49,378 nt of DNA from Elusimicrobiota bacterium (GTDB lineage: Bacteria; Elusimicrobiota; Elusimicrobia; Elusimicrobiales; UBA9959): assembly GCA_027340875.1 (NCBI GenBank), contig DAIENX010000043.1, forward strand, positions 1 through 49,378, read 5' to 3'. The notes below the pieces were generated by a model. That model did no database searches. It saw nothing but the letters and a program-made list of their open reading frames with translations, and was not told the origin of the DNA. Shown here piece after piece: positions 1-49,378 of the stretch. How positions within the stretch are numbered: the stretch's first letter is position 1; every line of letters begins with the position of its first letter. The position numbers and the translations under genes were made by a program.

Positions 1-684
1 GTGCAGACCGCCGCGGGACCCTGTCTTCACTATGCCGGCCACTATGGCGGCTATCATCACGAGCTTGAGGAACTGCACTGCCAGCAGGTCGAACAGGGTG
101 GTATGGCTCTGGTGGCGGAACAGGGGCCTGAAGCCGCCGAAGAAGAGGCCGAGGCCGCACATGCCGGCCATGGAGAGGAAGAACGCCCCGTGGTCGCGGT
201 TGACGAAGGGGCCGAAGGCCTGGCCGCGCACCTGGCGCAGACCGTAGACTATGGTATTGTCGCCCGTATGCTGCAGCGTGCCCATCAGGGCCACGAAGAC
301 GCCGACGCCGAATATGGTCCACAGCAGGCGGCTGAGCTGGGCCGGGGTCTTGATCGTCTTTGCCGCGGTGTACATTACGGCGGCATAGAAGAGCCAGAGT
401 ATGACGGCATTGAGGGTGGCTGGGCGCCAGGCGGTGAACAGCGTATGCGCGGGGCCGTTTATGGCCGCCTGCGTGAACGACTGGAGCAGGCCTATGACCA
501 CGGCCGCGAGAACGGCCGGCAGCAGGTTCCTGTAGATGGGGACAGCGTGGGCGTTCTCCCCCCTGGCGTAGGCCGACGCCGCGCCTAAGAAGAAAAGAGC
601 GTACAACGGCAGGTATGCCCAGGGCTCGACGGCCGCGAAGGCCAGCGGCGCGTAGGCCACGGCGATGAGCATCAGGGTTGCCAC
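1..684 (-). CDS. O-antigen ligase/Wzy-like membrane protein (3' end runs off window)
   Basis: Manual minus-strand translation from GTG at 684 is open to position 1. It has many hydrophobic helices plus GPFVNRDH and TGSRGG motifs typical of the O-antigen ligase family. Not in the supplied ORF track; the + ORF 1..588 is its shadow. Confidence 0.75.
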   Translation of the reverse strand, partial: MATLMLIAVAYAPLAFAAVEPWAYLPLYALFFLGAASAYARGENAHAVPIYRNLLPAVLAAVVIGLLQSFTQAAINGPAHTLFTAWRPATLNAVILWLFYAAVMYTAAKTIKTPAQLSRLLWTIFGVGVFVALMGTLQHTGDNTIVYGLRQVRGQAFGPFVNRDHGAFFLSMAGMCGLGLFFGGFRPLFRHQSHTTLFDLLAVQFLKLVMIAAIVAGIVKTGSRGGLH

Positions 685-724
685 GGTTAGATTTTATCAT
701 TTATGCGCGGGAGCGGTTGGAGGA

Positions 725-751
725 TGGATCCCGGCTTTCGCCGGGATGACG
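725..751. repeat. REP-like palindrome (GTCATCCCGGCGAAAGCCGGGATCCA on minus strand)
   Basis: ATCCCGGC-TTTC-GCCGGGAT hairpin followed by GACG. A second GGGATGACG occurs at 781-789. Confidence 0.45.
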
Positions 752-812
752 AGGGGATGCCGGGCTGGCGGAGGGAAGGCGGGATGACGCGGAAAATTGT
801 AAAATTATGGGG

Positions 813-1238
813 ATGAAAGTTCTTTTTGTTTGTACCGGCAACATGTGCAGGAGCCCCGCGGCCGAGAAGCTGCTGACGCATTACGGGAAGGACAAAGGCT
901 TCCAGGCGCGCTCGCGCGGGCTGGGCGTGCAGCCGAACTTCGGCCTGCACAAGAAGATGGCGGCGCTCCTGAAGGCCGAGGGCGTGGCGGACCTGGGCCA
1001 CAAGGCCTCTCTGGTCACCGAGCCCGACGTGGACTGGGCGGACCTCATACTGGTCATGGAGGAGGCCCAGCAGGACGCTCTGGGAGAGCTTTTCCCCCAG
1101 AGTCTGCGCAAGACCGAGCTGCTGCTGGAGCGCGGCGGCGCAAGCGGCGACCTGGAAGACCCGATGGGAAAGAGCGACGAGAAGTTTAAGGAAGTGTTCG
1201 GAAAGATCAGGGACGCGGTGAAGAAGCTGGTCGGTTAG
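813..1238 (+). CDS. Low molecular weight protein-tyrosine phosphatase
   Basis: VLFVCTGNMCRS active-site loop, ADLILVME and DP motif. Start could be 807 or 813. Confidence 0.92.
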   Translation: MKVLFVCTGNMCRSPAAEKLLTHYGKDKGFQARSRGLGVQPNFGLHKKMAALLKAEGVADLGHKASLVTEPDVDWADLILVMEEAQQDALGELFPQSLRKTELLLERGGASGDLEDPMGKSDEKFKEVFGKIRDAVKKLVG

Positions 1239-1267
1239 GCGGTTGTCTGACGACCTGACCGTCGGAC

Positions 1268-1304
1268 AAAAAAAGAAAGCCACCGGAAGGTGGCTTTCTT
1301 TTTT
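1268..1304. terminator. Bidirectional intrinsic terminator
   Basis: A-tract, GAAAGCCACC-GGAA-GGTGGCTTTC stem-loop and T-tract between convergent genes. Confidence 0.9.
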
Positions 1305-1320
1305 GCGCTGTTAGTTCCGC

Positions 1321-2487
1321 TTAGAACATCAGCTTCGCGCCAAGGGTGATCACGCTGTCGTTGAACTTGACGGAAGAGATGTTGGAGGAGCGGTCCTTGT
1401 AGAAGTAGCCCAGGTTCAGGCTCATCCACTTCTGGACGTTGTAGTCCGCGGTGATGCGGGCGGTGGTGAGGTCGTCCGCGCGCTTCTTGCCGGTGGTGAC
1501 CAGGCTGTTCTGCCTGTCGGAATAGGCCTGATGCTCGGCGCTGACTCCCACGCCAACCTTAACCTTGCGGACCATCCGGGAGACGGACAGGTCGGTGAGG
1601 GTGGTGGTGTAGTAGCGGGCGTCGCCGTAGTTGACCTCTACGTTTCCGCGCTTGGCGTACAGGGTGACGTCGGTCTTCTCTATGGGCATCCAGACGGTCT
1701 GCACGCTGTACTGCATGGTGCTGGCGGTGTTCTTGGCGTTGTTGAGGTCCTTATCGTACTTGCGGGACTGCATACCGGCCTTCACGGTGCCGGTCAGCTT
1801 GTTGGCCAGCTTGCCGGTGACGCCGAGGTCCACGTTGTTGTAGGTGGCGTCGTTGGTGTAGCCGCTCTGGTAGTTCAGCGTGCCGTACCTGTACGCCGCG
1901 AACAGCGTGGTCTTGGGCTGCAGCTTGTAACTGACGTCGAAGCCGGCCAGGAACTCCTCGCGGTCCAGCATGGAGTACGTCTTGGAGAAGTAGTTGTTGT
2001 AGTTATGATTGGCGGCCAGTGCGAAGCCGAAGTCGCCGCGAAGCGGGGCCTCCAGCTTGAAGCCGGCGTTGTTCTCCACGCGCAGGGCGCGGGCGATGAG
2101 GTCCGAGGTGGCCTGGTCCGTGGTCTGCTTGTACTTGTCGTCCACGGTCACGGTCATGTCCTTGGGCAGCTTGCCGGTGAAGGCCAGGCTGGCGTTGTGG
2201 TGGACCGCGTCATTGTTGGAGCGGTCTTTGGTGTAGTTGATGGTCTCCAGCATGTAGCCGGCCTTCAGGTCGTAGCGGGAGCCGAGGTTCTCCACCAGGT
2301 CCACGCCGAGGTTGGTGCGGGTGATGTAGGAGCTCTTCTTGCCGTTGGGGACCAGGTAGATGTTGCTGTCGCGGCTCTCGGTCACGCCCGCGTAGGGGTT
2401 GATGTCGAGGTTGCCGATCTTCATGTTCTGCTGAGCGCCTGCATAAGCCGGCGCCAGGAGTATTGCCGCTATAAGAATGTTCTTCAT
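1321..2487 (-). CDS. Outer-membrane beta-barrel protein (polysaccharide-export-associated type)
   Basis: Signal peptide, early DSNIY motif, alternating beta-strand pattern with many Tyr, C-terminal Phe (LGAKLMF). AGGAG RBS upstream. Confidence 0.75.
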   Translation of the reverse strand: MKNILIAAILLAPAYAGAQQNMKIGNLDINPYAGVTESRDSNIYLVPNGKKSSYITRTNLGVDLVENLGSRYDLKAGYMLETINYTKDRSNNDAVHHNASLAFTGKLPKDMTVTVDDKYKQTTDQATSDLIARALRVENNAGFKLEAPLRGDFGFALAANHNYNNYFSKTYSMLDREEFLAGFDVSYKLQPKTTLFAAYRYGTLNYQSGYTNDATYNNVDLGVTGKLANKLTGTVKAGMQSRKYDKDLNNAKNTASTMQYSVQTVWMPIEKTDVTLYAKRGNVEVNYGDARYYTTTLTDLSVSRMVRKVKVGVGVSAEHQAYSDRQNSLVTTGKKRADDLTTARITADYNVQKWMSLNLGYFYKDRSSNISSVKFNDSVITLGAKLMF

Positions 2488-2526
2488 TAATATGTCTCCT
2501 TAAAAAAGTTAAAGTTTATTCCGCGC

Positions 2527-3186
2527 TTACGGGTTGGAAGCGCTGACCTCGCCGGACTCCTGGACCACCTGGGTCTCGGGAACGGTGACGGTCTGCGGGG
2601 GCTCCACTACGGTCTCGGCGACCTCGGCCTCGGTCTCGGTCTTGGCCTCGGTCCTGGTCTGGACCTGGGTCTGGACGGCCCCGGGGGCGGAAGGCACGGC
2701 CACGGACTGGCCCGCGGACACGGTCTTAGTGTCGCCGCCGGAGGCATTGGTGACCACCGCGCTGCCCTTGGTGACGGATATCTGCACGGTGCCGTTGGTC
2801 TTGGCCATGGAGACCTCGCTGTTGGAGGTCATGACCACGTTGTTGCCGGACTCGGTCTTAACGGCTACCGGGGTGCCGGCGGCCACGGCCACGCTGACCT
2901 GCGCGCCGGAAGCGGCAACGGTGAAGTTGCTGCCGGTGGCGGCGGTGACGGTCTTGCCGCCCACCTGCACCTCTATGGTGCCGTCAACTATGGAGAAGGA
3001 CACGGAGGTGTCGGTGATCTCGGGGATAGCGTCGCCCGGCTTGAGGACCATCACTACCTGCCCGTCCTTCATTATGTTCACGGTGCCGGTCACCTTGGTG
3101 ATCTTTATAGCGGCCGGAGCCTGCGCGAAAGCGCTGGCGGCGAAGGCCGTTATGAACGCTGCTACCAGTAACTTGGACAATTTCAT
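2527..3186 (-). CDS. Exported FecR-like beta-rich protein
   Basis: Signal peptide (AFAQA), KVTGTV, ISVTKGSAVV and VSAGQSV motifs resembling FecR domains, acidic tail. GGAGG RBS before ATG 3186. Confidence 0.55.
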   Translation of the reverse strand: MKLSKLLVAAFITAFAASAFAQAPAAIKITKVTGTVNIMKDGQVVMVLKPGDAIPEITDTSVSFSIVDGTIEVQVGGKTVTAATGSNFTVAASGAQVSVAVAAGTPVAVKTESGNNVVMTSNSEVSMAKTNGTVQISVTKGSAVVTNASGGDTKTVSAGQSVAVPSAPGAVQTQVQTRTEAKTETEAEVAETVVEPPQTVTVPETQVVQESGEVSASNP

Positions 3187-3222
3187 GTCTTCCTCCCTAA
3201 AATATTCGCTCAATCAAGGAAA

Positions 3223-3251
3223 ATCATAACAAGTATATTTTCCTTTGTCAA
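3223..3251 (-). promoter_or_regulatory. sigma70-type promoter for FecR-like/barrel genes
   Basis: TTGACA-N17-TATGAT on the minus strand. Confidence 0.75.
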
Positions 3252-3287
3252 CACCTATATATATTATTCGACGCCACGACGGGAACG

Positions 3288-3315
3288 TTGACAGTTTTGT
3301 GAGATTTGGTAAAAT
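3288..3315 (+). promoter_or_regulatory. sigma70-type promoter, probably leaderless transcript
   Basis: TTGACA-N16-TAAAAT with TG extension; ATG lies 7 nt downstream. Confidence 0.7.
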
Positions 3316-3322
3316 TCAGTTT

Positions 3323-4330
3323 ATGAAAATTCTCCGATTACTGCTGCTCCTGGCCTTTTCCGCCCCGGCTTCGGCCGGGGACTTCCCTGTCTGCTTCTAC
3401 GGCATAAGCTCCCCCGCGGAGCTGGGCCGCCTCAAGGAGGCCGGCTTCAATTGCTTCCAGACCTACGCGCAGGACCCGGCCAGGCTGGCCGGCCTGGCGG
3501 CCGAGGCGAAGCGACTTAAGCTGAAGATGGTGGCCTACCCGGACCTGGTAATAGGTTCCTCTTATGAGAAAGAGGCGCGGCGCTGGCCCATGCTGGCCTG
3601 GTATCTGTTCGATGAGCCGGAAGTGAAGAAGCTGGGGACGGAAAAGCTGCAGGCCCTGGACAAGCGGGTCAGGGACTGGGACAAAGGGCAGAGGACGGTC
3701 TTCGTGATGGGCGAGGGCGTGGCGGCCTTCACCTACGGCGGCACGGCCGACGCGCTGATGGTGGACTGGTACCCGGTGCCGCACCTGCCGCTGAACTCGG
3801 TGGGCGAACAGGTGGCCATGGCGAAGGCCGGGGCCGCGATAAAGGACCCTATAAGGAAGAACAAGCCGCTCTGGGCCGTGCTGCAGGCCTTCGACTGGAT
3901 CAACTACCCGCAGCGCCGCAAGCCGCGCGTGGGAGGTTTCCCCACCTTCGCCCAGGTGCGCTATATGACCTATCTGGCGCTCGCCCGCGGAGCGGACGGG
4001 GTCTTCTATTTCACCTATAACGGCTCGGACGGCATACCGCTGCCGGAGCGCCCGGAGCGCTGGAACACCTACCAGCGCATGGGTTCGGAGCTCGCCCAAC
4101 TGGCCCCCGTCTTCAGCAAAGGCCGGCCGGCCGATCTGCCGGAGGGCCTGGACAAGCGCTTAGCCGCGCGGGCAATAAGGAAGGGCTGGCGCAAGTTCCT
4201 TATACTGGCCAACCCGGAGGCCGTACCCCTGCCGCTGGACGCGGTGAAGAAGTGGCGGCCGCTTTTCGAGGAGAGCCGCTACCTGCCGGATTCTCTCCCC
4301 CCGCAGGCGGCACTTGTGCTGGAAGACTAG
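3323..4330 (+). CDS. Exported hypothetical protein, glycoside-hydrolase-like TIM barrel
   Basis: Signal peptide MKILRLLLLLAFSAPASA; AGFN, WYLFDEP, DWYPVP and GADGVFYF segments resemble GH-A-like barrels. Confidence 0.55.
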   Translation: MKILRLLLLLAFSAPASAGDFPVCFYGISSPAELGRLKEAGFNCFQTYAQDPARLAGLAAEAKRLKLKMVAYPDLVIGSSYEKEARRWPMLAWYLFDEPEVKKLGTEKLQALDKRVRDWDKGQRTVFVMGEGVAAFTYGGTADALMVDWYPVPHLPLNSVGEQVAMAKAGAAIKDPIRKNKPLWAVLQAFDWINYPQRRKPRVGGFPTFAQVRYMTYLALARGADGVFYFTYNGSDGIPLPERPERWNTYQRMGSELAQLAPVFSKGRPADLPEGLDKRLAARAIRKGWRKFLILANPEAVPLPLDAVKKWRPLFEESRYLPDSLPPQAALVLED

Positions 4331-4343
4331 GCCAGCTGTCCTT

Positions 4344-4381
4344 AAAAGAAAGAACCCGGCTTTTAGGCCGGGTTCTTTTTT
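4344..4381. terminator. Bidirectional intrinsic terminator
   Basis: AGAACCCGGC stem with GCCGGGTTCT, flanked by A/T tracts, between convergent genes. Confidence 0.88.
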
Positions 4382-4395
4382 GCGTCCGGTACGGT

Positions 4396-6174
4396 TCAGC
4401 CGGCGTAAGGGCTGACCAGGGCGCGGGTCCTGGCTTCCTCTCCGGCCTTAGCCACGAACTCCGCGCGGTTCACGCCGAAGACGCTCTTGTTGCCGCGCAT
4501 GCGCAGGGTCACCGTGCCGGCGTCCTTCTCTTTCTTGCCCACCACCACGAGATACGGGATCTTGTGAGTGGCTGCGTCGCGCACCTTTGCGTTGATGGTG
4601 TCGTTGCGCAGGTCGGTCTCCACGCGCAGGCCGGCGGCCTTCAGCAGGTCGGCGGTCTCCTTCGCGTAGCCCTCCTCCTCGGAGGTGATGTTGAGCACCC
4701 TGCACTGCGCGGGCGCCAGCCACAGCGGGAAGTTCCCGGCGAAATGCTCTATCAGGAAGCCGATGAAGCGCTCGTGCGTGCCGAGCGGCGCGCGGTGTAT
4801 GCACAGCGGGGTCTTCTCGGCGCCGTCGGCGTCCTTGTAATGCAGGTTGAAGCGGCCGGGCACGGCGAAGTCCACCTGGTTGGTGGCCAGCGTGAACTCC
4901 TTGCCTATCGCGCTCCAGACCTGCACGTCTATCTTGGGGCCGTAGAACGCGGCCTCGTTGGGGATCTCCTTGTACGGGATCTTCCCCTCGTCGAGCGCGG
5001 CGCGCACCATCTTCTCGGTCTTCTGCCACAGCTCGGGGTTGTCCACGTACTTCTTGCCCAGGCCCTCGGCCGCGTGCGTGCTGAAGCGCATCAGGTACTT
5101 CTCTATGCCGAAGAGCTTGAAGTAGCCCAGGTACATGCGACAGACGGCCATGAACTCGTCGGCGAACTGCTCGGGCGTGCAGTAGATGTGCGCGTCGTTC
5201 ATCTGCATGGAGCGCACGCGCATCAGGCCGAACAGCTCTCCGGACTGCTCGTAGCGGTAGCAGGTGCCGTACTCGGCCAGGCGTACCGGCAGGTCGCGGT
5301 AGCTGCGCGGCTTGGCGTCGAAGATCTTGTGGTGGTGCGGGCAGTTCATCGGCTTGATGTAGTACTTCTGCCCGTCTATCTCCATCGCGGGGAACATGCT
5401 CTCGGTGTAATGCTCGAGGTGGCCGCTCTTCCTGTACATCGACTCCTTGCAGAGGTGCGGCGTCTTGACGCGGAGGTAGCCGTCGGCGGCCTCGGTCTCC
5501 TTGGCCAGGCGCTCGAGCTCCTCTATCATCACCCCGCCGGCGGGCAGCCACAGCGGCAGGCCGGGGCCCACGTCGTCGTCGAAGGTGTAGATCTCCAGCT
5601 GCTTGCCCAGCTTGCGGTGGTCGCGCTTGGCGGCCTCCTCCTGCTGCTTGAGGTAGGCGTCCAGCTCCGCCTGCGTCTCGAAGGCCACGCCGTAGATGCG
5701 CTGCAGCATGGGGCGCTTCTCGTCGCCGCGCCAGTAGGCGCCGGCGATGGACGTGAGCTTGAAGGCCTTCAGCTTGCCGGTGTGCTCCACGTGCGGGCCC
5801 TTGCAGAGGTCCTCGAACGGGCCGCTCTTGTAGATGCTGATGACCGAGCCCTCGGGCAGGTCGTTGATGAGCTCCACCTTGAACTTCTCGCCCTTGGCCT
5901 CGAAATGCTTCAGCGCCTCGGCGCGCGGGATCTCCACGCGCTCGAACTTGTGCGCGGCGCCCATGATGTGCTTCATCTTCTTCTCTATCTTGGGCAGGTC
6001 TTCGGGAGTGAAATGGTGCTCGGTGGCGAAATCGTAGTAGAAACCGTTGTCTATGGCCGGGCCTATGCCGAACTTCACGTCCGGGAACAGGTCCAGCACG
6101 GCCTCCGCCATCACGTGCGCGAACGAGTGGCGCATCTTGTGCAGGTTGTCGTTTTCGTTGTGTTCTTCAGCCAT
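4396..6174 (-). CDS. thrS: Threonine--tRNA ligase
   Basis: RHSFAH, DLCKGPH, AGAYWRGDEK, RDHRKLG, KPMNCP, AAFYGPKID and HRAPLG motifs; lacks the N-terminal TGS domain. Confidence 0.98.
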   Translation of the reverse strand: MAEEHNENDNLHKMRHSFAHVMAEAVLDLFPDVKFGIGPAIDNGFYYDFATEHHFTPEDLPKIEKKMKHIMGAAHKFERVEIPRAEALKHFEAKGEKFKVELINDLPEGSVISIYKSGPFEDLCKGPHVEHTGKLKAFKLTSIAGAYWRGDEKRPMLQRIYGVAFETQAELDAYLKQQEEAAKRDHRKLGKQLEIYTFDDDVGPGLPLWLPAGGVMIEELERLAKETEAADGYLRVKTPHLCKESMYRKSGHLEHYTESMFPAMEIDGQKYYIKPMNCPHHHKIFDAKPRSYRDLPVRLAEYGTCYRYEQSGELFGLMRVRSMQMNDAHIYCTPEQFADEFMAVCRMYLGYFKLFGIEKYLMRFSTHAAEGLGKKYVDNPELWQKTEKMVRAALDEGKIPYKEIPNEAAFYGPKIDVQVWSAIGKEFTLATNQVDFAVPGRFNLHYKDADGAEKTPLCIHRAPLGTHERFIGFLIEHFAGNFPLWLAPAQCRVLNITSEEEGYAKETADLLKAAGLRVETDLRNDTINAKVRDAATHKIPYLVVVGKKEKDAGTVTLRMRGNKSVFGVNRAEFVAKAGEEARTRALVSPYAG

Positions 6175-6189
6175 GTCCTCATCCCTTCA

Positions 6190-6248
6190 AAAAGGTACCA
6201 GGTACCTTTTGATCACTCCGCCTGCAAAAAGGTACCAGGTACCTTTTT
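6190..6248. repeat. Pair of REP-like palindromes AAAAGGTACCAGGTACCTTTT
   Basis: Copies at 6190-6210 and 6226-6248, identical in core to the palindromes flanking the transposase at 16.3-17.0 kb. Confidence 0.9.
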
Positions 6249-6309
6249 AATGGGGAGGCCCGCCGGTTCCCGTTTTACGGGTTCCAACGGGCCCTGCTCT
6301 CTTTAAATC

Positions 6310-6384
6310 TGGTGCCCAGTATAGGGATCGAACCTATGACCTTTCCCATGTCAAGGGAACGCGCTACCGCTGCGCCAACTGGGC
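6310..6384 (-). tRNA. tRNA-Val(GAC)
   Basis: Acceptor stem GCCCAGT/ACTGGGC, discriminator A plus encoded CCA, anticodon arm TTCCC-TTGACAT-GGGAA, T-loop GTTCGAT. Confidence 0.96.
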
Positions 6385-6401
6385 CTGTACCGCCTATTAT
6401 A

Positions 6402-6806
6402 CTACTTTTTCGCCCGGTACGTGGCCGTGATGACGGAGGACAGGCCGCCGCGGGGCGTAAAATCGCCGGTGACGGTGCAGGACTTCGGCCTGCAGGCCTT
6501 CACCACGTCGTCCAGCACGCGGTTGGCTATGTTCTCCATGAAGATGCCGCAGTTGCGGTACTGCAGGAAGTAGTACTTGAGGCTCTTCAGCTCGAGACAG
6601 GTCTTGGCCGGCACGTACTCTATGGTCACCGTGCCGAAGTCCGGCAGGCCGGTCTTCGGGCAGACCGAGGTGAACTCGGGATGCTCTATCATGATGGTGT
6701 AGTCGCGCCGGTACTGGTTGGGCCAGGTCTCGATGGCCGGCAGCTTTATCCTGTGCGGGGTGGCCGCGTGCTCGGAAGTATAGCCCATCGTGGTCTTGGT
6801 CTTCAT
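6402..6806 (-). CDS. queF: preQ1 synthase (7-cyano-7-deazaguanine reductase)
   Basis: PEFTSVCPKTGLPDFG, ELKSLKYY and FTPRGG motifs. Confidence 0.96.
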   Translation of the reverse strand: MKTKTTMGYTSEHAATPHRIKLPAIETWPNQYRRDYTIMIEHPEFTSVCPKTGLPDFGTVTIEYVPAKTCLELKSLKYYFLQYRNCGIFMENIANRVLDDVVKACRPKSCTVTGDFTPRGGLSSVITATYRAKK

Positions 6807-6815
6807 TGCGTTCTC

Positions 6816-9011
6816 CTAGATCTTGCGCTTGAGGCGCAGGGAATTCATGACTACGGAAAGGGAGCTCAGCGCCATGGCGGCGCCGGCGGCGGAGGGCGGT
6901 ATCAGCACCCCCCACTTCGGGTAGAAGGCGCCGGCAGCGAGAGGTATCAGCACCACGTTGTAGGCGAAGGCCCACGCGAGGTTCTGCTTTATCACGCGGC
7001 GTATGGCCTTGGAGATCTTCACTGCGGTGATCACCGAGCGGAGGTCGTTGTGCATCAGCGTGATGTCGCTGGCCTGCGCGGCCACGTCGGTGCCGGAGCG
7101 CATGGCCATGCCTATGTCGGCCTCCGACAGCGCCGGAGCGTCGTTGAAGCCGTCGCCCACCATGGCGGTGCGCTTGCCCAGCGCCTTGTAGCGCATCACC
7201 AGTTGCCGCTTCTCCTCCGGGAACACCTCGCCGTGGAAGTTCTTTATGCCCACCTCGCCGGCGGTCTTGGCCACCACGGACTGCCTGTCGCCGGAGGCCA
7301 TCACGGGCTCTATGCCCATGGCCTCCAGTTCCTTCACCAGGCCGGCCGCCTCGGGACGGAGCGCGTCGGCCAGCGCGGCGTAGCCGGCGAAAGCGCCGTC
7401 CAGCGCCACCAGCAGCATGGAGGCCGGGGAGGCCAGTATCTCATCCCGGGCGGCCTGCGGAAGTTTCACGCCCAGCTCCTCGAACCACTTGAAGCTGCCG
7501 ACAAGTATCTCGCCGTCCTCGGAGACCACGCGCACGCCCTTGCCGGGGACGGCCTCGAAAGAGTTCATCGCCGCCGGGGCCACGCCGGCCTCGCGCGCCT
7601 TCTGGCGCACGGCCTCGGCGAACGGATGCTCGGAGCGCTGCTCGGCCGTGGCCAGCAGGCGCAGGAAGTCCTTACCGTTCTTCTCAGGGTACAGGCCGTC
7701 CAGGTGCAGGCGGCCCTCGGTGACCGTGCCGGTCTTGTCGAAGATGACCACGTCCACGCCGCTGACGCGCTCGAGCACGTCGGCGTTGCGGATCAGGATG
7801 CCCGCGCCGGCCGCCTTGCCGAAGCCCACGGCCACGGCCATCGGAACGGCCAGACCCATAGCGCACGGGCAGGCCACCGCCAGTACGGCCGCGAAGATGC
7901 TCACGAAGCGCGCCGGGCCGGCGCCGTAGTAAAGCCAGAGCCCCGCGGAGGCGGCGGCCAGCAGCAGTACGGCCGGCACGAACCAGGCGGAGATGCGGTC
8001 CACCAGGTGCTGCACCGCGCTTTTCTCGGCCTGGCTCTCCTCCACCGCTTTGATGATCTTCATCAGCACGGTGCCCTCACCCACGCCCTCGGCCGTGAAC
8101 TCCAGCGCGCCGGTCTTGTTGATAGTTCCGGCGTAGACGCGCGAGCCGGCCTGCTTCTCGGCCGGCACGGATTCCCCGGTCAGCAGGCTCTAGTCGATGG
8201 CGGAATCTCCGGAGACCACGCTGCCGTCCACCGGCACCTGTTCGCCGGGGCGCAGCAGGATGCGGTCCCCGGGCATTATCTCCTCCACCGGGACGGTCTC
8301 TTCCTTCTCCCCGGCCAGGCGCCGGGCGAACTTGGGGGCGATCTTGAAGAGGTTGGCCACGGCCTCGCCGGCCTTGGCCTTGGAGCGGGCCTCCAGCCAG
8401 CGGCCGAAGTTGATGAAAGTGATCAGCATCCCGACCTCGTGCCACTGGGCGTGGTAATGGAGGCCGACCGGCTCCCCCACGGTGACGTAGACGCCGTAGA
8501 GGAAGGTGGAAGTGGTGGAAAGCGAGACCAGCGAGTTCATGTCGGCAGTCCACGCCTTCAGCGCGCGGATGAAGCCCTGGTGGAAATGCTTGCCGGCGAA
8601 CCACCAGGTGGCCGCGGCGACGAACATCATGGTGTACGGGGAGAGGTCCACTGCGTCCGAGGTGAGCATCAGCGCCGTCAGCGCCAGCGCCAGCAGGAAG
8701 CGGGTGAAGAACATGTTCTTCTCGCGGTCCAGCTCCTGGAGGGCCGTATTCTCAGCGGAGACGGAGGACTCGGAGAAGGCCAGGGCCTTGTAGCCCAGCT
8801 CCTCGATGCGGGTGGTGATGGCGTCCTTGCCGGCCTGGTCCGGGTCGTAGGAGACGAAGGCCGTGCGCGAAGGCAGGTTGACCGATACGCGGCTCAGGCC
8901 CGGCACCGAGGAGAGGCCGGTCTCGAGGCGGGCCACGCAGGAGGCGCAGTGCACCCCCTCCAGCGGGATGACGGCCTTCTTCAGTTTCGCCGCAGTCGCC
9001 GTGTCGTCCAT
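6816..9011 (-). pseudogene. copA: Cu(I)-type P1B ATPase interrupted by one in-frame TAG at 8190-8192
   Basis: N-terminal GVHCASC metal-binding domain, CPC, DKTGT, SEHP, GDGFNDAPAL, YN and MALSS motifs. Supplied ORFs 8190..9119 and 6816..8168 are in the same frame, joined by AID-stop-SLLTGES where DESLLTGES is expected. Confidence 0.85.
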
Positions 9012-9027
9012 AAAGCTCCAGCGCCGC

Positions 9028-9843
9028 TTAGCGCTGCACCTCCAGCTTCCAGGAAGTCTCCACGTCGGAGAACTTGCTCCAGAGGCCGGTGTAGGTCTCC
9101 GCCAGCGCCCGGTCCACATCGGCCCCGTCGCGCAGTTTGGTCAGGAAGATGGAGAAATTGAACGAGCCGCCCCGCCGGATCAGGAACGAGACCACGGACC
9201 AGACCTGGGCGTACCAGCGGTCCACGTCCTTCTGGCTCTCGGTCTGCGGGGCCAGGTTCACCATCTGCGAGAAAGGTATCGGATTATCGGCCACCGTGGC
9301 GGCCACCCGGCCGGCGTAGATGCCGGCGTCGGCGACGTCGGCGCGGGTCTCCTCGTAGACGGCCGCGCCTTCGTTGAGCCAGCGCAGGTGCGAGGCCTGC
9401 GACAGGCCCATGAACTCGTTGAAGACCAGGTGCGTCATCTCGTGCGCTATGATGGCCCCCTGCCCCTGTCCCTCGAAGAGCAGCAACGCGTTGCCGTAGG
9501 CCGCGCCCCCCGACCAGTCAGGCTGGCCGGTCTTCCTGTGGAACTCGTCGGCGTCCTTATAGACCATCACGTTGTACGGACGCGCCGGCACGAAGGAGTA
9601 GAGCCCCAGGTCCTGCATGATGCGGGTATAGTTCTCCTCGCAGAGCGACGCGTACAGCGCCGCGGTCGGAGAGGAGTACGCCTTGACGACGAAATGCGCG
9701 GTCTCCTCCGTCTTAAAGCCCGGGTCCAGCCCCTGGAACGGCGACTCCACCGGCTGAGGCACGGCGGCCGCCGGCGCGGAGCCGGTGGGGACGTCCACGC
9801 AGGCGCAGAGGAAGAGCAGCGGCAGGGCCGGCAGCAGGCGCAT
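9028..9843 (-). CDS. Putative lipoprotein, peptidase MA-like zinc metallopeptidase domain
   Basis: Lipoprotein-like signal (LFLCAC), HEMTH zinc motif and downstream WLNEG. Confidence 0.75.
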   Translation of the reverse strand: MRLLPALPLLFLCACVDVPTGSAPAAAVPQPVESPFQGLDPGFKTEETAHFVVKAYSSPTAALYASLCEENYTRIMQDLGLYSFVPARPYNVMVYKDADEFHRKTGQPDWSGGAAYGNALLLFEGQGQGAIIAHEMTHLVFNEFMGLSQASHLRWLNEGAAVYEETRADVADAGIYAGRVAATVADNPIPFSQMVNLAPQTESQKDVDRWYAQVWSVVSFLIRRGGSFNFSIFLTKLRDGADVDRALAETYTGLWSKFSDVETSWKLEVQR

Positions 9844-11972
9844 TAATATAACTCCAGCATCTGGCCGCCTATCTTCAGCCCCGAGACCCTGATGTTGTAG
9901 GGGTTTGACGTGTAGTCGCGGCTGAACGTGAAAAGTCTGAGCATGAACGGGGGGATCGTGACGGGCCCCAGCGAGAAGGCCAGCGGCCGCGCCTCGAAGA
10001 CGCCGCCGTCCCTGACGGCCAGGGCGAAGGCGGCGAACAGCGGCCTGCCGCGAACGCTGCCGGTTATTTCGAGGTTCTCGCCGAGGTCCACCTTGACGTC
10101 CTCGATCATGGGGAGGCGTTCGGCGATGAAGCGCTCCACCGCGTAGGAGCTGATCTTCGCGGAGCGCAGCGCCACGCTGGAGGCGCCGGCAGGCACGAAG
10201 GGAGAGAGCTCGGCGGAAGCGGGCTTGAAGTCCTTCATCTCGAGGTTGAGGCCGTAGATGTCCCCGCCCAGCAGCTCCGCCGAAGGCGCGAACAGGGAGG
10301 CCTTGGCGTAGGAGCCCTTATCGGGATCGTAGCCGGAGAGCGACAGCGTGGCCTCGCCTATCCTCAGGCCGCCCAGGGCGATGTCGCGCACCGTGACGGC
10401 GCCGCCCGGCAGGGCCGCGCCGGCTGTGGAGCGGGCGTAGACCTCCGCGGAGGAGCCGTCGGCCAGCGGGACCAGGCCCGCGCGGGTGAACAGCCTGCCG
10501 AACCACGGGGCGGCCCGGAGCGAGGCGAAATCCTTCTCTCCGGGACCGGGCGCCGCGCCGGGGGCCGGGACCTTGTGCAGGATAGCGAAGGCGCAAGAGG
10601 GGCAGGCGGGCTCGTCGTAGAACTTTATGGCCGAGCCGGGGCCGGCCGCGTATGTCAGTGTGGCCGCGCCGAGGGCGGCGTCGCCGTAGACGGCGGCGAG
10701 CCCCCCTCCGGGCGGGGCGCTCTTCTTTATCAGCGACAGCGCCTCGGGCACACCCTGCGAGGAGGAGGCCGGCAGCGGCAGGCCGGCCAGCGGATAGCGC
10801 GCGCCGGCCGGGAACGGCGGCAGGAGCCCGCCCTGGTCGGCCAGCGAGAGCAGCAGCACGAAGGCGAAGAAGAACTTGCGCGCCTTGAGCGGCGTCATGA
10901 TGGCGACCGCCACCGCGAAGGAGAGCATGGCCGGGGCCAGCAGCTCGGGACGGGAGCCGCGCAGCCCCCAGGCGAGCACCAGGTAGGGCACCCAGAACCA
11001 GGCCGCCACTATCTTCTTGTTCTCGTAGGCCATGAAGACCGAGAAGTACAGCCAGGCGAGAGCGGCGGCGCCCATAGCGAACAGCGGCAGCCCGGCCGAG
11101 GCCGCGCCCAGCCTGAAATAGTGCAGGAAGCCGTTGTATTGGGCGCCCAGCGGCACCAGACCCGCGGCCACCGCCACGGCGGCAAAGACGTACCAGGGGA
11201 TGTTCAGCACGAGGCCGAAGAAGATGCCCTTGAACATCTCGTCGCGGGCGTTGGGATTGGCCAGCCCGGACATGATGTACGGCACCAGCGGCAGCACGTA
11301 GACCCAGAAGAGGCGGTGCGAGTAGAAGCCCAGGCTCAGGCAGAGCGCGAAGGCGAGGGACCACTTCGGGTGCGCGAGCTCCACCGAGCGGATGTAGCAG
11401 GCGTACAGGGCGGCGACGAAGGCCATCAGCGCCAGCTCCGGCGAGGGACGGCGCGCGGCCTCCTGCACGAAAGGCAGGGCCAGCGCGAAGGCCGCGCCGT
11501 ACCAGCCGGCCGCGTTGGGGCGGCTCTCGCGGACCGCGGCGAAGACGGACAGCGCGATCAGCAGCAGGAAGACCGAGTTGACCAGGACCAGCGCGAGGTT
11601 CAAGTCGGAGGTGATGAACTTGAACACCGGGATGAACGCCAGCGAGTACAGCGGCGGATTGAGCGTCAGGTCCGCGAGCTCCGGCCGGATCAGGGCGAAG
11701 AAGCCCTCGCTCTTGAAGTAGGCGGCGTAGCGCAGTATCTCGGCGAAGGCGGCGGCGTCGGCCCCGCCGAAGTAGCCCCCGCGCCGCATCGCCCACTGGG
11801 CCAGCAGCAGGACGCTGAAGAGCCAGATGGCGCCTACGACCAGCAGGCCGGTGGAGAGTTTTTCCCTCTGCGGCTGCAGCAGCTACTTCTCGAAGAAGAT
11901 GCTTTCCACGGCCATCCGGGTGGCCAGGAATTTCTTACGCCAGGGGGAGAGGTCTTCGTTCTCTTCGGACAT
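9843..11972 (-). pseudogene. GT-C/ArnT-like multi-pass membrane protein with soluble C-terminal domain; in-frame TAG at 11883-11885 (or shorter CDS from 11789)
   Basis: ATG 11972 sits 3 nt after the upstream gene stop. The frame reads MSEENEDL...FFEK-stop-LLQPQ...GAIWLFSVLLLAQWA and continues into ORF 9843..11789, which has a PPLY motif and many TM helices. Confidence 0.6.
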
Positions 11973-11975
11973 CGC

Positions 11976-12923
11976 TCATCTCCTCGTCTTCTTCTTGCGG
12001 GGTGCGGGGCCGCTGAGGGCGGCCAGCCGGGAACGGTAGAAAGAGGCGAACTTTGGCGACAGCTCGGCGGCCTTGTTATAGCAGGAGGCGGCGCCGGCCT
12101 TGTCGCCCATCGCGGCGTGGACGTCGCCCAGCAGGCCCTGCACCTGGAAGGAATCCGGCTTGAGCCCGGCGGCCTTTTCGGCGGCCTGGAGCGCGCCCTC
12201 GAAGTAGGCGGCCTTGTAGAGCGACAGCGCCAGCCAGTAGGCGTATACCGGGTCCTCGGTCTTGAGCTCGGCGGCCTTCGCGAAGTCCTGCGAGGCGCCG
12301 GCGTAGTCGTTCATGTGGTAGAGGTTCTTCCCCCTCTCAAAGCGGGCCAGCGCGGCCGCGGGGTTAAGCGCCAGCAGCGCGTCCAGGTCCGCCACGGCGG
12401 CCGGAAAGTTGGAGGCCTTGCGGGCGCAGAGCGCGCGGTGGTAATAGGCCATCTCGAACTTGGGGTTGAGCGAAAGGGCGCGGGAGAGGTCTGCGGTGGC
12501 GGAGCCGCAGTCGCCCAGCTTGTACTCGGCCAGACCGCGGTTCAGCAGCGCGTAGGCGTATTCCGGCTTCGCCTCCAGCGCGTCGGAGAAGAGCTTCACG
12601 GCCTCCGGGTAGCTGCCGCCGTCCATCAGCATGGCGCCCAGGTTGTTGTAGGCCGGCAGATAGGAGGGGTCCAGCTCTATCGCCTTCCTGTAGTCCAGCC
12701 CGGCCTTCTGCCTGTCGCCCATGCGCTCGAACAGCAGGCCGCGCGAGACCAGCGCCTCCGGGAAGCGTTTCTTCAGCAGCAGCGCCTTGTTGTAGTTCTC
12801 CAGCGCTTCTGGCTCGTTGCCCGCGCCCTGCAGATAATTGCCCCTGCCGAAATAGTACTCCGGCGAGCGGTTGCAGCCGGCCAGCGCCGCCGCGGCTAGC
12901 GCGGCCAGGATGATCTTTTTCAT
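11976..12923 (-). CDS. Tetratricopeptide-repeat lipoprotein
   Basis: Lipobox LAGC followed by about 8 TPR units (AYNNLG, ALLNRG, AYYHRA). Confidence 0.9.
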   Translation of the reverse strand: MKKIILAALAAAALAGCNRSPEYYFGRGNYLQGAGNEPEALENYNKALLLKKRFPEALVSRGLLFERMGDRQKAGLDYRKAIELDPSYLPAYNNLGAMLMDGGSYPEAVKLFSDALEAKPEYAYALLNRGLAEYKLGDCGSATADLSRALSLNPKFEMAYYHRALCARKASNFPAAVADLDALLALNPAAALARFERGKNLYHMNDYAGASQDFAKAAELKTEDPVYAYWLALSLYKAAYFEGALQAAEKAAGLKPDSFQVQGLLGDVHAAMGDKAGAASCYNKAAELSPKFASFYRSRLAALSGPAPRKKKTRR

Positions 12924-13372
12924 ACCTGTGTTTCCCCCTTTTTGTCCTTAATGCCCACCGCCATCAGGAACGCCCCTACGGTAATGCCGCTGTCGGCCAC
13001 GTTGAACACGGCCGGGAAGAAAGAGAAGTCGAAGAAGTCGACCACGTGCCCGTAGGCGATGCGGTCGTACAGGTTGCCGAGCGCGCCGCCCAGCACCAGC
13101 GCCAGGCCCGCGGCGGCCAGCGCGCCGTTGGCCTCTATGCGGCGGCGCAGGTACAGCAGCACGGCCACCAGCGCCGCGCTGAAGACCAGGAAGAACAGGT
13201 TGCTGTCCTTGAACATGCCGAAGGCGACGCCGGTGTTCTCGGCGTAGGTGAGGTGGAAGAACGGCAGCACGGCGACGGAGCGGCCGTAGAGCGCCCTGAG
13301 GGCCCAGGCCTTGGCCGCCCTGTCCGCGAGGAACAGGACGAGCACGGTGGCAGGCATGGCCAGCTTCCTCAT
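12920..13372 (-). CDS. lspA: Lipoprotein signal peptidase
   Basis: NTGVAFG, GGALGNLYDR, VVDF and FNVADSGI motifs; directly downstream of ileS, with ATG overlapping the ileS stop. Confidence 0.95.
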   Translation of the reverse strand: MRKLAMPATVLVLFLADRAAKAWALRALYGRSVAVLPFFHLTYAENTGVAFGMFKDSNLFFLVFSAALVAVLLYLRRRIEANGALAAAGLALVLGGALGNLYDRIAYGHVVDFFDFSFFPAVFNVADSGITVGAFLMAVGIKDKKGETQV

Positions 13373-16194
13373 CCGAGGGCCGCGTCCTCCATGGCCTTCG
13401 CGCAGCGGCCGCAGACCCCGGCGTGCCGGGCGTCGGAGCCGATGTCCTTGCGCCACTGCCAGCAGCGGGGGCACTTGGCGCCGTCGGCCTTGAAGACCTT
13501 CACTTCCAGCTCCGGGGCGGCCCCGTCGAACTCGACGGCGGCGTCGGAAACTATAGCCACCTGAGGCAGTACAGGGAGGGCGGACTCGAGCAGCGCGCGG
13601 GTCTCCGTCTTGGAGGTGCGCAGGACTATGCGCGCCTCGAGGGAGGAGCCGACCTCGCCGGCCTGGCGCTTCTCCTCGATGGCCTTCGTCACCGCCTCGC
13701 GCACGGCCATCAGTTTCTCCCAGCGCTCGAGCAGGGCCTGGTCGGCCCAGGCGGCGGGGAGTTCCTGGAAGTCCGCGAGGAAGATGCTCTCCTCGAGCGA
13801 AGGCTCTATCTCGGCCTTCGCCGTCCGCCACGCCTCCTCGGCGGTGAACGACAGCACCGGGGCTATCAGCTTCGTGACGGTCATCAGGATGTCGTGCAGC
13901 ACGGTCTGGGCGCTGCGGCGCTCCGGCGAGTTCAGGCTGAGCGTGTAGAGCCTGTCCTTCAGCGAGTCCAGGTAGAAGGCCGAGAGGTCCAGGATGCAGA
14001 AGTCGGCCACCGCGCGAATGGCCTGGCGGAACTGGTGGTTCTCGTAATGCTTCCGCGCCGCGGCGGCCATGACGGCCAAGCGCGCGCGCATGTAGCGGTC
14101 GGTCTCCGTCAGTTTGTCGTCGGGCAGGCGGTGCTTGGCCGGCTTGAAGTCGGCGAGATTCCCCAGCAGGTAGCGCAGCGTGTTGCGGATCTTGCGGTAG
14201 GTGTCTATGGGGCCGGAGAGGAGCTTCTCGGAGATCCTCACGTCCTCGGAGTAGTCGCACAGGGCGGCCCACAGGCGCAGGATGTCCGCGCCGTACTTGG
14301 AGACCAGGTCCTGCGGTGAGACGGCGTTGCCGGCCGACTTGTGCATGGCGTAGCCCTTCTCGTCGAGGATCATGCCGTGCGTCAGCACGGACCTGTACGG
14401 CGGGCGGCCGTTGAGCGCCACCGACGGGATCAGCGAGGTCTGGAACCAGCCGCGGTGCTGGTCCGACCCCTCCAGGTAGAGGTCCGTGGGCAGGAAGTCC
14501 CCGGGGCCCAGCATGCCGTTCTTGACGACGGCGTACCAGCTGACCCCGGAGTCCAGCCAGACGTCCATGATGTCCTTCTCCTTGGCGAAGGACGCGGCGC
14601 CGCAGGAGCACTTCGCGCCGGGCGGCAGCAGCTTCTCCACCGGCTCGGAGAACCAGAAATCGCTGCCCTCGCTGAAGACGCGCTGCTCCATCCTCTTCAG
14701 GAACTCGGAATCCTCGTGCACCTTGCCGCATTCCTTGCAGTAGACCGCGAGTATCGGCGTGCCCCAGTCGCGCTGGCGCGAGAGGCACCAGTCGGGACGG
14801 GTCTTCAGCATGCCGAGCATGCGCTCGCGGCCGGAGGCGGGCAGCCAGCGCACTTCCTCGGCGGCGGCCTTGATGAGCTTTTCGCGCAGGCCGTCCAGGT
14901 CCACCTTCAGGAACCACTGCTCGGTGGCGCGGAAGATGACCGGATGATGGCAGCGCCAGCAGTGCGGGTAGCTGTGCTCTATCTTCTTCTGGGCCAGCAG
15001 CAGGCCGTCGGTCCTTAGGGTGTCCATCACCTTGTCGTTGGACTCGAAGACGCTCATGCCCTCGAAGATGCCGGCGTCCGCGTTGAACCGGCCGTCCTCC
15101 TTGACGGGGCAGAAGATGTCGATGCCGTGCTTCTTGCCGGCGTGGAAGTCCTCCTCGCCGTGGCCGGGGGCTATGTGCACTATGCCGGTGCCGGTGGACA
15201 TGTCGACGAAGTCGGTGGAGATGACCTGGCGCGCGAAGCGCCTGCTCTCGGGGAGATGCGGCGCGAGGCAGTGGGAATACTTCAGGCCCACGAGCTTCTC
15301 ACCGGGTATCAGCGCGCCCTTCTGCGCCTCGAGGCCAGCGGCCTCGAGGAAGCCGTCGGCCAGCTTGTCGGCTACGATCAGGAACTGCCCGCCGGTCTCC
15401 AGCACGCGGTACTGCTCGTCCTTCGCCACGGCGGCGGCCATGTTGGACGGCAGCGTCCAGGGGGTGGTGGTCCAGATGACTATCGAGGAGCGGTTCTTGC
15501 CCACCGCCTCCAGCGCCTCCGGCAGGGTCTGCAGCGGGAAGCGGACGAAGATGGACGGCGAGACCTTCGTCTTGTACTCCACCTCGGCGTCGGCGAGCGC
15601 GGTCTCGCAGGTGACGCACCAGTAGATCGTCTTCTTGTCGCGGTGGATGTGGCCTTTCTCCAGCAGTTCGCGGAAGGCCTTTATCACCGTGCCCTCGTAA
15701 TCGTTGGACATCGTTATGTACGGCTTGTCCCAGCCGCCCAGCACGCCGAGGCGCTTGAACTCCTCGCGCTGTATGTCTATGAAGCGGGCGGCGAACTCCC
15801 GCGCCTTGCGGCGGAAGGCGGGCACGTCGTCGATATGGCGCTTGCCCATCTTCATTTCCTTGAGCAGCGCCTGCTCTATCGGCAGGCCGTGGCAGTCCCA
15901 GCCCGGCACGTAGGGGGTATAGCGCCCCATCATCGCGTGCGACTTGACCACCATGTCCTTGAGGATCTTGTTGAGGGCGTGGCCGATGTGGATGTGGCCG
16001 TTGGCGTAGGGGGGCCCGTCGTGCAGGACGTACGGGGCGGCGCCGCGGCGCTTCTCCAGCATCTTCCCGTACAGGTCCATCTTGTACCAGGATTCCAGGA
16101 TGCCGGGCTCCTTCCTGGCCAGGTCCCCCTTCATGGAGAACGAGGTCTTAGGCAGGAATACCGTCTTGGAATAGTCCGTGTTCTGCGTGGTCAT
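13369..16194 (-). CDS. ileS: Isoleucine--tRNA ligase
   Basis: DGPPYANG, HIGH, GWDCHGLPIE, WTTTPWT, EGSDQHRGWF, AMHKS (KMSKS variant) and C-terminal CPRCW...CGRC zinc finger. Confidence 0.98.
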   Translation of the reverse strand: MTTQNTDYSKTVFLPKTSFSMKGDLARKEPGILESWYKMDLYGKMLEKRRGAAPYVLHDGPPYANGHIHIGHALNKILKDMVVKSHAMMGRYTPYVPGWDCHGLPIEQALLKEMKMGKRHIDDVPAFRRKAREFAARFIDIQREEFKRLGVLGGWDKPYITMSNDYEGTVIKAFRELLEKGHIHRDKKTIYWCVTCETALADAEVEYKTKVSPSIFVRFPLQTLPEALEAVGKNRSSIVIWTTTPWTLPSNMAAAVAKDEQYRVLETGGQFLIVADKLADGFLEAAGLEAQKGALIPGEKLVGLKYSHCLAPHLPESRRFARQVISTDFVDMSTGTGIVHIAPGHGEEDFHAGKKHGIDIFCPVKEDGRFNADAGIFEGMSVFESNDKVMDTLRTDGLLLAQKKIEHSYPHCWRCHHPVIFRATEQWFLKVDLDGLREKLIKAAAEEVRWLPASGRERMLGMLKTRPDWCLSRQRDWGTPILAVYCKECGKVHEDSEFLKRMEQRVFSEGSDFWFSEPVEKLLPPGAKCSCGAASFAKEKDIMDVWLDSGVSWYAVVKNGMLGPGDFLPTDLYLEGSDQHRGWFQTSLIPSVALNGRPPYRSVLTHGMILDEKGYAMHKSAGNAVSPQDLVSKYGADILRLWAALCDYSEDVRISEKLLSGPIDTYRKIRNTLRYLLGNLADFKPAKHRLPDDKLTETDRYMRARLAVMAAAARKHYENHQFRQAIRAVADFCILDLSAFYLDSLKDRLYTLSLNSPERRSAQTVLHDILMTVTKLIAPVLSFTAEEAWRTAKAEIEPSLEESIFLADFQELPAAWADQALLERWEKLMAVREAVTKAIEEKRQAGEVGSSLEARIVLRTSKTETRALLESALPVLPQVAIVSDAAVEFDGAAPELEVKVFKADGAKCPRCWQWRKDIGSDARHAGVCGRCAKAMEDAALG

Positions 16195-16263
16195 CGTATG
16201 TCGTCCTTTATAAAAACTATTTTTAATTATACAAAAATAGCGGGGATACCCCGCCCCCAGCCC

Positions 16264-16294
16264 CCCGTAAAAGGTACCAGGTACCTTTTACGGG
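16264..16294. repeat. REP-like palindrome upstream of Y1 transposase
   Basis: CCCGTAAAAGGTACC-A-GGTACCTTTTACGGG, perfect 15-bp arms. Confidence 0.9.
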
Positions 16295-16319
16295 TATTTT
16301 TTGTGGTACAATTTTCGCT

Positions 16320-16961
16320 ATGCCAAGAGGCCAGAGGATCTTTTTCGAGAACGCCCATTATCACATAATGGACCGCGGCAACGACCGTGGGACGATCTTT
16401 TCGGACCGTGGGGACAGGGAATACTATTTAGGGTTATTGGCGGATCTCAAGAAGGACTTCGGGGTGTTGCTGCCGGCTTACTCCCTGATGACGAACCACG
16501 TCCACCTCTACATTGTCACCCCCCGCGCGAACCTCGCCGAAGCGATGCACGCTCTCAACAAGGGGTATTCGCAGTATTTCAACAGGAAGCACGCCAAACA
16601 TGGCCACCTGTTCGGCGACCGCTACAAGTACAAGGTCATACAGAGCGACATCTATTCATTAGCGCTGGCGCGATACATTCACCTCAACCCGGTGAAGGCT
16701 GGGCTTGCGACAAAGGCAGAAGACTACGAATGGTCCAGCGCCGCGCAATATCTGGACAGAAAATCCGGACTTGCAGATCCGGGAATCGTACTGGACCCGC
16801 TTTCCGAACGGCGCGAGGACGCTATTGCTATATATATAGCGTTCATGTCCGAACCGCCTGAAAGACTGACGAAGAAGTTCTGGGGGAACTTCGACAAGCA
16901 GCGCAACATGGTCCTTGGCGACCCGGAATTCAAGAAGATCCACTCCCCCCACGGAGATTAA
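16320..16961 (+). mobile_element. Y1 HUH transposase, REP-associated tyrosine transposase (RAYT)-like
   Basis: MPR...YHIMDRGN, MTNHVHL (HUH), GHLFGDRY, YIHLNPVKAG (catalytic Tyr) and YEWSS; flanked by palindromic repeats. Confidence 0.88.
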
Positions 16962-17026
16962 AAAGGTACCTGGTACCTTTTCAGGCGTGTTAAGGGTATT
17001 TAGCTAAAAGGTACCTGGTACCTTTT
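16961..17026. repeat. Two REP-like palindromes downstream of transposase
   Basis: AAAAGGTACC-T-GGTACCTTTT at 16961-16981 and 17006-17026; the central base is complementary to that of the upstream copy. Confidence 0.9.
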
Positions 17027-17056
17027 GGGGTAACTGGCGGCAGCGACCCCGCGGGG

Positions 17057-17749
17057 TCACTCTTTTTTTATGATGGAGATCTCGATGCGGCGGTTCTTCG
17101 CGCGGCCGTCGGCAGCGGAATTGTCGGCGATCGGCCGGTTATCGCCGTAGCCTATGCCGGCGAGCTGTTTCGACGGGATGCCCTGTCCTTCCATGAACCG
17201 CAGCACGCCGTAGGCGCGGGCCATCGAAAGCTCCCAGTTGGTGGAATATCTGCCCCTTCTTATCGGCACGTTGTCGGTGTGCCCCTCGATGACGATGTCG
17301 TTGGGGACCTTCTTCAGCTCTTCGGCTATCGGAGCCAGCACCTGCCTGGCATGCTCCTTAAGGTCGGCGTCGCCGGAGGCGAAAAGCACGCCTTCCGGCA
17401 GCACCAGCTTCATCTTGTGCTCGTTGGATTGTATCTGCACCAGATCGGCCATGTCGTCCGTTCCCATGGTCTTCTTGAGATTATCCTCCACCTGGGACTC
17501 CTGCTCCTGGGCCTTGGCCCGCTCTATCCGCTGAGAGTCCTCCTTCCCCCCGAACGCCTTTTGAATGTTCCCCAGGGATTCCTCATACTTGCGGCTCTTG
17601 GTCTTGTCCGTCCTCGCTATCGAAAAGGAAAAAAGGACGAGGAAGAATATCATCAGATAGCTCATCAGGTCGCCGTAGGTGACGGCCCACAGCGCCCCTT
17701 TGTTGAGCTGGTTCTCCACCTCGTCGCGTCTCTGCCTGTATACCGCCAT
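17057..17749 (-). CDS. motB: MotB-family stator subunit with OmpA-like peptidoglycan-binding domain
   Basis: WAVTYGDLMSYLMIFFLVL TM helix with the conserved Asp; EGHTDN, NWELSMARA and GRAKNRRIEI. Confidence 0.92.
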   Translation of the reverse strand: MAVYRQRRDEVENQLNKGALWAVTYGDLMSYLMIFFLVLFSFSIARTDKTKSRKYEESLGNIQKAFGGKEDSQRIERAKAQEQESQVEDNLKKTMGTDDMADLVQIQSNEHKMKLVLPEGVLFASGDADLKEHARQVLAPIAEELKKVPNDIVIEGHTDNVPIRRGRYSTNWELSMARAYGVLRFMEGQGIPSKQLAGIGYGDNRPIADNSAADGRAKNRRIEISIIKKE

Positions 17750-17832
17750 GTAGAACTCTCCTTACCCCGCGTTAGCGCGCTGCCCCTGCATCAGAGCTCC
17801 AGGGCCGCCGCCCGGACGGCCTGGCCGCATGA

Positions 17833-19350
17833 TCATTTTTCTCCGTTCTCATGCCTCAGCCTGGCAAGATCGGACACCAGCTGGGCTTTTTTTTCGGAGA
17901 TGATCGCGGCTTTTACCTCCAGCTGTTTCACCAGCCTGGCGGCGAACTCTACGTTCTTGCGCACTATCGCGCCGGAAACCCCGAGCAGCACCTCGAGATT
18001 GACACCCTTCAGCGCTTTCATCATGCCGTTGAGTTCCAACGCCAGCCCGGAGATAGCGGACTCCACGGCGGAGACCGCCGATGCGGCGTCGGATATCGCG
18101 GCCCGCCCGGAGGCGGAAGCCTTGAAGACGTTCATGGTCTCCTGCAGCTGCCCGGAAACGGAGGAGCGCAGCCGGGACTCGATCTCTCCCAGCCCGCGGG
18201 AGACCCGCTCGTCAGCGGCTTCGCCCGCCCTTGCTATGTCTCCGGAGAGCTTTTTCGCGCCCTCAGTCATCTCGCCGGAGAGCTTCTCCGCGCCCTCCTT
18301 GATGTCGCCGGAGAGCTTCTCCGCGGCGCCCAGGAATTCCCGCTGGACCTCGGAAACGCCCTGAAGCTGCGCGAGGATGGTCCTTGTGGCGGTATCGAGC
18401 CTTTCCCGGCCCTCCAGAGCGGCGGCGTCCACATGCTTCACGAGGCCTCCGGCCCGCTCCATGGCGTCGTCTATCGTCCTCCGCAGCTCGTCCCGGACAT
18501 CGGTCACCATCTCCTCCAGCCGTTCCTTGCCGGCGAAGGCGCTTATCCCCATCTCCTCGATCTTGGAGGACAGCGACTTCAGCCTGGAATCCACCGCGGC
18601 GGAAAGCTCTCCGATCCGGGATTCCAGCGCGCGGACCTGCCTGGGCGCGGAGGCGGCCTCGGCAGCCACGCTCTTCAAAGCCTCCTCCATGGCCCGGAAC
18701 CTCCCGGCCAGGGCCTCTTGCGCCGCGCCATGCGCCCGCAGCTTCTCCTGCAGTCTGGCATCCAGCACCTTAACCACCGCAGCGGCGATCTCCTCTGCCG
18801 AGACCTGCGGCGCCGGGGGAGGAGGCGGCTCCGGCGGCTTTTTGGAGGCCGCCGCGTACGCCTCCACCAGGCGTTTCTCCATCTCCTCCACCCTGGACCA
18901 GGCCTTCTGCAGCTGGTCATGCATCTGGCGGTCCAGCTCGGAGTACTTCTGCTGCTCCCTCACGACCTTCAGCAGTTCCTCTATCTCGCGCCTGGCGCCG
19001 GCCTTGGATTCCTCGATGTTCTTGGACTGGGCCGCACCCGCCAGCAGGAATTTCTCATGGAACTCCTTCAGCCGCGCCTCCATCTCAGAGATCTTGGACA
19101 GCACGGCAGGCGTCACCGGCGAAGGAGGCATGGCGGGAGGCGGGACCTGCGCGGAAAGCTTCTTCTCCAGCTGCCCGACGATATTGCGCTCCAGCGCTTC
19201 CATCTTCCGGTTAAGCGCGCTCAGCTGCTCGTCGGGGACCGCCGCCCTCGCCGGAGATGGGGGCGGGGCCGCTGGCGTCGGCTGCAGGGACTGATGGTCC
19301 TCGGAATGGAATAATCCGGAGAATAAAGAGCTTTTCTTAGTCGGTTCCAT
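17833..19350 (-). CDS. Cytoplasmic coiled-coil protein with proline-rich linkers (unknown function)
   Basis: GGAGG RBS before ATG 19350; E/K/L/A-rich helical sequence, three Pro-rich stretches, no signal peptide; sits between the rotor-like gene and motB. Confidence 0.75.
   Translation of the reverse strand: MEPTKKSSLFSGLFHSEDHQSLQPTPAAPPPSPARAAVPDEQLSALNRKMEALERNIVGQLEKKLSAQVPPPAMPPSPVTPAVLSKISEMEARLKEFHEKFLLAGAAQSKNIEESKAGARREIEELLKVVREQQKYSELDRQMHDQLQKAWSRVEEMEKRLVEAYAAASKKPPEPPPPPAPQVSAEEIAAAVVKVLDARLQEKLRAHGAAQEALAGRFRAMEEALKSVAAEAASAPRQVRALESRIGELSAAVDSRLKSLSSKIEEMGISAFAGKERLEEMVTDVRDELRRTIDDAMERAGGLVKHVDAAALEGRERLDTATRTILAQLQGVSEVQREFLGAAEKLSGDIKEGAEKLSGEMTEGAKKLSGDIARAGEAADERVSRGLGEIESRLRSSVSGQLQETMNVFKASASGRAAISDAASAVSAVESAISGLALELNGMMKALKGVNLEVLLGVSGAIVRKNVEFAARLVKQLEVKAAIISEKKAQLVSDLARLRHENGEK
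18242..18330. repeat. 33-bp tandem repeat (11-residue AEKLSGD/E units)
   Basis: CCGGAGAGCTT recurs at 18242, 18275 and 18308. Confidence 0.8.
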
Positions 19351-19361
19351 ATCGCCTCCCG

Positions 19362-20888
19362 TCAAGCGCCGGCCTGCTCATTGGCTATCATGGTCCCGGC
19401 CGCGGCGGCAGGATCGGCTATCCTCCCGTCCCTTATCAGCGCGGCGGCCGTCGCCAGTATCCGTTCCAGCGCTTCCTCCACTTTCTCCCTGGACGGCACC
19501 CCGTAGCTCATGCTCTGCTCTATCATCTGCCAGGTCTTGTCGGCCATCTGGGCCTTTATCTTCTGCCTTACCTCATCCGGGAGCTCGAAAAGGGCGGTGG
19601 CCCATTCTTCCGGCTTCACGGTGGTGGCCATCAGTGAAAGCCCCTTCTCGTCGAGGAACGCCAGGTCCTCCGGCATGAGGAGGCGTCGCCGCACTTCCGC
19701 CGCCAACTCAGGATGCTTCTTGCGGAGTTCCTCCAGCATCCCCTTCTTCGCGCGCAGATCTATGGCGGAGATGGCCTCCATCGCGCCGTCCAGACCGCCC
19801 ACCGCCCCGCTGAGGCGGCGCTCCAGCTCCTCTTTGAGCGTGCCGATTATCTCCGGCTCCACGAAACGTATCTTGGCCATGTTTATGACGACGTCGGACG
19901 AGAACTCAGGGGGGAGCGCCTTCAGGAACTCGGCCCGCACCTCCTGCGCCAGATGGGCCGCCACCAGGGCCACGTTGGCGGGGTCCTCCGTTACCATCAT
20001 GTTCACTAGGAACGGCACCTGGGAAGGCCGGATATCGAACAGCACCCTCCCGCTTTCCTCCGGCTCCTCTTTTCCCGGTCCCGTCAGCTGCGGCTTATCC
20101 GGAGAAGCGCCGGCGGCCGACGCCTCGATGCCTCCCGGGGCCGCCCCCTTGCCCAGGTCCATAGTTATCTGGTGACTCTGCTGGACCTTGGCCATCGTGC
20201 TCATCGCTCCGGCCAGCTTGAGGAAACCGACGGCCACGACTATCATGCCTATTATCCCCATCACCGCCAGCAGCACGTACTTCAGGACCATGCTTATCGC
20301 TTCGGGGGTGTACCAGATGGTCCTCCAGAGCGGGGCGAACGGCGCCTTTATCACGGAGAGCTGGTCCCCCCGCTTAGGGTCCAGCATCAGCACCTCGGAG
20401 ACCACGCGGCGTATATTCTCCGCGTCCAGTTCCGGCACGTCCCGGTTCACTATGATGCTGACGTTCATCCTTTTTACGAAGGCCGACGGATAGAGCATCT
20501 GCCTGTTATATGACTTGTTCTCCGTCCCGCCGGCGGCGAACGACGGGAAACCGGGCATCAGGTAATCCCCTGACTGCGCGTCGCCGCCGGCCGCCTGCCA
20601 CTTGAAAGGGTTGCCCTTGTCCTGCTCCAGCTGCGAGCTGACCTCGACCTTTTCGGTGCGGCTGAAGTCCATCACGGTCTCCAGTATCACCTTGGCCTGG
20701 TTCGGCCCCAGCAGCCTCACGAGCACGTCGTCGGCTTTCTGTTCCAGCGTCTTCTCGTACTTGGCCTTATCCTCGAAGGGCAGCGACTGCGCCGTACAGC
20801 GCGGCGCGGTCAGCGGGACCAGCGCTGAGGCCAGCGTCAGGACGACGCGGAAGTCCGGCCATGAATTTATCTTCCTCGGTTTCTCCAT
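19362..20888 (-). CDS. FliF C-terminal ring domain (RBM3)-TM-FliG middle/C-terminal fusion protein
   Basis: N-terminal signal-like segment. LLGPNQAKV...MDFSRTE and VKRMNVSIIVN...DPKRGDQLSVIKAPF resemble FliF RBM3. One TM helix follows. EDPANVALVAAHL (EHPQ-like), GG hinge and LAAEVRRRLLMPEDL (MFxFEDL-like) resemble FliG. Confidence 0.82.
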   Translation of the reverse strand: MEKPRKINSWPDFRVVLTLASALVPLTAPRCTAQSLPFEDKAKYEKTLEQKADDVLVRLLGPNQAKVILETVMDFSRTEKVEVSSQLEQDKGNPFKWQAAGGDAQSGDYLMPGFPSFAAGGTENKSYNRQMLYPSAFVKRMNVSIIVNRDVPELDAENIRRVVSEVLMLDPKRGDQLSVIKAPFAPLWRTIWYTPEAISMVLKYVLLAVMGIIGMIVVAVGFLKLAGAMSTMAKVQQSHQITMDLGKGAAPGGIEASAAGASPDKPQLTGPGKEEPEESGRVLFDIRPSQVPFLVNMMVTEDPANVALVAAHLAQEVRAEFLKALPPEFSSDVVINMAKIRFVEPEIIGTLKEELERRLSGAVGGLDGAMEAISAIDLRAKKGMLEELRKKHPELAAEVRRRLLMPEDLAFLDEKGLSLMATTVKPEEWATALFELPDEVRQKIKAQMADKTWQMIEQSMSYGVPSREKVEEALERILATAAALIRDGRIADPAAAAGTMIANEQAGA

Positions 20889-20913
20889 ATTGTCCACCTT
20901 TGGCGCCTTCCGG

Positions 20914-21651
20914 CTACAGATAGGACTGCAGCCTTCTCTCCACGACCAGCGGCATGCTGCCCTTCATGATCTCCAGCACGCCTTCGAGTATCATGGACTT
21001 CAGCCGCACTTCCATCCATATCCTGGCGCGCATCTTGCCGGCGATGGGCACGCAGACCATGTTGGCGAAGAATATGCCGTAGAACGCCGAGGTTATGGCC
21101 AAGGCCATGGCGGGGCCCACGCTCTCGGGGTTGGAGAGGTCTTTCAGCACGCCTATGATCCCTATGAGCGTGCCGAGCAGGCCGAACATCGGCGCCATCA
21201 CGCCCATGGTCCTGTATACGTTGGCCACCTCGTTCATGTCGTCCACGCCCTGGTTTATCTCCATCTCCAGCACCTCGCGCACGAACTTGTAATCGTTGTA
21301 CTCCAGCGCCGCGGTCGCGGCCCTGTTCAGAAAACCGCCCGCCACTGACGTGGAGGCTTCCTTGAGGGCCGCCAGCCCGCGCATGCGCGACTGTTCCGCC
21401 AGGGAAACTATGACCGGTATCAGCTTCTCAGGGGAGGCCTCGTCCTTCTCCCTGAATATCAGCCCGAGCTCGCGCACGGCCCGGACCACGAACTTAAGCG
21501 GGGTGTTGATCAGCGTGGCGACGACGGTGCCGCCAAGCACCACGACCACCCCGTGCATGTTTATCAGCGAAGCCGAGATCTGGTTGCCGGCGACCCCGGC
21601 GAGTATCAGCCCCGCGGCGCCACAGAAGCCCAACAATGTCGTAATGTCCAT
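20914..21651 (-). CDS. motA: MotA/PomA-family stator subunit
   Basis: MDITTLLG start, VVLGGT, RxxGLAAL, APMFGLLGTLIG, GPAMALA, FYGIFFAN and EGVLEI motifs. Confidence 0.92.
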   Translation of the reverse strand: MDITTLLGFCGAAGLILAGVAGNQISASLINMHGVVVVLGGTVVATLINTPLKFVVRAVRELGLIFREKDEASPEKLIPVIVSLAEQSRMRGLAALKEASTSVAGGFLNRAATAALEYNDYKFVREVLEMEINQGVDDMNEVANVYRTMGVMAPMFGLLGTLIGIIGVLKDLSNPESVGPAMALAITSAFYGIFFANMVCVPIAGKMRARIWMEVRLKSMILEGVLEIMKGSMPLVVERRLQSYL

Positions 21652-21669
21652 TATCTCCTCCGAATCGCC

Positions 21670-22611
21670 CTATACTCCGACCGGCACCTTGAACCAGAAA
21701 GTGGAACCCTTGCCCAGGCCGGGGCTGGTCGCCCCGATGTCCCCGCCGTGCGCGCGCACGACCTCCTGGGCGATGCAGAGGCCGAGGCCCCACCCCTGCT
21801 TACGAAGCTTCTCGTCCTTCTGATACTTGGCCTGGTAGAACTTCTCGAATATCTTCTTGGTCTCGCTGGGATGTATACCTATGCCGGAGTCCTTCACCAG
21901 CGTGTGCACGTACTTGCCTTCCCGCTTGAAGAACACCTCGACCTTCTTGCTCTCGGGAGTGAACTTTATGGCGTTGTTGACCAGGTTCATGAAGACCTGC
22001 GACAGCCGGAACTTGTCGCCGTCCACGATCACCCCCTCCGGGAAATCGTGCGCCACCAGGACCACTCCTTTCTTCTGCGCGTTTATCGACAACCCCGGCA
22101 GGATGTCCCGGGCCATCTCCGGGAACTCGAAAGGCGACTTTTCCATCTTGAGCTTGCCGGCCTCTATCATGGCCAGGTCCGTGAGATCGGAGATCAGCCT
22201 GCCCAGCTGATCGGTGGAGCTGACGATGTTCTTGAGGTACATGGCCTCCCGCTCCCCGACGTTCTTCTTCATCAGCAGCTCGCTGAAGCCCCTGATGGAC
22301 GCCAGCGGCGTGCGCACGTCGTGGACCACCATGGAGAGGAACTTGGACTTCATATCGTTGAGGCGCGCCAGCTCCTGGTTGGACAGCGAAAGCCTGTCCG
22401 ACATGGCCTCCAGCTGCTGCTTGCGCTGGAAAAGCTGTCCCTGGGCGATGGTGATGCGCTCCATGTACTGCTGTATGATCATGTTCGAGAAGTTCTGCCT
22501 GCTGTTGAAGAAAGCCGACTGCATGAAGCCGGACACCTGGGCCACAACGAGGAAGCCCGCCCCCAGCAGCAGCAGGGACATCGGGATAATGACTATCACC
22601 AGCATCTCCAT
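21670..22611 (-). CDS. Membrane-anchored histidine kinase (HisKA + HATPase), no obvious sensor domain
   Basis: N-terminal TM, HDVRTPLASIRG H-box, NLVNNAIKFT, DSGIGI and GLGL. Confidence 0.92.
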   Translation of the reverse strand: MEMLVIVIIPMSLLLLGAGFLVVAQVSGFMQSAFFNSRQNFSNMIIQQYMERITIAQGQLFQRKQQLEAMSDRLSLSNQELARLNDMKSKFLSMVVHDVRTPLASIRGFSELLMKKNVGEREAMYLKNIVSSTDQLGRLISDLTDLAMIEAGKLKMEKSPFEFPEMARDILPGLSINAQKKGVVLVAHDFPEGVIVDGDKFRLSQVFMNLVNNAIKFTPESKKVEVFFKREGKYVHTLVKDSGIGIHPSETKKIFEKFYQAKYQKDEKLRKQGWGLGLCIAQEVVRAHGGDIGATSPGLGKGSTFWFKVPVGV

Positions 22612-22623
22612 AGCTTCTCCGGG

Positions 22624-24336
22624 TCACCAGCCCTGCGTTTCCATGAACTTCCGCGTCACCTGGTCTTCGGGGTTCAGTTGCAGCGCCTTCCGGTAGGCGC
22701 TTTTCGCCTTCTCCTTGTCTCCCATCATGAAGTAGGCCGACCCCAGCCTGGTCCAGCTCACGGGGTTCTCCTCGTCGATAACGGAGACCTCCTCGCATTC
22801 CTTCGCGGCCGAGTCGAACTGCTGGATATAGAACCATTTGGCCGCCTTGCGCAGCTTCTCCTTTATAAGCGCCGTCCTGGGCATTATCTCCCCCCTGCGG
22901 ACCTCCATCTTCACCAGGCCGGCCGTTAAATACAGGTATTCCTCGAACAGGGGATCCCCGCGCAGGTCGGCGCCGAGCGCCGCATGGGCCAGCAGGAACG
23001 CCTTGAGGTCCTTGCCCTCCAGATAGGCGTCGATGGACTGCGCCGCGGTATCGGACTGTTCCGTCCGCCGGGAAAGGAGGGTCTCCCGGGACGGGATATC
23101 CTTCAGCCTCAGTCCGGAGATGATCTCGTCCAGGCGCTTCTCACGCCTTCCCCAGTCACCCTCCCGGAGGTTCGGCTCCAGGTTGAACGCTTTCTTGATA
23201 TTGGCGGAAGCCGAGACATAGCGGCGGGCCTCCAGGTCCTTGCGGGCCAGCTCCAGGAAATCCCTGGCGAAGAGCCCGAGCTTCTCTATCTTCTCCTTGG
23301 GGGCGATGAGCTTGGCATTTCGCACCCGCTTCGTGGCGCCGGCCAGAGGCTGCGCCGCCATCTGGGACCCGAGGCGCATGGAGACCCCTATCTTATGCAT
23401 GGCCCCCAGCTCGCCGAACGGCGACATCGAATAGTCTATATCCATCAATGAGAGCCTGAAGCCCACCCCGAAACGGACCCCGGAGCCCATCTGCTGGCCG
23501 GTGCGGTAGCCTGCCCTGAGGGAGAGCAGCTGGAAGGCCACGTATTCCGCTCCGAGCGAAGCGTAATACTTCTCGTCGTTGGAGAAGGTCTGGTCGAGGC
23601 TCAGGATCAGGCTGGCGCTCCCGCCGGGATGGGACACCCACGCCCCTCCGACGGTGGCGGACAGCGGCAGCGGGGATGAGCGCCGGTCGAACTTGAGGCC
23701 GGGGCCGATGTTCCGGACCGCCGCCGCTACGCGCAGCTCCTGGGCCGGCACTTTGCTCATCCAATACTTCGCCGGGCGTATATAGTAAACCGCCCCCAGG
23801 TCCAGGGCGGCGGTATCGGCCGCCGCGCTGTCGAGCTTTTCGCTTATGTACTTCAGCCCCGCCCCGACGTTAAGGACAGGGCGCTCGATCTCGTCCTTGA
23901 GCAGCGCGCGTCCGTACGCGGCGCCGATCGCCAGGTCCGAAGAGGCGACCTTGCCCGTCTTGACCCCCTGCGCGTCGTACCCCTGGAAAGGGGAGACGCT
24001 CAGGCGCGTCACGTTCACTCCCAGCGTGGAGCCGTAGCGCAGCGGATACGCGGCGGAGAGGTACTGCTGGGAGACGTCCTGCAGGGAATCGTTATAGGTC
24101 GCCGCCAGCTGCGCCGCCTCCACGCTGGCCAGCCCGGCCGGATTCCACCATGGCGAGTAGGCGTCCTCGGAAACCGAGGTGTAGGCTTCGCCCATGCCGG
24201 TACCTCGGGGGCTGGGCGAGAACTTCAGGAACGAGGCCGCCGCCGAGCCGGCGCTCCCGGCGCAGACGGGGAGACGGCAAAGCAGCGCCGTAAGGAATAC
24301 GGCAGCGGCAGCAGTTCCGCGGGTTCCTCTATTCAT
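22624..24336 (-). CDS. PorV/PorQ-family outer-membrane barrel with C-terminal TPR region
   Basis: Signal peptide, then FLKFSPSPRGTGMGEAYTSVSEDAYSPWWNPAGLA (PorV/FadL-like N-terminus), barrel strands ending HKIGVSMRLG, then helical/TPR repeats (WTRLGSAYF...ALQLNP). Confidence 0.8.
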   Translation of the reverse strand: MNRGTRGTAAAAVFLTALLCRLPVCAGSAGSAAASFLKFSPSPRGTGMGEAYTSVSEDAYSPWWNPAGLASVEAAQLAATYNDSLQDVSQQYLSAAYPLRYGSTLGVNVTRLSVSPFQGYDAQGVKTGKVASSDLAIGAAYGRALLKDEIERPVLNVGAGLKYISEKLDSAAADTAALDLGAVYYIRPAKYWMSKVPAQELRVAAAVRNIGPGLKFDRRSSPLPLSATVGGAWVSHPGGSASLILSLDQTFSNDEKYYASLGAEYVAFQLLSLRAGYRTGQQMGSGVRFGVGFRLSLMDIDYSMSPFGELGAMHKIGVSMRLGSQMAAQPLAGATKRVRNAKLIAPKEKIEKLGLFARDFLELARKDLEARRYVSASANIKKAFNLEPNLREGDWGRREKRLDEIISGLRLKDIPSRETLLSRRTEQSDTAAQSIDAYLEGKDLKAFLLAHAALGADLRGDPLFEEYLYLTAGLVKMEVRRGEIMPRTALIKEKLRKAAKWFYIQQFDSAAKECEEVSVIDEENPVSWTRLGSAYFMMGDKEKAKSAYRKALQLNPEDQVTRKFMETQGW

Positions 24337-24355
24337 AGTAAGCGCACCTATGAAT

Positions 24356-24398
24356 AGTCTATAAGCGGAAGCCCCCTGAATCCCGAAGAAATTATGAA
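24356..24398 (-). promoter_or_regulatory. Island promoter motif copy 1 (drives porV-like to motB operon)
   Basis: TTCATAATTTC-TTCGGGATTC-N16-TAGACT. Confidence 0.7.
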
Positions 24399-24474
24399 GT
24401 TCCTGCGTGCGTAGGAAGGGCCCCGGGGGCGCAGTTCCTGTCCGTCACGCCAGCGGTCAGATGGAAGCAGGCGC

Positions 24475-24567
24475 TCACAGACCGCGCGCCAGCAGGTAGC
24501 AGCTGATCGCGGAGAAGACCAGCAGGAGAGCTATGACCGCCCTGTCCCAGAGATCACGGCGTTCCAT
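24475..24567 (-). CDS. 30-aa single-TM small protein
   Basis: MERRDLWDRAVIALLLVFSAISCYLLARGL; ATG overlaps the stop of the upstream receiver gene (TGATG). Confidence 0.45.
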   Translation of the reverse strand: MERRDLWDRAVIALLLVFSAISCYLLARGL

Positions 24568-24956
24568 CAGCGCTGCCCCAGCACCTCTCCGGCCTTCTCC
24601 AGGACCTTTTCGGGAGGGATCATCTTAGGGAAGTAGCAGACGAAGCCCGGAGTGGACGAGAAGACGGTGTTCAGGCCGGCGTCCATGAAGTTTTCGCCGG
24701 TCATCACCACGAAACGCACGCCGCGCAGCCCGGGATCGGCGGCGGCGCGGCGCTTGAGCTCGATGGCGAACTCCTTGCCGGACATCACCGGCATGGCGAC
24801 GTCCAGCACGATGAAGTCTGGCTTGTCGGATACCACCGACGCCATAGCCTCCTTTCCGTTCTTGGCGAGCGCCACCGCGTAGCCGGCGTCCTCGAAGACG
24901 TAGCGGAAGAGTTCCAGTATGGCCGTCTCGTCGTCGACTATAAGCACTTTAGGCAT
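24567..24956 (-). CDS. Single-domain response regulator (CheY-like receiver)
   Basis: VLIVDDE, PDFIVLDVAMPVMSG, VMTG and FPK. Confidence 0.9.
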   Translation of the reverse strand: MPKVLIVDDETAILELFRYVFEDAGYAVALAKNGKEAMASVVSDKPDFIVLDVAMPVMSGKEFAIELKRRAAADPGLRGVRFVVMTGENFMDAGLNTVFSSTPGFVCYFPKMIPPEKVLEKAGEVLGQR

Positions 24957-26334
24957 CTTTTCGGGCCTCCGGTATCGTGAACGTGAATTTGCTGCCTTTC
25001 CCCTCCTGGGACTCGAGCGATATGTCCCCCCCATGGAGCTCCACGGCCATCTTGCACATGGCCAGCCCCAGGCCGAAACCCATGTATTTGTGCTCCTCCA
25101 GCTGGGAATACTTATCGAAGACCTCCTTATGCCTGTCCGGGGGTATCCCGGGTCCCGTGTCGGACACCGAGAACACCACCGTCCCGGCCCCGCCGCCGCA
25201 GGAGAGGATCACCCTGCCGCCCGACGGGGTGAACTTCAGGGAGTTACCGACCAGATTGCTTATCACCCTTTCCAGCAGACGTCCGTCCCCCTTGAAAGGC
25301 AGCGGGCCGGGGGCCGCCGGGGCAGAGAGAGCTATGTTCTTGCGCGCGGCCAGCGGCTCATAGAGCTCGAAGACGCGCCCGCACAGGGCATTGGCGTCAA
25401 GCTCCTCCGTAGAAAGCTTCATGTCGCCCTTCTCCAGCTTTATCGTGTTCAGGATATCCTCTATCATCCCGTTAAGGCGTACCGAGGAGTTCATGATGGC
25501 GTGCAGACATTTGCCGGACCTGGCGGAGAGCGGCAGGTCCTTCTCCAGCAGCTGGGCATAGCCCTGTATGCTGGTCAGCGGGGCGCGCATGTCATGGGTG
25601 ATCATGTGGAAGAAGGTCTCCCGGGCGCTCTCGATCTCCTTTTCCACGGTAACGTCCCTTATGACTATCACGCGGCCAGGCCGCTTGAACGCGGCCATCT
25701 GGAACTGCCGGGACATCACCCGGTAATCGCGCTCTACCGGGGAGCCCTGCCCGGAACCCAGCACGGCCACCTCCGCCTTGACGTAGTTGTCGGAAGAATC
25801 CATCAGGGCGGCGAGCACGGGGCGGAAGGGCTCCTCTCCTACGGAAGCGGGAAGGGAGATGTCCTGCTCCTCCTCCGGAACTTTCAGCACTTTCAGCGCC
25901 AGCTTATTGGAATGGATAAGCCTGCCCCTGTCGTCCACCAGCAGGATGGCGTCGCTGATGGTCTCGATCAGGGCCTGAGCCTTCGCGCGCTCCTCGACTA
26001 CCTGGTTCAGATGGAAGGCCCTGTAGGCGCTCAATTCCAGCATCAGCCGGTTCAGCGACGAAATAAGCTCGGCCGTTTCCGGCCAGCCCGTCTTAGGAAG
26101 CGGCGAGGCCAGCTTATAATCGGAGGTCCTGAAGGACTTCACCGTCTCCGACATGTTCTCCAGGGGCCGCCCCATGCCGCGCAGGACCGCCCGGACCGAG
26201 AAAAAGGACGCAAGAACGGCCGCGGCGGCCGCCGCGTAGCCGGCGCCGCCGGAGGAGCTCCACAGCGCGAAGACCGCCAAAGGAGCGGCGGCGGCGGCCG
26301 TGATGGTGAGCGATAGGCGGAAATTCAGCTTCAT
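24949..26334 (-). CDS. Histidine kinase (2 TM, HAMP, PAS, HisKA, HATPase)
   Basis: HDMRAPLTSIQG, NLVGNSLKFT, DTGPGI, GFGLGL; PAS-like ISDAILLVD...VIRDVT. Confidence 0.93.
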   Translation of the reverse strand: MKLNFRLSLTITAAAAAPLAVFALWSSSGGAGYAAAAAAVLASFFSVRAVLRGMGRPLENMSETVKSFRTSDYKLASPLPKTGWPETAELISSLNRLMLELSAYRAFHLNQVVEERAKAQALIETISDAILLVDDRGRLIHSNKLALKVLKVPEEEQDISLPASVGEEPFRPVLAALMDSSDNYVKAEVAVLGSGQGSPVERDYRVMSRQFQMAAFKRPGRVIVIRDVTVEKEIESARETFFHMITHDMRAPLTSIQGYAQLLEKDLPLSARSGKCLHAIMNSSVRLNGMIEDILNTIKLEKGDMKLSTEELDANALCGRVFELYEPLAARKNIALSAPAAPGPLPFKGDGRLLERVISNLVGNSLKFTPSGGRVILSCGGGAGTVVFSVSDTGPGIPPDRHKEVFDKYSQLEEHKYMGFGLGLAMCKMAVELHGGDISLESQEGKGSKFTFTIPEARKDA

Positions 26335-26361
26335 TCGAACGTTCTCCTGAATGCTCCGGGC

Positions 26362-26394
26362 ATTATACCTCGGACGCGGCCGGGAAATCCCGAA
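26362..26394 (-). promoter_or_regulatory. Island promoter motif copy 2
   Basis: TTCGGGATTT-N17-TATAAT upstream of the kinase gene. Confidence 0.75.
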
Positions 26395-26418
26395 AGCCGC
26401 TACGGCAGGAGGCCTGGT

Positions 26419-26784
26419 TCAGCCCAAGAAGGAAAGCATCTCTGACACACAGGACAGAAGTTCCTCGGACCTTACCGGTTTTTTGAAGAGGCGGACCCTC
26501 CCATGCGCCCGGAGAAACGGTTCGACGCGCTCTGGCAGGCCGGTGACGAAAATGACAGGGACGCCGCTTTTGAGTATTTCACGGGTTATCATGAACACCT
26601 GCTCCCCCCCGCCGCCGGGCATTTCGGCGTCCAGGATGACCAGGTGCGGCTTGAGCTCCAGGAAGATCATCATCGCGGCCGTCGCGTCCGGGGCGATCAG
26701 CACCTCGTAGCCCGCTTCCTGCAGCAGGGCCTTGTAGTACTCGGTCAGGGCCGGGTCGTCATCCACCGCGAGTATCCGCTTCAT
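26419..26784 (-). CDS. Single-domain response regulator
   Basis: ILAVDDD, PHLVILDAEMPGGGG, FVTG and KKP. Confidence 0.9.
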   Translation of the reverse strand: MKRILAVDDDPALTEYYKALLQEAGYEVLIAPDATAAMMIFLELKPHLVILDAEMPGGGGEQVFMITREILKSGVPVIFVTGLPERVEPFLRAHGRVRLFKKPVRSEELLSCVSEMLSFLG

Positions 26785-27149
26785 CGACGCGGCCTCCCGT
26801 CGAAGCGGGAGATCTCCCGCGCTATCCGGCCGAAATCGAACGGCTTGGGCAGCACCGGGATCTCCCGCGGGATGCCCATATCCGCCAGTTCCGCCGCCGA
26901 GGCTCCGGAAATTATCATCACGGCTATCCCGGCAAGGGCCGGGTACATGTCCATCATGGCTATCATGGAACTTCCCGACATCAGCGGCATGTGCAGATCG
27001 GTGATAATCAGGTCCGGCCGGTCCGACAGGGCCATCTTCACCAGTTCCTCCCCGTTGGGGGCGCTTCGCGTTTCGTGACCGAGCTCCGTCACGAAGTCGG
27101 TCAGCAGCGCTCTAAGCAGTTCGTCGTCTTCAGCGATGAGTATCTTCAT
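26781..27149 (-). CDS. Single-domain response regulator
   Basis: ILIAEDD, PDLIITDLHMPLMSG, IISG and PKPF. Confidence 0.9.
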   Translation of the reverse strand: MKILIAEDDELLRALLTDFVTELGHETRSAPNGEELVKMALSDRPDLIITDLHMPLMSGSSMIAMMDMYPALAGIAVMIISGASAAELADMGIPREIPVLPKPFDFGRIAREISRFDGRPRR

Positions 27150-27266
27150 GGTTGTCCAGACCGCGTCGCCAAGCCGGCTCTCCAGGTCGCCGCTTCCAAC
27201 GCCGTGCCGTCAGCGCCGGGACTGGCCGGTATTCCGCCCGTCCCGTAAAGTCCCAAGCATACGCGG

Positions 27267-27298
27267 ATTATATAACAAACTATCCGCCGAATCCCGAA
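27267..27298 (-). promoter_or_regulatory. Island promoter motif copy 3
   Basis: TTCGGGATTC-N16-TATAAT upstream of the receiver pair. Confidence 0.75.
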
Positions 27299-27406
27299 GT
27301 CCGGCCGCGGTGGAAAGCGCCGCAACGGGGACAAAACAGCTCCACTGGCGGCCGGCCAGGCTTTTGATGTTCCATTCGGGTCCCAATTTGCTTTAATCCC
27401 TGTAAG

Positions 27407-28273
27407 ATGAAAAACGGCAATAATCATCGCAGAGCCCAGGAGTTCGCCGCCACGCTGAAAAAGCTCCGTGAAGAGTCCGGTTTCAAGACCGCATATGCCT
27501 TCTTCCACGACAGTGGAGGGAAGGCCGTTTTCGGTTTCTCGTACAGGATGTACCTGGCGATGGAGAGCGGGCATAAGATCCCGCCCTTCAAGGCGGTCCC
27601 TGTGCTCATCCATTGCCTGCACATGGTCGCCCTGAGCGAGCCCGCGATGAAGCTGGTCTCCGCCTGGCTGACGCGGAAACTCGGCGCGAGCGCCTTCGAC
27701 CTTCTCCTGAAACCGCTGCTTAAAGAACCCCTCCCGCCGCCCCAATCGCCCTTTCAGAAGGTCCTCCACCGCTCTCTTTCGGACCAAAAAAAGTTCGTTA
27801 CGCCGCAGGAAGTCGAGGTAATAGCGAGGAACCGGGCCAACTACCTATGCTGGATGCTGATGTCCAATGATTCTGGGAAATGGGAACCGGTGGGCCTCTC
27901 CAAGCAGCTGGGCATAAGCCGGGCCGCGGCGCGCGCCGCCCTGGAGGAGCTATGCGCCACCAAGCTGCTTAAAAGAGTTTCCGGGAACGCCTGTAAATGC
28001 CCTTTCGCGGGGTACGCGTACGAATACCCCCGGATCAACATCTCCGAAGCCGCGAAGCGGATCAGAAAAATACAGGACGAGATAATGCAGGACGGACAGG
28101 AGATATACTTGAGGCGGGCGATCCTGCGGGCGGACCTCACCGAACTGGCCAACTATATGCCGCTGCTGTCCCTCAATATCACCGCCGTACAGGCCTACGG
28201 CACCACAAAACACACCGACACGACCGCGTTCTTCAATATTGAAACGAGAATAGTGAAGATCCTTGATACTTAG
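27407..28273 (+). CDS. Putative DNA-binding protein (XRE-like HTH plus winged helix; TIGR02147/DUF4423-like layout)
   Basis: FAATLKKLREESG...SYRMYLAMESGHKIP N-terminus and a central LSKQLGISRAAARAALEEL HTH. Confidence 0.6.
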   Translation: MKNGNNHRRAQEFAATLKKLREESGFKTAYAFFHDSGGKAVFGFSYRMYLAMESGHKIPPFKAVPVLIHCLHMVALSEPAMKLVSAWLTRKLGASAFDLLLKPLLKEPLPPPQSPFQKVLHRSLSDQKKFVTPQEVEVIARNRANYLCWMLMSNDSGKWEPVGLSKQLGISRAAARAALEELCATKLLKRVSGNACKCPFAGYAYEYPRINISEAAKRIRKIQDEIMQDGQEIYLRRAILRADLTELANYMPLLSLNITAVQAYGTTKHTDTTAFFNIETRIVKILDT

Positions 28274-28317
28274 GGGCCGGTCCCGCCCGCGCCCTTGAGC
28301 GCCGGGGACAACGGAGG

Positions 28318-28773
28318 TCATTCGTACTTGCGCTTGACCTCCCGTATACGGGCCAGGACGGAAGCGCGTTCCTCTCCGGATACCGTCTTAAGCTTCTCCA
28401 GCAGCGGCGCCAGCTCCGCGCGCAGGGCCTCTTTTCTCCGTCCCTTCTCGGCCCGTTCGGCCTTCTGGGCAGGGGTCAGCCCGGCCTCGGCCTCCGCGAC
28501 GGAAAGGGCGGCGGATAGTTCGCTTATGCGCTGCGTGGCGGTCTCTTTTTCTTTCGGGTCCTTCGTAGTCCGGACCAGATCTCCCAGCCTGGAAATTTCC
28601 ATCCGGACAGGATCTTTCCTGAAGGCCTCGCGCCTGGCCTTGCGCGCGGCCGCGTATTCGCTCATTCCCGGCCGCTGTCCGGGAGGAGTTTCCGCGCCCT
28701 GAACGGCCGGAACGGACACGGCCGGGAACAGGAGCGCGAACACGGACGTCAGATATTTCTTTTTCATTTTCAT
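28318..28773 (-). CDS. Small exported alpha-helical protein
   Basis: Signal peptide followed by a charged helical body; last gene of the fibre operon. Confidence 0.6.
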   Translation of the reverse strand: MKMKKKYLTSVFALLFPAVSVPAVQGAETPPGQRPGMSEYAAARKARREAFRKDPVRMEISRLGDLVRTTKDPKEKETATQRISELSAALSVAEAEAGLTPAQKAERAEKGRRKEALRAELAPLLEKLKTVSGEERASVLARIREVKRKYE

Positions 28774-28785
28774 ACGACGACCCTC

Positions 28786-31506
28786 TCAGTATTTCCTTAT
28801 GGCCCGCGGCCCGAAGACGGTGTTCACGCGTATTTTGGAGGCGTTCGGATCGTCTATATCAGTGAGGACCACTCCGTAAACGGAAGGCGCCTTGTAGACG
28901 CGCAGCTGGGAATTCAGATTTTCGGGTTTCTCGCAGGCGAGCTGCACAACGGCGGAACCGTCGTAATACTTCAACCCGCAGGCGCTGGTGTAATCCGGCA
29001 GCGGGCCGATGTACCCGGAGGTTGAGACCACCACTTCGTCGTAATAAGCGGTCTGCTGGAACGAGGCAGCGGAAGCCCAGCCCAGTCCCAGATAAAAATC
29101 GCTCCAGTAGCCCGCGTCGGAAATATTGGCATTGGGGACCGAAGCCGTAAGCGAACCGTTCACGTACAGGTTCGCCGTGACGGCCGCACCGGTGGCGGGG
29201 ACCAGCACTTCTATGGAATTCCACACGCCGGTGGCCACATAGGTGTTATAATCGCCGGGCCAGAGGTCGGCGGTATCGTTGAACTCAAGCCCCAGCCGCT
29301 GCTGGCCGGACGCGTTTTTCTGAACATAAAGCGAGACCGAGCAGGGCTGGCTATTGCCGCTGTTGCAAAGCTGGTTGGAACCGGCCATCTCCATGACCAC
29401 CCTGCTCTGGCCGTTGGACATGGCCGTGAAAAAATTGCCGCCCAGATACAGATAGAACCGCGCGTACGCCGAGGCAGGGAGGTTGACGTTCTTCACCAAC
29501 AGCGCGTCCGGCTGGGTGGCGCTGACGTCGTCGCATTTCAGGGAGGCCTTCGTCCTGAAGGCCATGGAGGTGGAGACGGTCACGCTGTTGGCGCCGCCGC
29601 CGTCCCATTCGGCATCCCATACGCCCATGGGCGAATCCGTCACGAGCGTGCTGTTATTGGGACGGTTGAAATCGTCCACCAGATATTTCGGCGCGCTCAG
29701 GCCTATGAAGTTGGCAGAGTTCGGCATTCCGTCCTGCAGATAGGAGGGGTTGACCGACAAGGCGTAAACCGTGGCGTTGGACTGCAGGGAAGTGTTGAGC
29801 GATACGGTGCGGAAATCGTCCTCGATGACGGCGGAATTGACGGTGAGCGGCGGATAGAAGGAATAGGTCGCCGTGTTCTGCCACTGCGGCTCGTTCGGGG
29901 AGACCGCGCGGTCGTAATACACCTTAACGGTGTTCGGAGCCGTGGCGGAGGCGTAGACCATGTATGGCTTCTCTATCTGGCCTATATACGTGAGCGACGA
30001 GACCACCACCTCGTCGTAATACAACCCGCGCTGCTCGGGGCCGAGGGGATTAATGTCGTTCCAGCCTTCCAGGCCGATGTAAAAATGGCGCCAGCTCACC
30101 GTTCCCATCGCCCCGACTATATTAGCTATGCGGTTGCCGTTGAGCCAGGCCTTGAGCGGCGCCGAGGCGCTGGGGGTGGAAATATATATTTCAAGGCAGT
30201 TCCACCTGTCCGGGGTTATAGGGATATTGCCGCCATAAGTGGCGCTGTTGGCCTCCAGGTAACCCATAGGCGCGCCTGCCACCTTGGTCAGGTGGAAGGC
30301 GACGTTCTTGGTGTAACCATTATTGTCGATAGTGGTTATTTTCTGGTCATAGCCGTTGCCGACCGCGCTGAAGAACCGGCTCGGGGCGTAGAAATAGAGC
30401 CTGTAATAGGCCTTGGTCAGCCTGGTGGGGGTGGTATAGAAGAGCCCGGCGTGGATACCGGCCGGACCGCCGGGAGAGCCGCTTTCTATGACTGGCATGG
30501 TGGAGGCGTCCATGACGAAAAGCGAGGAGTCGCCGTACAACCTGGTGGCGGTGGAAAGCGCCAGCCAGTTGCCGGGGGCCAGGTCGTTCCAGGTCCAGGA
30601 CGCGCCCGGCACGTCGGTAGTCACTATGGACTGGCCCTCGCGGTTGAAATTGTCCATGAACACGGAGTGCTCGCTGAAGCCTATGAAGTCTGCCGTATTA
30701 TTGGATCCCAGAACCGCTCCGTTCGCGCCGGAGACAGTATTGACCGTGAGAGTGTAGGTGGTGTTATGCGCCAGCGCGGAGGCCAGCTTCAGCTGCACCA
30801 CCCGGTTATTGTCCCTGCGCGCGGCGCTGGCCACCGTAAGCGCCGGGGACAGGGAATAATTCCCGGCGGTATCGCCTGCGGCGCCTACAGGCACGTTAAA
30901 ACCCACCCGCACCGTGTCGGAACTTATGATATCCACGCCCAGCACTTTCAATTCCGTCTCTTTCCGGGCGTAGATATTGTCCACCTCCATCCAGCCCGGC
31001 ACCGGAGCAGGAAGGGCAAAGGACACGTAATACACCGCGGTGCTCTGCGTAGCGGTGAAATAATCGGAAATAGGGACGTTGAAGCGCGTAAGACCGCCAG
31101 TGGGAAGGCTCTCCGCCGACCAGGAGTTAAGCGTTCTGTCGACGGTGGCGCCGCTGCCGCGCTTCAGCCGCAGCGACATGTTGAGCGCGGCGCTGCTGCC
31201 GCGGAAATCGAAGCTGATATAGTCATAACCGGAAAGGTCGTAGCCGCTGGTCCCGGAGGTGAGCGTGCTGTAGTAATAATCCCCGTTGGCGTCCCAGGTG
31301 GAACGCAGCACCCCTCCGGAGCAGGAAATGGCCTGCATCGTGCCGTCGTCGCCTGCCGGGGCGCCGAGATTATCCGGCGTGCACAGCCCGCTGGAGAAAT
31401 CCTGTATCAGCAGGTCGGCGGCCAAGGCCCCGCGCGGGGCGCAAACTCCGGCCGCCAACAACAGCGCCGCCGGCAAAAAAAGCCAGCCGCAGCCTTTCGC
31501 CTCCAT
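28786..31506 (-). CDS. Large secreted protein: CBM-like domain plus two (Ig-like + jelly-roll/lectin-like) units
   Basis: Signal peptide; DLSGYDYISFDFRG...EVDNI (CBM-like); two Ig-like segments; two units starting DNFNR/DDFNR and ending YYDEVVVS...YIG. Confidence 0.7.
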   Translation of the reverse strand: MEAKGCGWLFLPAALLLAAGVCAPRGALAADLLIQDFSSGLCTPDNLGAPAGDDGTMQAISCSGGVLRSTWDANGDYYYSTLTSGTSGYDLSGYDYISFDFRGSSAALNMSLRLKRGSGATVDRTLNSWSAESLPTGGLTRFNVPISDYFTATQSTAVYYVSFALPAPVPGWMEVDNIYARKETELKVLGVDIISSDTVRVGFNVPVGAAGDTAGNYSLSPALTVASAARRDNNRVVQLKLASALAHNTTYTLTVNTVSGANGAVLGSNNTADFIGFSEHSVFMDNFNREGQSIVTTDVPGASWTWNDLAPGNWLALSTATRLYGDSSLFVMDASTMPVIESGSPGGPAGIHAGLFYTTPTRLTKAYYRLYFYAPSRFFSAVGNGYDQKITTIDNNGYTKNVAFHLTKVAGAPMGYLEANSATYGGNIPITPDRWNCLEIYISTPSASAPLKAWLNGNRIANIVGAMGTVSWRHFYIGLEGWNDINPLGPEQRGLYYDEVVVSSLTYIGQIEKPYMVYASATAPNTVKVYYDRAVSPNEPQWQNTATYSFYPPLTVNSAVIEDDFRTVSLNTSLQSNATVYALSVNPSYLQDGMPNSANFIGLSAPKYLVDDFNRPNNSTLVTDSPMGVWDAEWDGGGANSVTVSTSMAFRTKASLKCDDVSATQPDALLVKNVNLPASAYARFYLYLGGNFFTAMSNGQSRVVMEMAGSNQLCNSGNSQPCSVSLYVQKNASGQQRLGLEFNDTADLWPGDYNTYVATGVWNSIEVLVPATGAAVTANLYVNGSLTASVPNANISDAGYWSDFYLGLGWASAASFQQTAYYDEVVVSTSGYIGPLPDYTSACGLKYYDGSAVVQLACEKPENLNSQLRVYKAPSVYGVVLTDIDDPNASKIRVNTVFGPRAIRKY

Positions 31507-34500
31507 CAGTTGGTCCTCAGCCAGATCTGGCCCGTGACCGGAGCCGCCGGGTCAGAGGTGCGGTTCTCTATCACAAGATTCCGGATATTGGTGATGCCGG
31601 TGGAAGAGACCGCCACGCTGTACTGCCCCGCGGTCGAAGAGGTGGAAATGTAAGCGGTGTACGTGCCCGCAGTATAGGCCGTGACGTCCAGCTTCGCCTG
31701 CGGGCTCGTGGTCCCCACGCCCATGTTACCGGCGGTGTCGACAACCAATTTATCTCCGGTTCCTAGTGCGGCGTTGTAGGAAAGTTTCCACTTATTGGAA
31801 TCCGAAGTATCCAGGCCTGCCCGCCAGTGCACGCCGTTATCCCAGACGATCTCAGCGTCCCCGCCCGAGGCGCCGCCCGCCATGGCCACAAATCTGGCGT
31901 CGGAGCCGGCCGTATTGCTGGCGTTCTGCACCACCGACCGCACCACCCCCCCAGAAACGGTTTTGCTCACATGCAGATCATAATTCGGCGCCGTGGGCCC
32001 TATGCCGACGTTGCCGTCGGCGCGGACCATGAACAGCCCTGCTGCGTTCTGTGAGGACACCTGCAACACCGCCGCCGTCGGGGCCTGGGAACTCTTGACA
32101 TCCAGCTTCGCCGCCGGGCCGGTGGTCCCTATTCCGACATTACTATTCGAGTTCTGATAAAGACCGATATCGCTGCTTGAGACAGAGGTCTGAAGGCGGA
32201 TATTCATACCTCCCAGTGTCAGGACATCAGAGATATAGTCCAGGCCACCCCACACAACCGAGGGATAACTCCCATTGCCGAATGAAGAAGTGCCGCCCGG
32301 ATCCCCAAGCCACAAAATCCCATTTCCAAGTTGGCCATAGCTATTCGTCCCGGCCTTGACTATGGATGCTTTAACATTGCCTGAGACATCCAGCGCTTCA
32401 CTAGGATTTGTGGTCCCAATCCCAACTTTGCCGTCGGCGCGGACCACGAGCATGCCCGTGGCGTTCTGCGAGGATACCTGCAGCACGGCCGCCGTCGGGG
32501 CCTGGGAACTCTTGACATCCAGCTTCGCCGCCGGGCTGACAGTCCCTATCCCCACATTGCCGGCTGTATCGATATAAAACTTCGCATTGGCCAAATTAGA
32601 GGTTGTTGAAACTCCCCATCCACTTTCAGGCGAACCCCCATTATACAATCCGCTTCCGAAAACCCAATCCGTAACGCCACCTGTCTGCGTTGCGACCCAG
32701 TTCGAACGCGCATTATTGCTCCTATTTAAAATGACCTGGGAGCCGTTGGAAGCGTTATTCGTATCAAGCCTAAGTATAGCCTGCGTGGTATCGGCGATGT
32801 CCAGTTTGTATACAGGCGTCGCGATTCCTATGCCCACGTTGCCGGAGCTGTCTATACGCATCCTCTCCGAAAGCACATCCGTGGCGGGGGAAGTGTAAAA
32901 CGCCAGCGCTCCGGTAAACCCGCTAGCAAGTTCCGTTATTCCGGAAATCTGGCCTTGTGCGCGAACAGCGCCGCCAGTACCAGAACCTTTAAAGAGCATG
33001 TTCGTGGCATCACCGTTAACGCCTATGCCGCCAGCCTCAAGCGTAAGCAGAGTATCGTTGCCGGTCCGCGCCTTATACACCTCAAGCGGAATTCCGGGAG
33101 AGGCAACACCTATACCGACATAACCGTTGTTAAGGACCGCCAGCGTAGACCCCGCGACCTTGAACAACGGATTGGTTCCGGTCACACCTGTGCCGGTTAT
33201 GGTCATGCTGGAAACGTTGTCCACGGCTTTGTTGGACATCTCCAGCCGGTTCGTGGCGATATGATTGCCAAGGTTATCTCCGGGCACGCCGGTCAGGCCG
33301 GACCCGTCGCCGTAGAACTTCGTCGCGTACACGTTGCCCGGCGTATACACGTGGCTCGACACGTACACCCCGCCGTAATACGCCGCCGTGGTGGAGCTTA
33401 TCTCCACGTTGGGGTTCAGGTAGAGCTTGTCGGCGTTCACGCCTAAAGCGGAGGTGGCTGTAAACGAAGACATAGTCATCGCCACCGAGCCGCCTATCTG
33501 CCCGGCAGACTCGATACGCATCCGCTCAGCGCCGTTCGTCACGAAGCCGAGAATATCCGTGCCGGGATGGTATATGCCGGCATTCGTGTCACCCGTCCAG
33601 CTGAACGACGGCGCGGACACCGTATCCGACGGCTGCCCCAGGAACTGCGTATCGGTATCCACCACACCGCTGAGCTTTGACATCCCCTTCACATACAGGC
33701 TGGTGCTTACATATACGCCGCCATAATACGTCGCGGTAGCAGAGCTTATCTCCACGTTCGCATTGAGGTACACCTTATTGGCGCGCAGCCCTATGCCGGT
33801 AGCCGTATACGACGACGCGGTAATCGCGCCGGAGTTAGTTATCTGGAACCCGCCCATGTCCAGCGTCTTCGTAGCCACGTGCGTACCGAGATTGTCGCCG
33901 GCGCCGGTCAGGCCGGAACCGTCGCCCACGAACCTCGCCGCCATCATCACGCCGGTGTCGCTCATGGAGGAGATCACCGTTCCGCCGGAGTTACGCCAGA
34001 TCTGTGTCATCGTGGCTGGCGTGGAACCGGTCCCCAGCACGTCCAGCCGCCCCTGCGGCACGCCCGTGGAAAGGCCTATATTACCAGTCGTGGTCATCAC
34101 AAATCTGCCATACGCACGAAGGGTGGAGTCCGTATACATACTGCCTAGGCCGCCGGTGTTGCCGATAATGAGCTCAGAATTGGTCTGGGCGATATAGCCC
34201 TCCCGCGAGCCACTGGTCAGCAACGAGATGACCTGCGCCTGGTCTGGAGAATTTCCTCCGGAAAGTTGCATCGTGCGCTGGCCGGTCATATCCCCGATCT
34301 GGAGGTAATGCATGGGATTGCTGGTCCCTATCCCCACGTAACCGGCAAAATAGTTCTTGCCACCAGTCCCGCTGGAAATTATCACGCCGGTCTGCGAAAT
34401 ATTGCCGGCCACGGTCAACTTCTGGTCGGGCGTGGTAGTTCCGAGACCGACGCCGCCGCCAAGGTATACCTGGCCGTCTCCGCGGAGGGAAAAGATATTT

Positions 34501-36911
34501 CCGCCGGCGTTGTTCCTGGCCATCATGTAATAAGAGCCGCTATCGTTGGTAAGCGCGCCGAACTCCGTCCCGTATATCGGAGAGCCTGTCCACACGTCAG
34601 AACCGCCCGTGTGAAATACCGCTCCCCCGATCACATCCAACGGCATCCTGGGAGTGGCGGTGTTAATCCCGAGATTGCCGCTGATAAAAACATGCGTGGA
34701 GATACCAAGGCCCGGCTGGTTGCCGGTGGTGAACGCCGTGGCGGCGTTAATGGTCAGCGTACCCGTCATGGTGTCGCCGGTTTTAAGCACCTTGGTGTTG
34801 TCGGTGGCGGTAACGCCGCTAAGCCCGGACCCGTCGCCTATGAACTTGCTGGCCATCATCACGCCGGTGTCGCTCATGGAGGAGATCACCGTTCCGCCGG
34901 AGTTACGCCAGATCTGTGTCATCGTGGCTGGCGTAGAACCCGTCCCCAGCACGTCCAGCCGCCCCTGCGGCACGCCGGTGGAAAGGCCGACGCTTCCGTT
35001 TGTCTTGATAACCATCCGCTGATTCACGACACTATCAAATGAGACGTCCGCCGTATGCGCAGCACTGGGCTCGGCAAAGAACCGAATGTCACCACCCCCC
35101 CCGAACGTTCCCAACTCTATACCTGCCGCTCCGTATGTCCCTGTATATGAATATTTATAGCCGTCAGCCGCGCTATCCAATTTCAGCCCGCCAAGAATGT
35201 TAAGGTCGGCGCTGCTGTAGCTTGTTCCGATCGAGGCATAATGATTGTTCCCGCCACGCCCCCCCCAAACCAGGGATCTGCCAGAGGTACCCGCGCCCAA
35301 ATCAAGAACTGCTTGAGGATTCTCCGTACCAATGCCCACATAGCCTTTCGTGGAAACATATAAATGCGACGTGGCCATGGAAGTGGAAATCCACAGCGAG
35401 GACGCTACCGTGTCCGGCGCGATTATCGTCATGGACGACACGTTATTTATCTGGAAGCCGGCCATATCCAGCGTCTTCGTCGCCACGTGCGTGCCCAGGC
35501 TGTCGCCGCCTCCGCCTGCACTTATGCCTGTCAGCCCGGACCCGTCGCCGACGAACTTGTTCGCCATCATCACGCCGGTGGCGGACATGGAGCCCACTAT
35601 GACCCCATCAGACTTGCGCCAGAGCTGCGCGAACTGCGTCTGTACCGTGCCGGTGCTCACCACGTCCAGCGCCGCCTGCGGTACCCGCGTGCTTAGGCCT
35701 ATCGTCTTTGCCGCCAGGTCCCCGTAAAGCACGCCGCCTATGTTGAGCTCGTTCGAAGCGGTGGCGGCTGACGCGTCCTGGTCATAGCCTATGACGATGT
35801 TGCGCGCGCCGCTGGTAAGCGCGTCGCCGGCCTGCCAGCCCAGCAGGATATTGTCAGAGCCAGTGGACAATCCATAACCGGCCCTGTAGCCGACCAGGGT
35901 GGAATTGGAGAAGGAATTCGAAGGCACTCCGTAGCCGGCTTCACTGCCCAATATGGCGTTGTAAGAACCGGTCTTAGTATTATAACCCGCGTAGAACCCG
36001 GCCATTAGATTGTAGTTGCCGGTGGTATTGTACGCGCCCGCGTTCGAGCCCACAAAGGAATTACGGATACCGATGGTGGTGTATACGCCCGCACCCATTC
36101 CAAAAAAGGAGTTCCCGTTCCCTGTGGTGTTCGAGTACCCCGCATTCCAGCCAAAAAACGAGTTGTCGGACGAAGTATTGGAATGGCCGGCCTGGTAGCC
36201 GACAAAAGAGTTATACGCGCCCGTCACTGTGGATGAGCCGGCATTCATCCCTATGAAGATGTTCCCGTTCCCCGCGTTCAGCTTGCCCGCATTATAGCCA
36301 ATCCCCAAACTACCGGCACCCGGGAGTATGGCCAGCACCGTGCTGCCGTTTATCTGATAGCGCGCTGCCGTGATGTCGCTGGAAGTATTAACGCCATAGA
36401 CGCCCATCTGCAGCGTGGTGGTGGCGATGTGGCTGCCCAGGTTGTCGCCGGAGACCATGTCGGTCACGCTGGACCACTGCATGCCGCCGCCGGCGACCTT
36501 GGAAAGAACCTGGCCGACAGCGCCGCCGCCGACGTGCATGTTGCCGGGGATGGTGAAGCTGCTCACGCCGGTAAAGTACGCTCCCCCGGCCGCGAACGTG
36601 GAGCCGCCCACGAAGTACGCGCCGGAAGAAACGGCCAGATAACCGTTCACTACGGCGTTGCCAGCTCCTACGACAGCGCCGGTATAGACGGCCTGGGTGG
36701 AACCGAAGACGGTGAAACCTTTTATTTCGGTATCGGGGTCCGCGGCGGTACCGTTGATGCCCAGCACCGTCAGGTCGTCCTCGGAGCCCAGCTCGGTCTG
36801 GGCCGCTACGCGGCAGGGCGCCGCGAGCGATATGCAGAACATAAGCGAGAGCGCGCCGGCGCGGAATGCGCCGGTCCTTACCGCGGATATCAAGAACCTT
36901 GCACGACCCAT
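31506..36911 (-). CDS. Giant fibre/adhesin-like secreted repeat protein (~1800 aa)
   Basis: Signal-like N-terminus; many GNVGIGT..P..KLDV, FxGDGSGLTG and GDNLGxHxAT repeats; 14-residue TTGxxNxxxGxxAG repeats. ATG 36959 overlaps the -10 box, so 36911 is preferred. Confidence 0.8.
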   Translation of the reverse strand: MGRARFLISAVRTGAFRAGALSLMFCISLAAPCRVAAQTELGSEDDLTVLGINGTAADPDTEIKGFTVFGSTQAVYTGAVVGAGNAVVNGYLAVSSGAYFVGGSTFAAGGAYFTGVSSFTIPGNMHVGGGAVGQVLSKVAGGGMQWSSVTDMVSGDNLGSHIATTTLQMGVYGVNTSSDITAARYQINGSTVLAILPGAGSLGIGYNAGKLNAGNGNIFIGMNAGSSTVTGAYNSFVGYQAGHSNTSSDNSFFGWNAGYSNTTGNGNSFFGMGAGVYTTIGIRNSFVGSNAGAYNTTGNYNLMAGFYAGYNTKTGSYNAILGSEAGYGVPSNSFSNSTLVGYRAGYGLSTGSDNILLGWQAGDALTSGARNIVIGYDQDASAATASNELNIGGVLYGDLAAKTIGLSTRVPQAALDVVSTGTVQTQFAQLWRKSDGVIVGSMSATGVMMANKFVGDGSGLTGISAGGGGDSLGTHVATKTLDMAGFQINNVSSMTIIAPDTVASSLWISTSMATSHLYVSTKGYVGIGTENPQAVLDLGAGTSGRSLVWGGRGGNNHYASIGTSYSSADLNILGGLKLDSAADGYKYSYTGTYGAAGIELGTFGGGGDIRFFAEPSAAHTADVSFDSVVNQRMVIKTNGSVGLSTGVPQGRLDVLGTGSTPATMTQIWRNSGGTVISSMSDTGVMMASKFIGDGSGLSGVTATDNTKVLKTGDTMTGTLTINAATAFTTGNQPGLGISTHVFISGNLGINTATPRMPLDVIGGAVFHTGGSDVWTGSPIYGTEFGALTNDSGSYYMMARNNAGGNIFSLRGDGQVYLGGGVGLGTTTPDQKLTVAGNISQTGVIISSGTGGKNYFAGYVGIGTSNPMHYLQIGDMTGQRTMQLSGGNSPDQAQVISLLTSGSREGYIAQTNSELIIGNTGGLGSMYTDSTLRAYGRFVMTTTGNIGLSTGVPQGRLDVLGTGSTPATMTQIWRNSGGTVISSMSDTGVMMAARFVGDGSGLTGAGDNLGTHVATKTLDMGGFQITNSGAITASSYTATGIGLRANKVYLNANVEISSATATYYGGVYVSTSLYVKGMSKLSGVVDTDTQFLGQPSDTVSAPSFSWTGDTNAGIYHPGTDILGFVTNGAERMRIESAGQIGGSVAMTMSSFTATSALGVNADKLYLNPNVEISSTTAAYYGGVYVSSHVYTPGNVYATKFYGDGSGLTGVPGDNLGNHIATNRLEMSNKAVDNVSSMTITGTGVTGTNPLFKVAGSTLAVLNNGYVGIGVASPGIPLEVYKARTGNDTLLTLEAGGIGVNGDATNMLFKGSGTGGAVRAQGQISGITELASGFTGALAFYTSPATDVLSERMRIDSSGNVGIGIATPVYKLDIADTTQAILRLDTNNASNGSQVILNRSNNARSNWVATQTGGVTDWVFGSGLYNGGSPESGWGVSTTSNLANAKFYIDTAGNVGIGTVSPAAKLDVKSSQAPTAAVLQVSSQNATGMLVVRADGKVGIGTTNPSEALDVSGNVKASIVKAGTNSYGQLGNGILWLGDPGGTSSFGNGSYPSVVWGGLDYISDVLTLGGMNIRLQTSVSSSDIGLYQNSNSNVGIGTTGPAAKLDVKSSQAPTAAVLQVSSQNAAGLFMVRADGNVGIGPTAPNYDLHVSKTVSGGVVRSVVQNASNTAGSDARFVAMAGGASGGDAEIVWDNGVHWRAGLDTSDSNKWKLSYNAALGTGDKLVVDTAGNMGVGTTSPQAKLDVTAYTAGTYTAYISTSSTAGQYSVAVSSTGITNIRNLVIENRTSDPAAPVTGQIWLRTN
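32011..32536. repeat. ~109-bp intragenic direct repeat (32011-32119 and 32428-32536)
   Basis: Both copies encode PAAKLDVKSSQAPTAAVLQVSSQNA.G...VRADG. Confidence 0.85.
33940..34988. repeat. 137-bp intragenic direct repeat (33940-34076 and 34852-34988)
   Basis: 3 mismatches by manual comparison; encodes GLSTGVPQGRLDVLGTGSTPATMTQIWRNSGGTVISSMSDTGVMMA. A diverged third copy lies near 35560-35700. Confidence 0.9.
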
Positions 36912-36957
36912 ATTACCGACCTTCACCCCGCCGCCGGATATTTTTAAAACGAATGGC

Positions 36958-36990
36958 ATTATAGCTGAAACCTCCGCCGAGAATCCCGAA
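36958..36990 (-). promoter_or_regulatory. Island promoter motif copy 4
   Basis: TTCGGGATTC-N17-TATAAT upstream of the giant fibre gene. Confidence 0.78.
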
Positions 36991-36993
36991 GCG

Positions 36994-38409
36994 CTACTTG
37001 TTCCTGAGCCATGCGGCCACTTTGTCGCCCGAATTCAATATCATTATGTACTCTCCCGAGTTCTGCGTGCCCGCCACTTCCATCTTCGCGCGCGGCGCCT
37101 CGGTGCCTATGCCTACGGCGCCGGAGGTGGAGACCACTACCTGGCGGGCGGCGCCCGTGGAAACGGAAAAGCTATAGGCCTGGGTATCCGCGCCCCTGAC
37201 CTCCAGGCGGGCGGACGCGCCCGTCATGCCTATGGCGACGTTGCCGGTGGGCTCCACGGAAAGCCCTTCCTGGGAAGACGAGCCTTTAAGTCTGGCCGTC
37301 CCCATGACCTTCAGGGAATTATCCACGTCAAGATCGGTCAGGGTGGCGGAAGAGACATAAGCCACTCCGGGCACTTTAAGGATATTATTAATATTGAGAT
37401 CGTTGGCGGTGCCGGACGACACATAGAACGTCGCCCCGCTCTGCAACGTATCCTGATCATGTATTGAAAGCGGGTCGACCTCCAGCCCGCCGGCCGCCCC
37501 GCTGCCGCAGACCCACTGGCCTCCGCTCAACTGCAGTATATCGCCGTTGGCGCAGCCCGACTGGTTGAGCTTGGCCCTCGTTATCGAATTATCCGCGAGG
37601 TCCTGGTTCTGTATCGTCCCGTCGACTATGTGCGTCGAAACTATCACCGCGCCTATCCTGTCCCCCGAAAGGGAGCCGAGAGATATCCGTGACGCGTTGA
37701 GATCATATATCCCCGAGCCGTCGCCCAGCAGCCACCCCGCGCTGACCGAAGAAGAAACGCCGATATATCCCATCACCGTATGGGTGCCTAACGAAGTTAT
37801 AGGGTCCGTGCCCGTACCGGCGTGAGTAAGCGCATGCAGTCCCGGCACCCCGGAACCTGAGGTCGGCACCCAGACCGCCCCGTTCCAGAACTTCACCAGG
37901 CCGGAAGAGGAGTCGTACCAGAGCTCCCCAGGCGCCGACGCCGTAGGCGTTGAAGCGGCCGTGGTGTAGCGCTTGCCGGAAAGCATCAGGGAATCTATCG
38001 AATACGGAGAGGAGGTGAGCTCCTCCCTAGGCGACATGCGGTTGCCTTCGATCTCCAGCTCAAGCCACATGCTGCCGGTCTCCCAGTCCGCTATGGACGG
38101 CTCCAGCGTTACACGGAATATTCCTGTCGAAAGGTCGACATTGTACGCGGGACTGGCCCAGAGCTCCGTGGCGGACGTGGACGAATCATAGATGCGGAAG
38201 ACCATGGAGCGGCTGCCGTTGACCAGGAACCCGTTCTGGCGCAGGTTGCCCTGGTAGGTGAACTTGACGGGAACTTCGGCCGCCGCGGCAGCGGGGAAGA
38301 GAATGCCCCCAGCCAGCAGCAACAGCGAAACAGGCATGGCAAGGCCAAGCCCGGTTAAGAGCCTGCCCAGCGCTTTTTTTGCCGTTTCGACCGTTTTCAT
38401 ATGCCGCAT
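36994..38409 (-). CDS. Secreted fibre-like protein
   Basis: Signal peptide; VPVKFTYQGNLR...SPYS N-terminal domain, PGELWYD...KFWNG, GDGSG and GNVAIG/GAVGIGT repeats. Confidence 0.75.
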   Translation of the reverse strand: MRHMKTVETAKKALGRLLTGLGLAMPVSLLLLAGGILFPAAAAAEVPVKFTYQGNLRQNGFLVNGSRSMVFRIYDSSTSATELWASPAYNVDLSTGIFRVTLEPSIADWETGSMWLELEIEGNRMSPREELTSSPYSIDSLMLSGKRYTTAASTPTASAPGELWYDSSSGLVKFWNGAVWVPTSGSGVPGLHALTHAGTGTDPITSLGTHTVMGYIGVSSSVSAGWLLGDGSGIYDLNASRISLGSLSGDRIGAVIVSTHIVDGTIQNQDLADNSITRAKLNQSGCANGDILQLSGGQWVCGSGAAGGLEVDPLSIHDQDTLQSGATFYVSSGTANDLNINNILKVPGVAYVSSATLTDLDVDNSLKVMGTARLKGSSSQEGLSVEPTGNVAIGMTGASARLEVRGADTQAYSFSVSTGAARQVVVSTSGAVGIGTEAPRAKMEVAGTQNSGEYIMILNSGDKVAAWLRNK

Positions 38410-38513
38410 AAAGCCGGTATCCGGCTCTACGCCCCGCTAAATTCCCGGCCCCTCCCGCAACTTCCACCGGGCCTATTCCCGGCGGACCATAAGGAGGAGC
38501 ATGAACCTGCTTC

Positions 38514-39440
38514 TTATTTCTTCTTTATCCAGGCCGCCAGCGAGCCGCCGGAATAGAACTTGGCGGCGTAGTTGCCTGAGGTTCCCACGCTGTCCACGGA
38601 GAGGGCCACTCCGGCCTCTACCGCCCTGTTCATCGCGTGGGTGTCCGTCACCGCGTTGCCCAGCTGCGCGTTGCCGTTGACGGTAAGGTCGTTGGTGACG
38701 GCGGCGTTCCCGCCGGTAACGGACAGTCCGTTCTGGGCCGTCAGCGCGCCTACGGCGGTTATGGCGTCTCCGGCCGCGTCGCCCAGGTTCACGTTGCCGG
38801 TGAACTTGGCGGCGCCATTGACCCCCAGACCGTCGGTACCGTCGCCGAGTATGGTCATGGACGAGCCGCTGACCATGGTTATGTTGGTGGCCCCGGCGTT
38901 CTGTATGAACTGGGAATCCACCAGGCCGGTGCCGGCCGCGTTCACCATCTGCAGACGGTAGGGACTGCCCAGCGAGGCGAGGCCGGTGTTATCGGTCTCC
39001 CAGGTAAGGAAGCCGTTGGCCGAAGCCTTAAGCACCTTGCCCGCGTTGGCCGCGCCGTAGTCGAAGTACAGGTTGGTCAGCGCGCCGGCGTTGTTCATGA
39101 ACTGCACCGTGCTCTTTAGCACGCCGTAGCCCTGCAACTCCACCGCCTGCGTGAAGGTGGAACTGCCGGCCACGTACATTCCGCTGGATACCTGCACGTA
39201 CCCGTTGGCGAATATGTTGCCGGGAGCCACCGGAATACCGAGCGCCGGGGCGGACTGGGTGGACCCGAAGACCGTGAAGCCCTTCACCTCCAGGTCCGGG
39301 TCCAGCGCCGTTCCGCCGGTGCCGAGCACGGTGAGGTCGTCCTCTACTCCGAACTCCGTACCATTGTCCGCGGCTTGCGCCAGACGGCCCGCCGCCGCGA
39401 CGCATACCAGGGCAATAATCACTTTCGTTGCCTTCTTCAT
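38514..39440 (-). CDS. Secreted fibre-like protein
   Basis: AGGAGG RBS, signal peptide, N-terminal domain closely similar to that of the giant protein, G/T/N-rich beta repeats. Confidence 0.78.
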   Translation of the reverse strand: MKKATKVIIALVCVAAAGRLAQAADNGTEFGVEDDLTVLGTGGTALDPDLEVKGFTVFGSTQSAPALGIPVAPGNIFANGYVQVSSGMYVAGSSTFTQAVELQGYGVLKSTVQFMNNAGALTNLYFDYGAANAGKVLKASANGFLTWETDNTGLASLGSPYRLQMVNAAGTGLVDSQFIQNAGATNITMVSGSSMTILGDGTDGLGVNGAAKFTGNVNLGDAAGDAITAVGALTAQNGLSVTGGNAAVTNDLTVNGNAQLGNAVTDTHAMNRAVEAGVALSVDSVGTSGNYAAKFYSGGSLAAWIKKK

Positions 39441-39486
39441 ACTCCCTCCTTAGCAATTACAGGGATAGCGGAACTTCCGCCATCCC

Positions 39487-40587
39487 CTACCAAATCACCA
39501 TTAGTTTCCCGGTCTTCGAGTTCGAGCCGGACACCACCCGCCAGATATAGACCCCGCTGGCCGCGCGTTGGCCGCCGGAGGTGCGCACGTCCCAGCTGAG
39601 TTTCGGGAGGGGCAGCCCCTCCGGGATGACCAGTTTACGCACCAGGCGTCCGTCGAGCGTGTAGATCTCTATATCCCCGGTTTGGGGAACGTTGGTAAAA
39701 GTGATGCCGTCCGCTTCCGTGCCGCTCTGGCCGGCCCCGCTACCGGCTGCCGGGCCGTTAGGCCTGAACGGGACGGGGAAGGCGTAGGTATGCTTCACGG
39801 CGTCGTCGACGGAGCCCAGCAGCGAGTATACCCCGGGCGACATGAAGGGGACGGAGACAGTGCGCGAAGCCTTGTCGAATATGGCCCCGGGGACCTTGGT
39901 CCACATTGCCAGTTCCTCGTCCAGTTGCCAGGTACGTATGGTGTCCACCCTTACCGACGGGAAGGACCCGTCCAGGACGCCGTCGCCGTCGTCGTCCTGG
40001 TAGCGCAGGGAGAGGTTTCCCGCCTTCAGCAGGGGCTTGCGCCAGAAGTCCTGCTCGTCGAACAGCCCCATCTCGGTAGCATTTCCTGTGAAAAGACGCG
40101 CCCAGGCCCCCTCGTTGGCCTCCATCTTCGAATTGGCCGTATCTATGGTCCCGGCATCCACGCTTAAAGGCCTGGCGCCCGGATCGTCGTTAAGCGTAAT
40201 ATCGAACGCTTCCTTGTCCACCGCGCCGGCGGGGAGCGTCAGGGCCGCGTTACCGGAGTTGAACTTCACCGCCGCCGGAAGACCTTTCTGGAAGGTGAAA
40301 TGGGGCGGGTTATAGAAACCGCTCCTGTTAGAATAAGCGCCGGAGCGGGAGTTCCCGATGCCGGCCGGCAGCGAGATCTGGCCCGAGGCGCCCTTGGATG
40401 AATACTCTCCGCCGCTCAGCAGCCCCCCCCCGCTAAGCCTGGCGGAGGATTCAAGCTGGTATTCTCCGGAGGAGGAGATAAGGGCCGGGGCGGCCGGAGG
40501 GAACGCGGCGCAGAGCGACAGGACCGCGAGCGTGCGAACAGCCGGAGCTAGGAGGCGAAAGGTTTTTTCTTCCCCAGTAATATGCAT
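39487..40587 (-). CDS. Secreted protein with T9SS type-A-CTD/FlgD-Ig-like C-terminal domain
   Basis: YAFPVPFRP...IEIYTLDGRLVRKL...WDVRTSGGQRAASGVYIWRV...GKLMVIW at the C-terminus; signal peptide. Confidence 0.78.
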   Translation of the reverse strand: MHITGEEKTFRLLAPAVRTLAVLSLCAAFPPAAPALISSSGEYQLESSARLSGGGLLSGGEYSSKGASGQISLPAGIGNSRSGAYSNRSGFYNPPHFTFQKGLPAAVKFNSGNAALTLPAGAVDKEAFDITLNDDPGARPLSVDAGTIDTANSKMEANEGAWARLFTGNATEMGLFDEQDFWRKPLLKAGNLSLRYQDDDGDGVLDGSFPSVRVDTIRTWQLDEELAMWTKVPGAIFDKASRTVSVPFMSPGVYSLLGSVDDAVKHTYAFPVPFRPNGPAAGSGAGQSGTEADGITFTNVPQTGDIEIYTLDGRLVRKLVIPEGLPLPKLSWDVRTSGGQRAASGVYIWRVVSGSNSKTGKLMVIW

Positions 40588-40616
40588 AGTGAACGCCGCT
40601 GACGGCGGCCTATGAT

Positions 40617-40659
40617 ATTATAGGGAGCGGACCTTCCAGAATCCCGAAGAAATTACGAA
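40617..40659 (-). promoter_or_regulatory. Island promoter motif copy 5
   Basis: TTCGTAATTTC-TTCGGGATTC-N16-TATAAT. Confidence 0.8.
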
Positions 40660-40688
40660 ACCGCGAAGGCCCTTTGTGTATTTGTGGC

Positions 40689-41375
40689 TCAGAGCGGGCC
40701 GAAGAAGCGGAACCCCTTGCCGGAAACGGACTGCAGCGAGTCGGCCAGTTCCCGCGGGAGCTTGCGCCGCAAATTGAACATATGCGTGTCCACCAGGTTC
40801 GGCACGGCCACGGTGCGCCAGACCTGGGACAGTATCTCTATGCGCGACATTATGCGCGGACTGTTCTTGGCCAGGGCATAGAGCAACTCGAACTCCCTGC
40901 GGGTCAGGTCGTGCAGCGGCTCGCCTTTGTACCGCGCCATCTGCGAGCGGACCTCCATCTCCAGCGCCCCGGCTTTCAGCGAAGCCCCGCCGCTTTTATC
41001 CATCGCTACTCGCCGCAGCAGCGCTTTCGCCCACATGACCAGCTCGTCCATATTTATCGGCTTGATCAAATACTGGTCCACTCCGGCCTGAAAGCCTCGG
41101 CCCTTATCGGCAATAGCGTCCTTACCGGTCAGGACGATTATGGGAATGTCGGACAGGGAAGCGTTGGCGCGCACCCAGCGGGAGATCTCCAGGCCAGAGC
41201 CGTCCGGAAGCGCGATATCCAGCACGATCAGGCATGGCGCGCCGGCGCTCATATACGCGAGCGCTTCCTTTACGCTGGAAACGCAGGCCGCCCTGAATCC
41301 CGCGTCTTCCAGCGCGGCCTTCACCAGTTCTCCCGTTTCCTTGTGGTCTTCGACTATAAGAACGCTGTCGCTCAT
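40689..41375 (-). CDS. OmpR/PhoB-family response regulator
   Basis: Receiver (VLIVED, LDIALPDGSG, KP) plus winged helix (LTRREFELL, VDTHMFNLRRKL, GKGFRF). Confidence 0.93.
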   Translation of the reverse strand: MSDSVLIVEDHKETGELVKAALEDAGFRAACVSSVKEALAYMSAGAPCLIVLDIALPDGSGLEISRWVRANASLSDIPIIVLTGKDAIADKGRGFQAGVDQYLIKPINMDELVMWAKALLRRVAMDKSGGASLKAGALEMEVRSQMARYKGEPLHDLTRREFELLYALAKNSPRIMSRIEILSQVWRTVAVPNLVDTHMFNLRRKLPRELADSLQSVSGKGFRFFGPL

Positions 41376-41407
41376 ATTGCTCCGCGGTGGCGAAAAAAAT
41401 CGTTCTT

Positions 41408-41439
41408 ATTATACACAAATACTCCGGGAGAATCCCGAA
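41408..41439 (-). promoter_or_regulatory. Island promoter motif copy 6
   Basis: TTCGGGATTC-N16-TATAAT upstream of the OmpR-family gene. Confidence 0.78.
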
Positions 41440-41685
41440 AACGAGATAAGGACCTGGAAGGTCTCTATTTAAGCGATTTGATGTTCAGGTCTGACGTAAA
41501 CCGAAAGGCACCTGCATGCAGGCCCTTTGCTTCATGCGTCCCGACATTTAAACTCGTAGTATTTACGTTCTCGTTCCGGTAAAAGGCGGTCAGGCAGCTG
41601 CGTGAAGGCTTTTCTTAAAAATAAATTTAGTGGACCCGTCCCGGGGCTTGCATTAAAATATTACTCCGCGGGAACAGAACTTGAG

Positions 41686-42405
41686 ATGGGAACATTGGGA
41701 TTTCGCATCATCACTCCCGACGATAATATCGTCGGCCGCTGGCGCAGGGCCTTCGTCAGGGAAGGCTGGCGCGTCGCCGCGGCCGTTCCATGCCCCGAAG
41801 AACCCGCCATGTCCGGCGCCGAAGTGGACCTGATAGAGATCGGGCCGGACCTCTGCAGCACCCCGGAAGACCTTAAGAGGATATTGGACGAGAGGGAGCC
41901 GGTCTCCGCCATAGTGTTCGGGGACCAGGCCAAATCCAGTAACAAGCTTATAGCCGACCTCCTTGAGGCCGGCGCCGACGACTTCGTCTACAAGAACATA
42001 GACGAGCGCATCCTTGTAGCGAAACTGAAGGCCCATATAAGGAGACTTATGCCGGCGATATCGGAAAGGTCAGCCCGAGCCACTTCGAGCTGCGGGGCGA
42101 TAGAGGTCGACCGCCTGAGACACTCCGTGAAGGTACAGGCGGCCAAAGGCAGGCGCACCGAAATACTGAACCTCACCCAGCGCGAGCTGGACATACTCAC
42201 GTTCCTTATCGATCACGAGAAGCAGGTGGTCTCGCGAGAGACGATGCTGGAGAGGATCTGGGGAGAGGGAGCTGTAGACGTCTATTCGGAATGCGTGGAC
42301 AAGCACATAGAGTCCCTGCGGCGCAAACTCGGGCTTTGCGGGAAAAAGATACGCACGGTATACGGCGCCGGCTACATGTTCAACGGAGAGAGCCCCGTCA
42401 AATGA
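41686..42405 (+). CDS. OmpR/PhoB-family regulator with atypical receiver domain
   Basis: Winged helix LTQRELDIL...VDKHIESLRRKL...TVYGAGY and AGADDFVYK present; the phosphoacceptor position reads VDLIEIG. Confidence 0.85.
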   Translation: MGTLGFRIITPDDNIVGRWRRAFVREGWRVAAAVPCPEEPAMSGAEVDLIEIGPDLCSTPEDLKRILDEREPVSAIVFGDQAKSSNKLIADLLEAGADDFVYKNIDERILVAKLKAHIRRLMPAISERSARATSSCGAIEVDRLRHSVKVQAAKGRRTEILNLTQRELDILTFLIDHEKQVVSRETMLERIWGEGAVDVYSECVDKHIESLRRKLGLCGKKIRTVYGAGYMFNGESPVK

Positions 42406-42842
42406 AGAATCCCGTTCTCCGCATACTCTCCATAGATGACGACCCGTCGTGCCAGCGGGTAGTGGCGCAGTACATGACGATAGTCGGGGGGCACATGGTC
42501 GAGACCGCCCTCAACGGTTCCGAGGGATTAAAGAAGGCCGCGGACATAAAACCCGATGTCATACTGCTGGACATGGCGATGCCGGACATGAGCGGCGCGG
42601 AGGTGCTGGAATCGCTCCATTCCGACCCCGCCACCAGGCATATCCCGGTGGTCATACTTACAGGCTCGGAGCTGATGGACTCCGGTTCCGCGCTTTACAA
42701 GAACACGAACCTGAAGCATATAGCGCACAAGCCGGCGATATTCGAGGACCTGCTGAGGAAGATAGAGACGCTCCTCTTACATGCCCCCGGCGCGTCGGAT
42801 ACCGGCCCGCGCCCAGATCTGACCGACTGGAAAAAATACTAG
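42402..42842 (+). CDS. Single-domain response regulator
   Basis: ILSIDDD, PDVILLDMAMPDMSG, ILTG and HKP; ATG overlaps the upstream stop. Confidence 0.9.
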   Translation: MKNPVLRILSIDDDPSCQRVVAQYMTIVGGHMVETALNGSEGLKKAADIKPDVILLDMAMPDMSGAEVLESLHSDPATRHIPVVILTGSELMDSGSALYKNTNLKHIAHKPAIFEDLLRKIETLLLHAPGASDTGPRPDLTDWKKY

Positions 42843-42854
42843 GATGATCCCCGT

Positions 42855-43256
42855 ATGCGCATACTGATAGCCGAGGACGACGATAACTTCAGGTCGCTGA
42901 TAACCGAAGTGGTCAGCCAGGCTGGACACGAGGCCGCGGCGGAACCCAACGGCCGTCTGGCCTGGGAAAGACTGCTGCGCGAAGGCGCCGACATGCTGAT
43001 CACCGACATCAACATGCCGGAACTGGACGGCTTCGGCCTGCTCCGGAACGTCAGGGGAAGCGACGAATACGGGAAGATCCCTGTGCTGATGCTGACCATC
43101 AGGGAACTGGCGGAGGACCAGGTGGCCGGCTACGACACCGGCGCCGACGATTATCTGACAAAGCCTTTCGCCAACGAAGTGCTGCTGGCGCGGATAAAGG
43201 TCCTGGAGCGGAGGATACGCCGGGCCGCTCCCCGCAAAGATGGACCGGCGGCTTAA
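42855..43256 (+). CDS. Single-domain response regulator
   Basis: ILIAEDD, DINMPELDG and GADDYLTKPF. Confidence 0.92.
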   Translation: MRILIAEDDDNFRSLITEVVSQAGHEAAAEPNGRLAWERLLREGADMLITDINMPELDGFGLLRNVRGSDEYGKIPVLMLTIRELAEDQVAGYDTGADDYLTKPFANEVLLARIKVLERRIRRAAPRKDGPAA

Positions 43257-43905
43257 GATACTCTCCAGCGACGACGACGAGGGGATACGCGCGTTCCTCT
43301 TCAGTCTTCTCGCGGAACAGGGCCACGAAGTGGAGTTCGCCAGGGACAGCGACGAGGTGTTCAAGAACCTCGGCCGCTCCAGGTACGATCTGCTCATACT
43401 GGACGTGAACACGCCGGGACTCAACGGCTACAAGGTGGCCGAAAAGATCACGTCCAACATAGTGAACCGGCCCAAGATCCTGATCTTCACGGCCAGGGAC
43501 ATAGAGGAGGAGAACTTCCAGTTCGTCGTGAGCGGGGCTGACGCGGTACTCCGGAAAGGAGCCTCCTGCGAGCGGATCCTGGAGGAGATAGAGAGGATGT
43601 TCCCAACACAACCCGCTCCGCCTGACCCGGCGCAGCCCCCGGCCGCTCCAGAAGAGAAAAAGCGGAAGAAGATCAACGAAGACCTGGAGTTCTGCCTGTC
43701 CAGGCTTACGCAGGTGGAGGACGGCATAGCCGCGAAGAACATGCGCTACGAGGAGTTCATCCGCGACCTCCTGCGGGAGAAGCAGCGCACCGAGAGGAAC
43801 TACCTGGAGTTCAAGCGCATCGAAGCCGAAGTGCTGAGAATGAAGAGTTGGGGATACGCGCTTGCCACGGTGGCGATACTAGCGCTGATAAAGGCCCTGT
43901 TCTAG
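43240..43905 (+). CDS. Receiver domain + coiled coil + C-terminal TM helix
   Basis: ILSSDDD, DLLILDVNTPG, FTAR; Pro-rich linker; helical segment; C-terminal WGYALATVAILALIKALF. Confidence 0.85.
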   Translation: MDRRLKILSSDDDEGIRAFLFSLLAEQGHEVEFARDSDEVFKNLGRSRYDLLILDVNTPGLNGYKVAEKITSNIVNRPKILIFTARDIEEENFQFVVSGADAVLRKGASCERILEEIERMFPTQPAPPDPAQPPAAPEEKKRKKINEDLEFCLSRLTQVEDGIAAKNMRYEEFIRDLLREKQRTERNYLEFKRIEAEVLRMKSWGYALATVAILALIKALF

Positions 43906-43932
43906 CGCCGCGGAAGCGGCGCCATACCCGGA

Positions 43933-44304
43933 ATGAAAAAAGCCCTGGTGGTGGACGACAGCATCAATTTCAGCACGCTTCTCCAGTGCGCGCTCGAGGA
44001 CGACTTCGAGGTGTATGCGGCCGCGGACGGCGCAGAAGGGCTCCGGATGGCTTCGGAACTGCGGCCGGACATAATCTTAATGGACGTGATGATGCCGAAC
44101 ATGTCCGGGATAGAGATGGCCCGCGCGCTCACCGCAGAAGAAGAGACCCGCAGTATCCCCGTTATCGTGCTCACGGGAAGCCATCTCGACAAGGGCGTGC
44201 CCGAACTGTTCAAACTTGAGCGCAACGTCCGCCGCTTCCTGAGCAAGACGACGCCCGTGCTGGACATACTCGGGGCGGTAAAGGAAGTGCTCGATGGCCG
44301 ATAG
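43933..44304 (+). CDS. Single-domain response regulator
   Basis: LVVDDS, PDIILMDVMMPNMSG, VLTG and LSK. Confidence 0.9.
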   Translation: MKKALVVDDSINFSTLLQCALEDDFEVYAAADGAEGLRMASELRPDIILMDVMMPNMSGIEMARALTAEEETRSIPVIVLTGSHLDKGVPELFKLERNVRRFLSKTTPVLDILGAVKEVLDGR

Positions 44305-44680
44305 CGCAAGGAAGAAGATAATGATAGTGGACGACAATGTCCAGTTCATCGAGCTGATGAAAGGGCTCTTCTCGGATGAGTTCCATATAGAGACCGCCTG
44401 CAACGGTTTCGAGGGCCTCGGAAAGGCGATAACGTTCTCCCCTGAACTGATAATGCTCGACGTGAACATGCCCGGCATAACCGGCATAGAGTTCGCCCGC
44501 CGGCTATCCTCCCGCTCCGAAACGGCGGGGATCCCGATAATCGTGATAACCGCCAGCGACTACAACAGCCTTACGCAGAGCCTGCTGCAGAACGAGCACA
44601 ACGTAAAGATCTTCATGACCAAGCTCTCCCCGCTGGAGACCATACGGGAAAAAGTAATGTCGGTCATAAAGAAGGGCTAG
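44294..44680 (+). CDS. Single-domain response regulator
   Basis: IMIVDDN, LIMLDVNMPGITG, VITA and MTK; apparent paralog of the preceding gene. Confidence 0.9.
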   Translation: MADSARKKIMIVDDNVQFIELMKGLFSDEFHIETACNGFEGLGKAITFSPELIMLDVNMPGITGIEFARRLSSRSETAGIPIIVITASDYNSLTQSLLQNEHNVKIFMTKLSPLETIREKVMSVIKKG

Positions 44681-44974
44681 AGCATTCCGGCGCACCGTGG
44701 AGTATGCTGCATGGCTCAGCGCGGAAGCCGGCTTTAAAGCCCTGCAGGACGAGAACCGGGAGCTCAAGGCCGCCATCAGGAAACTCGCCTCTGCCAGAAA
44801 GACGGGAACTCTGTCCCGAGAGAGAACACCTCCGGCCTGACCGGCCAAGATCAAAGGGAACGTGATGACGCCAGAGCCTCCCGCGGACCGGGAGGCTCGC
44901 CTCTCGCGGGACCGCCGTCAGGCCGCTAAAAATTTTATATACTTACACGGGACAGGGGCAGAGCGGAGGAAACG

Positions 44975-45226
44975 ATGGAGACGATACTTACGGTTTGCGC
45001 GATAGTGGTCACGATAGCCTTCGTGGCGCTGGTGGTACAGGCGATACTGACGCTGCAGCAGGTGCGGCACACGGCCAGGGCCGTGGAGTATCTGGCACTG
45101 AACGCCGACGGCAAGCTGACGGCGATGGACCCGATGATAAACGCCGTCAAGAACGTCTCCAGCGCTGTCAGCAACGGCTGGTTCAAGGTCGCCCAGACCG
45201 TCTACGGCCTGTTCTCCAGGGACTGA
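44975..45226 (+). CDS. Small membrane protein (DUF948/YoxC-like)
   Basis: GGAGG RBS; N-terminal TM followed by an amphipathic helix. Confidence 0.65.
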   Translation: METILTVCAIVVTIAFVALVVQAILTLQQVRHTARAVEYLALNADGKLTAMDPMINAVKNVSSAVSNGWFKVAQTVYGLFSRD

Positions 45227-45227
45227 C

Positions 45228-45719
45228 ATGGCCGCCTTCAGCTTCTTGCACACCTTCTACGACGAGGCCATCCTCTCCAAGCTGAGGTTCCTGAAGGGCA
45301 TCAGCCTCTTCGAGGGCATCAGCAAGCGCAACCTGATACACGTGCTGGAAAGCCTTCAGGAGCGTACCTACCTGAAAGGCGAGACGATCTTCGCGCAGGG
45401 CGACATAGGCCGCGCGCTGTTCATCGTCTTCTCCGGCAAGATAGCGCTGGCCCGCCTGGACCCGGTCACGCAGAAGACCGAGACCATCGCCACGGTCAAC
45501 CCCGGCGAGTTCTTCGGCGAGATGGCGCTGCTAGAGGAAATGCCCCGCACCGCCACCGCGATCGCCGCCGAGGAGACCAAGGTCTTCATGCTGTTCAAGA
45601 TCAAGCTGGACTCGCTGCTGTTCGCGCGCCCGAAGATAGGGGTCTACATCGCGGCCCAGCTGGCCAAGATACTTTCCGCGCGCCTGCGCGCGCTGCTGGA
45701 GAAGCCGTCGGAGAACTGA
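45228..45719 (+). CDS. Stand-alone cyclic-nucleotide-binding domain protein
   Basis: IFAQGDIG, GEFFGEMALL and PRTATAIA; no HTH. Confidence 0.9.
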   Translation: MAAFSFLHTFYDEAILSKLRFLKGISLFEGISKRNLIHVLESLQERTYLKGETIFAQGDIGRALFIVFSGKIALARLDPVTQKTETIATVNPGEFFGEMALLEEMPRTATAIAAEETKVFMLFKIKLDSLLFARPKIGVYIAAQLAKILSARLRALLEKPSEN

Positions 45720-45722
45720 CGC

Positions 45723-46793
45723 ATGGCCGACGCCCCCGCGAAGCGCTACTCGCAGTTCATCCTGCCGGCCTTCATGGCCGCGGCGGTGATCTACTTCATA
45801 GTCCTGGCCAAGGGCGCGATCTTCCCTTTCATCCTGAGCGCCGCCCTCGCCTACGTGATAAGCCCGATGATCCGCTACTTCGAGGTGCGCGGCATAAAGC
45901 GCATCTACGCGGTGGCGGGCCTTTACCTCAGCGCCGGGGCGCTGCTGTTCATCGTCATCTATCTGCTGTTCCACTTCCTGTCGTTCGAGCTGGAATCGCT
46001 GCAGCAGTCCTGGCCGGCGTACATGGAGCGTTTCCAGAATTACGTGACCGGCCTGAACGGCAGGATAGTACATAACTACCCCGTCCTGGCCTCGCTCAGG
46101 CTGGACCAGAAACTGGACCACCTGATAGGTCTGGTGCCGCAACTGCTGCTGTCCCTGTTCCCGGCGCTGACGCTGCTCTTCATAGTGCCGTTCATCACTT
46201 TCTTCATGCTGCTCGGCGGCGCGGCCATCATCGACTATATCCTAGACCACATCCCGGCGCGGCACTCTGAGCTGGTGCTGCATATAGCCTCGCGTATAGA
46301 CGGCTCGCTGGGCAATTACCTGCGCGGCATCCTCAGCGAGGCCTTCGTGATCTTCCTGATAGCCTTCACCGGCCTGCTGCTGATGGACCTGAACTATTCC
46401 GCGGTCATCGCGATACTGATAGGAGTATCCAGCCTGATCCCGTACCTCGGCGCCATCGTCGGAGCGGTGCTCTCCTCGATAGTGGCCTATCTCCAGTTCG
46501 GTTCCTTCATCTCCATCGTCAAGGTGCTGGCCTTCTTCACCGGCGTGCGCTTCTTCGACGACTGGTTCCTGCAGCCGTACATCATGAAGAAAGCGGTGGA
46601 GCTGAACCCTGCCATCATCCTGCTGGCGCTGATGGCCGGCGCCGAGATAGGCGGCATCTGGGGCGTCGTCTTCGCCATCCCGGTGACCTGCATCATAAAG
46701 GAAGTCCTGCACATAGCCGTGGAGCTGCAGGAGACGGAGTTCCGCTGGAAGCCCAAGCCCGAGCCCACCCGCATCAGCATCCCGTACACCTGA
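45723..46793 (+). CDS. AI-2E family transporter (PerM-like)
   Basis: LAYVISP, YLRG, IPYLGA, LQPYIM, LNP and GVVFAIP motifs; multi-TM. Confidence 0.9.
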   Translation: MADAPAKRYSQFILPAFMAAAVIYFIVLAKGAIFPFILSAALAYVISPMIRYFEVRGIKRIYAVAGLYLSAGALLFIVIYLLFHFLSFELESLQQSWPAYMERFQNYVTGLNGRIVHNYPVLASLRLDQKLDHLIGLVPQLLLSLFPALTLLFIVPFITFFMLLGGAAIIDYILDHIPARHSELVLHIASRIDGSLGNYLRGILSEAFVIFLIAFTGLLLMDLNYSAVIAILIGVSSLIPYLGAIVGAVLSSIVAYLQFGSFISIVKVLAFFTGVRFFDDWFLQPYIMKKAVELNPAIILLALMAGAEIGGIWGVVFAIPVTCIIKEVLHIAVELQETEFRWKPKPEPTRISIPYT

Positions 46794-46812
46794 ACTTCCC
46801 CTCCTGCCAAAC

Positions 46813-46840
46813 AAAAAGGAACGCAAAGCGTTCCTTTTTT
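46813..46840. terminator. Intrinsic terminator
   Basis: AAAAAGGAACGC-AAA-GCGTTCCTTTTTT. Confidence 0.85.
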
Positions 46841-46879
46841 ATTGCTGTGTAACCGGAAGGCGAGAGGACCAGAATAAGA

Positions 46880-46970
46880 AAAACCTTCGCGCAGTTTATT
46901 GTCAGCGTAGTCTGGGCCGGCCGGGCGGTAAGCAAAACCTTCGCGCAGTATATTGTTAGCGTAGTCTGGG
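46880..46970. repeat. 37-bp direct repeat, two copies
   Basis: AAAACCTTCGCGCAGTWTATTGTYAGCGTAGTCTGGG at 46880-46916 and 46934-46970; 2 mismatches, 17-nt gap. Confidence 0.85.
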
Positions 46971-47090
46971 ACTGGCGAACAGGACGAAAAACCCTCGTGA
47001 GGGCGAGGCTTGCGCAGCGCCGAGCCCGAATGAAGAGCGAGGCCACGGTGTGGCCGAGCGTGTTTTGAGTCCTGTTCGACAGGACCAGAC
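46964..47090. ncRNA. Candidate structured RNA or folded mobile repeat downstream of tRNA-Leu
   Basis: Nested inverted repeats close a multibranch fold: GTCTGG/CCAGAC and CGAACAGGAC/GTCCTGTTCG, with three inner hairpins. Confidence 0.4.
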
Positions 47091-47100
47091 GGAGTATTTT

Positions 47101-47184
47101 TGGGCGAGGAGGGGCTCGAACCCTCATGATCGTGAGATCGCAGGTTTTTGAGACCTGTGCGTCTGCCAGTTCCGCCACTCGCCC
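47101..47184 (-). tRNA. tRNA-Leu(CAA)
   Basis: Acceptor GGGCGAG/CTCGCCC, anticodon arm CAGGT-CTCAAAA-ACCTG, long variable arm, GTTCGAG T-loop; CCA not encoded. Confidence 0.95.
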
Positions 47185-47207
47185 GAAAGGCTATTCTACA
47201 AAATTTG

Positions 47208-47921
47208 CTATTTACCCTGGGCGCGCAGCCCCAGCAGTTCGTCCACCCGCACCGGCTTCAGCCCTTTCCTGACGGCCTCGTCCAGTATCAGCTCCACCAG
47301 CTTGAGGTCCTTGACGCGGCCCTTCCCTCCGCCGTCGTGCATCAGCAGGATGGCGCCCGGCTGCAGGGCCTTCAGGTAGCCCTCGTCCATCTTCTCCTCG
47401 GACTGCTTCGTCCAGTCGCTGCCGTAGGTCCAGTTGACCAGCGTGTAGCCGAGCTTCCCGGCGACCAGCCTCACCCAGGGCTTGTCGTAGCCGTTCGGCA
47501 TGCGCAGCACCGCGGGCCGCACCCCGGCGGCCTTCTCTATGGAGGCGGCGGATCTCGCCAGCTCCTCCTCGAGGCGGAGCTCGTAGCCCTTCTTCCGAGC
47601 CTCCTTCACCCATAGCAGGTGGGAATCGGTATGGCTGCAGACCATGTGCCCGGCCGCTGCCACCGCCCTGGCCTTCTCCGGATGGGCGCGCACCGAAGTG
47701 CCCAGCATGAAGAAGGTGGCCTTCGCGCCCTTCTTCTCCAGCAGCTTCAGCAGGTCGCCGGTGATGTAGCCGGGGCCGTCGTCGAAGGTCAGCGCGAACT
47801 CGGCCTTCTTAGGGTCGCCGGAGGCGTAGAACCTGGCCGCGGGGCGGTCGCCGGCGCGGCAGAGCGCGGCGGCCAGCAGCAGCGAAAGCGTGAACGATGC
47901 CATCCTCATATCTTTCCTCAT
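47208..47921 (-). CDS. Polysaccharide deacetylase (CE4/NodB)
   Basis: ALTFDDGP, ATFFMLG, HTDSH, RMPNG and ILLMHD; signal peptide. Start uncertain (about 47904-47921). Confidence 0.9.
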   Translation of the reverse strand: MRKDMRMASFTLSLLLAAALCRAGDRPAARFYASGDPKKAEFALTFDDGPGYITGDLLKLLEKKGAKATFFMLGTSVRAHPEKARAVAAAGHMVCSHTDSHLLWVKEARKKGYELRLEEELARSAASIEKAAGVRPAVLRMPNGYDKPWVRLVAGKLGYTLVNWTYGSDWTKQSEEKMDEGYLKALQPGAILLMHDGGGKGRVKDLKLVELILDEAVRKGLKPVRVDELLGLRAQGK

Positions 47922-49378
47922 ATCTCGTGCCGGTCCAGATTGCGCAGCCCTGCCTTCCAGGGGATGTAGAGCGCGGCGGCGTTGATGAACACGAACAGCA
48001 CGGCGCACGCGGCCACGGCGCGCATGTCCCAGGCGTGCGCGCGGCCGAACCTCTCGGCGAAGTGCATCTGCACCGGCCAGGCCTCCACTCCCACCAGCAG
48101 CGACAGGTAGCCCATCGAGCAGGCCATATAGAGGAAGCCGCCGTACGAGGACTCCAGCTGGTGTATATTCTCCACGTTGAAATCCGGGAAGATAGCTCCG
48201 AAGCCTACCCCCATCACCGTCACCACCACGGCGGCCACCGCTATCGTGAACGTAGACAGCGCCGAGACGAAGAGGTCCGCGTTCAGCAGGTAGTTGGAGA
48301 TAGTTATGAGCACCAGGCCTATCAGCACGGACGGCAGCAGCGAGACCGACAGCTTCTCGCGCATGATGGCGGCGGTGGTCAGCGGGGAGGACTTCAGCAG
48401 CCAGTAGGCGTTCCCCTCCAGGCTGACCGCCGGGAAAGTGAAGCGCAGGCCTATGGCGGCCATCACGAAACCGGCCACTCCGACGTTGAGGAAAGAGACC
48501 ATGCTCTTGAGGTCGGCCGTGTCCAGCGGCAGCTGCCGGATGCTGAACAGGTAGACGGCTATCAGCGCGGCTATCAGGATGACCTGCGACCAGTACCGCG
48601 CGTCGCGCCCCAGGGTGAGGCGGTCCTTCCAGTACAGCGTCAGCAGCGGCCGCAGGGCCGGCAGCGAGGCGCCCAGACGCTGCTCCGGCAGGACGCGGCG
48701 GGTGCCCTGGAAGCGCGGGGAGTTCTGCGCCCCGCTGAAGCCGCGCAGGTAGTAGCGCCCCGAAAGCCTGTAAATGAGCAGGTAGACGGCGGCGGCCACC
48801 GCCACCAGGACGCCGGAGGTCCAGGCGAACGTGAGCCAGTGGGCGGCGGAATAAGCCACCATGGCCTTGGTCACCCACCAGGAAGGCATGTACGGGGCCG
48901 TGGGCGACTGCAGGTACTGTATGTACTGCGCTACGATCTCCAGCGAGTCGGGCCGCAGCAATTTCTCCGGCTTGGAAAAGCGGAACACCACGTAAACGAA
49001 GGCCACCGACAGGCTGCCCAGCAGCCAGGTGATGTCGCGCGTGCGCGACGACGGGAAGGCGTACATCACCAGCATGCTGAAGAAGATGCCGAAGGCCCCG
49101 GCCAGCATCACGAACGGGACCATAAGGAAAGCGTAGGCCAGGTAGAAGCCCGCGCCCAGCGCCTTGATGCGGCCCAACGCGATTATATATGGCAGTATCG
49201 CCAGCACCAGCGTCCAGGAGGAGTAGAACACCGTCTCCAGCGCCTTGTCCATGAAGATGGAGCGCAGGTCCAGCGGGGTCGAGAACAGGAACTTCAGGTC
49301 GAAGGAATAGTAGAGCGTCGTCATCGAGATGATTATGGACGAGACGATGACCATCGAGAAGGTCATCAGCAGCACCAT
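47918..49378 (-). CDS. Putative ABC transporter permease (5' end beyond window)
   Basis: Multi-TM; DLKFLFSTPL and SLEGNAYWLLKSSPL duplicated motifs typical of ABC-2-type exporter permeases. Confidence 0.75.
   Translation of the reverse strand: MVLLMTFSMVIVSSIIISMTTLYYSFDLKFLFSTPLDLRSIFMDKALETVFYSSWTLVLAILPYIIALGRIKALGAGFYLAYAFLMVPFVMLAGAFGIFFSMLVMYAFPSSRTRDITWLLGSLSVAFVYVVFRFSKPEKLLRPDSLEIVAQYIQYLQSPTAPYMPSWWVTKAMVAYSAAHWLTFAWTSGVLVAVAAAVYLLIYRLSGRYYLRGFSGAQNSPRFQGTRRVLPEQRLGASLPALRPLLTLYWKDRLTLGRDARYWSQVILIAALIAVYLFSIRQLPLDTADLKSMVSFLNVGVAGFVMAAIGLRFTFPAVSLEGNAYWLLKSSPLTTAAIMREKLSVSLLPSVLIGLVLITISNYLLNADLFVSALSTFTIAVAAVVVTVMGVGFGAIFPDFNVENIHQLESSYGGFLYMACSMGYLSLLVGVEAWPVQMHFAERFGRAHAWDMRAVAACAVLFVFINAAALYIPWKAGLRNLDRHEI

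Follow-up and report, generated by a model that had tools for sequence, protein, structure and literature searches.

A conserved operon joining flagellar-type motor parts to an outer-membrane carrier and a kinase points to an undescribed ion-driven envelope machine in Elusimicrobiota

Content and conservation of the motor operon

What might a flagellar-type stator and rotor drive when their genes share an operon with those of an outer-membrane barrel and a histidine kinase? The question is raised by contig DAIENX010000043.1 of the metagenome-assembled genome (MAG) GCA_027340875.1 of an Elusimicrobiota bacterium (2.8 Mb; 92.45% complete, 5.49% contamination). The window, i.e. the whole stretch of DNA analysed, spans 49,378 nt, and the block studied lies at 17057..44680. 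Six genes at 17057-24336 form a minus-strand operon encoding, in this order, a PorV-TPR barrel, a histidine kinase, MotA, a FliF(RBM3)-FliG(M+C) fusion, a coiled-coil protein and MotB:

24378..24387, minus: promoter element TTCGGGATTC, then TATAGA; 42 nt upstream of the PorV-TPR start
22624..24336, minus: PorV-TPR; NCBIfam PorV_fam 162 bits (cut-off 90), Pfam PorV 24.9 bits, below the cut-off of 27
21670..22611, minus: histidine kinase; HisKA and HATPase_c (Pfam)
20914..21651, minus: MotA, flagellar-type stator A subunit; MotA_ExbB 78.2 bits
19362..20897, minus: FliF/FliG fusion; YscJ_FliF_C 33.4, FliG_M 50 and FliG_C 59.9 bits (Pfam)
17833..19365, minus: coiled-coil protein, 510 aa; no TM segment, no signal peptide, cytoplasmic
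17057..17749, minus: MotB; MotB_plug 46.2 bits, OmpA 74.7 bits (Pfam)

These six identities had been proposed in a first-pass annotation, and profile searches and structure models bear all of them out. We found no published description of this system in the literature; a single preprint mentions scattered motAB and fliG genes from Elusimicrobiota.

The comparative analysis covered 301 sampled genomes of the phylum and 38 related loci. Reading frames are intact at the 38 loci; 22 of these display all six motor genes in a single order and 12 others are interrupted by contig ends, so that the linkage of motor and PorV genes, which the first-pass annotation had made decisive, is conserved across relatives. 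In two families (f5 and f7) the same six parts recur in a rearranged form (barrel-TPR, kinase::rotor fusion, coiled coil, MotA, MotB), and at one locus the barrel, kinase, fusion and coiled-coil genes are present while MotA and MotB are missing from the site. Several paralogous modules occur per genome, every one with a barrel-TPR of its own; in the genome studied here, paralogous motor sets are found on contigs C76 and C30. Judged by sequence comparison, the partners of the motor and its promoter element are conserved and non-flagellar, and the six proteins are probably parts of one machine.

A flagellar-type stator and a fused rotor

MotA (245 aa) could be aligned over its full length to the solved MotA and PomA (E 8e-35 to 4e-34) and scored 162.7 bits against the NCBIfam PomA model, versus 24.3 for TolQ and 17.9 for ExbB. 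Its residue R89 is conserved in 35/36 orthologs. MotB, the stator B subunit, has a plug, a single TM helix and an OmpA-like domain that binds peptidoglycan, with the channel aspartate D27 kept in 29/29 aligned orthologs.

From the N-terminus, the fusion protein comprises a signal peptide or TM1, a periplasmic FliF RBM3-like ring domain (~37-205) and a TM helix (208-230), followed by an invariant juxtamembrane stretch (235-246), a Gly/Pro linker and, at ~290-500, the middle and C-terminal domains of FliG; RBM1, RBM2 and FliG-N are absent. Profile searches against the PDB retrieved FliG MC (1lkv, E 8.8e-36) and FliF (9yh6, E 2.1e-7), and Foldseek searches with the AlphaFold model (pLDDT 75.4) matched FliG and the MS-ring RBM3. 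K454 and E460 align with R281 and D288/289 of Escherichia coli FliG, and the Gly-Gly linker G367-G368 is invariant in the 33 sequences aligned, which with MotB D27 and MotA R89 points to selection on interface residues. The position equivalent to PomA E96 is occupied by Lys in MotA (34/36 orthologs) and the FliG EHPQR patch reads E-D-P-A-N in the fusion protein, indicating some difference from the interface of the flagellum. It is very likely that stator and fusion constitute a working non-flagellar rotor-stator pair.

The MotB protein also matches the PADLOC models for ZorB (best 88.2 bits), as would be expected of any MotB, raising the possibility of an anti-phage system of the Zorya type, in which a MotAB-like motor senses envelope breach. 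Such a role is very improbable, given that MotA, the fusion and the barrel have no ZorA, ZorC or ZorD match in PADLOC, that MotA aligns end to end with its flagellar counterparts and lacks a long tail, and that by synteny the motor locus is surrounded by housekeeping genes (IleRS, LspA) instead of lying in a defence island.

Absence of a flagellum

As stated in the first-pass annotation, no flagellar export, axial or C-ring family was found among the window ORFs scanned. The whole-genome check that it called for gave the same picture: the MAG, complete to 92.45%, yielded no match to FlhA, FliP, rod, flagellin or FliM/N (FliMN_C), in searches that were each positive in 4 of 14 named control genomes. 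Within the phylum the fusion is encoded by 104/301 genomes and FlhA by 6/301, the two co-occurring in only three, i.e. 101 of the 104 fusion genomes have no FlhA. The absence of flagellar genes from the genome, the frequency of the fusion in FlhA-less genomes and the conservation of the set make the use of rotor and stator parts independently of a flagellum, as claimed at the outset, well supported.

The occurrence of flagellar export genes in a few members of the phylum (FlhA in 6/301) might also be taken to mean that the genes are functionless, decaying remnants of a lost flagellum. This is hardly credible in view of the intact frames at 38 loci, the several paralogs per genome, the invariance of catalytic and interface residues and the conservation of non-flagellar partners and promoter. 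Moreover, one genome (G064) encodes FlhA together with a fusion-type locus including MotAB; as the two coexist there, the module is not merely a remnant.

The PorV-TPR barrel

The first protein of the operon is composed of a PorV/PorQ-family outer-membrane barrel (~75-322), a flexible linker of ~30 residues and a periplasmic TPR solenoid (347-568). The top fold matches of its structure model (pLDDT 79.5) were the PorV chains 8gl6_F (E 5.6e-16) and 6h3i_F. PorV-family barrels were found in 88/88 and 65/89 genomes of two families in which the fusion occurs in only 1/88 and 1/89, respectively; being widespread in families mostly devoid of the fusion, PorV proteins as such do not need this motor.

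Complex prediction for the TPR part (345-570) and the rotor (36-206) gave a score of 0.36, the median of 0.41, 0.02 and 0.36, the best of three controls scoring 0.01; runs shared at least 7% of contacts and partner pLDDT was at least 55. The mark applied is reached by 116/157 solved complexes and 2/215 mismatched pairs, and with a score of ≤0.60 by only 18 of the 157 plus both passing mismatches, counts that are approximate here since our own alignments served as input. The model thus hints weakly that the TPR tail may contact the periplasmic domain of the rotor.

Kinase and coiled-coil protein

The operon kinase is anchored in the membrane by one N-terminal TM helix and has no sensor domain. 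It is the best-conserved gene product of the operon (82-88% identity to near relatives) and is encoded in the operon at every locus long enough to show it. A kinase-rotor fusion, with open frames of 821-956 aa, is encoded by eight genomes belonging to two families, and in all four long forms tested HisKA and HATPase_c lie on the N-terminal side of the rotor part (Pfam).

The coiled-coil protein matched no family over cut-off in family profile searches. Conservation is confined to residues ~45-170, the remainder being coiled coil that varies in sequence and contains tandem repeats of 11 aa (repeats at 18236-18334). In paralog loci a long coiled-coil gene again follows the fusion gene; on contig C76 its product terminates in a HATPase_c domain, and the MotB gene is adjoined by a Cache-PAS kinase and two receivers.

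Promoter element and regulators

The promoter element TTCGGGATTC-N14-17-TATAAT has seven exact copies in the genome, five of them in intergenic gaps of this block, and GAATCCCGAA with at most one mismatch matches the window 10 times against 3.25 expected, a number reached in 0/100 shuffles. The shared promoter motif reported earlier is therefore real. Upstream of PorV-TPR it is retained at 27/30 ortholog loci, in five of these as an 11-bp tandem pair. The element is typical of OmpR-type regulators and precedes the operon of the motor, two operons for fibres and cargo, and regulator operons. The regulator genes of the block and the further elements are the following:

24567-25034, minus: receiver (Pfam)
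24949-26334, minus: PAS kinase (Pfam)
26419-26784 and 26781-27149, minus: receivers (Pfam)
26385 (1 mismatch), 27289, 36981, 40639 and 41430, minus: further promoter elements (motif scan)
40689-41375, minus: OmpR-type regulator (Pfam); promoter element at 41430
41602-42405, plus: Trans_reg_C with a degenerate receiver (Pfam; receiver 16.6 bits)
42291-42842, 42855-43256, 43240-43905, 43933-44304 and 44294-44680, plus: five single-domain receivers (Pfam)

Nine receivers exceed the Pfam cut-off and, with the degenerate one at 41602-42405, account for the ten receivers counted at first; the two kinases are likewise confirmed. Near relatives have homologs of the regulators at 24567..27149 upstream of the operon, and at four related loci a receiver gene sits within the operon. 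The minus-strand ORFs 27146-27787 and 27950-28321 look spurious; the plus-strand ORF 27407-28273 looks real instead.

This wealth of signalling genes could mean that the main output is a signal and not work on cargo. The barrel-TPR would report an event at the surface or outer membrane to the ring, stator engagement or rotation would alter the rotor-borne kinase, and phosphotransfer to receivers and the OmpR-type regulator would switch the regulon, a logic comparable to TonB-dependent trans-envelope signalling, flagellar surface sensing and Zorya. The ubiquity and conservation of a kinase that has no sensor domain, the HATPase_c end of the C76 coiled coil and the regulators beside its MotB gene, the receivers inside operons and across the block, and the self-regulated promoter all agree with such a trans-envelope sensor, and the kinase-rotor fusions fit signalling at least as well. 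However, it is not obvious why a sensor would require a torque interface that is conserved, a proton channel with a plug and a domain that forms rings, and the large variable surface proteins that recur beside the barrel gene fit cargo handling. The motor of type IX secretion (T9SS) likewise has a two-component partner, hence a kinase is compatible with mechanical work. On balance we consider a sensor less likely than not, yet a serious competing reading.

Surface proteins and cargo

Upstream of the motor operon lie two operons for fibre and cargo proteins:

39487-40587, minus: p366; type A sorting domain of T9SS (TIGR04183; 27.3 bits, cut-off 23)
38514-39440, minus: p308, fibre-like repeat protein; promoter element at 40639
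36994-38409, minus: p471, fibre-like repeat protein; promoter element at 40639
31506-36959, minus: p1817, repeat fibre-like protein, secreted; promoter element at 36981
28786-31506, minus: p906, Big_5 (Pfam), secreted; promoter element at 36981
28318-28773, minus: 151-aa secreted protein; promoter element at 36981

The element at 40639 heads the whole operon 36994..40587 (p366, p308, p471), and the proteins of 28318..36959 have signal-peptide-like N-termini and internal repeats. The sorting domain of p366 substantiates the T9SS-CTD-like protein of the first-pass annotation. Its three related fibre-like proteins are likewise recovered: p308, p471 and p1817 all consist of repeats rich in Gly, Ser and Thr and are related to one another, with 65% identity between p1817 and p308 in an N-terminal stretch of 69 aa and with C-terminal repeats common to p1817 and p471. 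The lectin-like assignment of p906 was left unconfirmed, Pfam giving Big_5 only; its last 64 aa recur at the ends of large proteins upstream of the operon at three related loci. No recognised sorting domain was found in p906, p1817, p471 or p308, and these proteins thus have no known route onto a PorV carrier. Genes like that of p1817 are linked in only 4/38 related loci, near relatives carrying regulators upstream instead.

Other arrangements bring motor, barrel and surface proteins together. On contigs C76 and C63 of the same genome, the neighbours of MotAB loci are a giant fibre-like protein, CTD proteins and a barrel of the PorV family, and in this genome cargo genes lie directly upstream of barrel genes. 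Upstream in 9/30 ortholog loci there are large proteins of Kelch, fn3, CARDB or YadA-like type or giants of no known kind, and at one distant ortholog locus a LamG-fn3 protein of 2223 aa, ending in a CTD-like region, is encoded directly upstream of the barrel. The proposal that the motor energises fibre export or movement is favoured by the shared promoter and by the CTD and fibre genes found beside motor or barrel genes, whereas the rarity of linked fibres, their missing sorting domain, the barrels that occur without a motor and the kinase-rotor fusions speak against it. Action of the motor on these fibres is a plausible proposal.

Genome-wide, 16 Por_Secre_tail and 29 PorV_fam matches were found, as well as a 1784-aa ORF with partial matches to SprA (81.9 bits, below the cut-off of 200), and GldL and GldM had no match in the genome. 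MotAB-FliF/G might accordingly replace GldLM/PorLM and power all CTD secretion via an SprA-like translocon. We regard so general an energiser as improbable: the module is mostly missing from families with PorV barrels, several modules per genome with a barrel-TPR each suit dedicated use, and the GldL and GldM searches gave no control match over cut-off among the 14 named control genomes.

Proposed mechanism and comparison with known systems

Taken together, the conserved operon with its outer-membrane carrier and kinase points to an undescribed ion-driven envelope machine. In the mechanism that we propose, MotAB would turn, or push against, a ring built from the fusion protein, the periplasmic collar of which would engage the TPR tail of the barrel. 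The passage of ions through the inner membrane would thereby be converted to mechanical work, exerted on an outer-membrane protein that carries surface proteins (such as CTD cargo, adhesin-like giants and fibres), by a logic analogous to GldLM/PorLM as used for type IX secretion and gliding, or to TonB-ExbBD. The kinase on the rotor and CheY-like receivers may control or report the state of the rotor, and the kinase may feed the OmpR-type regulator that would drive the shared promoters. We put the probability of a non-flagellar, envelope-spanning rotor-stator machine working in this way at roughly 0.45; mechanical action on the barrel and surface proteins as its output is a tentative assignment.

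The proposed machine shares with the flagellar motor core (MotA5B2/PomA5B2 on the FliG-FliF MS-ring) a MotA that can be aligned over its full length, the MotB plug, Asp and OmpA-like domain, the M and C domains of FliG including Gly-Gly linker and charged torque helix, and the RBM3 fold of FliF. It differs in that FliF and FliG are one chain without RBM1, RBM2 and FliG-N, in that the genome yielded neither an export gate, rod, hook or filament nor FliM/N, and in its new partners: the PorV-TPR barrel, a sometimes rotor-fused kinase and the coiled-coil protein.

T9SS and gliding in Bacteroidota (GldLM/PorLM, PorV, PorP/SprF, PorXY) also combine an ion-driven motor of the inner membrane with outer-membrane carriers of the PorV family, CTD cargo and a motor-linked two-component system, and F. 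johnsoniae PorV is the best fold match of the barrel. Here, in contrast, the motor is MotAB with FliF/G, no GldLM was found and the barrel bears a TPR tail; furthermore, Elusimicrobiota are outside the phyla for which the literature surveyed describes T9SS. ExbBD-TonB, TolQR, AglRQS-Glt and ZorAB are 5:2 ion-driven motors that act on outer-membrane or periplasmic partners through connectors of the TonB, TolA, GltG or ZorA-tail type, some serving signalling; to our knowledge, none has a FliG torque ring. The cargo genes upstream of barrel genes resemble the type B CTD proteins and PorP-like partners as outlined in PMC9143113, and flagellar-type stators form one clade, characterised in PMC12505986 as flagellum-associated.

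A natural join of a shortened FliF to part of FliG, in bacteria without flagella, has a precedent in Chlamydiaceae, where the fusion (~330 aa) is described as having an RBM2-like domain, one more RBM and the M region only of FliG, and is discussed together with the injectisome (Bergeron 2016, PMC4768692). Set against that description, the present fusion combines RBM3 with the M and C domains of FliG, torque helix included, and has a MotAB of its own.

A non-flagellar rotor-stator operon

The window is an entire 49-kb contig, one of 112 that make up a 2.8-Mb genome (completeness 92.45%, contamination 5.49%). The sequencing runs found to contain it are four DNA runs, which belong to a single mine-drainage metagenome study; none was an RNA run. 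ORF calling combined with Pfam and NCBIfam searches bore out the six-gene minus-strand motor operon proposed in the first-pass annotation, and we conclude that its genes make up a rotor-stator set that is complete, conserved and non-flagellar and has new partners. The genes, in the order of transcription, are as follows.

22624-24336, minus strand: PorV-TPR, an outer-membrane PorV-family barrel with a periplasmic TPR tail (Pfam and NCBIfam)
21670-22611, minus strand: kinase (family search)
20914-21651, minus strand: MotA (family search)
19362-20897, minus strand: FliF/FliG fusion, the rotor protein (family search)
17833-19365, minus strand: coiled-coil protein (ORF call)
17057-17749, minus strand: MotB (family search)

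Gaps between these genes range from -4 to 83 nt. Upstream of the operon, this strand encodes three receivers and a PAS kinase and, further on, another five proteins, p906, the fibre-like p1817, p471 and p308, and the sorting-domain-bearing p366. Beyond p366 there is an OmpR-type regulator and then, on the plus strand, a winged-helix protein and five receivers in a row. The count of ten receivers claimed earlier is right provided that the degenerate receiver at 41602-42405 is included.

To our knowledge, FliG and flagellar-type MotAB have been treated as existing only for turning the flagellum. A full-text literature search, confined to the articles proper, found no paper describing the operon.

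A one-chain rotor protein

The layout of the rotor protein was derived from an alignment of 33 orthologs and an AlphaFold model (pLDDT 75.4).

N-terminus: hydrophobic segment with an Ala-x-Ala-type site
Periplasmic domain: alpha-beta-beta, disordered stretch (89-133), beta-beta-alpha-beta
Residues 208-230: transmembrane helix
Residues 235-246: juxtamembrane cytoplasmic stretch, MAKVQQSHQITM, nearly invariant in the 33 orthologs
After residue 246: Gly/Pro linker, then an all-helical FliG part

In a profile search against PDB sequences the FliG middle and C domains were matched over residues 297-498 (1lkv, E 8.8e-36), and FliF ring chains were matched over residues 43-186 (9yh6, E 2.1e-7), 270-309 (8z5s) and 382-440 (6scn). 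Foldseek searches with the model likewise placed FliG at the top, followed by the RBM3/S-ring of Vibrio and Salmonella FliF (E ~1e-5, TM-score by target 0.55-0.61). The periplasmic part is only ~170 aa long, with RBM3 as its sole match, and the FliF and FliG parts form one chain; the protein is thus neither a full-length FliF (RBM1-RBM2-RBM3) nor a separate FliG (N, M, C), since RBM1, RBM2 and FliG-N are absent. In the alignment to Thermotoga maritima FliG, K454 and E460 of the torque helix correspond in position to E. coli R281 and D288/289, as these residues are numbered in PMC12505986. The Gly-Gly linker is invariant in the 33-ortholog alignment, and the EHPQR patch of FliG reads E-D-P-A-N...R344. 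Its database entries are titled 'hypothetical', 'FliG C-terminal domain-containing protein' or 'flagellar motor switch protein FliG'. The best-conserved stretch of the protein is MAKVQQSHQITM, which corresponds to no known motif; the kinase, the coiled coil or the stator might dock there.

A different fusion, of FliF with FliG(M), is described for Chlamydiaceae in the part of Bergeron 2016 (PMC4768692) dealing with it.

Stator and coiled coil

The stator proteins are of the flagellar type. MotA, which has four TM-like segments, aligns end to end over residues 1-245 with 9luc (E 8.2e-35) and with PomA 8brd/8bri (4e-34); it scored 162.7 bits on the PomA model versus 24.3 on that of TolQ, well above the TolQ/ExbB models, while missing all NCBIfam equivalog cut-offs. 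MotB contains the MotB_plug and a peptidoglycan-binding OmpA domain, and its channel aspartate, D27, is present in 29/29 orthologs. Of 36 MotA orthologs, 35 keep R89. At position 97, 34 of them have Lys, a charge reversal relative to the Glu of PomA, and the next residue is Glu or Asp in all 36. We take the charged residues of PomA facing FliG to be R88 and E96, a numbering that we counted on the MotA alignment. A ring of the fusion protein would be driven by this MotAB pair. Flagellar-type stators are grouped in a flagellum-associated clade in PMC12505986.

The coiled-coil protein belongs to no family in Pfam or NCBIfam, and its best ESM Atlas score, 0.87, falls within the range of mere leads. 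Comparison by hhalign with the coiled-coil proteins of paralogous loci gave probabilities of 5% and 3%; therefore, the likeness across these loci is one of kind and position only. The gene contains three tandem 33-nt repeats (11 aa each) at 18236-18334.

Absence of a flagellum and distribution of the module

The full genome was searched for flagellar export and axial genes, each family being matched in the same four flagellated genomes out of 14 named controls. There was no match in our genome (92.45% complete) to the export gate proteins FlhA (PF00771) and FliP (PF00813), to rod/hook proteins (PF00460) or to flagellin (PF00669), which the first-pass annotation had noted as missing from the window. 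The C-ring proteins FliM/FliN, searched for through PF01052 (FliMN_C), were not matched either. The genome nevertheless has five FliG_C and six MotA_ExbB matches.

Among 301 sampled genomes of the phylum the fusion was found in 104 (65 of 97 genera) and FlhA in six, both together occurring only in G064, G242 and G121. Two large families of small genomes, f2 and f14, have the fusion in only 1/88 and 1/89 members. Since G064 possesses FlhA along with a fusion-type gene followed by MotAB, the module coexists with flagella and is not a flagellar residue.

The 38 related loci retrieved with the rotor protein all come from MAGs labelled Elusimicrobia, Elusimicrobiota, Elusimicrobiales, Elusimicrobiaceae or 'bacterium'. 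In a word-indexed protein search the best 120 of 159 matches were all Elusimicrobia proteins with the architecture of the rotor. Outside the phylum, one named full-length relative was found in Candidatus Saganbacteria, and Atlas leads point to Cloacimonadota, Bdellovibrionota, Bacteroidota, Balneolota and others.

By tblastn, all six genes, including the PorV-TPR gene that had been proposed to travel with the motor, keep the order of the window in 22 of the 38 loci. Twelve loci end at a contig edge (L012, L025, L027, L028, L030, L034, L039, L041, L042, L043, L045 and L048), and in three (L019, L026 and L044) the only missing match is the fast-evolving coiled-coil gene, of whose cluster a gene is present in L019 and L026. 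MotA and MotB are missing at the site in L020. L049 (5729-10819), which is among the 22, has a second fusion copy before the coiled coil, giving the order barrel, kinase, fusion, MotA, fusion, coiled coil, MotB.

A shared promoter element

The motor, fibre, cargo and regulator operons had been suggested to share a promoter motif, and they are indeed headed by one element, TTCGGGATTC on the minus strand, with TATAAT-like hexamers 14-17 nt further on. Five of its seven exact copies in the genome lie in this block, where they precede PorV-TPR, the receiver pair, p1817, p366 and the OmpR-type regulator; a copy with one mismatch stands before the PAS kinase. With at most one mismatch, the element is found in 27 of 30 ortholog loci, 42-79 nt upstream of where PorV-TPR is inferred to start (it is absent in L014, L023 and L044), and in five it is an 11-bp tandem pair. 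Such a pair is the pattern of OmpR/PhoB-type binding sites. The TTCGGGATT repeats are candidate sites for the OmpR-type proteins encoded at 40689-41375 and 41602-42405. The element was seen before fibre genes only in the window, the cargo genes of relatives mostly running off the locus.

Barrel, cargo and type IX secretion features

The PorV-TPR model (pLDDT 79.5) comprises a barrel (75-322), a disordered linker (324-354) and a TPR solenoid (347-568). Its best Foldseek matches were the PorV chains 8gl6_F and 6h3i_F of Flavobacterium johnsoniae translocon complexes, followed by FadL, and it scored 162 bits on the PorV/PorQ-family model NF033709 (cut-off 90). About two dozen PorV-family genes are present in the genome, usually with a gene for a protein bearing a T9SS-type C-terminal sorting domain (CTD) directly upstream; this cargo-barrel cassette is repeated on other contigs, for example at C11:16581-17804, C3:41427-42556 and C52:5847-7146. 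PorV barrels occur in 277 of the 301 phylum genomes, including families that lack the motor.

The CTD-like protein reported upstream of the motor is p366, which scored 27.3 bits on TIGR04183 (cut-off 23), one of 16 matches in the genome; no CTD was found in p906, p1817, p471 or p308. The relatedness of the three fibre-like proteins p1817, p471 and p308 was upheld; they are repeat proteins and have signal-peptide-like N-termini. The description of p906 as lectin-like was not: Big_5 was its only Pfam match, and its C-terminal 120 aa matched nothing. In L057 the barrel gene of the motor directly follows the gene for a LamG-fn3 protein of 2223 aa whose end is CTD-like (FlgD_ig, 34.2 bits), and 9 of 30 ortholog loci have a large Kelch, fn3/CARDB, YadA-like or unknown protein (586-2060 aa) upstream on the same strand; regulators or unrelated enzymes are found in the others.

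The genome was also searched for SprA and for GldL and GldM. The SprA model TIGR04189 (cut-off 200) matched a 1784-aa ORF on contig C14 (L054:5515-10869, minus strand) in two pieces of 81.9 and 40.7 bits, and matched no control genome. The GldLM/PorLM models TIGR03517 and TIGR03513 had no match at E up to 0.1, nor did any control genome exceed their cut-offs, so that the search for GldL and GldM had no positive control. The 1784-aa ORF, which adjoins an LptF/LptG gene, could be an SprA-like translocon in a phylum not credited with type IX secretion. FGE-sulfatase-domain genes were seen near the motor operon in three relatives (L017:872-1936, L019 and L022); this family presumably includes the T9SS ring lipoprotein GldK/PorK.

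Paralogous sets in the same genome

Paralogous genes were found on other contigs. On C76 a CTD protein and a fibre-like giant are followed by barrel-TPR, a HAMP kinase, the fusion and a coiled coil with HATPase_c at its end; after these come two receivers and a Cache-PAS kinase, then MotB and MotA. C30 carries a fusion that has a TPR tail, together with an 813-aa coiled coil, MotA and MotB. On C63, MotA, two MotB genes and a TPR protein adjoin a 2592-aa fibre-like protein, a Kelch-fn3-CTD protein and a PorV barrel. The MotA/MotB pairs of C30 and C81 have identical MotA_ExbB scores (99.2 bits) and nearly equal tblastn figures, and may be either variants from different strains or copies of a duplicated region, the contamination of the bin being 5.49%.

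Possible mode of action

When the TPR tail was folded together with the RBM3 domain, the complex prediction scored 0.36 versus 0.01 for the best control, which lends weak support to a contact between the two. The rotor ring may be coupled to the barrel via its TPR tail, and the coupled barrel might act on surface proteins. We put the probability of this mechanical reading, in which a MotAB-driven ring acts through the TPR tail and barrel on surface proteins, at roughly 0.45.

In class-level relatives (L057-L059) the order is barrel-TPR, kinase::rotor, coiled coil, MotA, MotB. A single open frame here encodes both kinase and rotor; it is 826 aa long in L057 and 944 aa in L058, and contains HisKA, HATPase_c, FliF_C, FliG_M and FliG_C domains. 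Long frames of this kind occur in eight genomes, and the same domains were present in 4/4 long database forms tested. The fusion of kinase and rotor in one frame indicates that the kinase works on the rotor; together with the receivers it would control or report the state of the rotor. The main rival to the mechanical reading takes signalling to be the real output of the machine, which would then be a trans-envelope sensor; we regard this as somewhat unlikely. All remaining explanations together account for a small share. Among candidates tried, the Zorya system (ZorAB), which is marked by a ZorA with a long cytoplasmic tail and by ZorC/D or ZorE partners, was rejected: PADLOC matched only ZorB models, on MotB, leaving MotA, the fusion and the barrel without any Zorya match.

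A wider form of the mechanical reading, which we consider improbable as it stands, would assign the module to a class of envelope machines that is new and has converged with the GldLM-driven Bacteroidota system. Powered by MotAB and linked across the periplasm to outer-membrane carriers of the PorV type, an autonomous flagellar-type FliF-RBM3/FliG ring with an on-board histidine kinase would move or deploy adhesin fibres on the cell surface as a gliding or surface-conveyor motor, with several cargo-specific copies per cell and representatives also outside Elusimicrobiota.

Passages of a study of this phylum (10.1101/2022.07.08.499144) note numerous motAB, flbD and fliG homologs of unclear role in free-living non-flagellated Elusimicrobiota and treat the motility of magnetotactic members as an open question; a survey that reports rotor proteins in 11% of non-motile species asks, in the portion concerned, what their role is (10.1101/2024.12.05.626484). 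The module offers a concrete, conserved and testable answer: six proteins, among them a minimal rotor made of one chain, its partner in the outer membrane and a kinase which some lineages have fused to the rotor. It may explain movement or attachment of the non-flagellated free-living Elusimicrobiota, magnetotactic ones included. It also provides a stripped-down rotor-stator pair for structural and single-molecule work, and a new case for models of the origin or dismantling of the flagellar motor.

Other features of the contig

A scan of 16800-28400 for sigma-70 promoters and terminators gave sites no more numerous than in shuffled sequences. Two minus-strand ORFs within 27146-28321 are apparently spurious. 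The plus-strand ORF at 27407-28273 (288 aa, normal composition), the sole plus-strand gene inside the minus-strand array, matched no family, and the related loci showed no homolog of it. Likewise without family match are the three consecutive ORFs of 361, 684 and 949 aa on the plus strand at 3245-9161. The only Rfam matches are tRNA genes at 6313-6384 and 47101-47184, one of them at the start of the third, 949-aa ORF. Next to MotB, the plus strand carries a gene for an IS200-like Y1 transposase (16320-16961), and the palindrome AAAGGTACCTGGTACCTTTT follows it in two copies (16962-17056). In 12 related loci a homolog of the transposase gene is found close to the operon, and its place is often between MotB and IleRS. 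The gene has the look of a REP-associated transposase that has been domesticated, not of a recent insertion.

Follow-up and report, generated by a model that had tools for sequence, protein, structure and literature searches.

The stretch of DNA analysed here, referred to as the window, is 49,378 nt long and comes from an Elusimicrobiota bacterium (UBA9959; assembly GCA_027340875.1, contig DAIENX010000043.1, positions 1-49,378). On its minus strand lies an operon that encodes, in this order, a PorV/PorQ-type barrel with a TPR domain (22624..24336), a histidine kinase (21670..22611), a MotA/PomA-type stator subunit (20914..21651), a fusion of FliF- and FliG-type domains (19362..20897), a coiled-coil protein (17833..19365) and a MotB-type stator subunit (17057..17749). 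The genes are separated successively by gaps of 12, 18 and 16 nt, by a 4-nt overlap between the stop of the fusion gene and the start of the coiled-coil gene, and by a gap of 83 nt, and their order is conserved in Elusimicrobia.

The fusion, of RBM3-TM-FliG_MC architecture, is encoded by one open frame of 511 codons when read from a GTG. The sequence-only reading had described an uninterrupted frame beginning at 20888; there is indeed no stop within 19362..20897 (-), and the start that it had taken is an ATG at codon 4. Both starts are preceded by Shine-Dalgarno-like hexamers, GGAAGG at 8 nt from the GTG and AGGTGG at 5 nt from the ATG. The motifs that it had quoted are all present, LLGP at residues 62-65, DFSRTE at 77-82, KRMNVSIIVN at 142-151, RGDQLSV..PF at 176-189 and EDPA at 304-307, and the signal-like N-terminus, single TM helix and low-complexity linker that it had noted are supported by hydropathy and an AxA-Q sequence, by hydropathy, and by disorder in the AF2 model, respectively. 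Hydropathy and direct reading of the protein place one strong TM helix at residues 208-226 and a weaker hydrophobic stretch at 18-29, followed by AxA-Q. Sequence and alignment delimit this N-terminal segment to residues ~15-35 (20793..20855), as a signal peptide or a first TM helix; in homologues that are fused to a kinase (see below), it must span the membrane.

A periplasmic FliF RBM3-type domain comes next (residues 37-190; 20328..20789), as identified by PF08345, a family profile, the AF2 model and VIA-align. Its modelled elements are a helix (42-63), two strands (68-87 and 129-150), a second helix (156-169) and a last strand (179-184), with an inserted loop (89-127) that is predicted with low confidence and holds conserved FKW and YLxPGFP motifs. 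Past the membrane, the TM helix runs into a highly conserved juxtamembrane cytoplasmic helix that extends to about residue 248 (20154..20306; AF2 helix 198-248) and whose columns 224-246 are almost invariant in the family alignment. A disordered low-complexity tether follows (residues ~249-290; 20028..20153; pLDDT <50 over 244-282); it occupies the place of the FliF C-terminal tail and FliG_N, and the alignment shows its length and sequence to vary among homologues. The remainder consists of the FliG middle domain (residues 291-365; 19803..20027; PF14841 and VIA-align) and of the FliG Gly-Gly hinge with the C-terminal domain and its torque helix, K454 ... E460 (19413..19802; PF01706 and VIA-align). 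The glycines G364, G367 and G368 are invariant or almost so, and the family alignment as a whole holds 18 invariant and about 100 almost invariant columns.

The domain identities are established by several lines of evidence. Three Pfam domains score above their curated cut-offs, in agreement with the proposed combination of FliF RBM3 with FliG-M/C: YscJ_FliF_C (PF08345; 33.4 bits, cut-off 23.8) over residues 137-187, which covers profile positions 93-147 only, FliG_M (PF14841; 50.0 bits, cut-off 25) over residues 297-365, and FliG_C (PF01706; 59.9 bits, cut-off 23.3) over residues 389-493. A profile built from 41 members of the family matched the FliG_MC of T. maritima (1lkv) with an E of 8e-39 and FliF chains with E values of 2e-6 to 1e-4, and it also covers the first half of RBM3 (residues 38-76 against Vibrio FliF 269-307). 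At E<=1, this profile has 21 matches in the PDB, 18 to FliG or FliF and three, at E 0.23, to LarA. VIA-align comparisons of the AF2 model gave for the RBM3-type domain Z scores of 12.7-13.1 with Salmonella FliF 231-438 and Vibrio FliF 259-452 (rmsd 2.5-3.7 Å over 97-106 residues), and lower values for other ring-building motifs, namely 9.5 for PrgK, 8.6 for EscJ, 8.3 for SpoIIIAG and 8.2 for FliF RBM2. FliF RBM3 is thus the closest structure, above the SpoIIIAG with which the N-terminal domain was also to be compared. The injectisome proteins PrgK and EscJ and the sporulation proteins SpoIIIAG and SpoIIIAH share the same αββαβ ring-building fold (Z 8.0-9.5 vs 12.7-13.1 for FliF RBM3), and none is known to be fused to FliG or to have MotAB as a partner. 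With FliG, the model gave Z up to 16.5; its FliG_M part superimposes on FliG_M of FliG-FliM complexes (Z 12.3-12.6, rmsd 1.7-2.0 Å), and its FliG_C part on FliG_C of the MotAB-FliG complex 8ucs (Z 11.4, rmsd 1.6 Å, 87 residues).

The N-terminal domain of MgtE, an all-helical, distantly FliG-related fold, was considered as another identity for the C-terminal half and rejected. Pfam MgtE_N (PF03448) scores 20.8 bits, below its cut-off of 25.9, the membrane channel domain of MgtE is unmatched in the fusion, and as a structural match MgtE reaches a Foldseek E of 0.2 vs 1e-11 for FliG; the profile match to FliG_MC (E 8e-39) settles the question in favor of FliG.

In the flagellum, RBM3 builds the S-ring of the MS-ring. 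The type III export gate (FlhA, FliPQR) sits inside the FliF ring of ~33-34 subunits, the C-terminal tail of FliF co-folds with FliG_N, and the EHPQ motif of FliG binds FliM. As judged from profiles and alignments, the fusion lacks several of these defining features of FliG and FliF. For the RBM1/2 family PF01514, the protein gives no hit at E<=1. FliG_N (PF14842) reaches 19.6 bits, under its cut-off of 25, and this weak match sits on the FliG_M region (residues 308-373). In the AF2 model, the stretch from residue 248 to 291 is devoid of any folded domain, and the conserved helix and the tether lead directly to FliG_M; the absence of RBM1/2 and FliG-N, as originally proposed, is therefore upheld. 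The NCBIfam equivalog for FliG, TIGR00207, scores 83.2 bits, under its cut-off of 226.7. Alignment with T. maritima FliG confirms that EDPA stands in the place of EHPQ; among the 58 aligned rows, E304 is found in 47, D305 in 47, P306 in 51, the alanine in 36 and N308 in 58. Likewise, the hinge LLMP is aligned to the MFVF of T. maritima. In the torque helix, K454 occupies the R281-equivalent position (51 of the 58 rows) and E460 is kept in 52; the positions of E. coli D288/D289 are Q461 and S462, the conserved acid E460 standing one position earlier.

Such an unusual protein might have resulted from an assembly or gene-calling error that joined two genes, and no support was found for this explanation, whose probability is negligible. 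There is no stop in the frame, and the same architecture, with an intact frame and the same three Pfam domains, occurs in all 120 homologues (48-74% identity, from many sources) among the matches listed, as well as in 68 related loci. Contigs from sequencing runs cross the junction without gaps or joints, X1 spanning positions 19000-21800 and X2 and X3 the whole ORF; for three of the runs, the reads may be those from which the present sequence was itself derived. A misassembly is thereby ruled out.

The two stator genes are of flagellar type. The MotA/PomA-type subunit has four TM helices and a large cytoplasmic loop (PF01618, 78.2 bits), and aligns over its full length with solved flagellar MotA and PomA (E 8e-35 to 3e-20); the ten PDB sequences that match it at E<=0.01 are all MotA or PomA, none ExbB or TolQ. 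Its best NCBIfam match is PomA, at 162.7 bits vs 24.3 for TolQ, and it remains below the equivalog cut-offs of NCBIfam (341 for PomA; the model nearest to its own cut-off is PRK09109, 155.6 vs 237). In PADLOC, MotA had no ZorA match and MotB only generic ZorB/MotB matches. The MotB-type subunit combines a TM helix that harbors Asp27, a plug (MotB_plug 46.2 bits, cut-off 24) and an OmpA-type peptidoglycan-binding domain (74.7 bits); its best PDB matches are MotB chains (E 1e-31), and D27 is kept in all 50 aligned orthologues. A four-TM MotA and a MotB with plug, channel Asp and peptidoglycan-binding domain are traits shared with the flagellar-type stators of the 'FIT' clade (PMC12505986).

Several charges of MotA are conserved among its 61 aligned rows, R89 in 45, K/R97 in 58, E/D98 in 48 and D100 in 58, and, as far as alignments can tell, they complement those of the FliG helix (K454, E460). 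In E. coli, the FliG acidic pair D288/D289 contacts R90 of MotA. The shift of the acidic residues in the FliG helix, together with a K/R in MotA at the position of E. coli E98, indicates that the interface, if kept, would have been rewired. These deviations could be taken to mean that the RBM3 and FliG folds serve for assembly and anchoring only, for example as a static, peptidoglycan-tethered platform for the coiled-coil protein that would generate no torque. The loss of EHPQ and of the MFXF-type hinge, Q and S at the D288/D289 positions, and the fact that no driven element has been identified are consistent with such a scaffold. Nevertheless, the channel Asp in 50 of 50 MotB orthologues, the gating plug, the full-length PomA-like MotA and the conserved charges on both candidate interface helices amount to a constraint that would not be expected for a passive anchor, which makes this explanation very unlikely.

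Other flagellar parts are absent from the host genome. FHIPEP (FlhA), YscJ_FliF, Flagellin_N, FliMN_C and FliP were not found in the assembly (92.45% complete, 112 contigs), while each of these families was detected in 4 of 14 control genomes. Thus, the claim that the ring holds no type III export gate and no FliM switch can be extended genome-wide, within the bounds of a 92%-complete assembly. The same genome contains five ORFs with FliG_C and 6 MotA-family genes, distributed over at least three similar modules. Free-living Elusimicrobiota have been described, in a 2022 preprint, as devoid of flagellar structural genes and yet endowed with numerous motAB, flbD and fliG homologues of unclear role (10.1101/2022.07.08.499144), and the literature searched yielded no account of a fusion between FliF and FliG or of the operon.

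The taxonomic spread of the architecture, which the sequence-only reading had left to be mapped, was determined in 301 genomes of the phylum (97 genera). The N-terminal domain of the fusion is present in 82 of them and in 54 genera, and it is missing from families f2 (0/88) and f14 (0/89). MotA of the module type is found in 112 of the 301 genomes, in one of the 88 from f2 and in none of the 89 from f14; the fusion and this MotA have the same family distribution across the sample. FlhA is absent from 295 genomes and present in six, which shows that flagellar genes do exist in Elusimicrobiota. One genome (G242) has both FlhA (853 bits) and a module of its own, with a TPR protein, the fusion, MotA and two MotB; that module ends in a receiver-GGDEF protein. 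The phylum-wide scarcity of FlhA, with six genomes that have it, might suggest that the module is a decaying, functionless remnant of a lost flagellum. This idea is close to refuted by the intact frames of all 120 listed homologues at 48-74% identity, by the 18 invariant and about 100 almost invariant columns, by the occurrence of several paralogous modules per genome and of the N-terminal domain in 54 of 97 genera, and by the coexistence of the module with FlhA in G242.

Linkage of the genes was assessed in 68 related Elusimicrobia loci from other assemblies, with fusions 36-74% identical to that of the window. MotA is present in 60 of them, the kinase in 59, the PorV-TPR protein in 53, MotB in 51 and the coiled-coil protein in 38 (23-53% identity by tblastn); seven of the eight loci without MotA are truncated by a contig end. 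By eye, at least 83 fusion-type places in the 301-genome sample have a MotA place on the same contig within 12 kb. The coiled-coil protein is cytoplasmic and 510 aa long; its Pfam matches are to generic coiled coils only and all below cut-off, it has no TM helix, and an Atlas search gave no specific lead. In the paralogous module C76, the coiled-coil protein carries a HATPase_c domain.

The kinase (HisKA 66.7 bits, HATPase_c 87.4 bits) is a small membrane protein with a TM helix at residues 5-23 and no sensor domain. In 7 of 37 sampled representatives, a kinase is joined in one frame to the RBM3 protein, six of these also having the FliG domains; in families f5 and f7, eight genomes contain open frames, 821-956 aa long, that combine kinase and rotor. 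Directly upstream of the module, the window encodes three single-domain receivers as well as a second kinase, a set that is kept only in close relatives. It is conceivable that the module is mainly a sensor, in which the contact between MotAB and the FliG ring would report ion-motive force, envelope state or load to the kinase and from there to nearby receivers, motion being an input only. A sensor-less membrane kinase as a core member (59 of 68 loci), the in-frame fusions, the HATPase_c domain in C76, the receiver-GGDEF protein in G242 and the upstream receivers and kinase all fit with this proposal. On the other hand, the latter set is limited to close relatives, a peptidoglycan-anchored stator with a ring-building domain and an outer-membrane partner would be a heavy apparatus for a sensor, and the charges of the torque helix are conserved. 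A mainly sensory role is rather unlikely.

The first gene of the conserved module points to the outer membrane. Its product consists of a PorV/PorQ-family barrel (residues ~75-322) and a C-terminal helical TPR domain (350-567). It scores 162 bits with NCBIfam NF033709 (cut-off 90) and 24.9 bits with Pfam PorV alone, under the cut-off of 27. The AF2 model (pLDDT 83.6) has as its best Foldseek matches chain F of the T9SS translocon in 8gl6 (E 4e-16, TMt 0.69) and in 6h3i (E 9e-15, TMt 0.73), and FadL as the next (2e-7). Complex prediction tentatively pairs the TPR tail with the periplasmic domain of the fusion. The score was 0.42 (runs 0.40, 0.43 and 0.42), the best of three controls being 0.00; of 157 solved complexes, 116 pass the mark applied, as do 2 of 215 mismatched pairs, and those that pass with scores <=0.60 comprise only 18 of the 157 solved complexes and both of the passing mismatches. 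At least 51% of the contacts are common to the runs, with a partner pLDDT of at least 51.

Components reminiscent of T9SS occur elsewhere in the host genome, which has an SprA-like ORF of 1784 aa, ten sorting-domain-like tails and six PorV-like genes. The SprA-like ORF scores 135 bits, below the cut-off of 200. GldL and GldM had no match in the genome, in searches that were also silent in the control genomes, and GldK reached only 44 bits vs a cut-off of 350. In the window itself, an array on the same strand encodes giant proteins of 906 and 1817 aa and also a protein of 366 aa whose type A sorting domain scores 27.3 bits (cut-off 23). A protein with a CHU_C/T9SS-type sorting domain directly precedes the C76 module, and the MotAB set C63 adjoins the gene of a protein of 1537 aa that bears a type A sorting domain. 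Other PorV-like genes of the host adjoin cargo genes of their own, without motor genes.

GldLM/PorLM, of the MotA/ExbB superfamily, is a motor of the inner membrane that is powered by ions and linked to outer-membrane PorV-family proteins. By analogy, the module could drive surface-protein export or gliding in a T9SS-like system, as a motor built from flagellar parts and acting through the PorV-TPR protein on sorting-domain cargo. The NF033709 score and the structural match of the first gene product to a T9SS translocon partner, the sorting-domain proteins beside C76 and C63 and in the window array, the SprA-like ORF, tails and PorV-like genes of the genome, and the weakly predicted complex between TPR tail and periplasmic domain speak for it. 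What makes it distinctly improbable is the distribution of the SprA-like ORF, which is found in 256 of the 301 genomes, always below the family cut-off, and in 86 of 88 from f2, a family in which the fusion is absent (0/88) and the module-type MotA occurs once in 88; the translocon-like protein can therefore do without the motor. Besides, the 906-aa protein is not syntenic in relatives in which it was looked for, and the other PorV-like genes have cargo genes but no motor genes beside them. The PorV/PorQ-family link is common to GldLM/PorLM and the module, whereas the rotor of the latter has no sequence relation to GldM and its stator is flagellar-type, with a plug and a peptidoglycan anchor.

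On balance, and with modest confidence, we regard the fusion as probably the rotor subunit of a MotAB-driven rotor-stator module that operates independently of a flagellum. Through RBM3, many copies of the fusion would come together as an inner-membrane ring, and this ring would set a crown of FliG_C torque helices beneath the membrane. PomA-like MotA5MotB2 units would be anchored to peptidoglycan by the OmpA domain of MotB and gated by the plug. With ions passing the invariant Asp27 of MotB, the stators would push on FliG_C, and ring and stators would shift relative to each other. A ring without RBM1/2, export gate, rod and FliM/FliN would serve neither secretion nor the turning of a filament. 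The conserved partners, namely the PorV-TPR barrel, the kinase and the coiled-coil protein, suggest that the envelope is where the work arrives or is sensed, with a two-component readout. More specifically, the MotAB-turned RBM3/FliG ring might engage the TPR tail of the PorV protein to move, load or release proteins with T9SS-type sorting domains while the kinase reads the state of the motor, an elaboration that we consider unlikely.

Three observations count against the rotor reading. No part that could be turned, be it a rod, a filament or a periplasmic shaft, has been identified; a kinase on every subunit, as in some lineages, would suit a signalling scaffold equally well; and at one locus (L023) the fusion, kinase and PorV genes are present while MotA and MotB are missing within 8 kb.

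To our knowledge, neither FliG nor the MotAB/PomAB stator has been described as anything other than a flagellar component, and it is a long-standing question how a torque-generating rotor-stator pair arose around a secretion system. If the more specific reading, in which the ring engages the PorV protein, is correct, the module would be the first FliG-MotAB rotor-stator pair to work outside a flagellum, either as an exaptation of the flagellar core or as a surviving relative of a pre-flagellar rotor. The conserved module keeps the ring-building and torque-receiving domains and the stator alone, which shows that such a core can be maintained in genomes without export gate, rod, switch or filament. 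Consisting of a single rotor protein and a pair of stator proteins, it would also give structural and biophysical work on torque generation a far smaller system, and it would represent an undescribed envelope machine of a poorly known phylum, tied to PorV-type proteins and two-component signalling.

With the flagellar motor's core (FliF, FliG and MotA5B2/PomA5B2), the module shares RBM3, FliG_M/C, the Gly-Gly hinge, a candidate charged torque helix, a MotA of PomA length and a plugged MotB. The differences are that FliF and FliG are two polypeptides in the flagellum and one chain here, in which RBM1/RBM2, the FliF C-tail and FliG_N are absent and a disordered tether takes over their place; that EHPQ has become EDPA and MFXF LLMP, with a shifted acidic pair; and that export gate, rod, hook, filament and FliM/FliN, all present in the flagellar motor and none found in the host genome, give way to the PorV-type barrel, the kinase and the coiled-coil protein as partners. 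Non-flagellar uses of 5:2 MotAB-like motors are described for the AglRQS/Glt gliding motor of Myxococcus and for ZorAB of Zorya (PMC12204202). Those motors have TolQR-like or ZorA-type A subunits and no known FliG partner, in contrast to the FliG-type partner of the present module. Covalent joining of FliF and FliG has been engineered in Salmonella and Vibrio, and the joined proteins reportedly still form rings (for example 8z4d/8z4g; mBio 2024, PMC11481574). These constructs combine full-length FliF and FliG within a complete flagellar system, whereas the present fusion is natural, about half as long, and without RBM1/2 and FliG_N. The family profile recognizes the 945-residue chain of the Vibrio FliF-FliG fusion with an E of 3e-21.

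The fusion gene (19362-20897, minus strand; 511 aa) belongs to an array of six genes on the minus strand, which runs from a PorV/PorQ-TPR gene (22624-24336; 570 aa) through genes for a histidine kinase (21670-22611; 313 aa) and MotA (20914-21651; 245 aa) to the fusion, a coiled-coil protein (17833-19365; 510 aa) and MotB (17057-17749; 230 aa). Along the array, gaps of 12, 18 and 16 nt are followed by a 4-nt overlap and a gap of 83 nt, and third-position G+C is high in all six frames, as for coding sequence in the source genome. Two starts are possible for the fusion, GTG 20897, from which residues are numbered here, and ATG 20888, each preceded at usable distance by a Shine-Dalgarno-like hexamer. 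The sequence-only reading had chosen the ATG. Between 16000 and 29000, promoter-like sites (5 versus 3.0 ± 1.6 in shuffles) and terminator-like sites (14 versus 11.0 ± 3.4) are uninformative, and no c-di-GMP riboswitch was found in the window at the Rfam gathering score, two tRNAs being the sole matches.

A misassembled junction, which would have created the fusion artificially, is contradicted by both homologues and contigs. A protein search with the fusion returned 159 homologues, the best 120 of which are all 487-579 aa long and carry PF08345, PF14841 and PF01706; where the source names of these 120 give an organism, it is Elusimicrobia throughout. A scan of a genome collection found 68 related loci, whose titles name Elusimicrobia or a sub-taxon in 61 cases and only ‘bacterium’ in seven. 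Contigs from public sequencing runs, all of one study, of which three may be the source of the window DNA, cross the fusion ORF without gaps or joints: a single record of run X1 spans 19000-21800, and the whole ORF lies inside single records of X2 and X3. The sole difference lies in the MotA gene, at 21102, where the window has A and all four public runs give C in their contigs.

The domain make-up of the fusion was established at the sequence level first by Pfam, with YscJ_FliF_C on residues 137-187 (33.4 bits; cut-off 23.8), FliG_M on residues 297-365 (50.0 bits; cut-off 25) and FliG_C on residues 389-493 (59.9 bits; cut-off 23.3). PF01514 (RBM1/2) has no Pfam match in the fusion, and FliG_N remains below its cut-off (19.6 bits), with a match that sits on the FliG_M region; the absence of RBM1/2 and FliG-N, proposed earlier, is thus upheld. 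When a profile of 41 family members was run against all PDB sequences, it matched T. maritima FliG_MC at E 8e-39 and four FliF sequences at E 2e-6 to 1.5e-3, with both RBM3 halves covered: fusion residues 38-76 align with Vibrio FliF 269-307, and residues 132-180 with Salmonella FliF 382-439. Among the 21 PDB sequences at E<=1, 18 are FliG or FliF.

In the AF2 model (m38d1157e62b3; mean pLDDT 74), an α-β-β-α-β domain (helix 42-63, strands 68-87 and 129-150, helix 156-169, strand 179-184), interrupted by a low-confidence loop at 89-127, precedes a long helix (198-248). The hydrophobic centre of this helix, 208-226, is the protein's single strong TM segment. Residues 244-282 are predicted to be disordered, and the FliG helices lie at 291-489. 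Foldseek ranked FliG_MC first (E 1e-11) and FliF S-ring/RBM3 structures second (E about 1e-5, TMt 0.5-0.58), with SpoIIIAG (E 0.017) and MgtE (E 0.2) at lower ranks. VIA-align gave Z 12.7-13.1 against FliF RBM3 (rmsd 2.5-3.7 Å over 97-106 residues), compared with 9.5 for PrgK, 8.6 for EscJ, 8.3 for SpoIIIAG and 8.2 for FliF RBM2; it gave Z 16.5 against whole FliG_MC, and Z 11.4 against MotAB-bound FliG_C (8ucs; rmsd 1.6 Å over 87 residues). The N-terminal domain accordingly resembles FliF RBM3 above SpoIIIAG, and the C-terminal half is FliG M/C. A C-terminal half derived from MgtE was rejected, as MgtE_N scores 20.8 bits, below the Pfam cut-off, the Foldseek match is poor, and none of the 21 PDB sequences is MgtE. 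Since Pfam, profile and structure comparisons agree, the sequence-only description of one ORF, with all its domains and motifs, proved right in every point. The placement of the M and C domains in the model (287-510; window 19413-20027) is closest to that of clockwise-state Salmonella FliG (8umx, 8wiw; rmsd 5.0-5.7 Å over 214-216 residues), counter-clockwise-state chains (8umd, 9n49, 8wo5) giving an rmsd of about 15 Å; this may be an accident of modelling.

In flagella, the EHPQ motif of FliG binds FliM, and charges on the torque helix of FliG and on MotA have known roles. EDPA, at residues 304-307 of the fusion, does align to T. maritima EHPQ, as had been proposed. Conservation in 58 aligned orthologues (E304 47/58, D305 47/58, P306 51/58, N308 58/58) indicates that the FliM-binding site of flagella is altered yet still constrained. 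The Gly-Gly hinge (G367, G368) is invariant among the 41 family members, and LLMP stands where T. maritima FliG has MFVF. On the torque helix, K454 occupies the position of E. coli R281 and is kept in 51 of 58 rows, while Q461/S462 occupy those of D288/D289, with E460, one position earlier, kept in 52 of 58. In the MotA alignment with PomA, R89, equivalent to R90/R88, is kept in 45 of 61 rows; position 97 is K or R in 58 of 61, where PomA has E96; E/D98 is found in 48 of 61; and D100 in 58 of 61, but the window copy has S. Both candidate faces thus keep charges of both signs, but in an arrangement that differs from that of E. coli.

The stator genes are of the flagellar type. The whole length of MotA can be aligned with solved flagellar MotA/PomA chains (E 8e-35 to 3e-20), and nothing other than MotA/PomA is among the ten PDB sequences at E<=0.01; among NCBIfam models, PomA scored 162.7 bits versus 24.3 for TolQ, without any equivalog cut-off being reached. 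MotB carries the plug (46.2 bits; cut-off 24) and an OmpA domain, has MotB as its best PDB matches (E 1e-31) and keeps the channel Asp27 in 50/50 orthologues. According to a 2025 mBio study of stator evolution, in which Elusimicrobia are not mentioned, the plug and the torque-generating loop set flagellar stators apart from generic ExbB/TolQ-like transporters (PMC12505986). A defence system was rejected as an explanation, as neither ZorA nor any other PADLOC system was found.

The partners of the fusion are conserved. When the six window proteins were searched against the 68 loci with tblastn, 60 proved to have MotA, 59 the kinase, 53 the outer-membrane gene, 51 MotB and 38 the coiled-coil protein. 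Seven of the eight loci that lack MotA are cut by a contig end, and in one locus, L023, neither MotA nor MotB occurs within 8 kb. Most loci have the order barrel, kinase, MotA, fusion, coiled coil, MotB; the most distant ones (36-41% identity) have barrel, kinase, fusion, about 1.1 kb, MotA, MotB. The kinase has one TM helix and is without a sensor domain. No TM helix is present in the coiled-coil protein, for which searches of Pfam, NCBIfam and the ESM Atlas yielded no informative relative, only generic coiled-coil look-alikes.

The 570-aa protein is assigned by NF033709 (162 bits; cut-off 90) to the PorV/PorQ-family barrels, and a disordered linker joins its barrel to a helical TPR domain at the C-terminus (AF2 pLDDT 83.6). 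Its best structural matches are chains F of the T9SS translocon structures 8gl6 (E 4e-16) and 6h3i (E 9e-15), which we take to be PorV, with FadL far behind. A complex predicted between the TPR tail (345-570) and the periplasmic domain of the fusion (36-196) scored 0.42, versus 0.00 for the best of three controls, with run-to-run contact agreement of at least 51% and partner pLDDT of at least 51. Among solved complexes 116 of 157 reached the mark used, and among mismatched pairs 2 of 215; at a score of 0.60 or under only 18 of the 157 did, plus both passing mismatches, so that the prediction weakly suggests that the tail may contact the rotor. Together with the PorV-type barrel itself and the sorting-domain proteins among the neighbours, this possible contact argues for a role at the outer membrane or in the handling of surface proteins.

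A signalling role is argued for by the kinase of the module and, above all, by kinases fused to the rotor protein. When residues 30-250 alone were searched with phmmer against 1.84 billion representatives, 169 proteins were found at E<=1e-3, 31 of them at E<=1e-30. Pfam was run on 37 of the best 150, chosen by length and rank, and FliG_M and/or FliG_C was present in 31. The 37 comprise seven kinase fusions, six with HisKA-HATPase_c-RBM3-TM-FliG in one chain and one (P0129) with kinase and RBM3 but no FliG domain; seven TPR-tailed forms; four true FliF (PF01514 and PF08345); one RBM3 domain joined to a MacB periplasmic domain; and 18 other FliG_M and/or FliG_C proteins, with or without a detected FliF_C match. 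Such natural chains place the kinase on the rotor protein itself. In these forms the signal-like segment, lying between a cytoplasmic kinase and a periplasmic domain, must cross the membrane, and the AxA-Q site after it, at which it may be cleaved, is retained. The seven proteins (P0129, P0130, P0133, P0138, P0144, P0147, P0177) are about 790-850 aa long, P0129 and P0177 looking truncated. Kinase-fused open frames of 821-956 aa also occur in eight sampled genomes of families f5 and f7 (G144:C5, G092:C5, G291:C1, G072:C42, G234:C49, G190:C11, G295:C33, G267:C123).

In the source genome (112 contigs, 92.45% complete), FHIPEP/FlhA, YscJ_FliF, Flagellin_N, FliMN_C and FliP were searched for without a match, and each of them was detected in the E. 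coli, B. subtilis, C. vibrioides and T. maritima controls. The genome does contain five FliG_C-bearing ORFs, four above cut-off, and six MotA-family genes, and the module plan is repeated in at least two further loci. Contig C76 (36039-43265; L011:4040-11266) has genes for a sorting-domain protein and a PorV-like/TPR protein, then for a HAMP kinase, a fusion of 484 aa and an HATPase_c-bearing coiled coil, with a MotA and MotB pair about 4.5 kb beyond on the opposite strand; on C30 (648-8481; L012), the end of a PorV-TPR gene is followed by genes for a FliG-TPR form of 646 aa, a coiled coil of 813 aa, MotA and MotB. As the MotA scores of C30 and C81 are identical, these may be one locus assembled twice. 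On C63 (51306-60941; L089), a sorting-domain protein of 1537 aa and a TPR protein accompany two MotB-like genes and one for MotA.

In a sample of 301 Elusimicrobiota genomes from 97 genera, the N-terminal domain of the fusion was found in 82 genomes (54 genera), a MotA like the window's (E<=1e-25) in 112 (70 genera), in one to five copies per genome carrying it, and FlhA in six (5 genera). Families f2 (88 genomes) and f14 (89), mostly small genomes of about 1-2 Mb, have none of the three, except for one f2 genome with such a MotA. At least 83 fusion-type places, counted by eye and including weak, distant matches, have a MotA place within 12 kb on the same contig. FlhA and a fusion-type match occur together in one genome only, G242, whose locus (L092, C40:4000-18000) encodes a TPR protein, a 575-aa fusion, MotA, two MotB and a receiver-GGDEF protein. 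This coexistence rules against a flagellum remnant and marks the module as a system of its own; the GGDEF protein at its end hints at a link to c-di-GMP.

Whether the module is the motor of a T9SS-like translocon has to be weighed against the same sample. Six PorV-like genes are present in the source genome, several of them immediate neighbours of genes with T9SS-type sorting tails (C52, C104, C91); such tails number ten in all, and there is a 1784-aa SprA/Sov-like ORF (C14:47514-52868; L090:2514-7868; TIGR04189, 135 bits, cut-off 200); searches for SprA_N (PF14349), GldM and GldL gave no match, but the control genomes were silent too, hence this is uninformative. No T9SS-like system in Elusimicrobiota was found described in the literature searched. 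SprA-like ORFs of about 1800 aa (about 1750-1950), all below the family cut-off, occur in 256 of the 301 genomes and in 86 of the 88 of f2, yet f2 lacks the fusion and almost entirely the window-type MotA, which argues against such a motor.

What the module retains are precisely the parts that in the flagellum form a membrane ring (RBM3), receive torque (FliG_C on FliG_M) and generate it (MotAB), whereas those that serve export (RBM1/2, gate), attach FliG to FliF (tail, FliG_N) or allow switching (EHPQ, FliM/N) are missing. A putative ring of fused subunits acted on by MotAB stators is therefore the simplest reading, and one we favour by a small measure. The covalent tether would stand in for the FliF tail and FliG_N as the mount of FliG, and MotAB, with its plug, Asp and peptidoglycan anchor, would act on the ring. 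Sequence and structure prediction, as far as they reach, support the earlier proposal of a MotAB-driven ring with neither export gate nor FliM switch. Compared with the flagellar rotor-stator core, the module stands alone, is fused and has been re-partnered; it would represent that core kept as a separate system, with a putative mechanism and output. A 2022 preprint on magnetotactic Elusimicrobiota reports many motAB, flbD and fliG homologues, with an unclear role, in free-living members that have no flagellar structural genes (10.1101/2022.07.08.499144). The FliF-FliG fusion papers, as far as consulted, concern engineered Salmonella and Vibrio proteins, and no description of the FliF-RBM3/FliG fusion, its operon or its partners was found in the literature searched. 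In databases, the best 120 of the 159 homologues are named ‘FliG C-terminal domain-containing protein’, ‘flagellar motor switch protein FliG’ or ‘hypothetical protein’.

The module is directly preceded by three single-domain receivers and a 461-aa kinase (24567-27149, minus strand); as this receiver-receiver-kinase-receiver set is syntenic only in close relatives among the 68 loci, it was not counted as module core. Further upstream, an array at 28786-40587 (minus strand) encodes a 906-aa Big_5 protein, the sole member checked and not syntenic in related loci, a 1817-aa protein without family and then three proteins between 308 and 471 aa in length. A T9SS type A sorting domain (TIGR04183, 27.3 bits; cut-off 23) is present in the last of the three, and an OmpR-type regulator at 40689-41375 comes next. 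On the other side, an IS200-like Y1 transposase gene (16320-16961, plus strand) lies between MotB and IleRS. Homologues with 41-60% identity are found beside IleRS in L037, L038, L045, L061 and L065, and one adjoins MotB at the end of L034; this constancy of place is not typical of mobile elements and suggests a copy that has become fixed and is perhaps domesticated.
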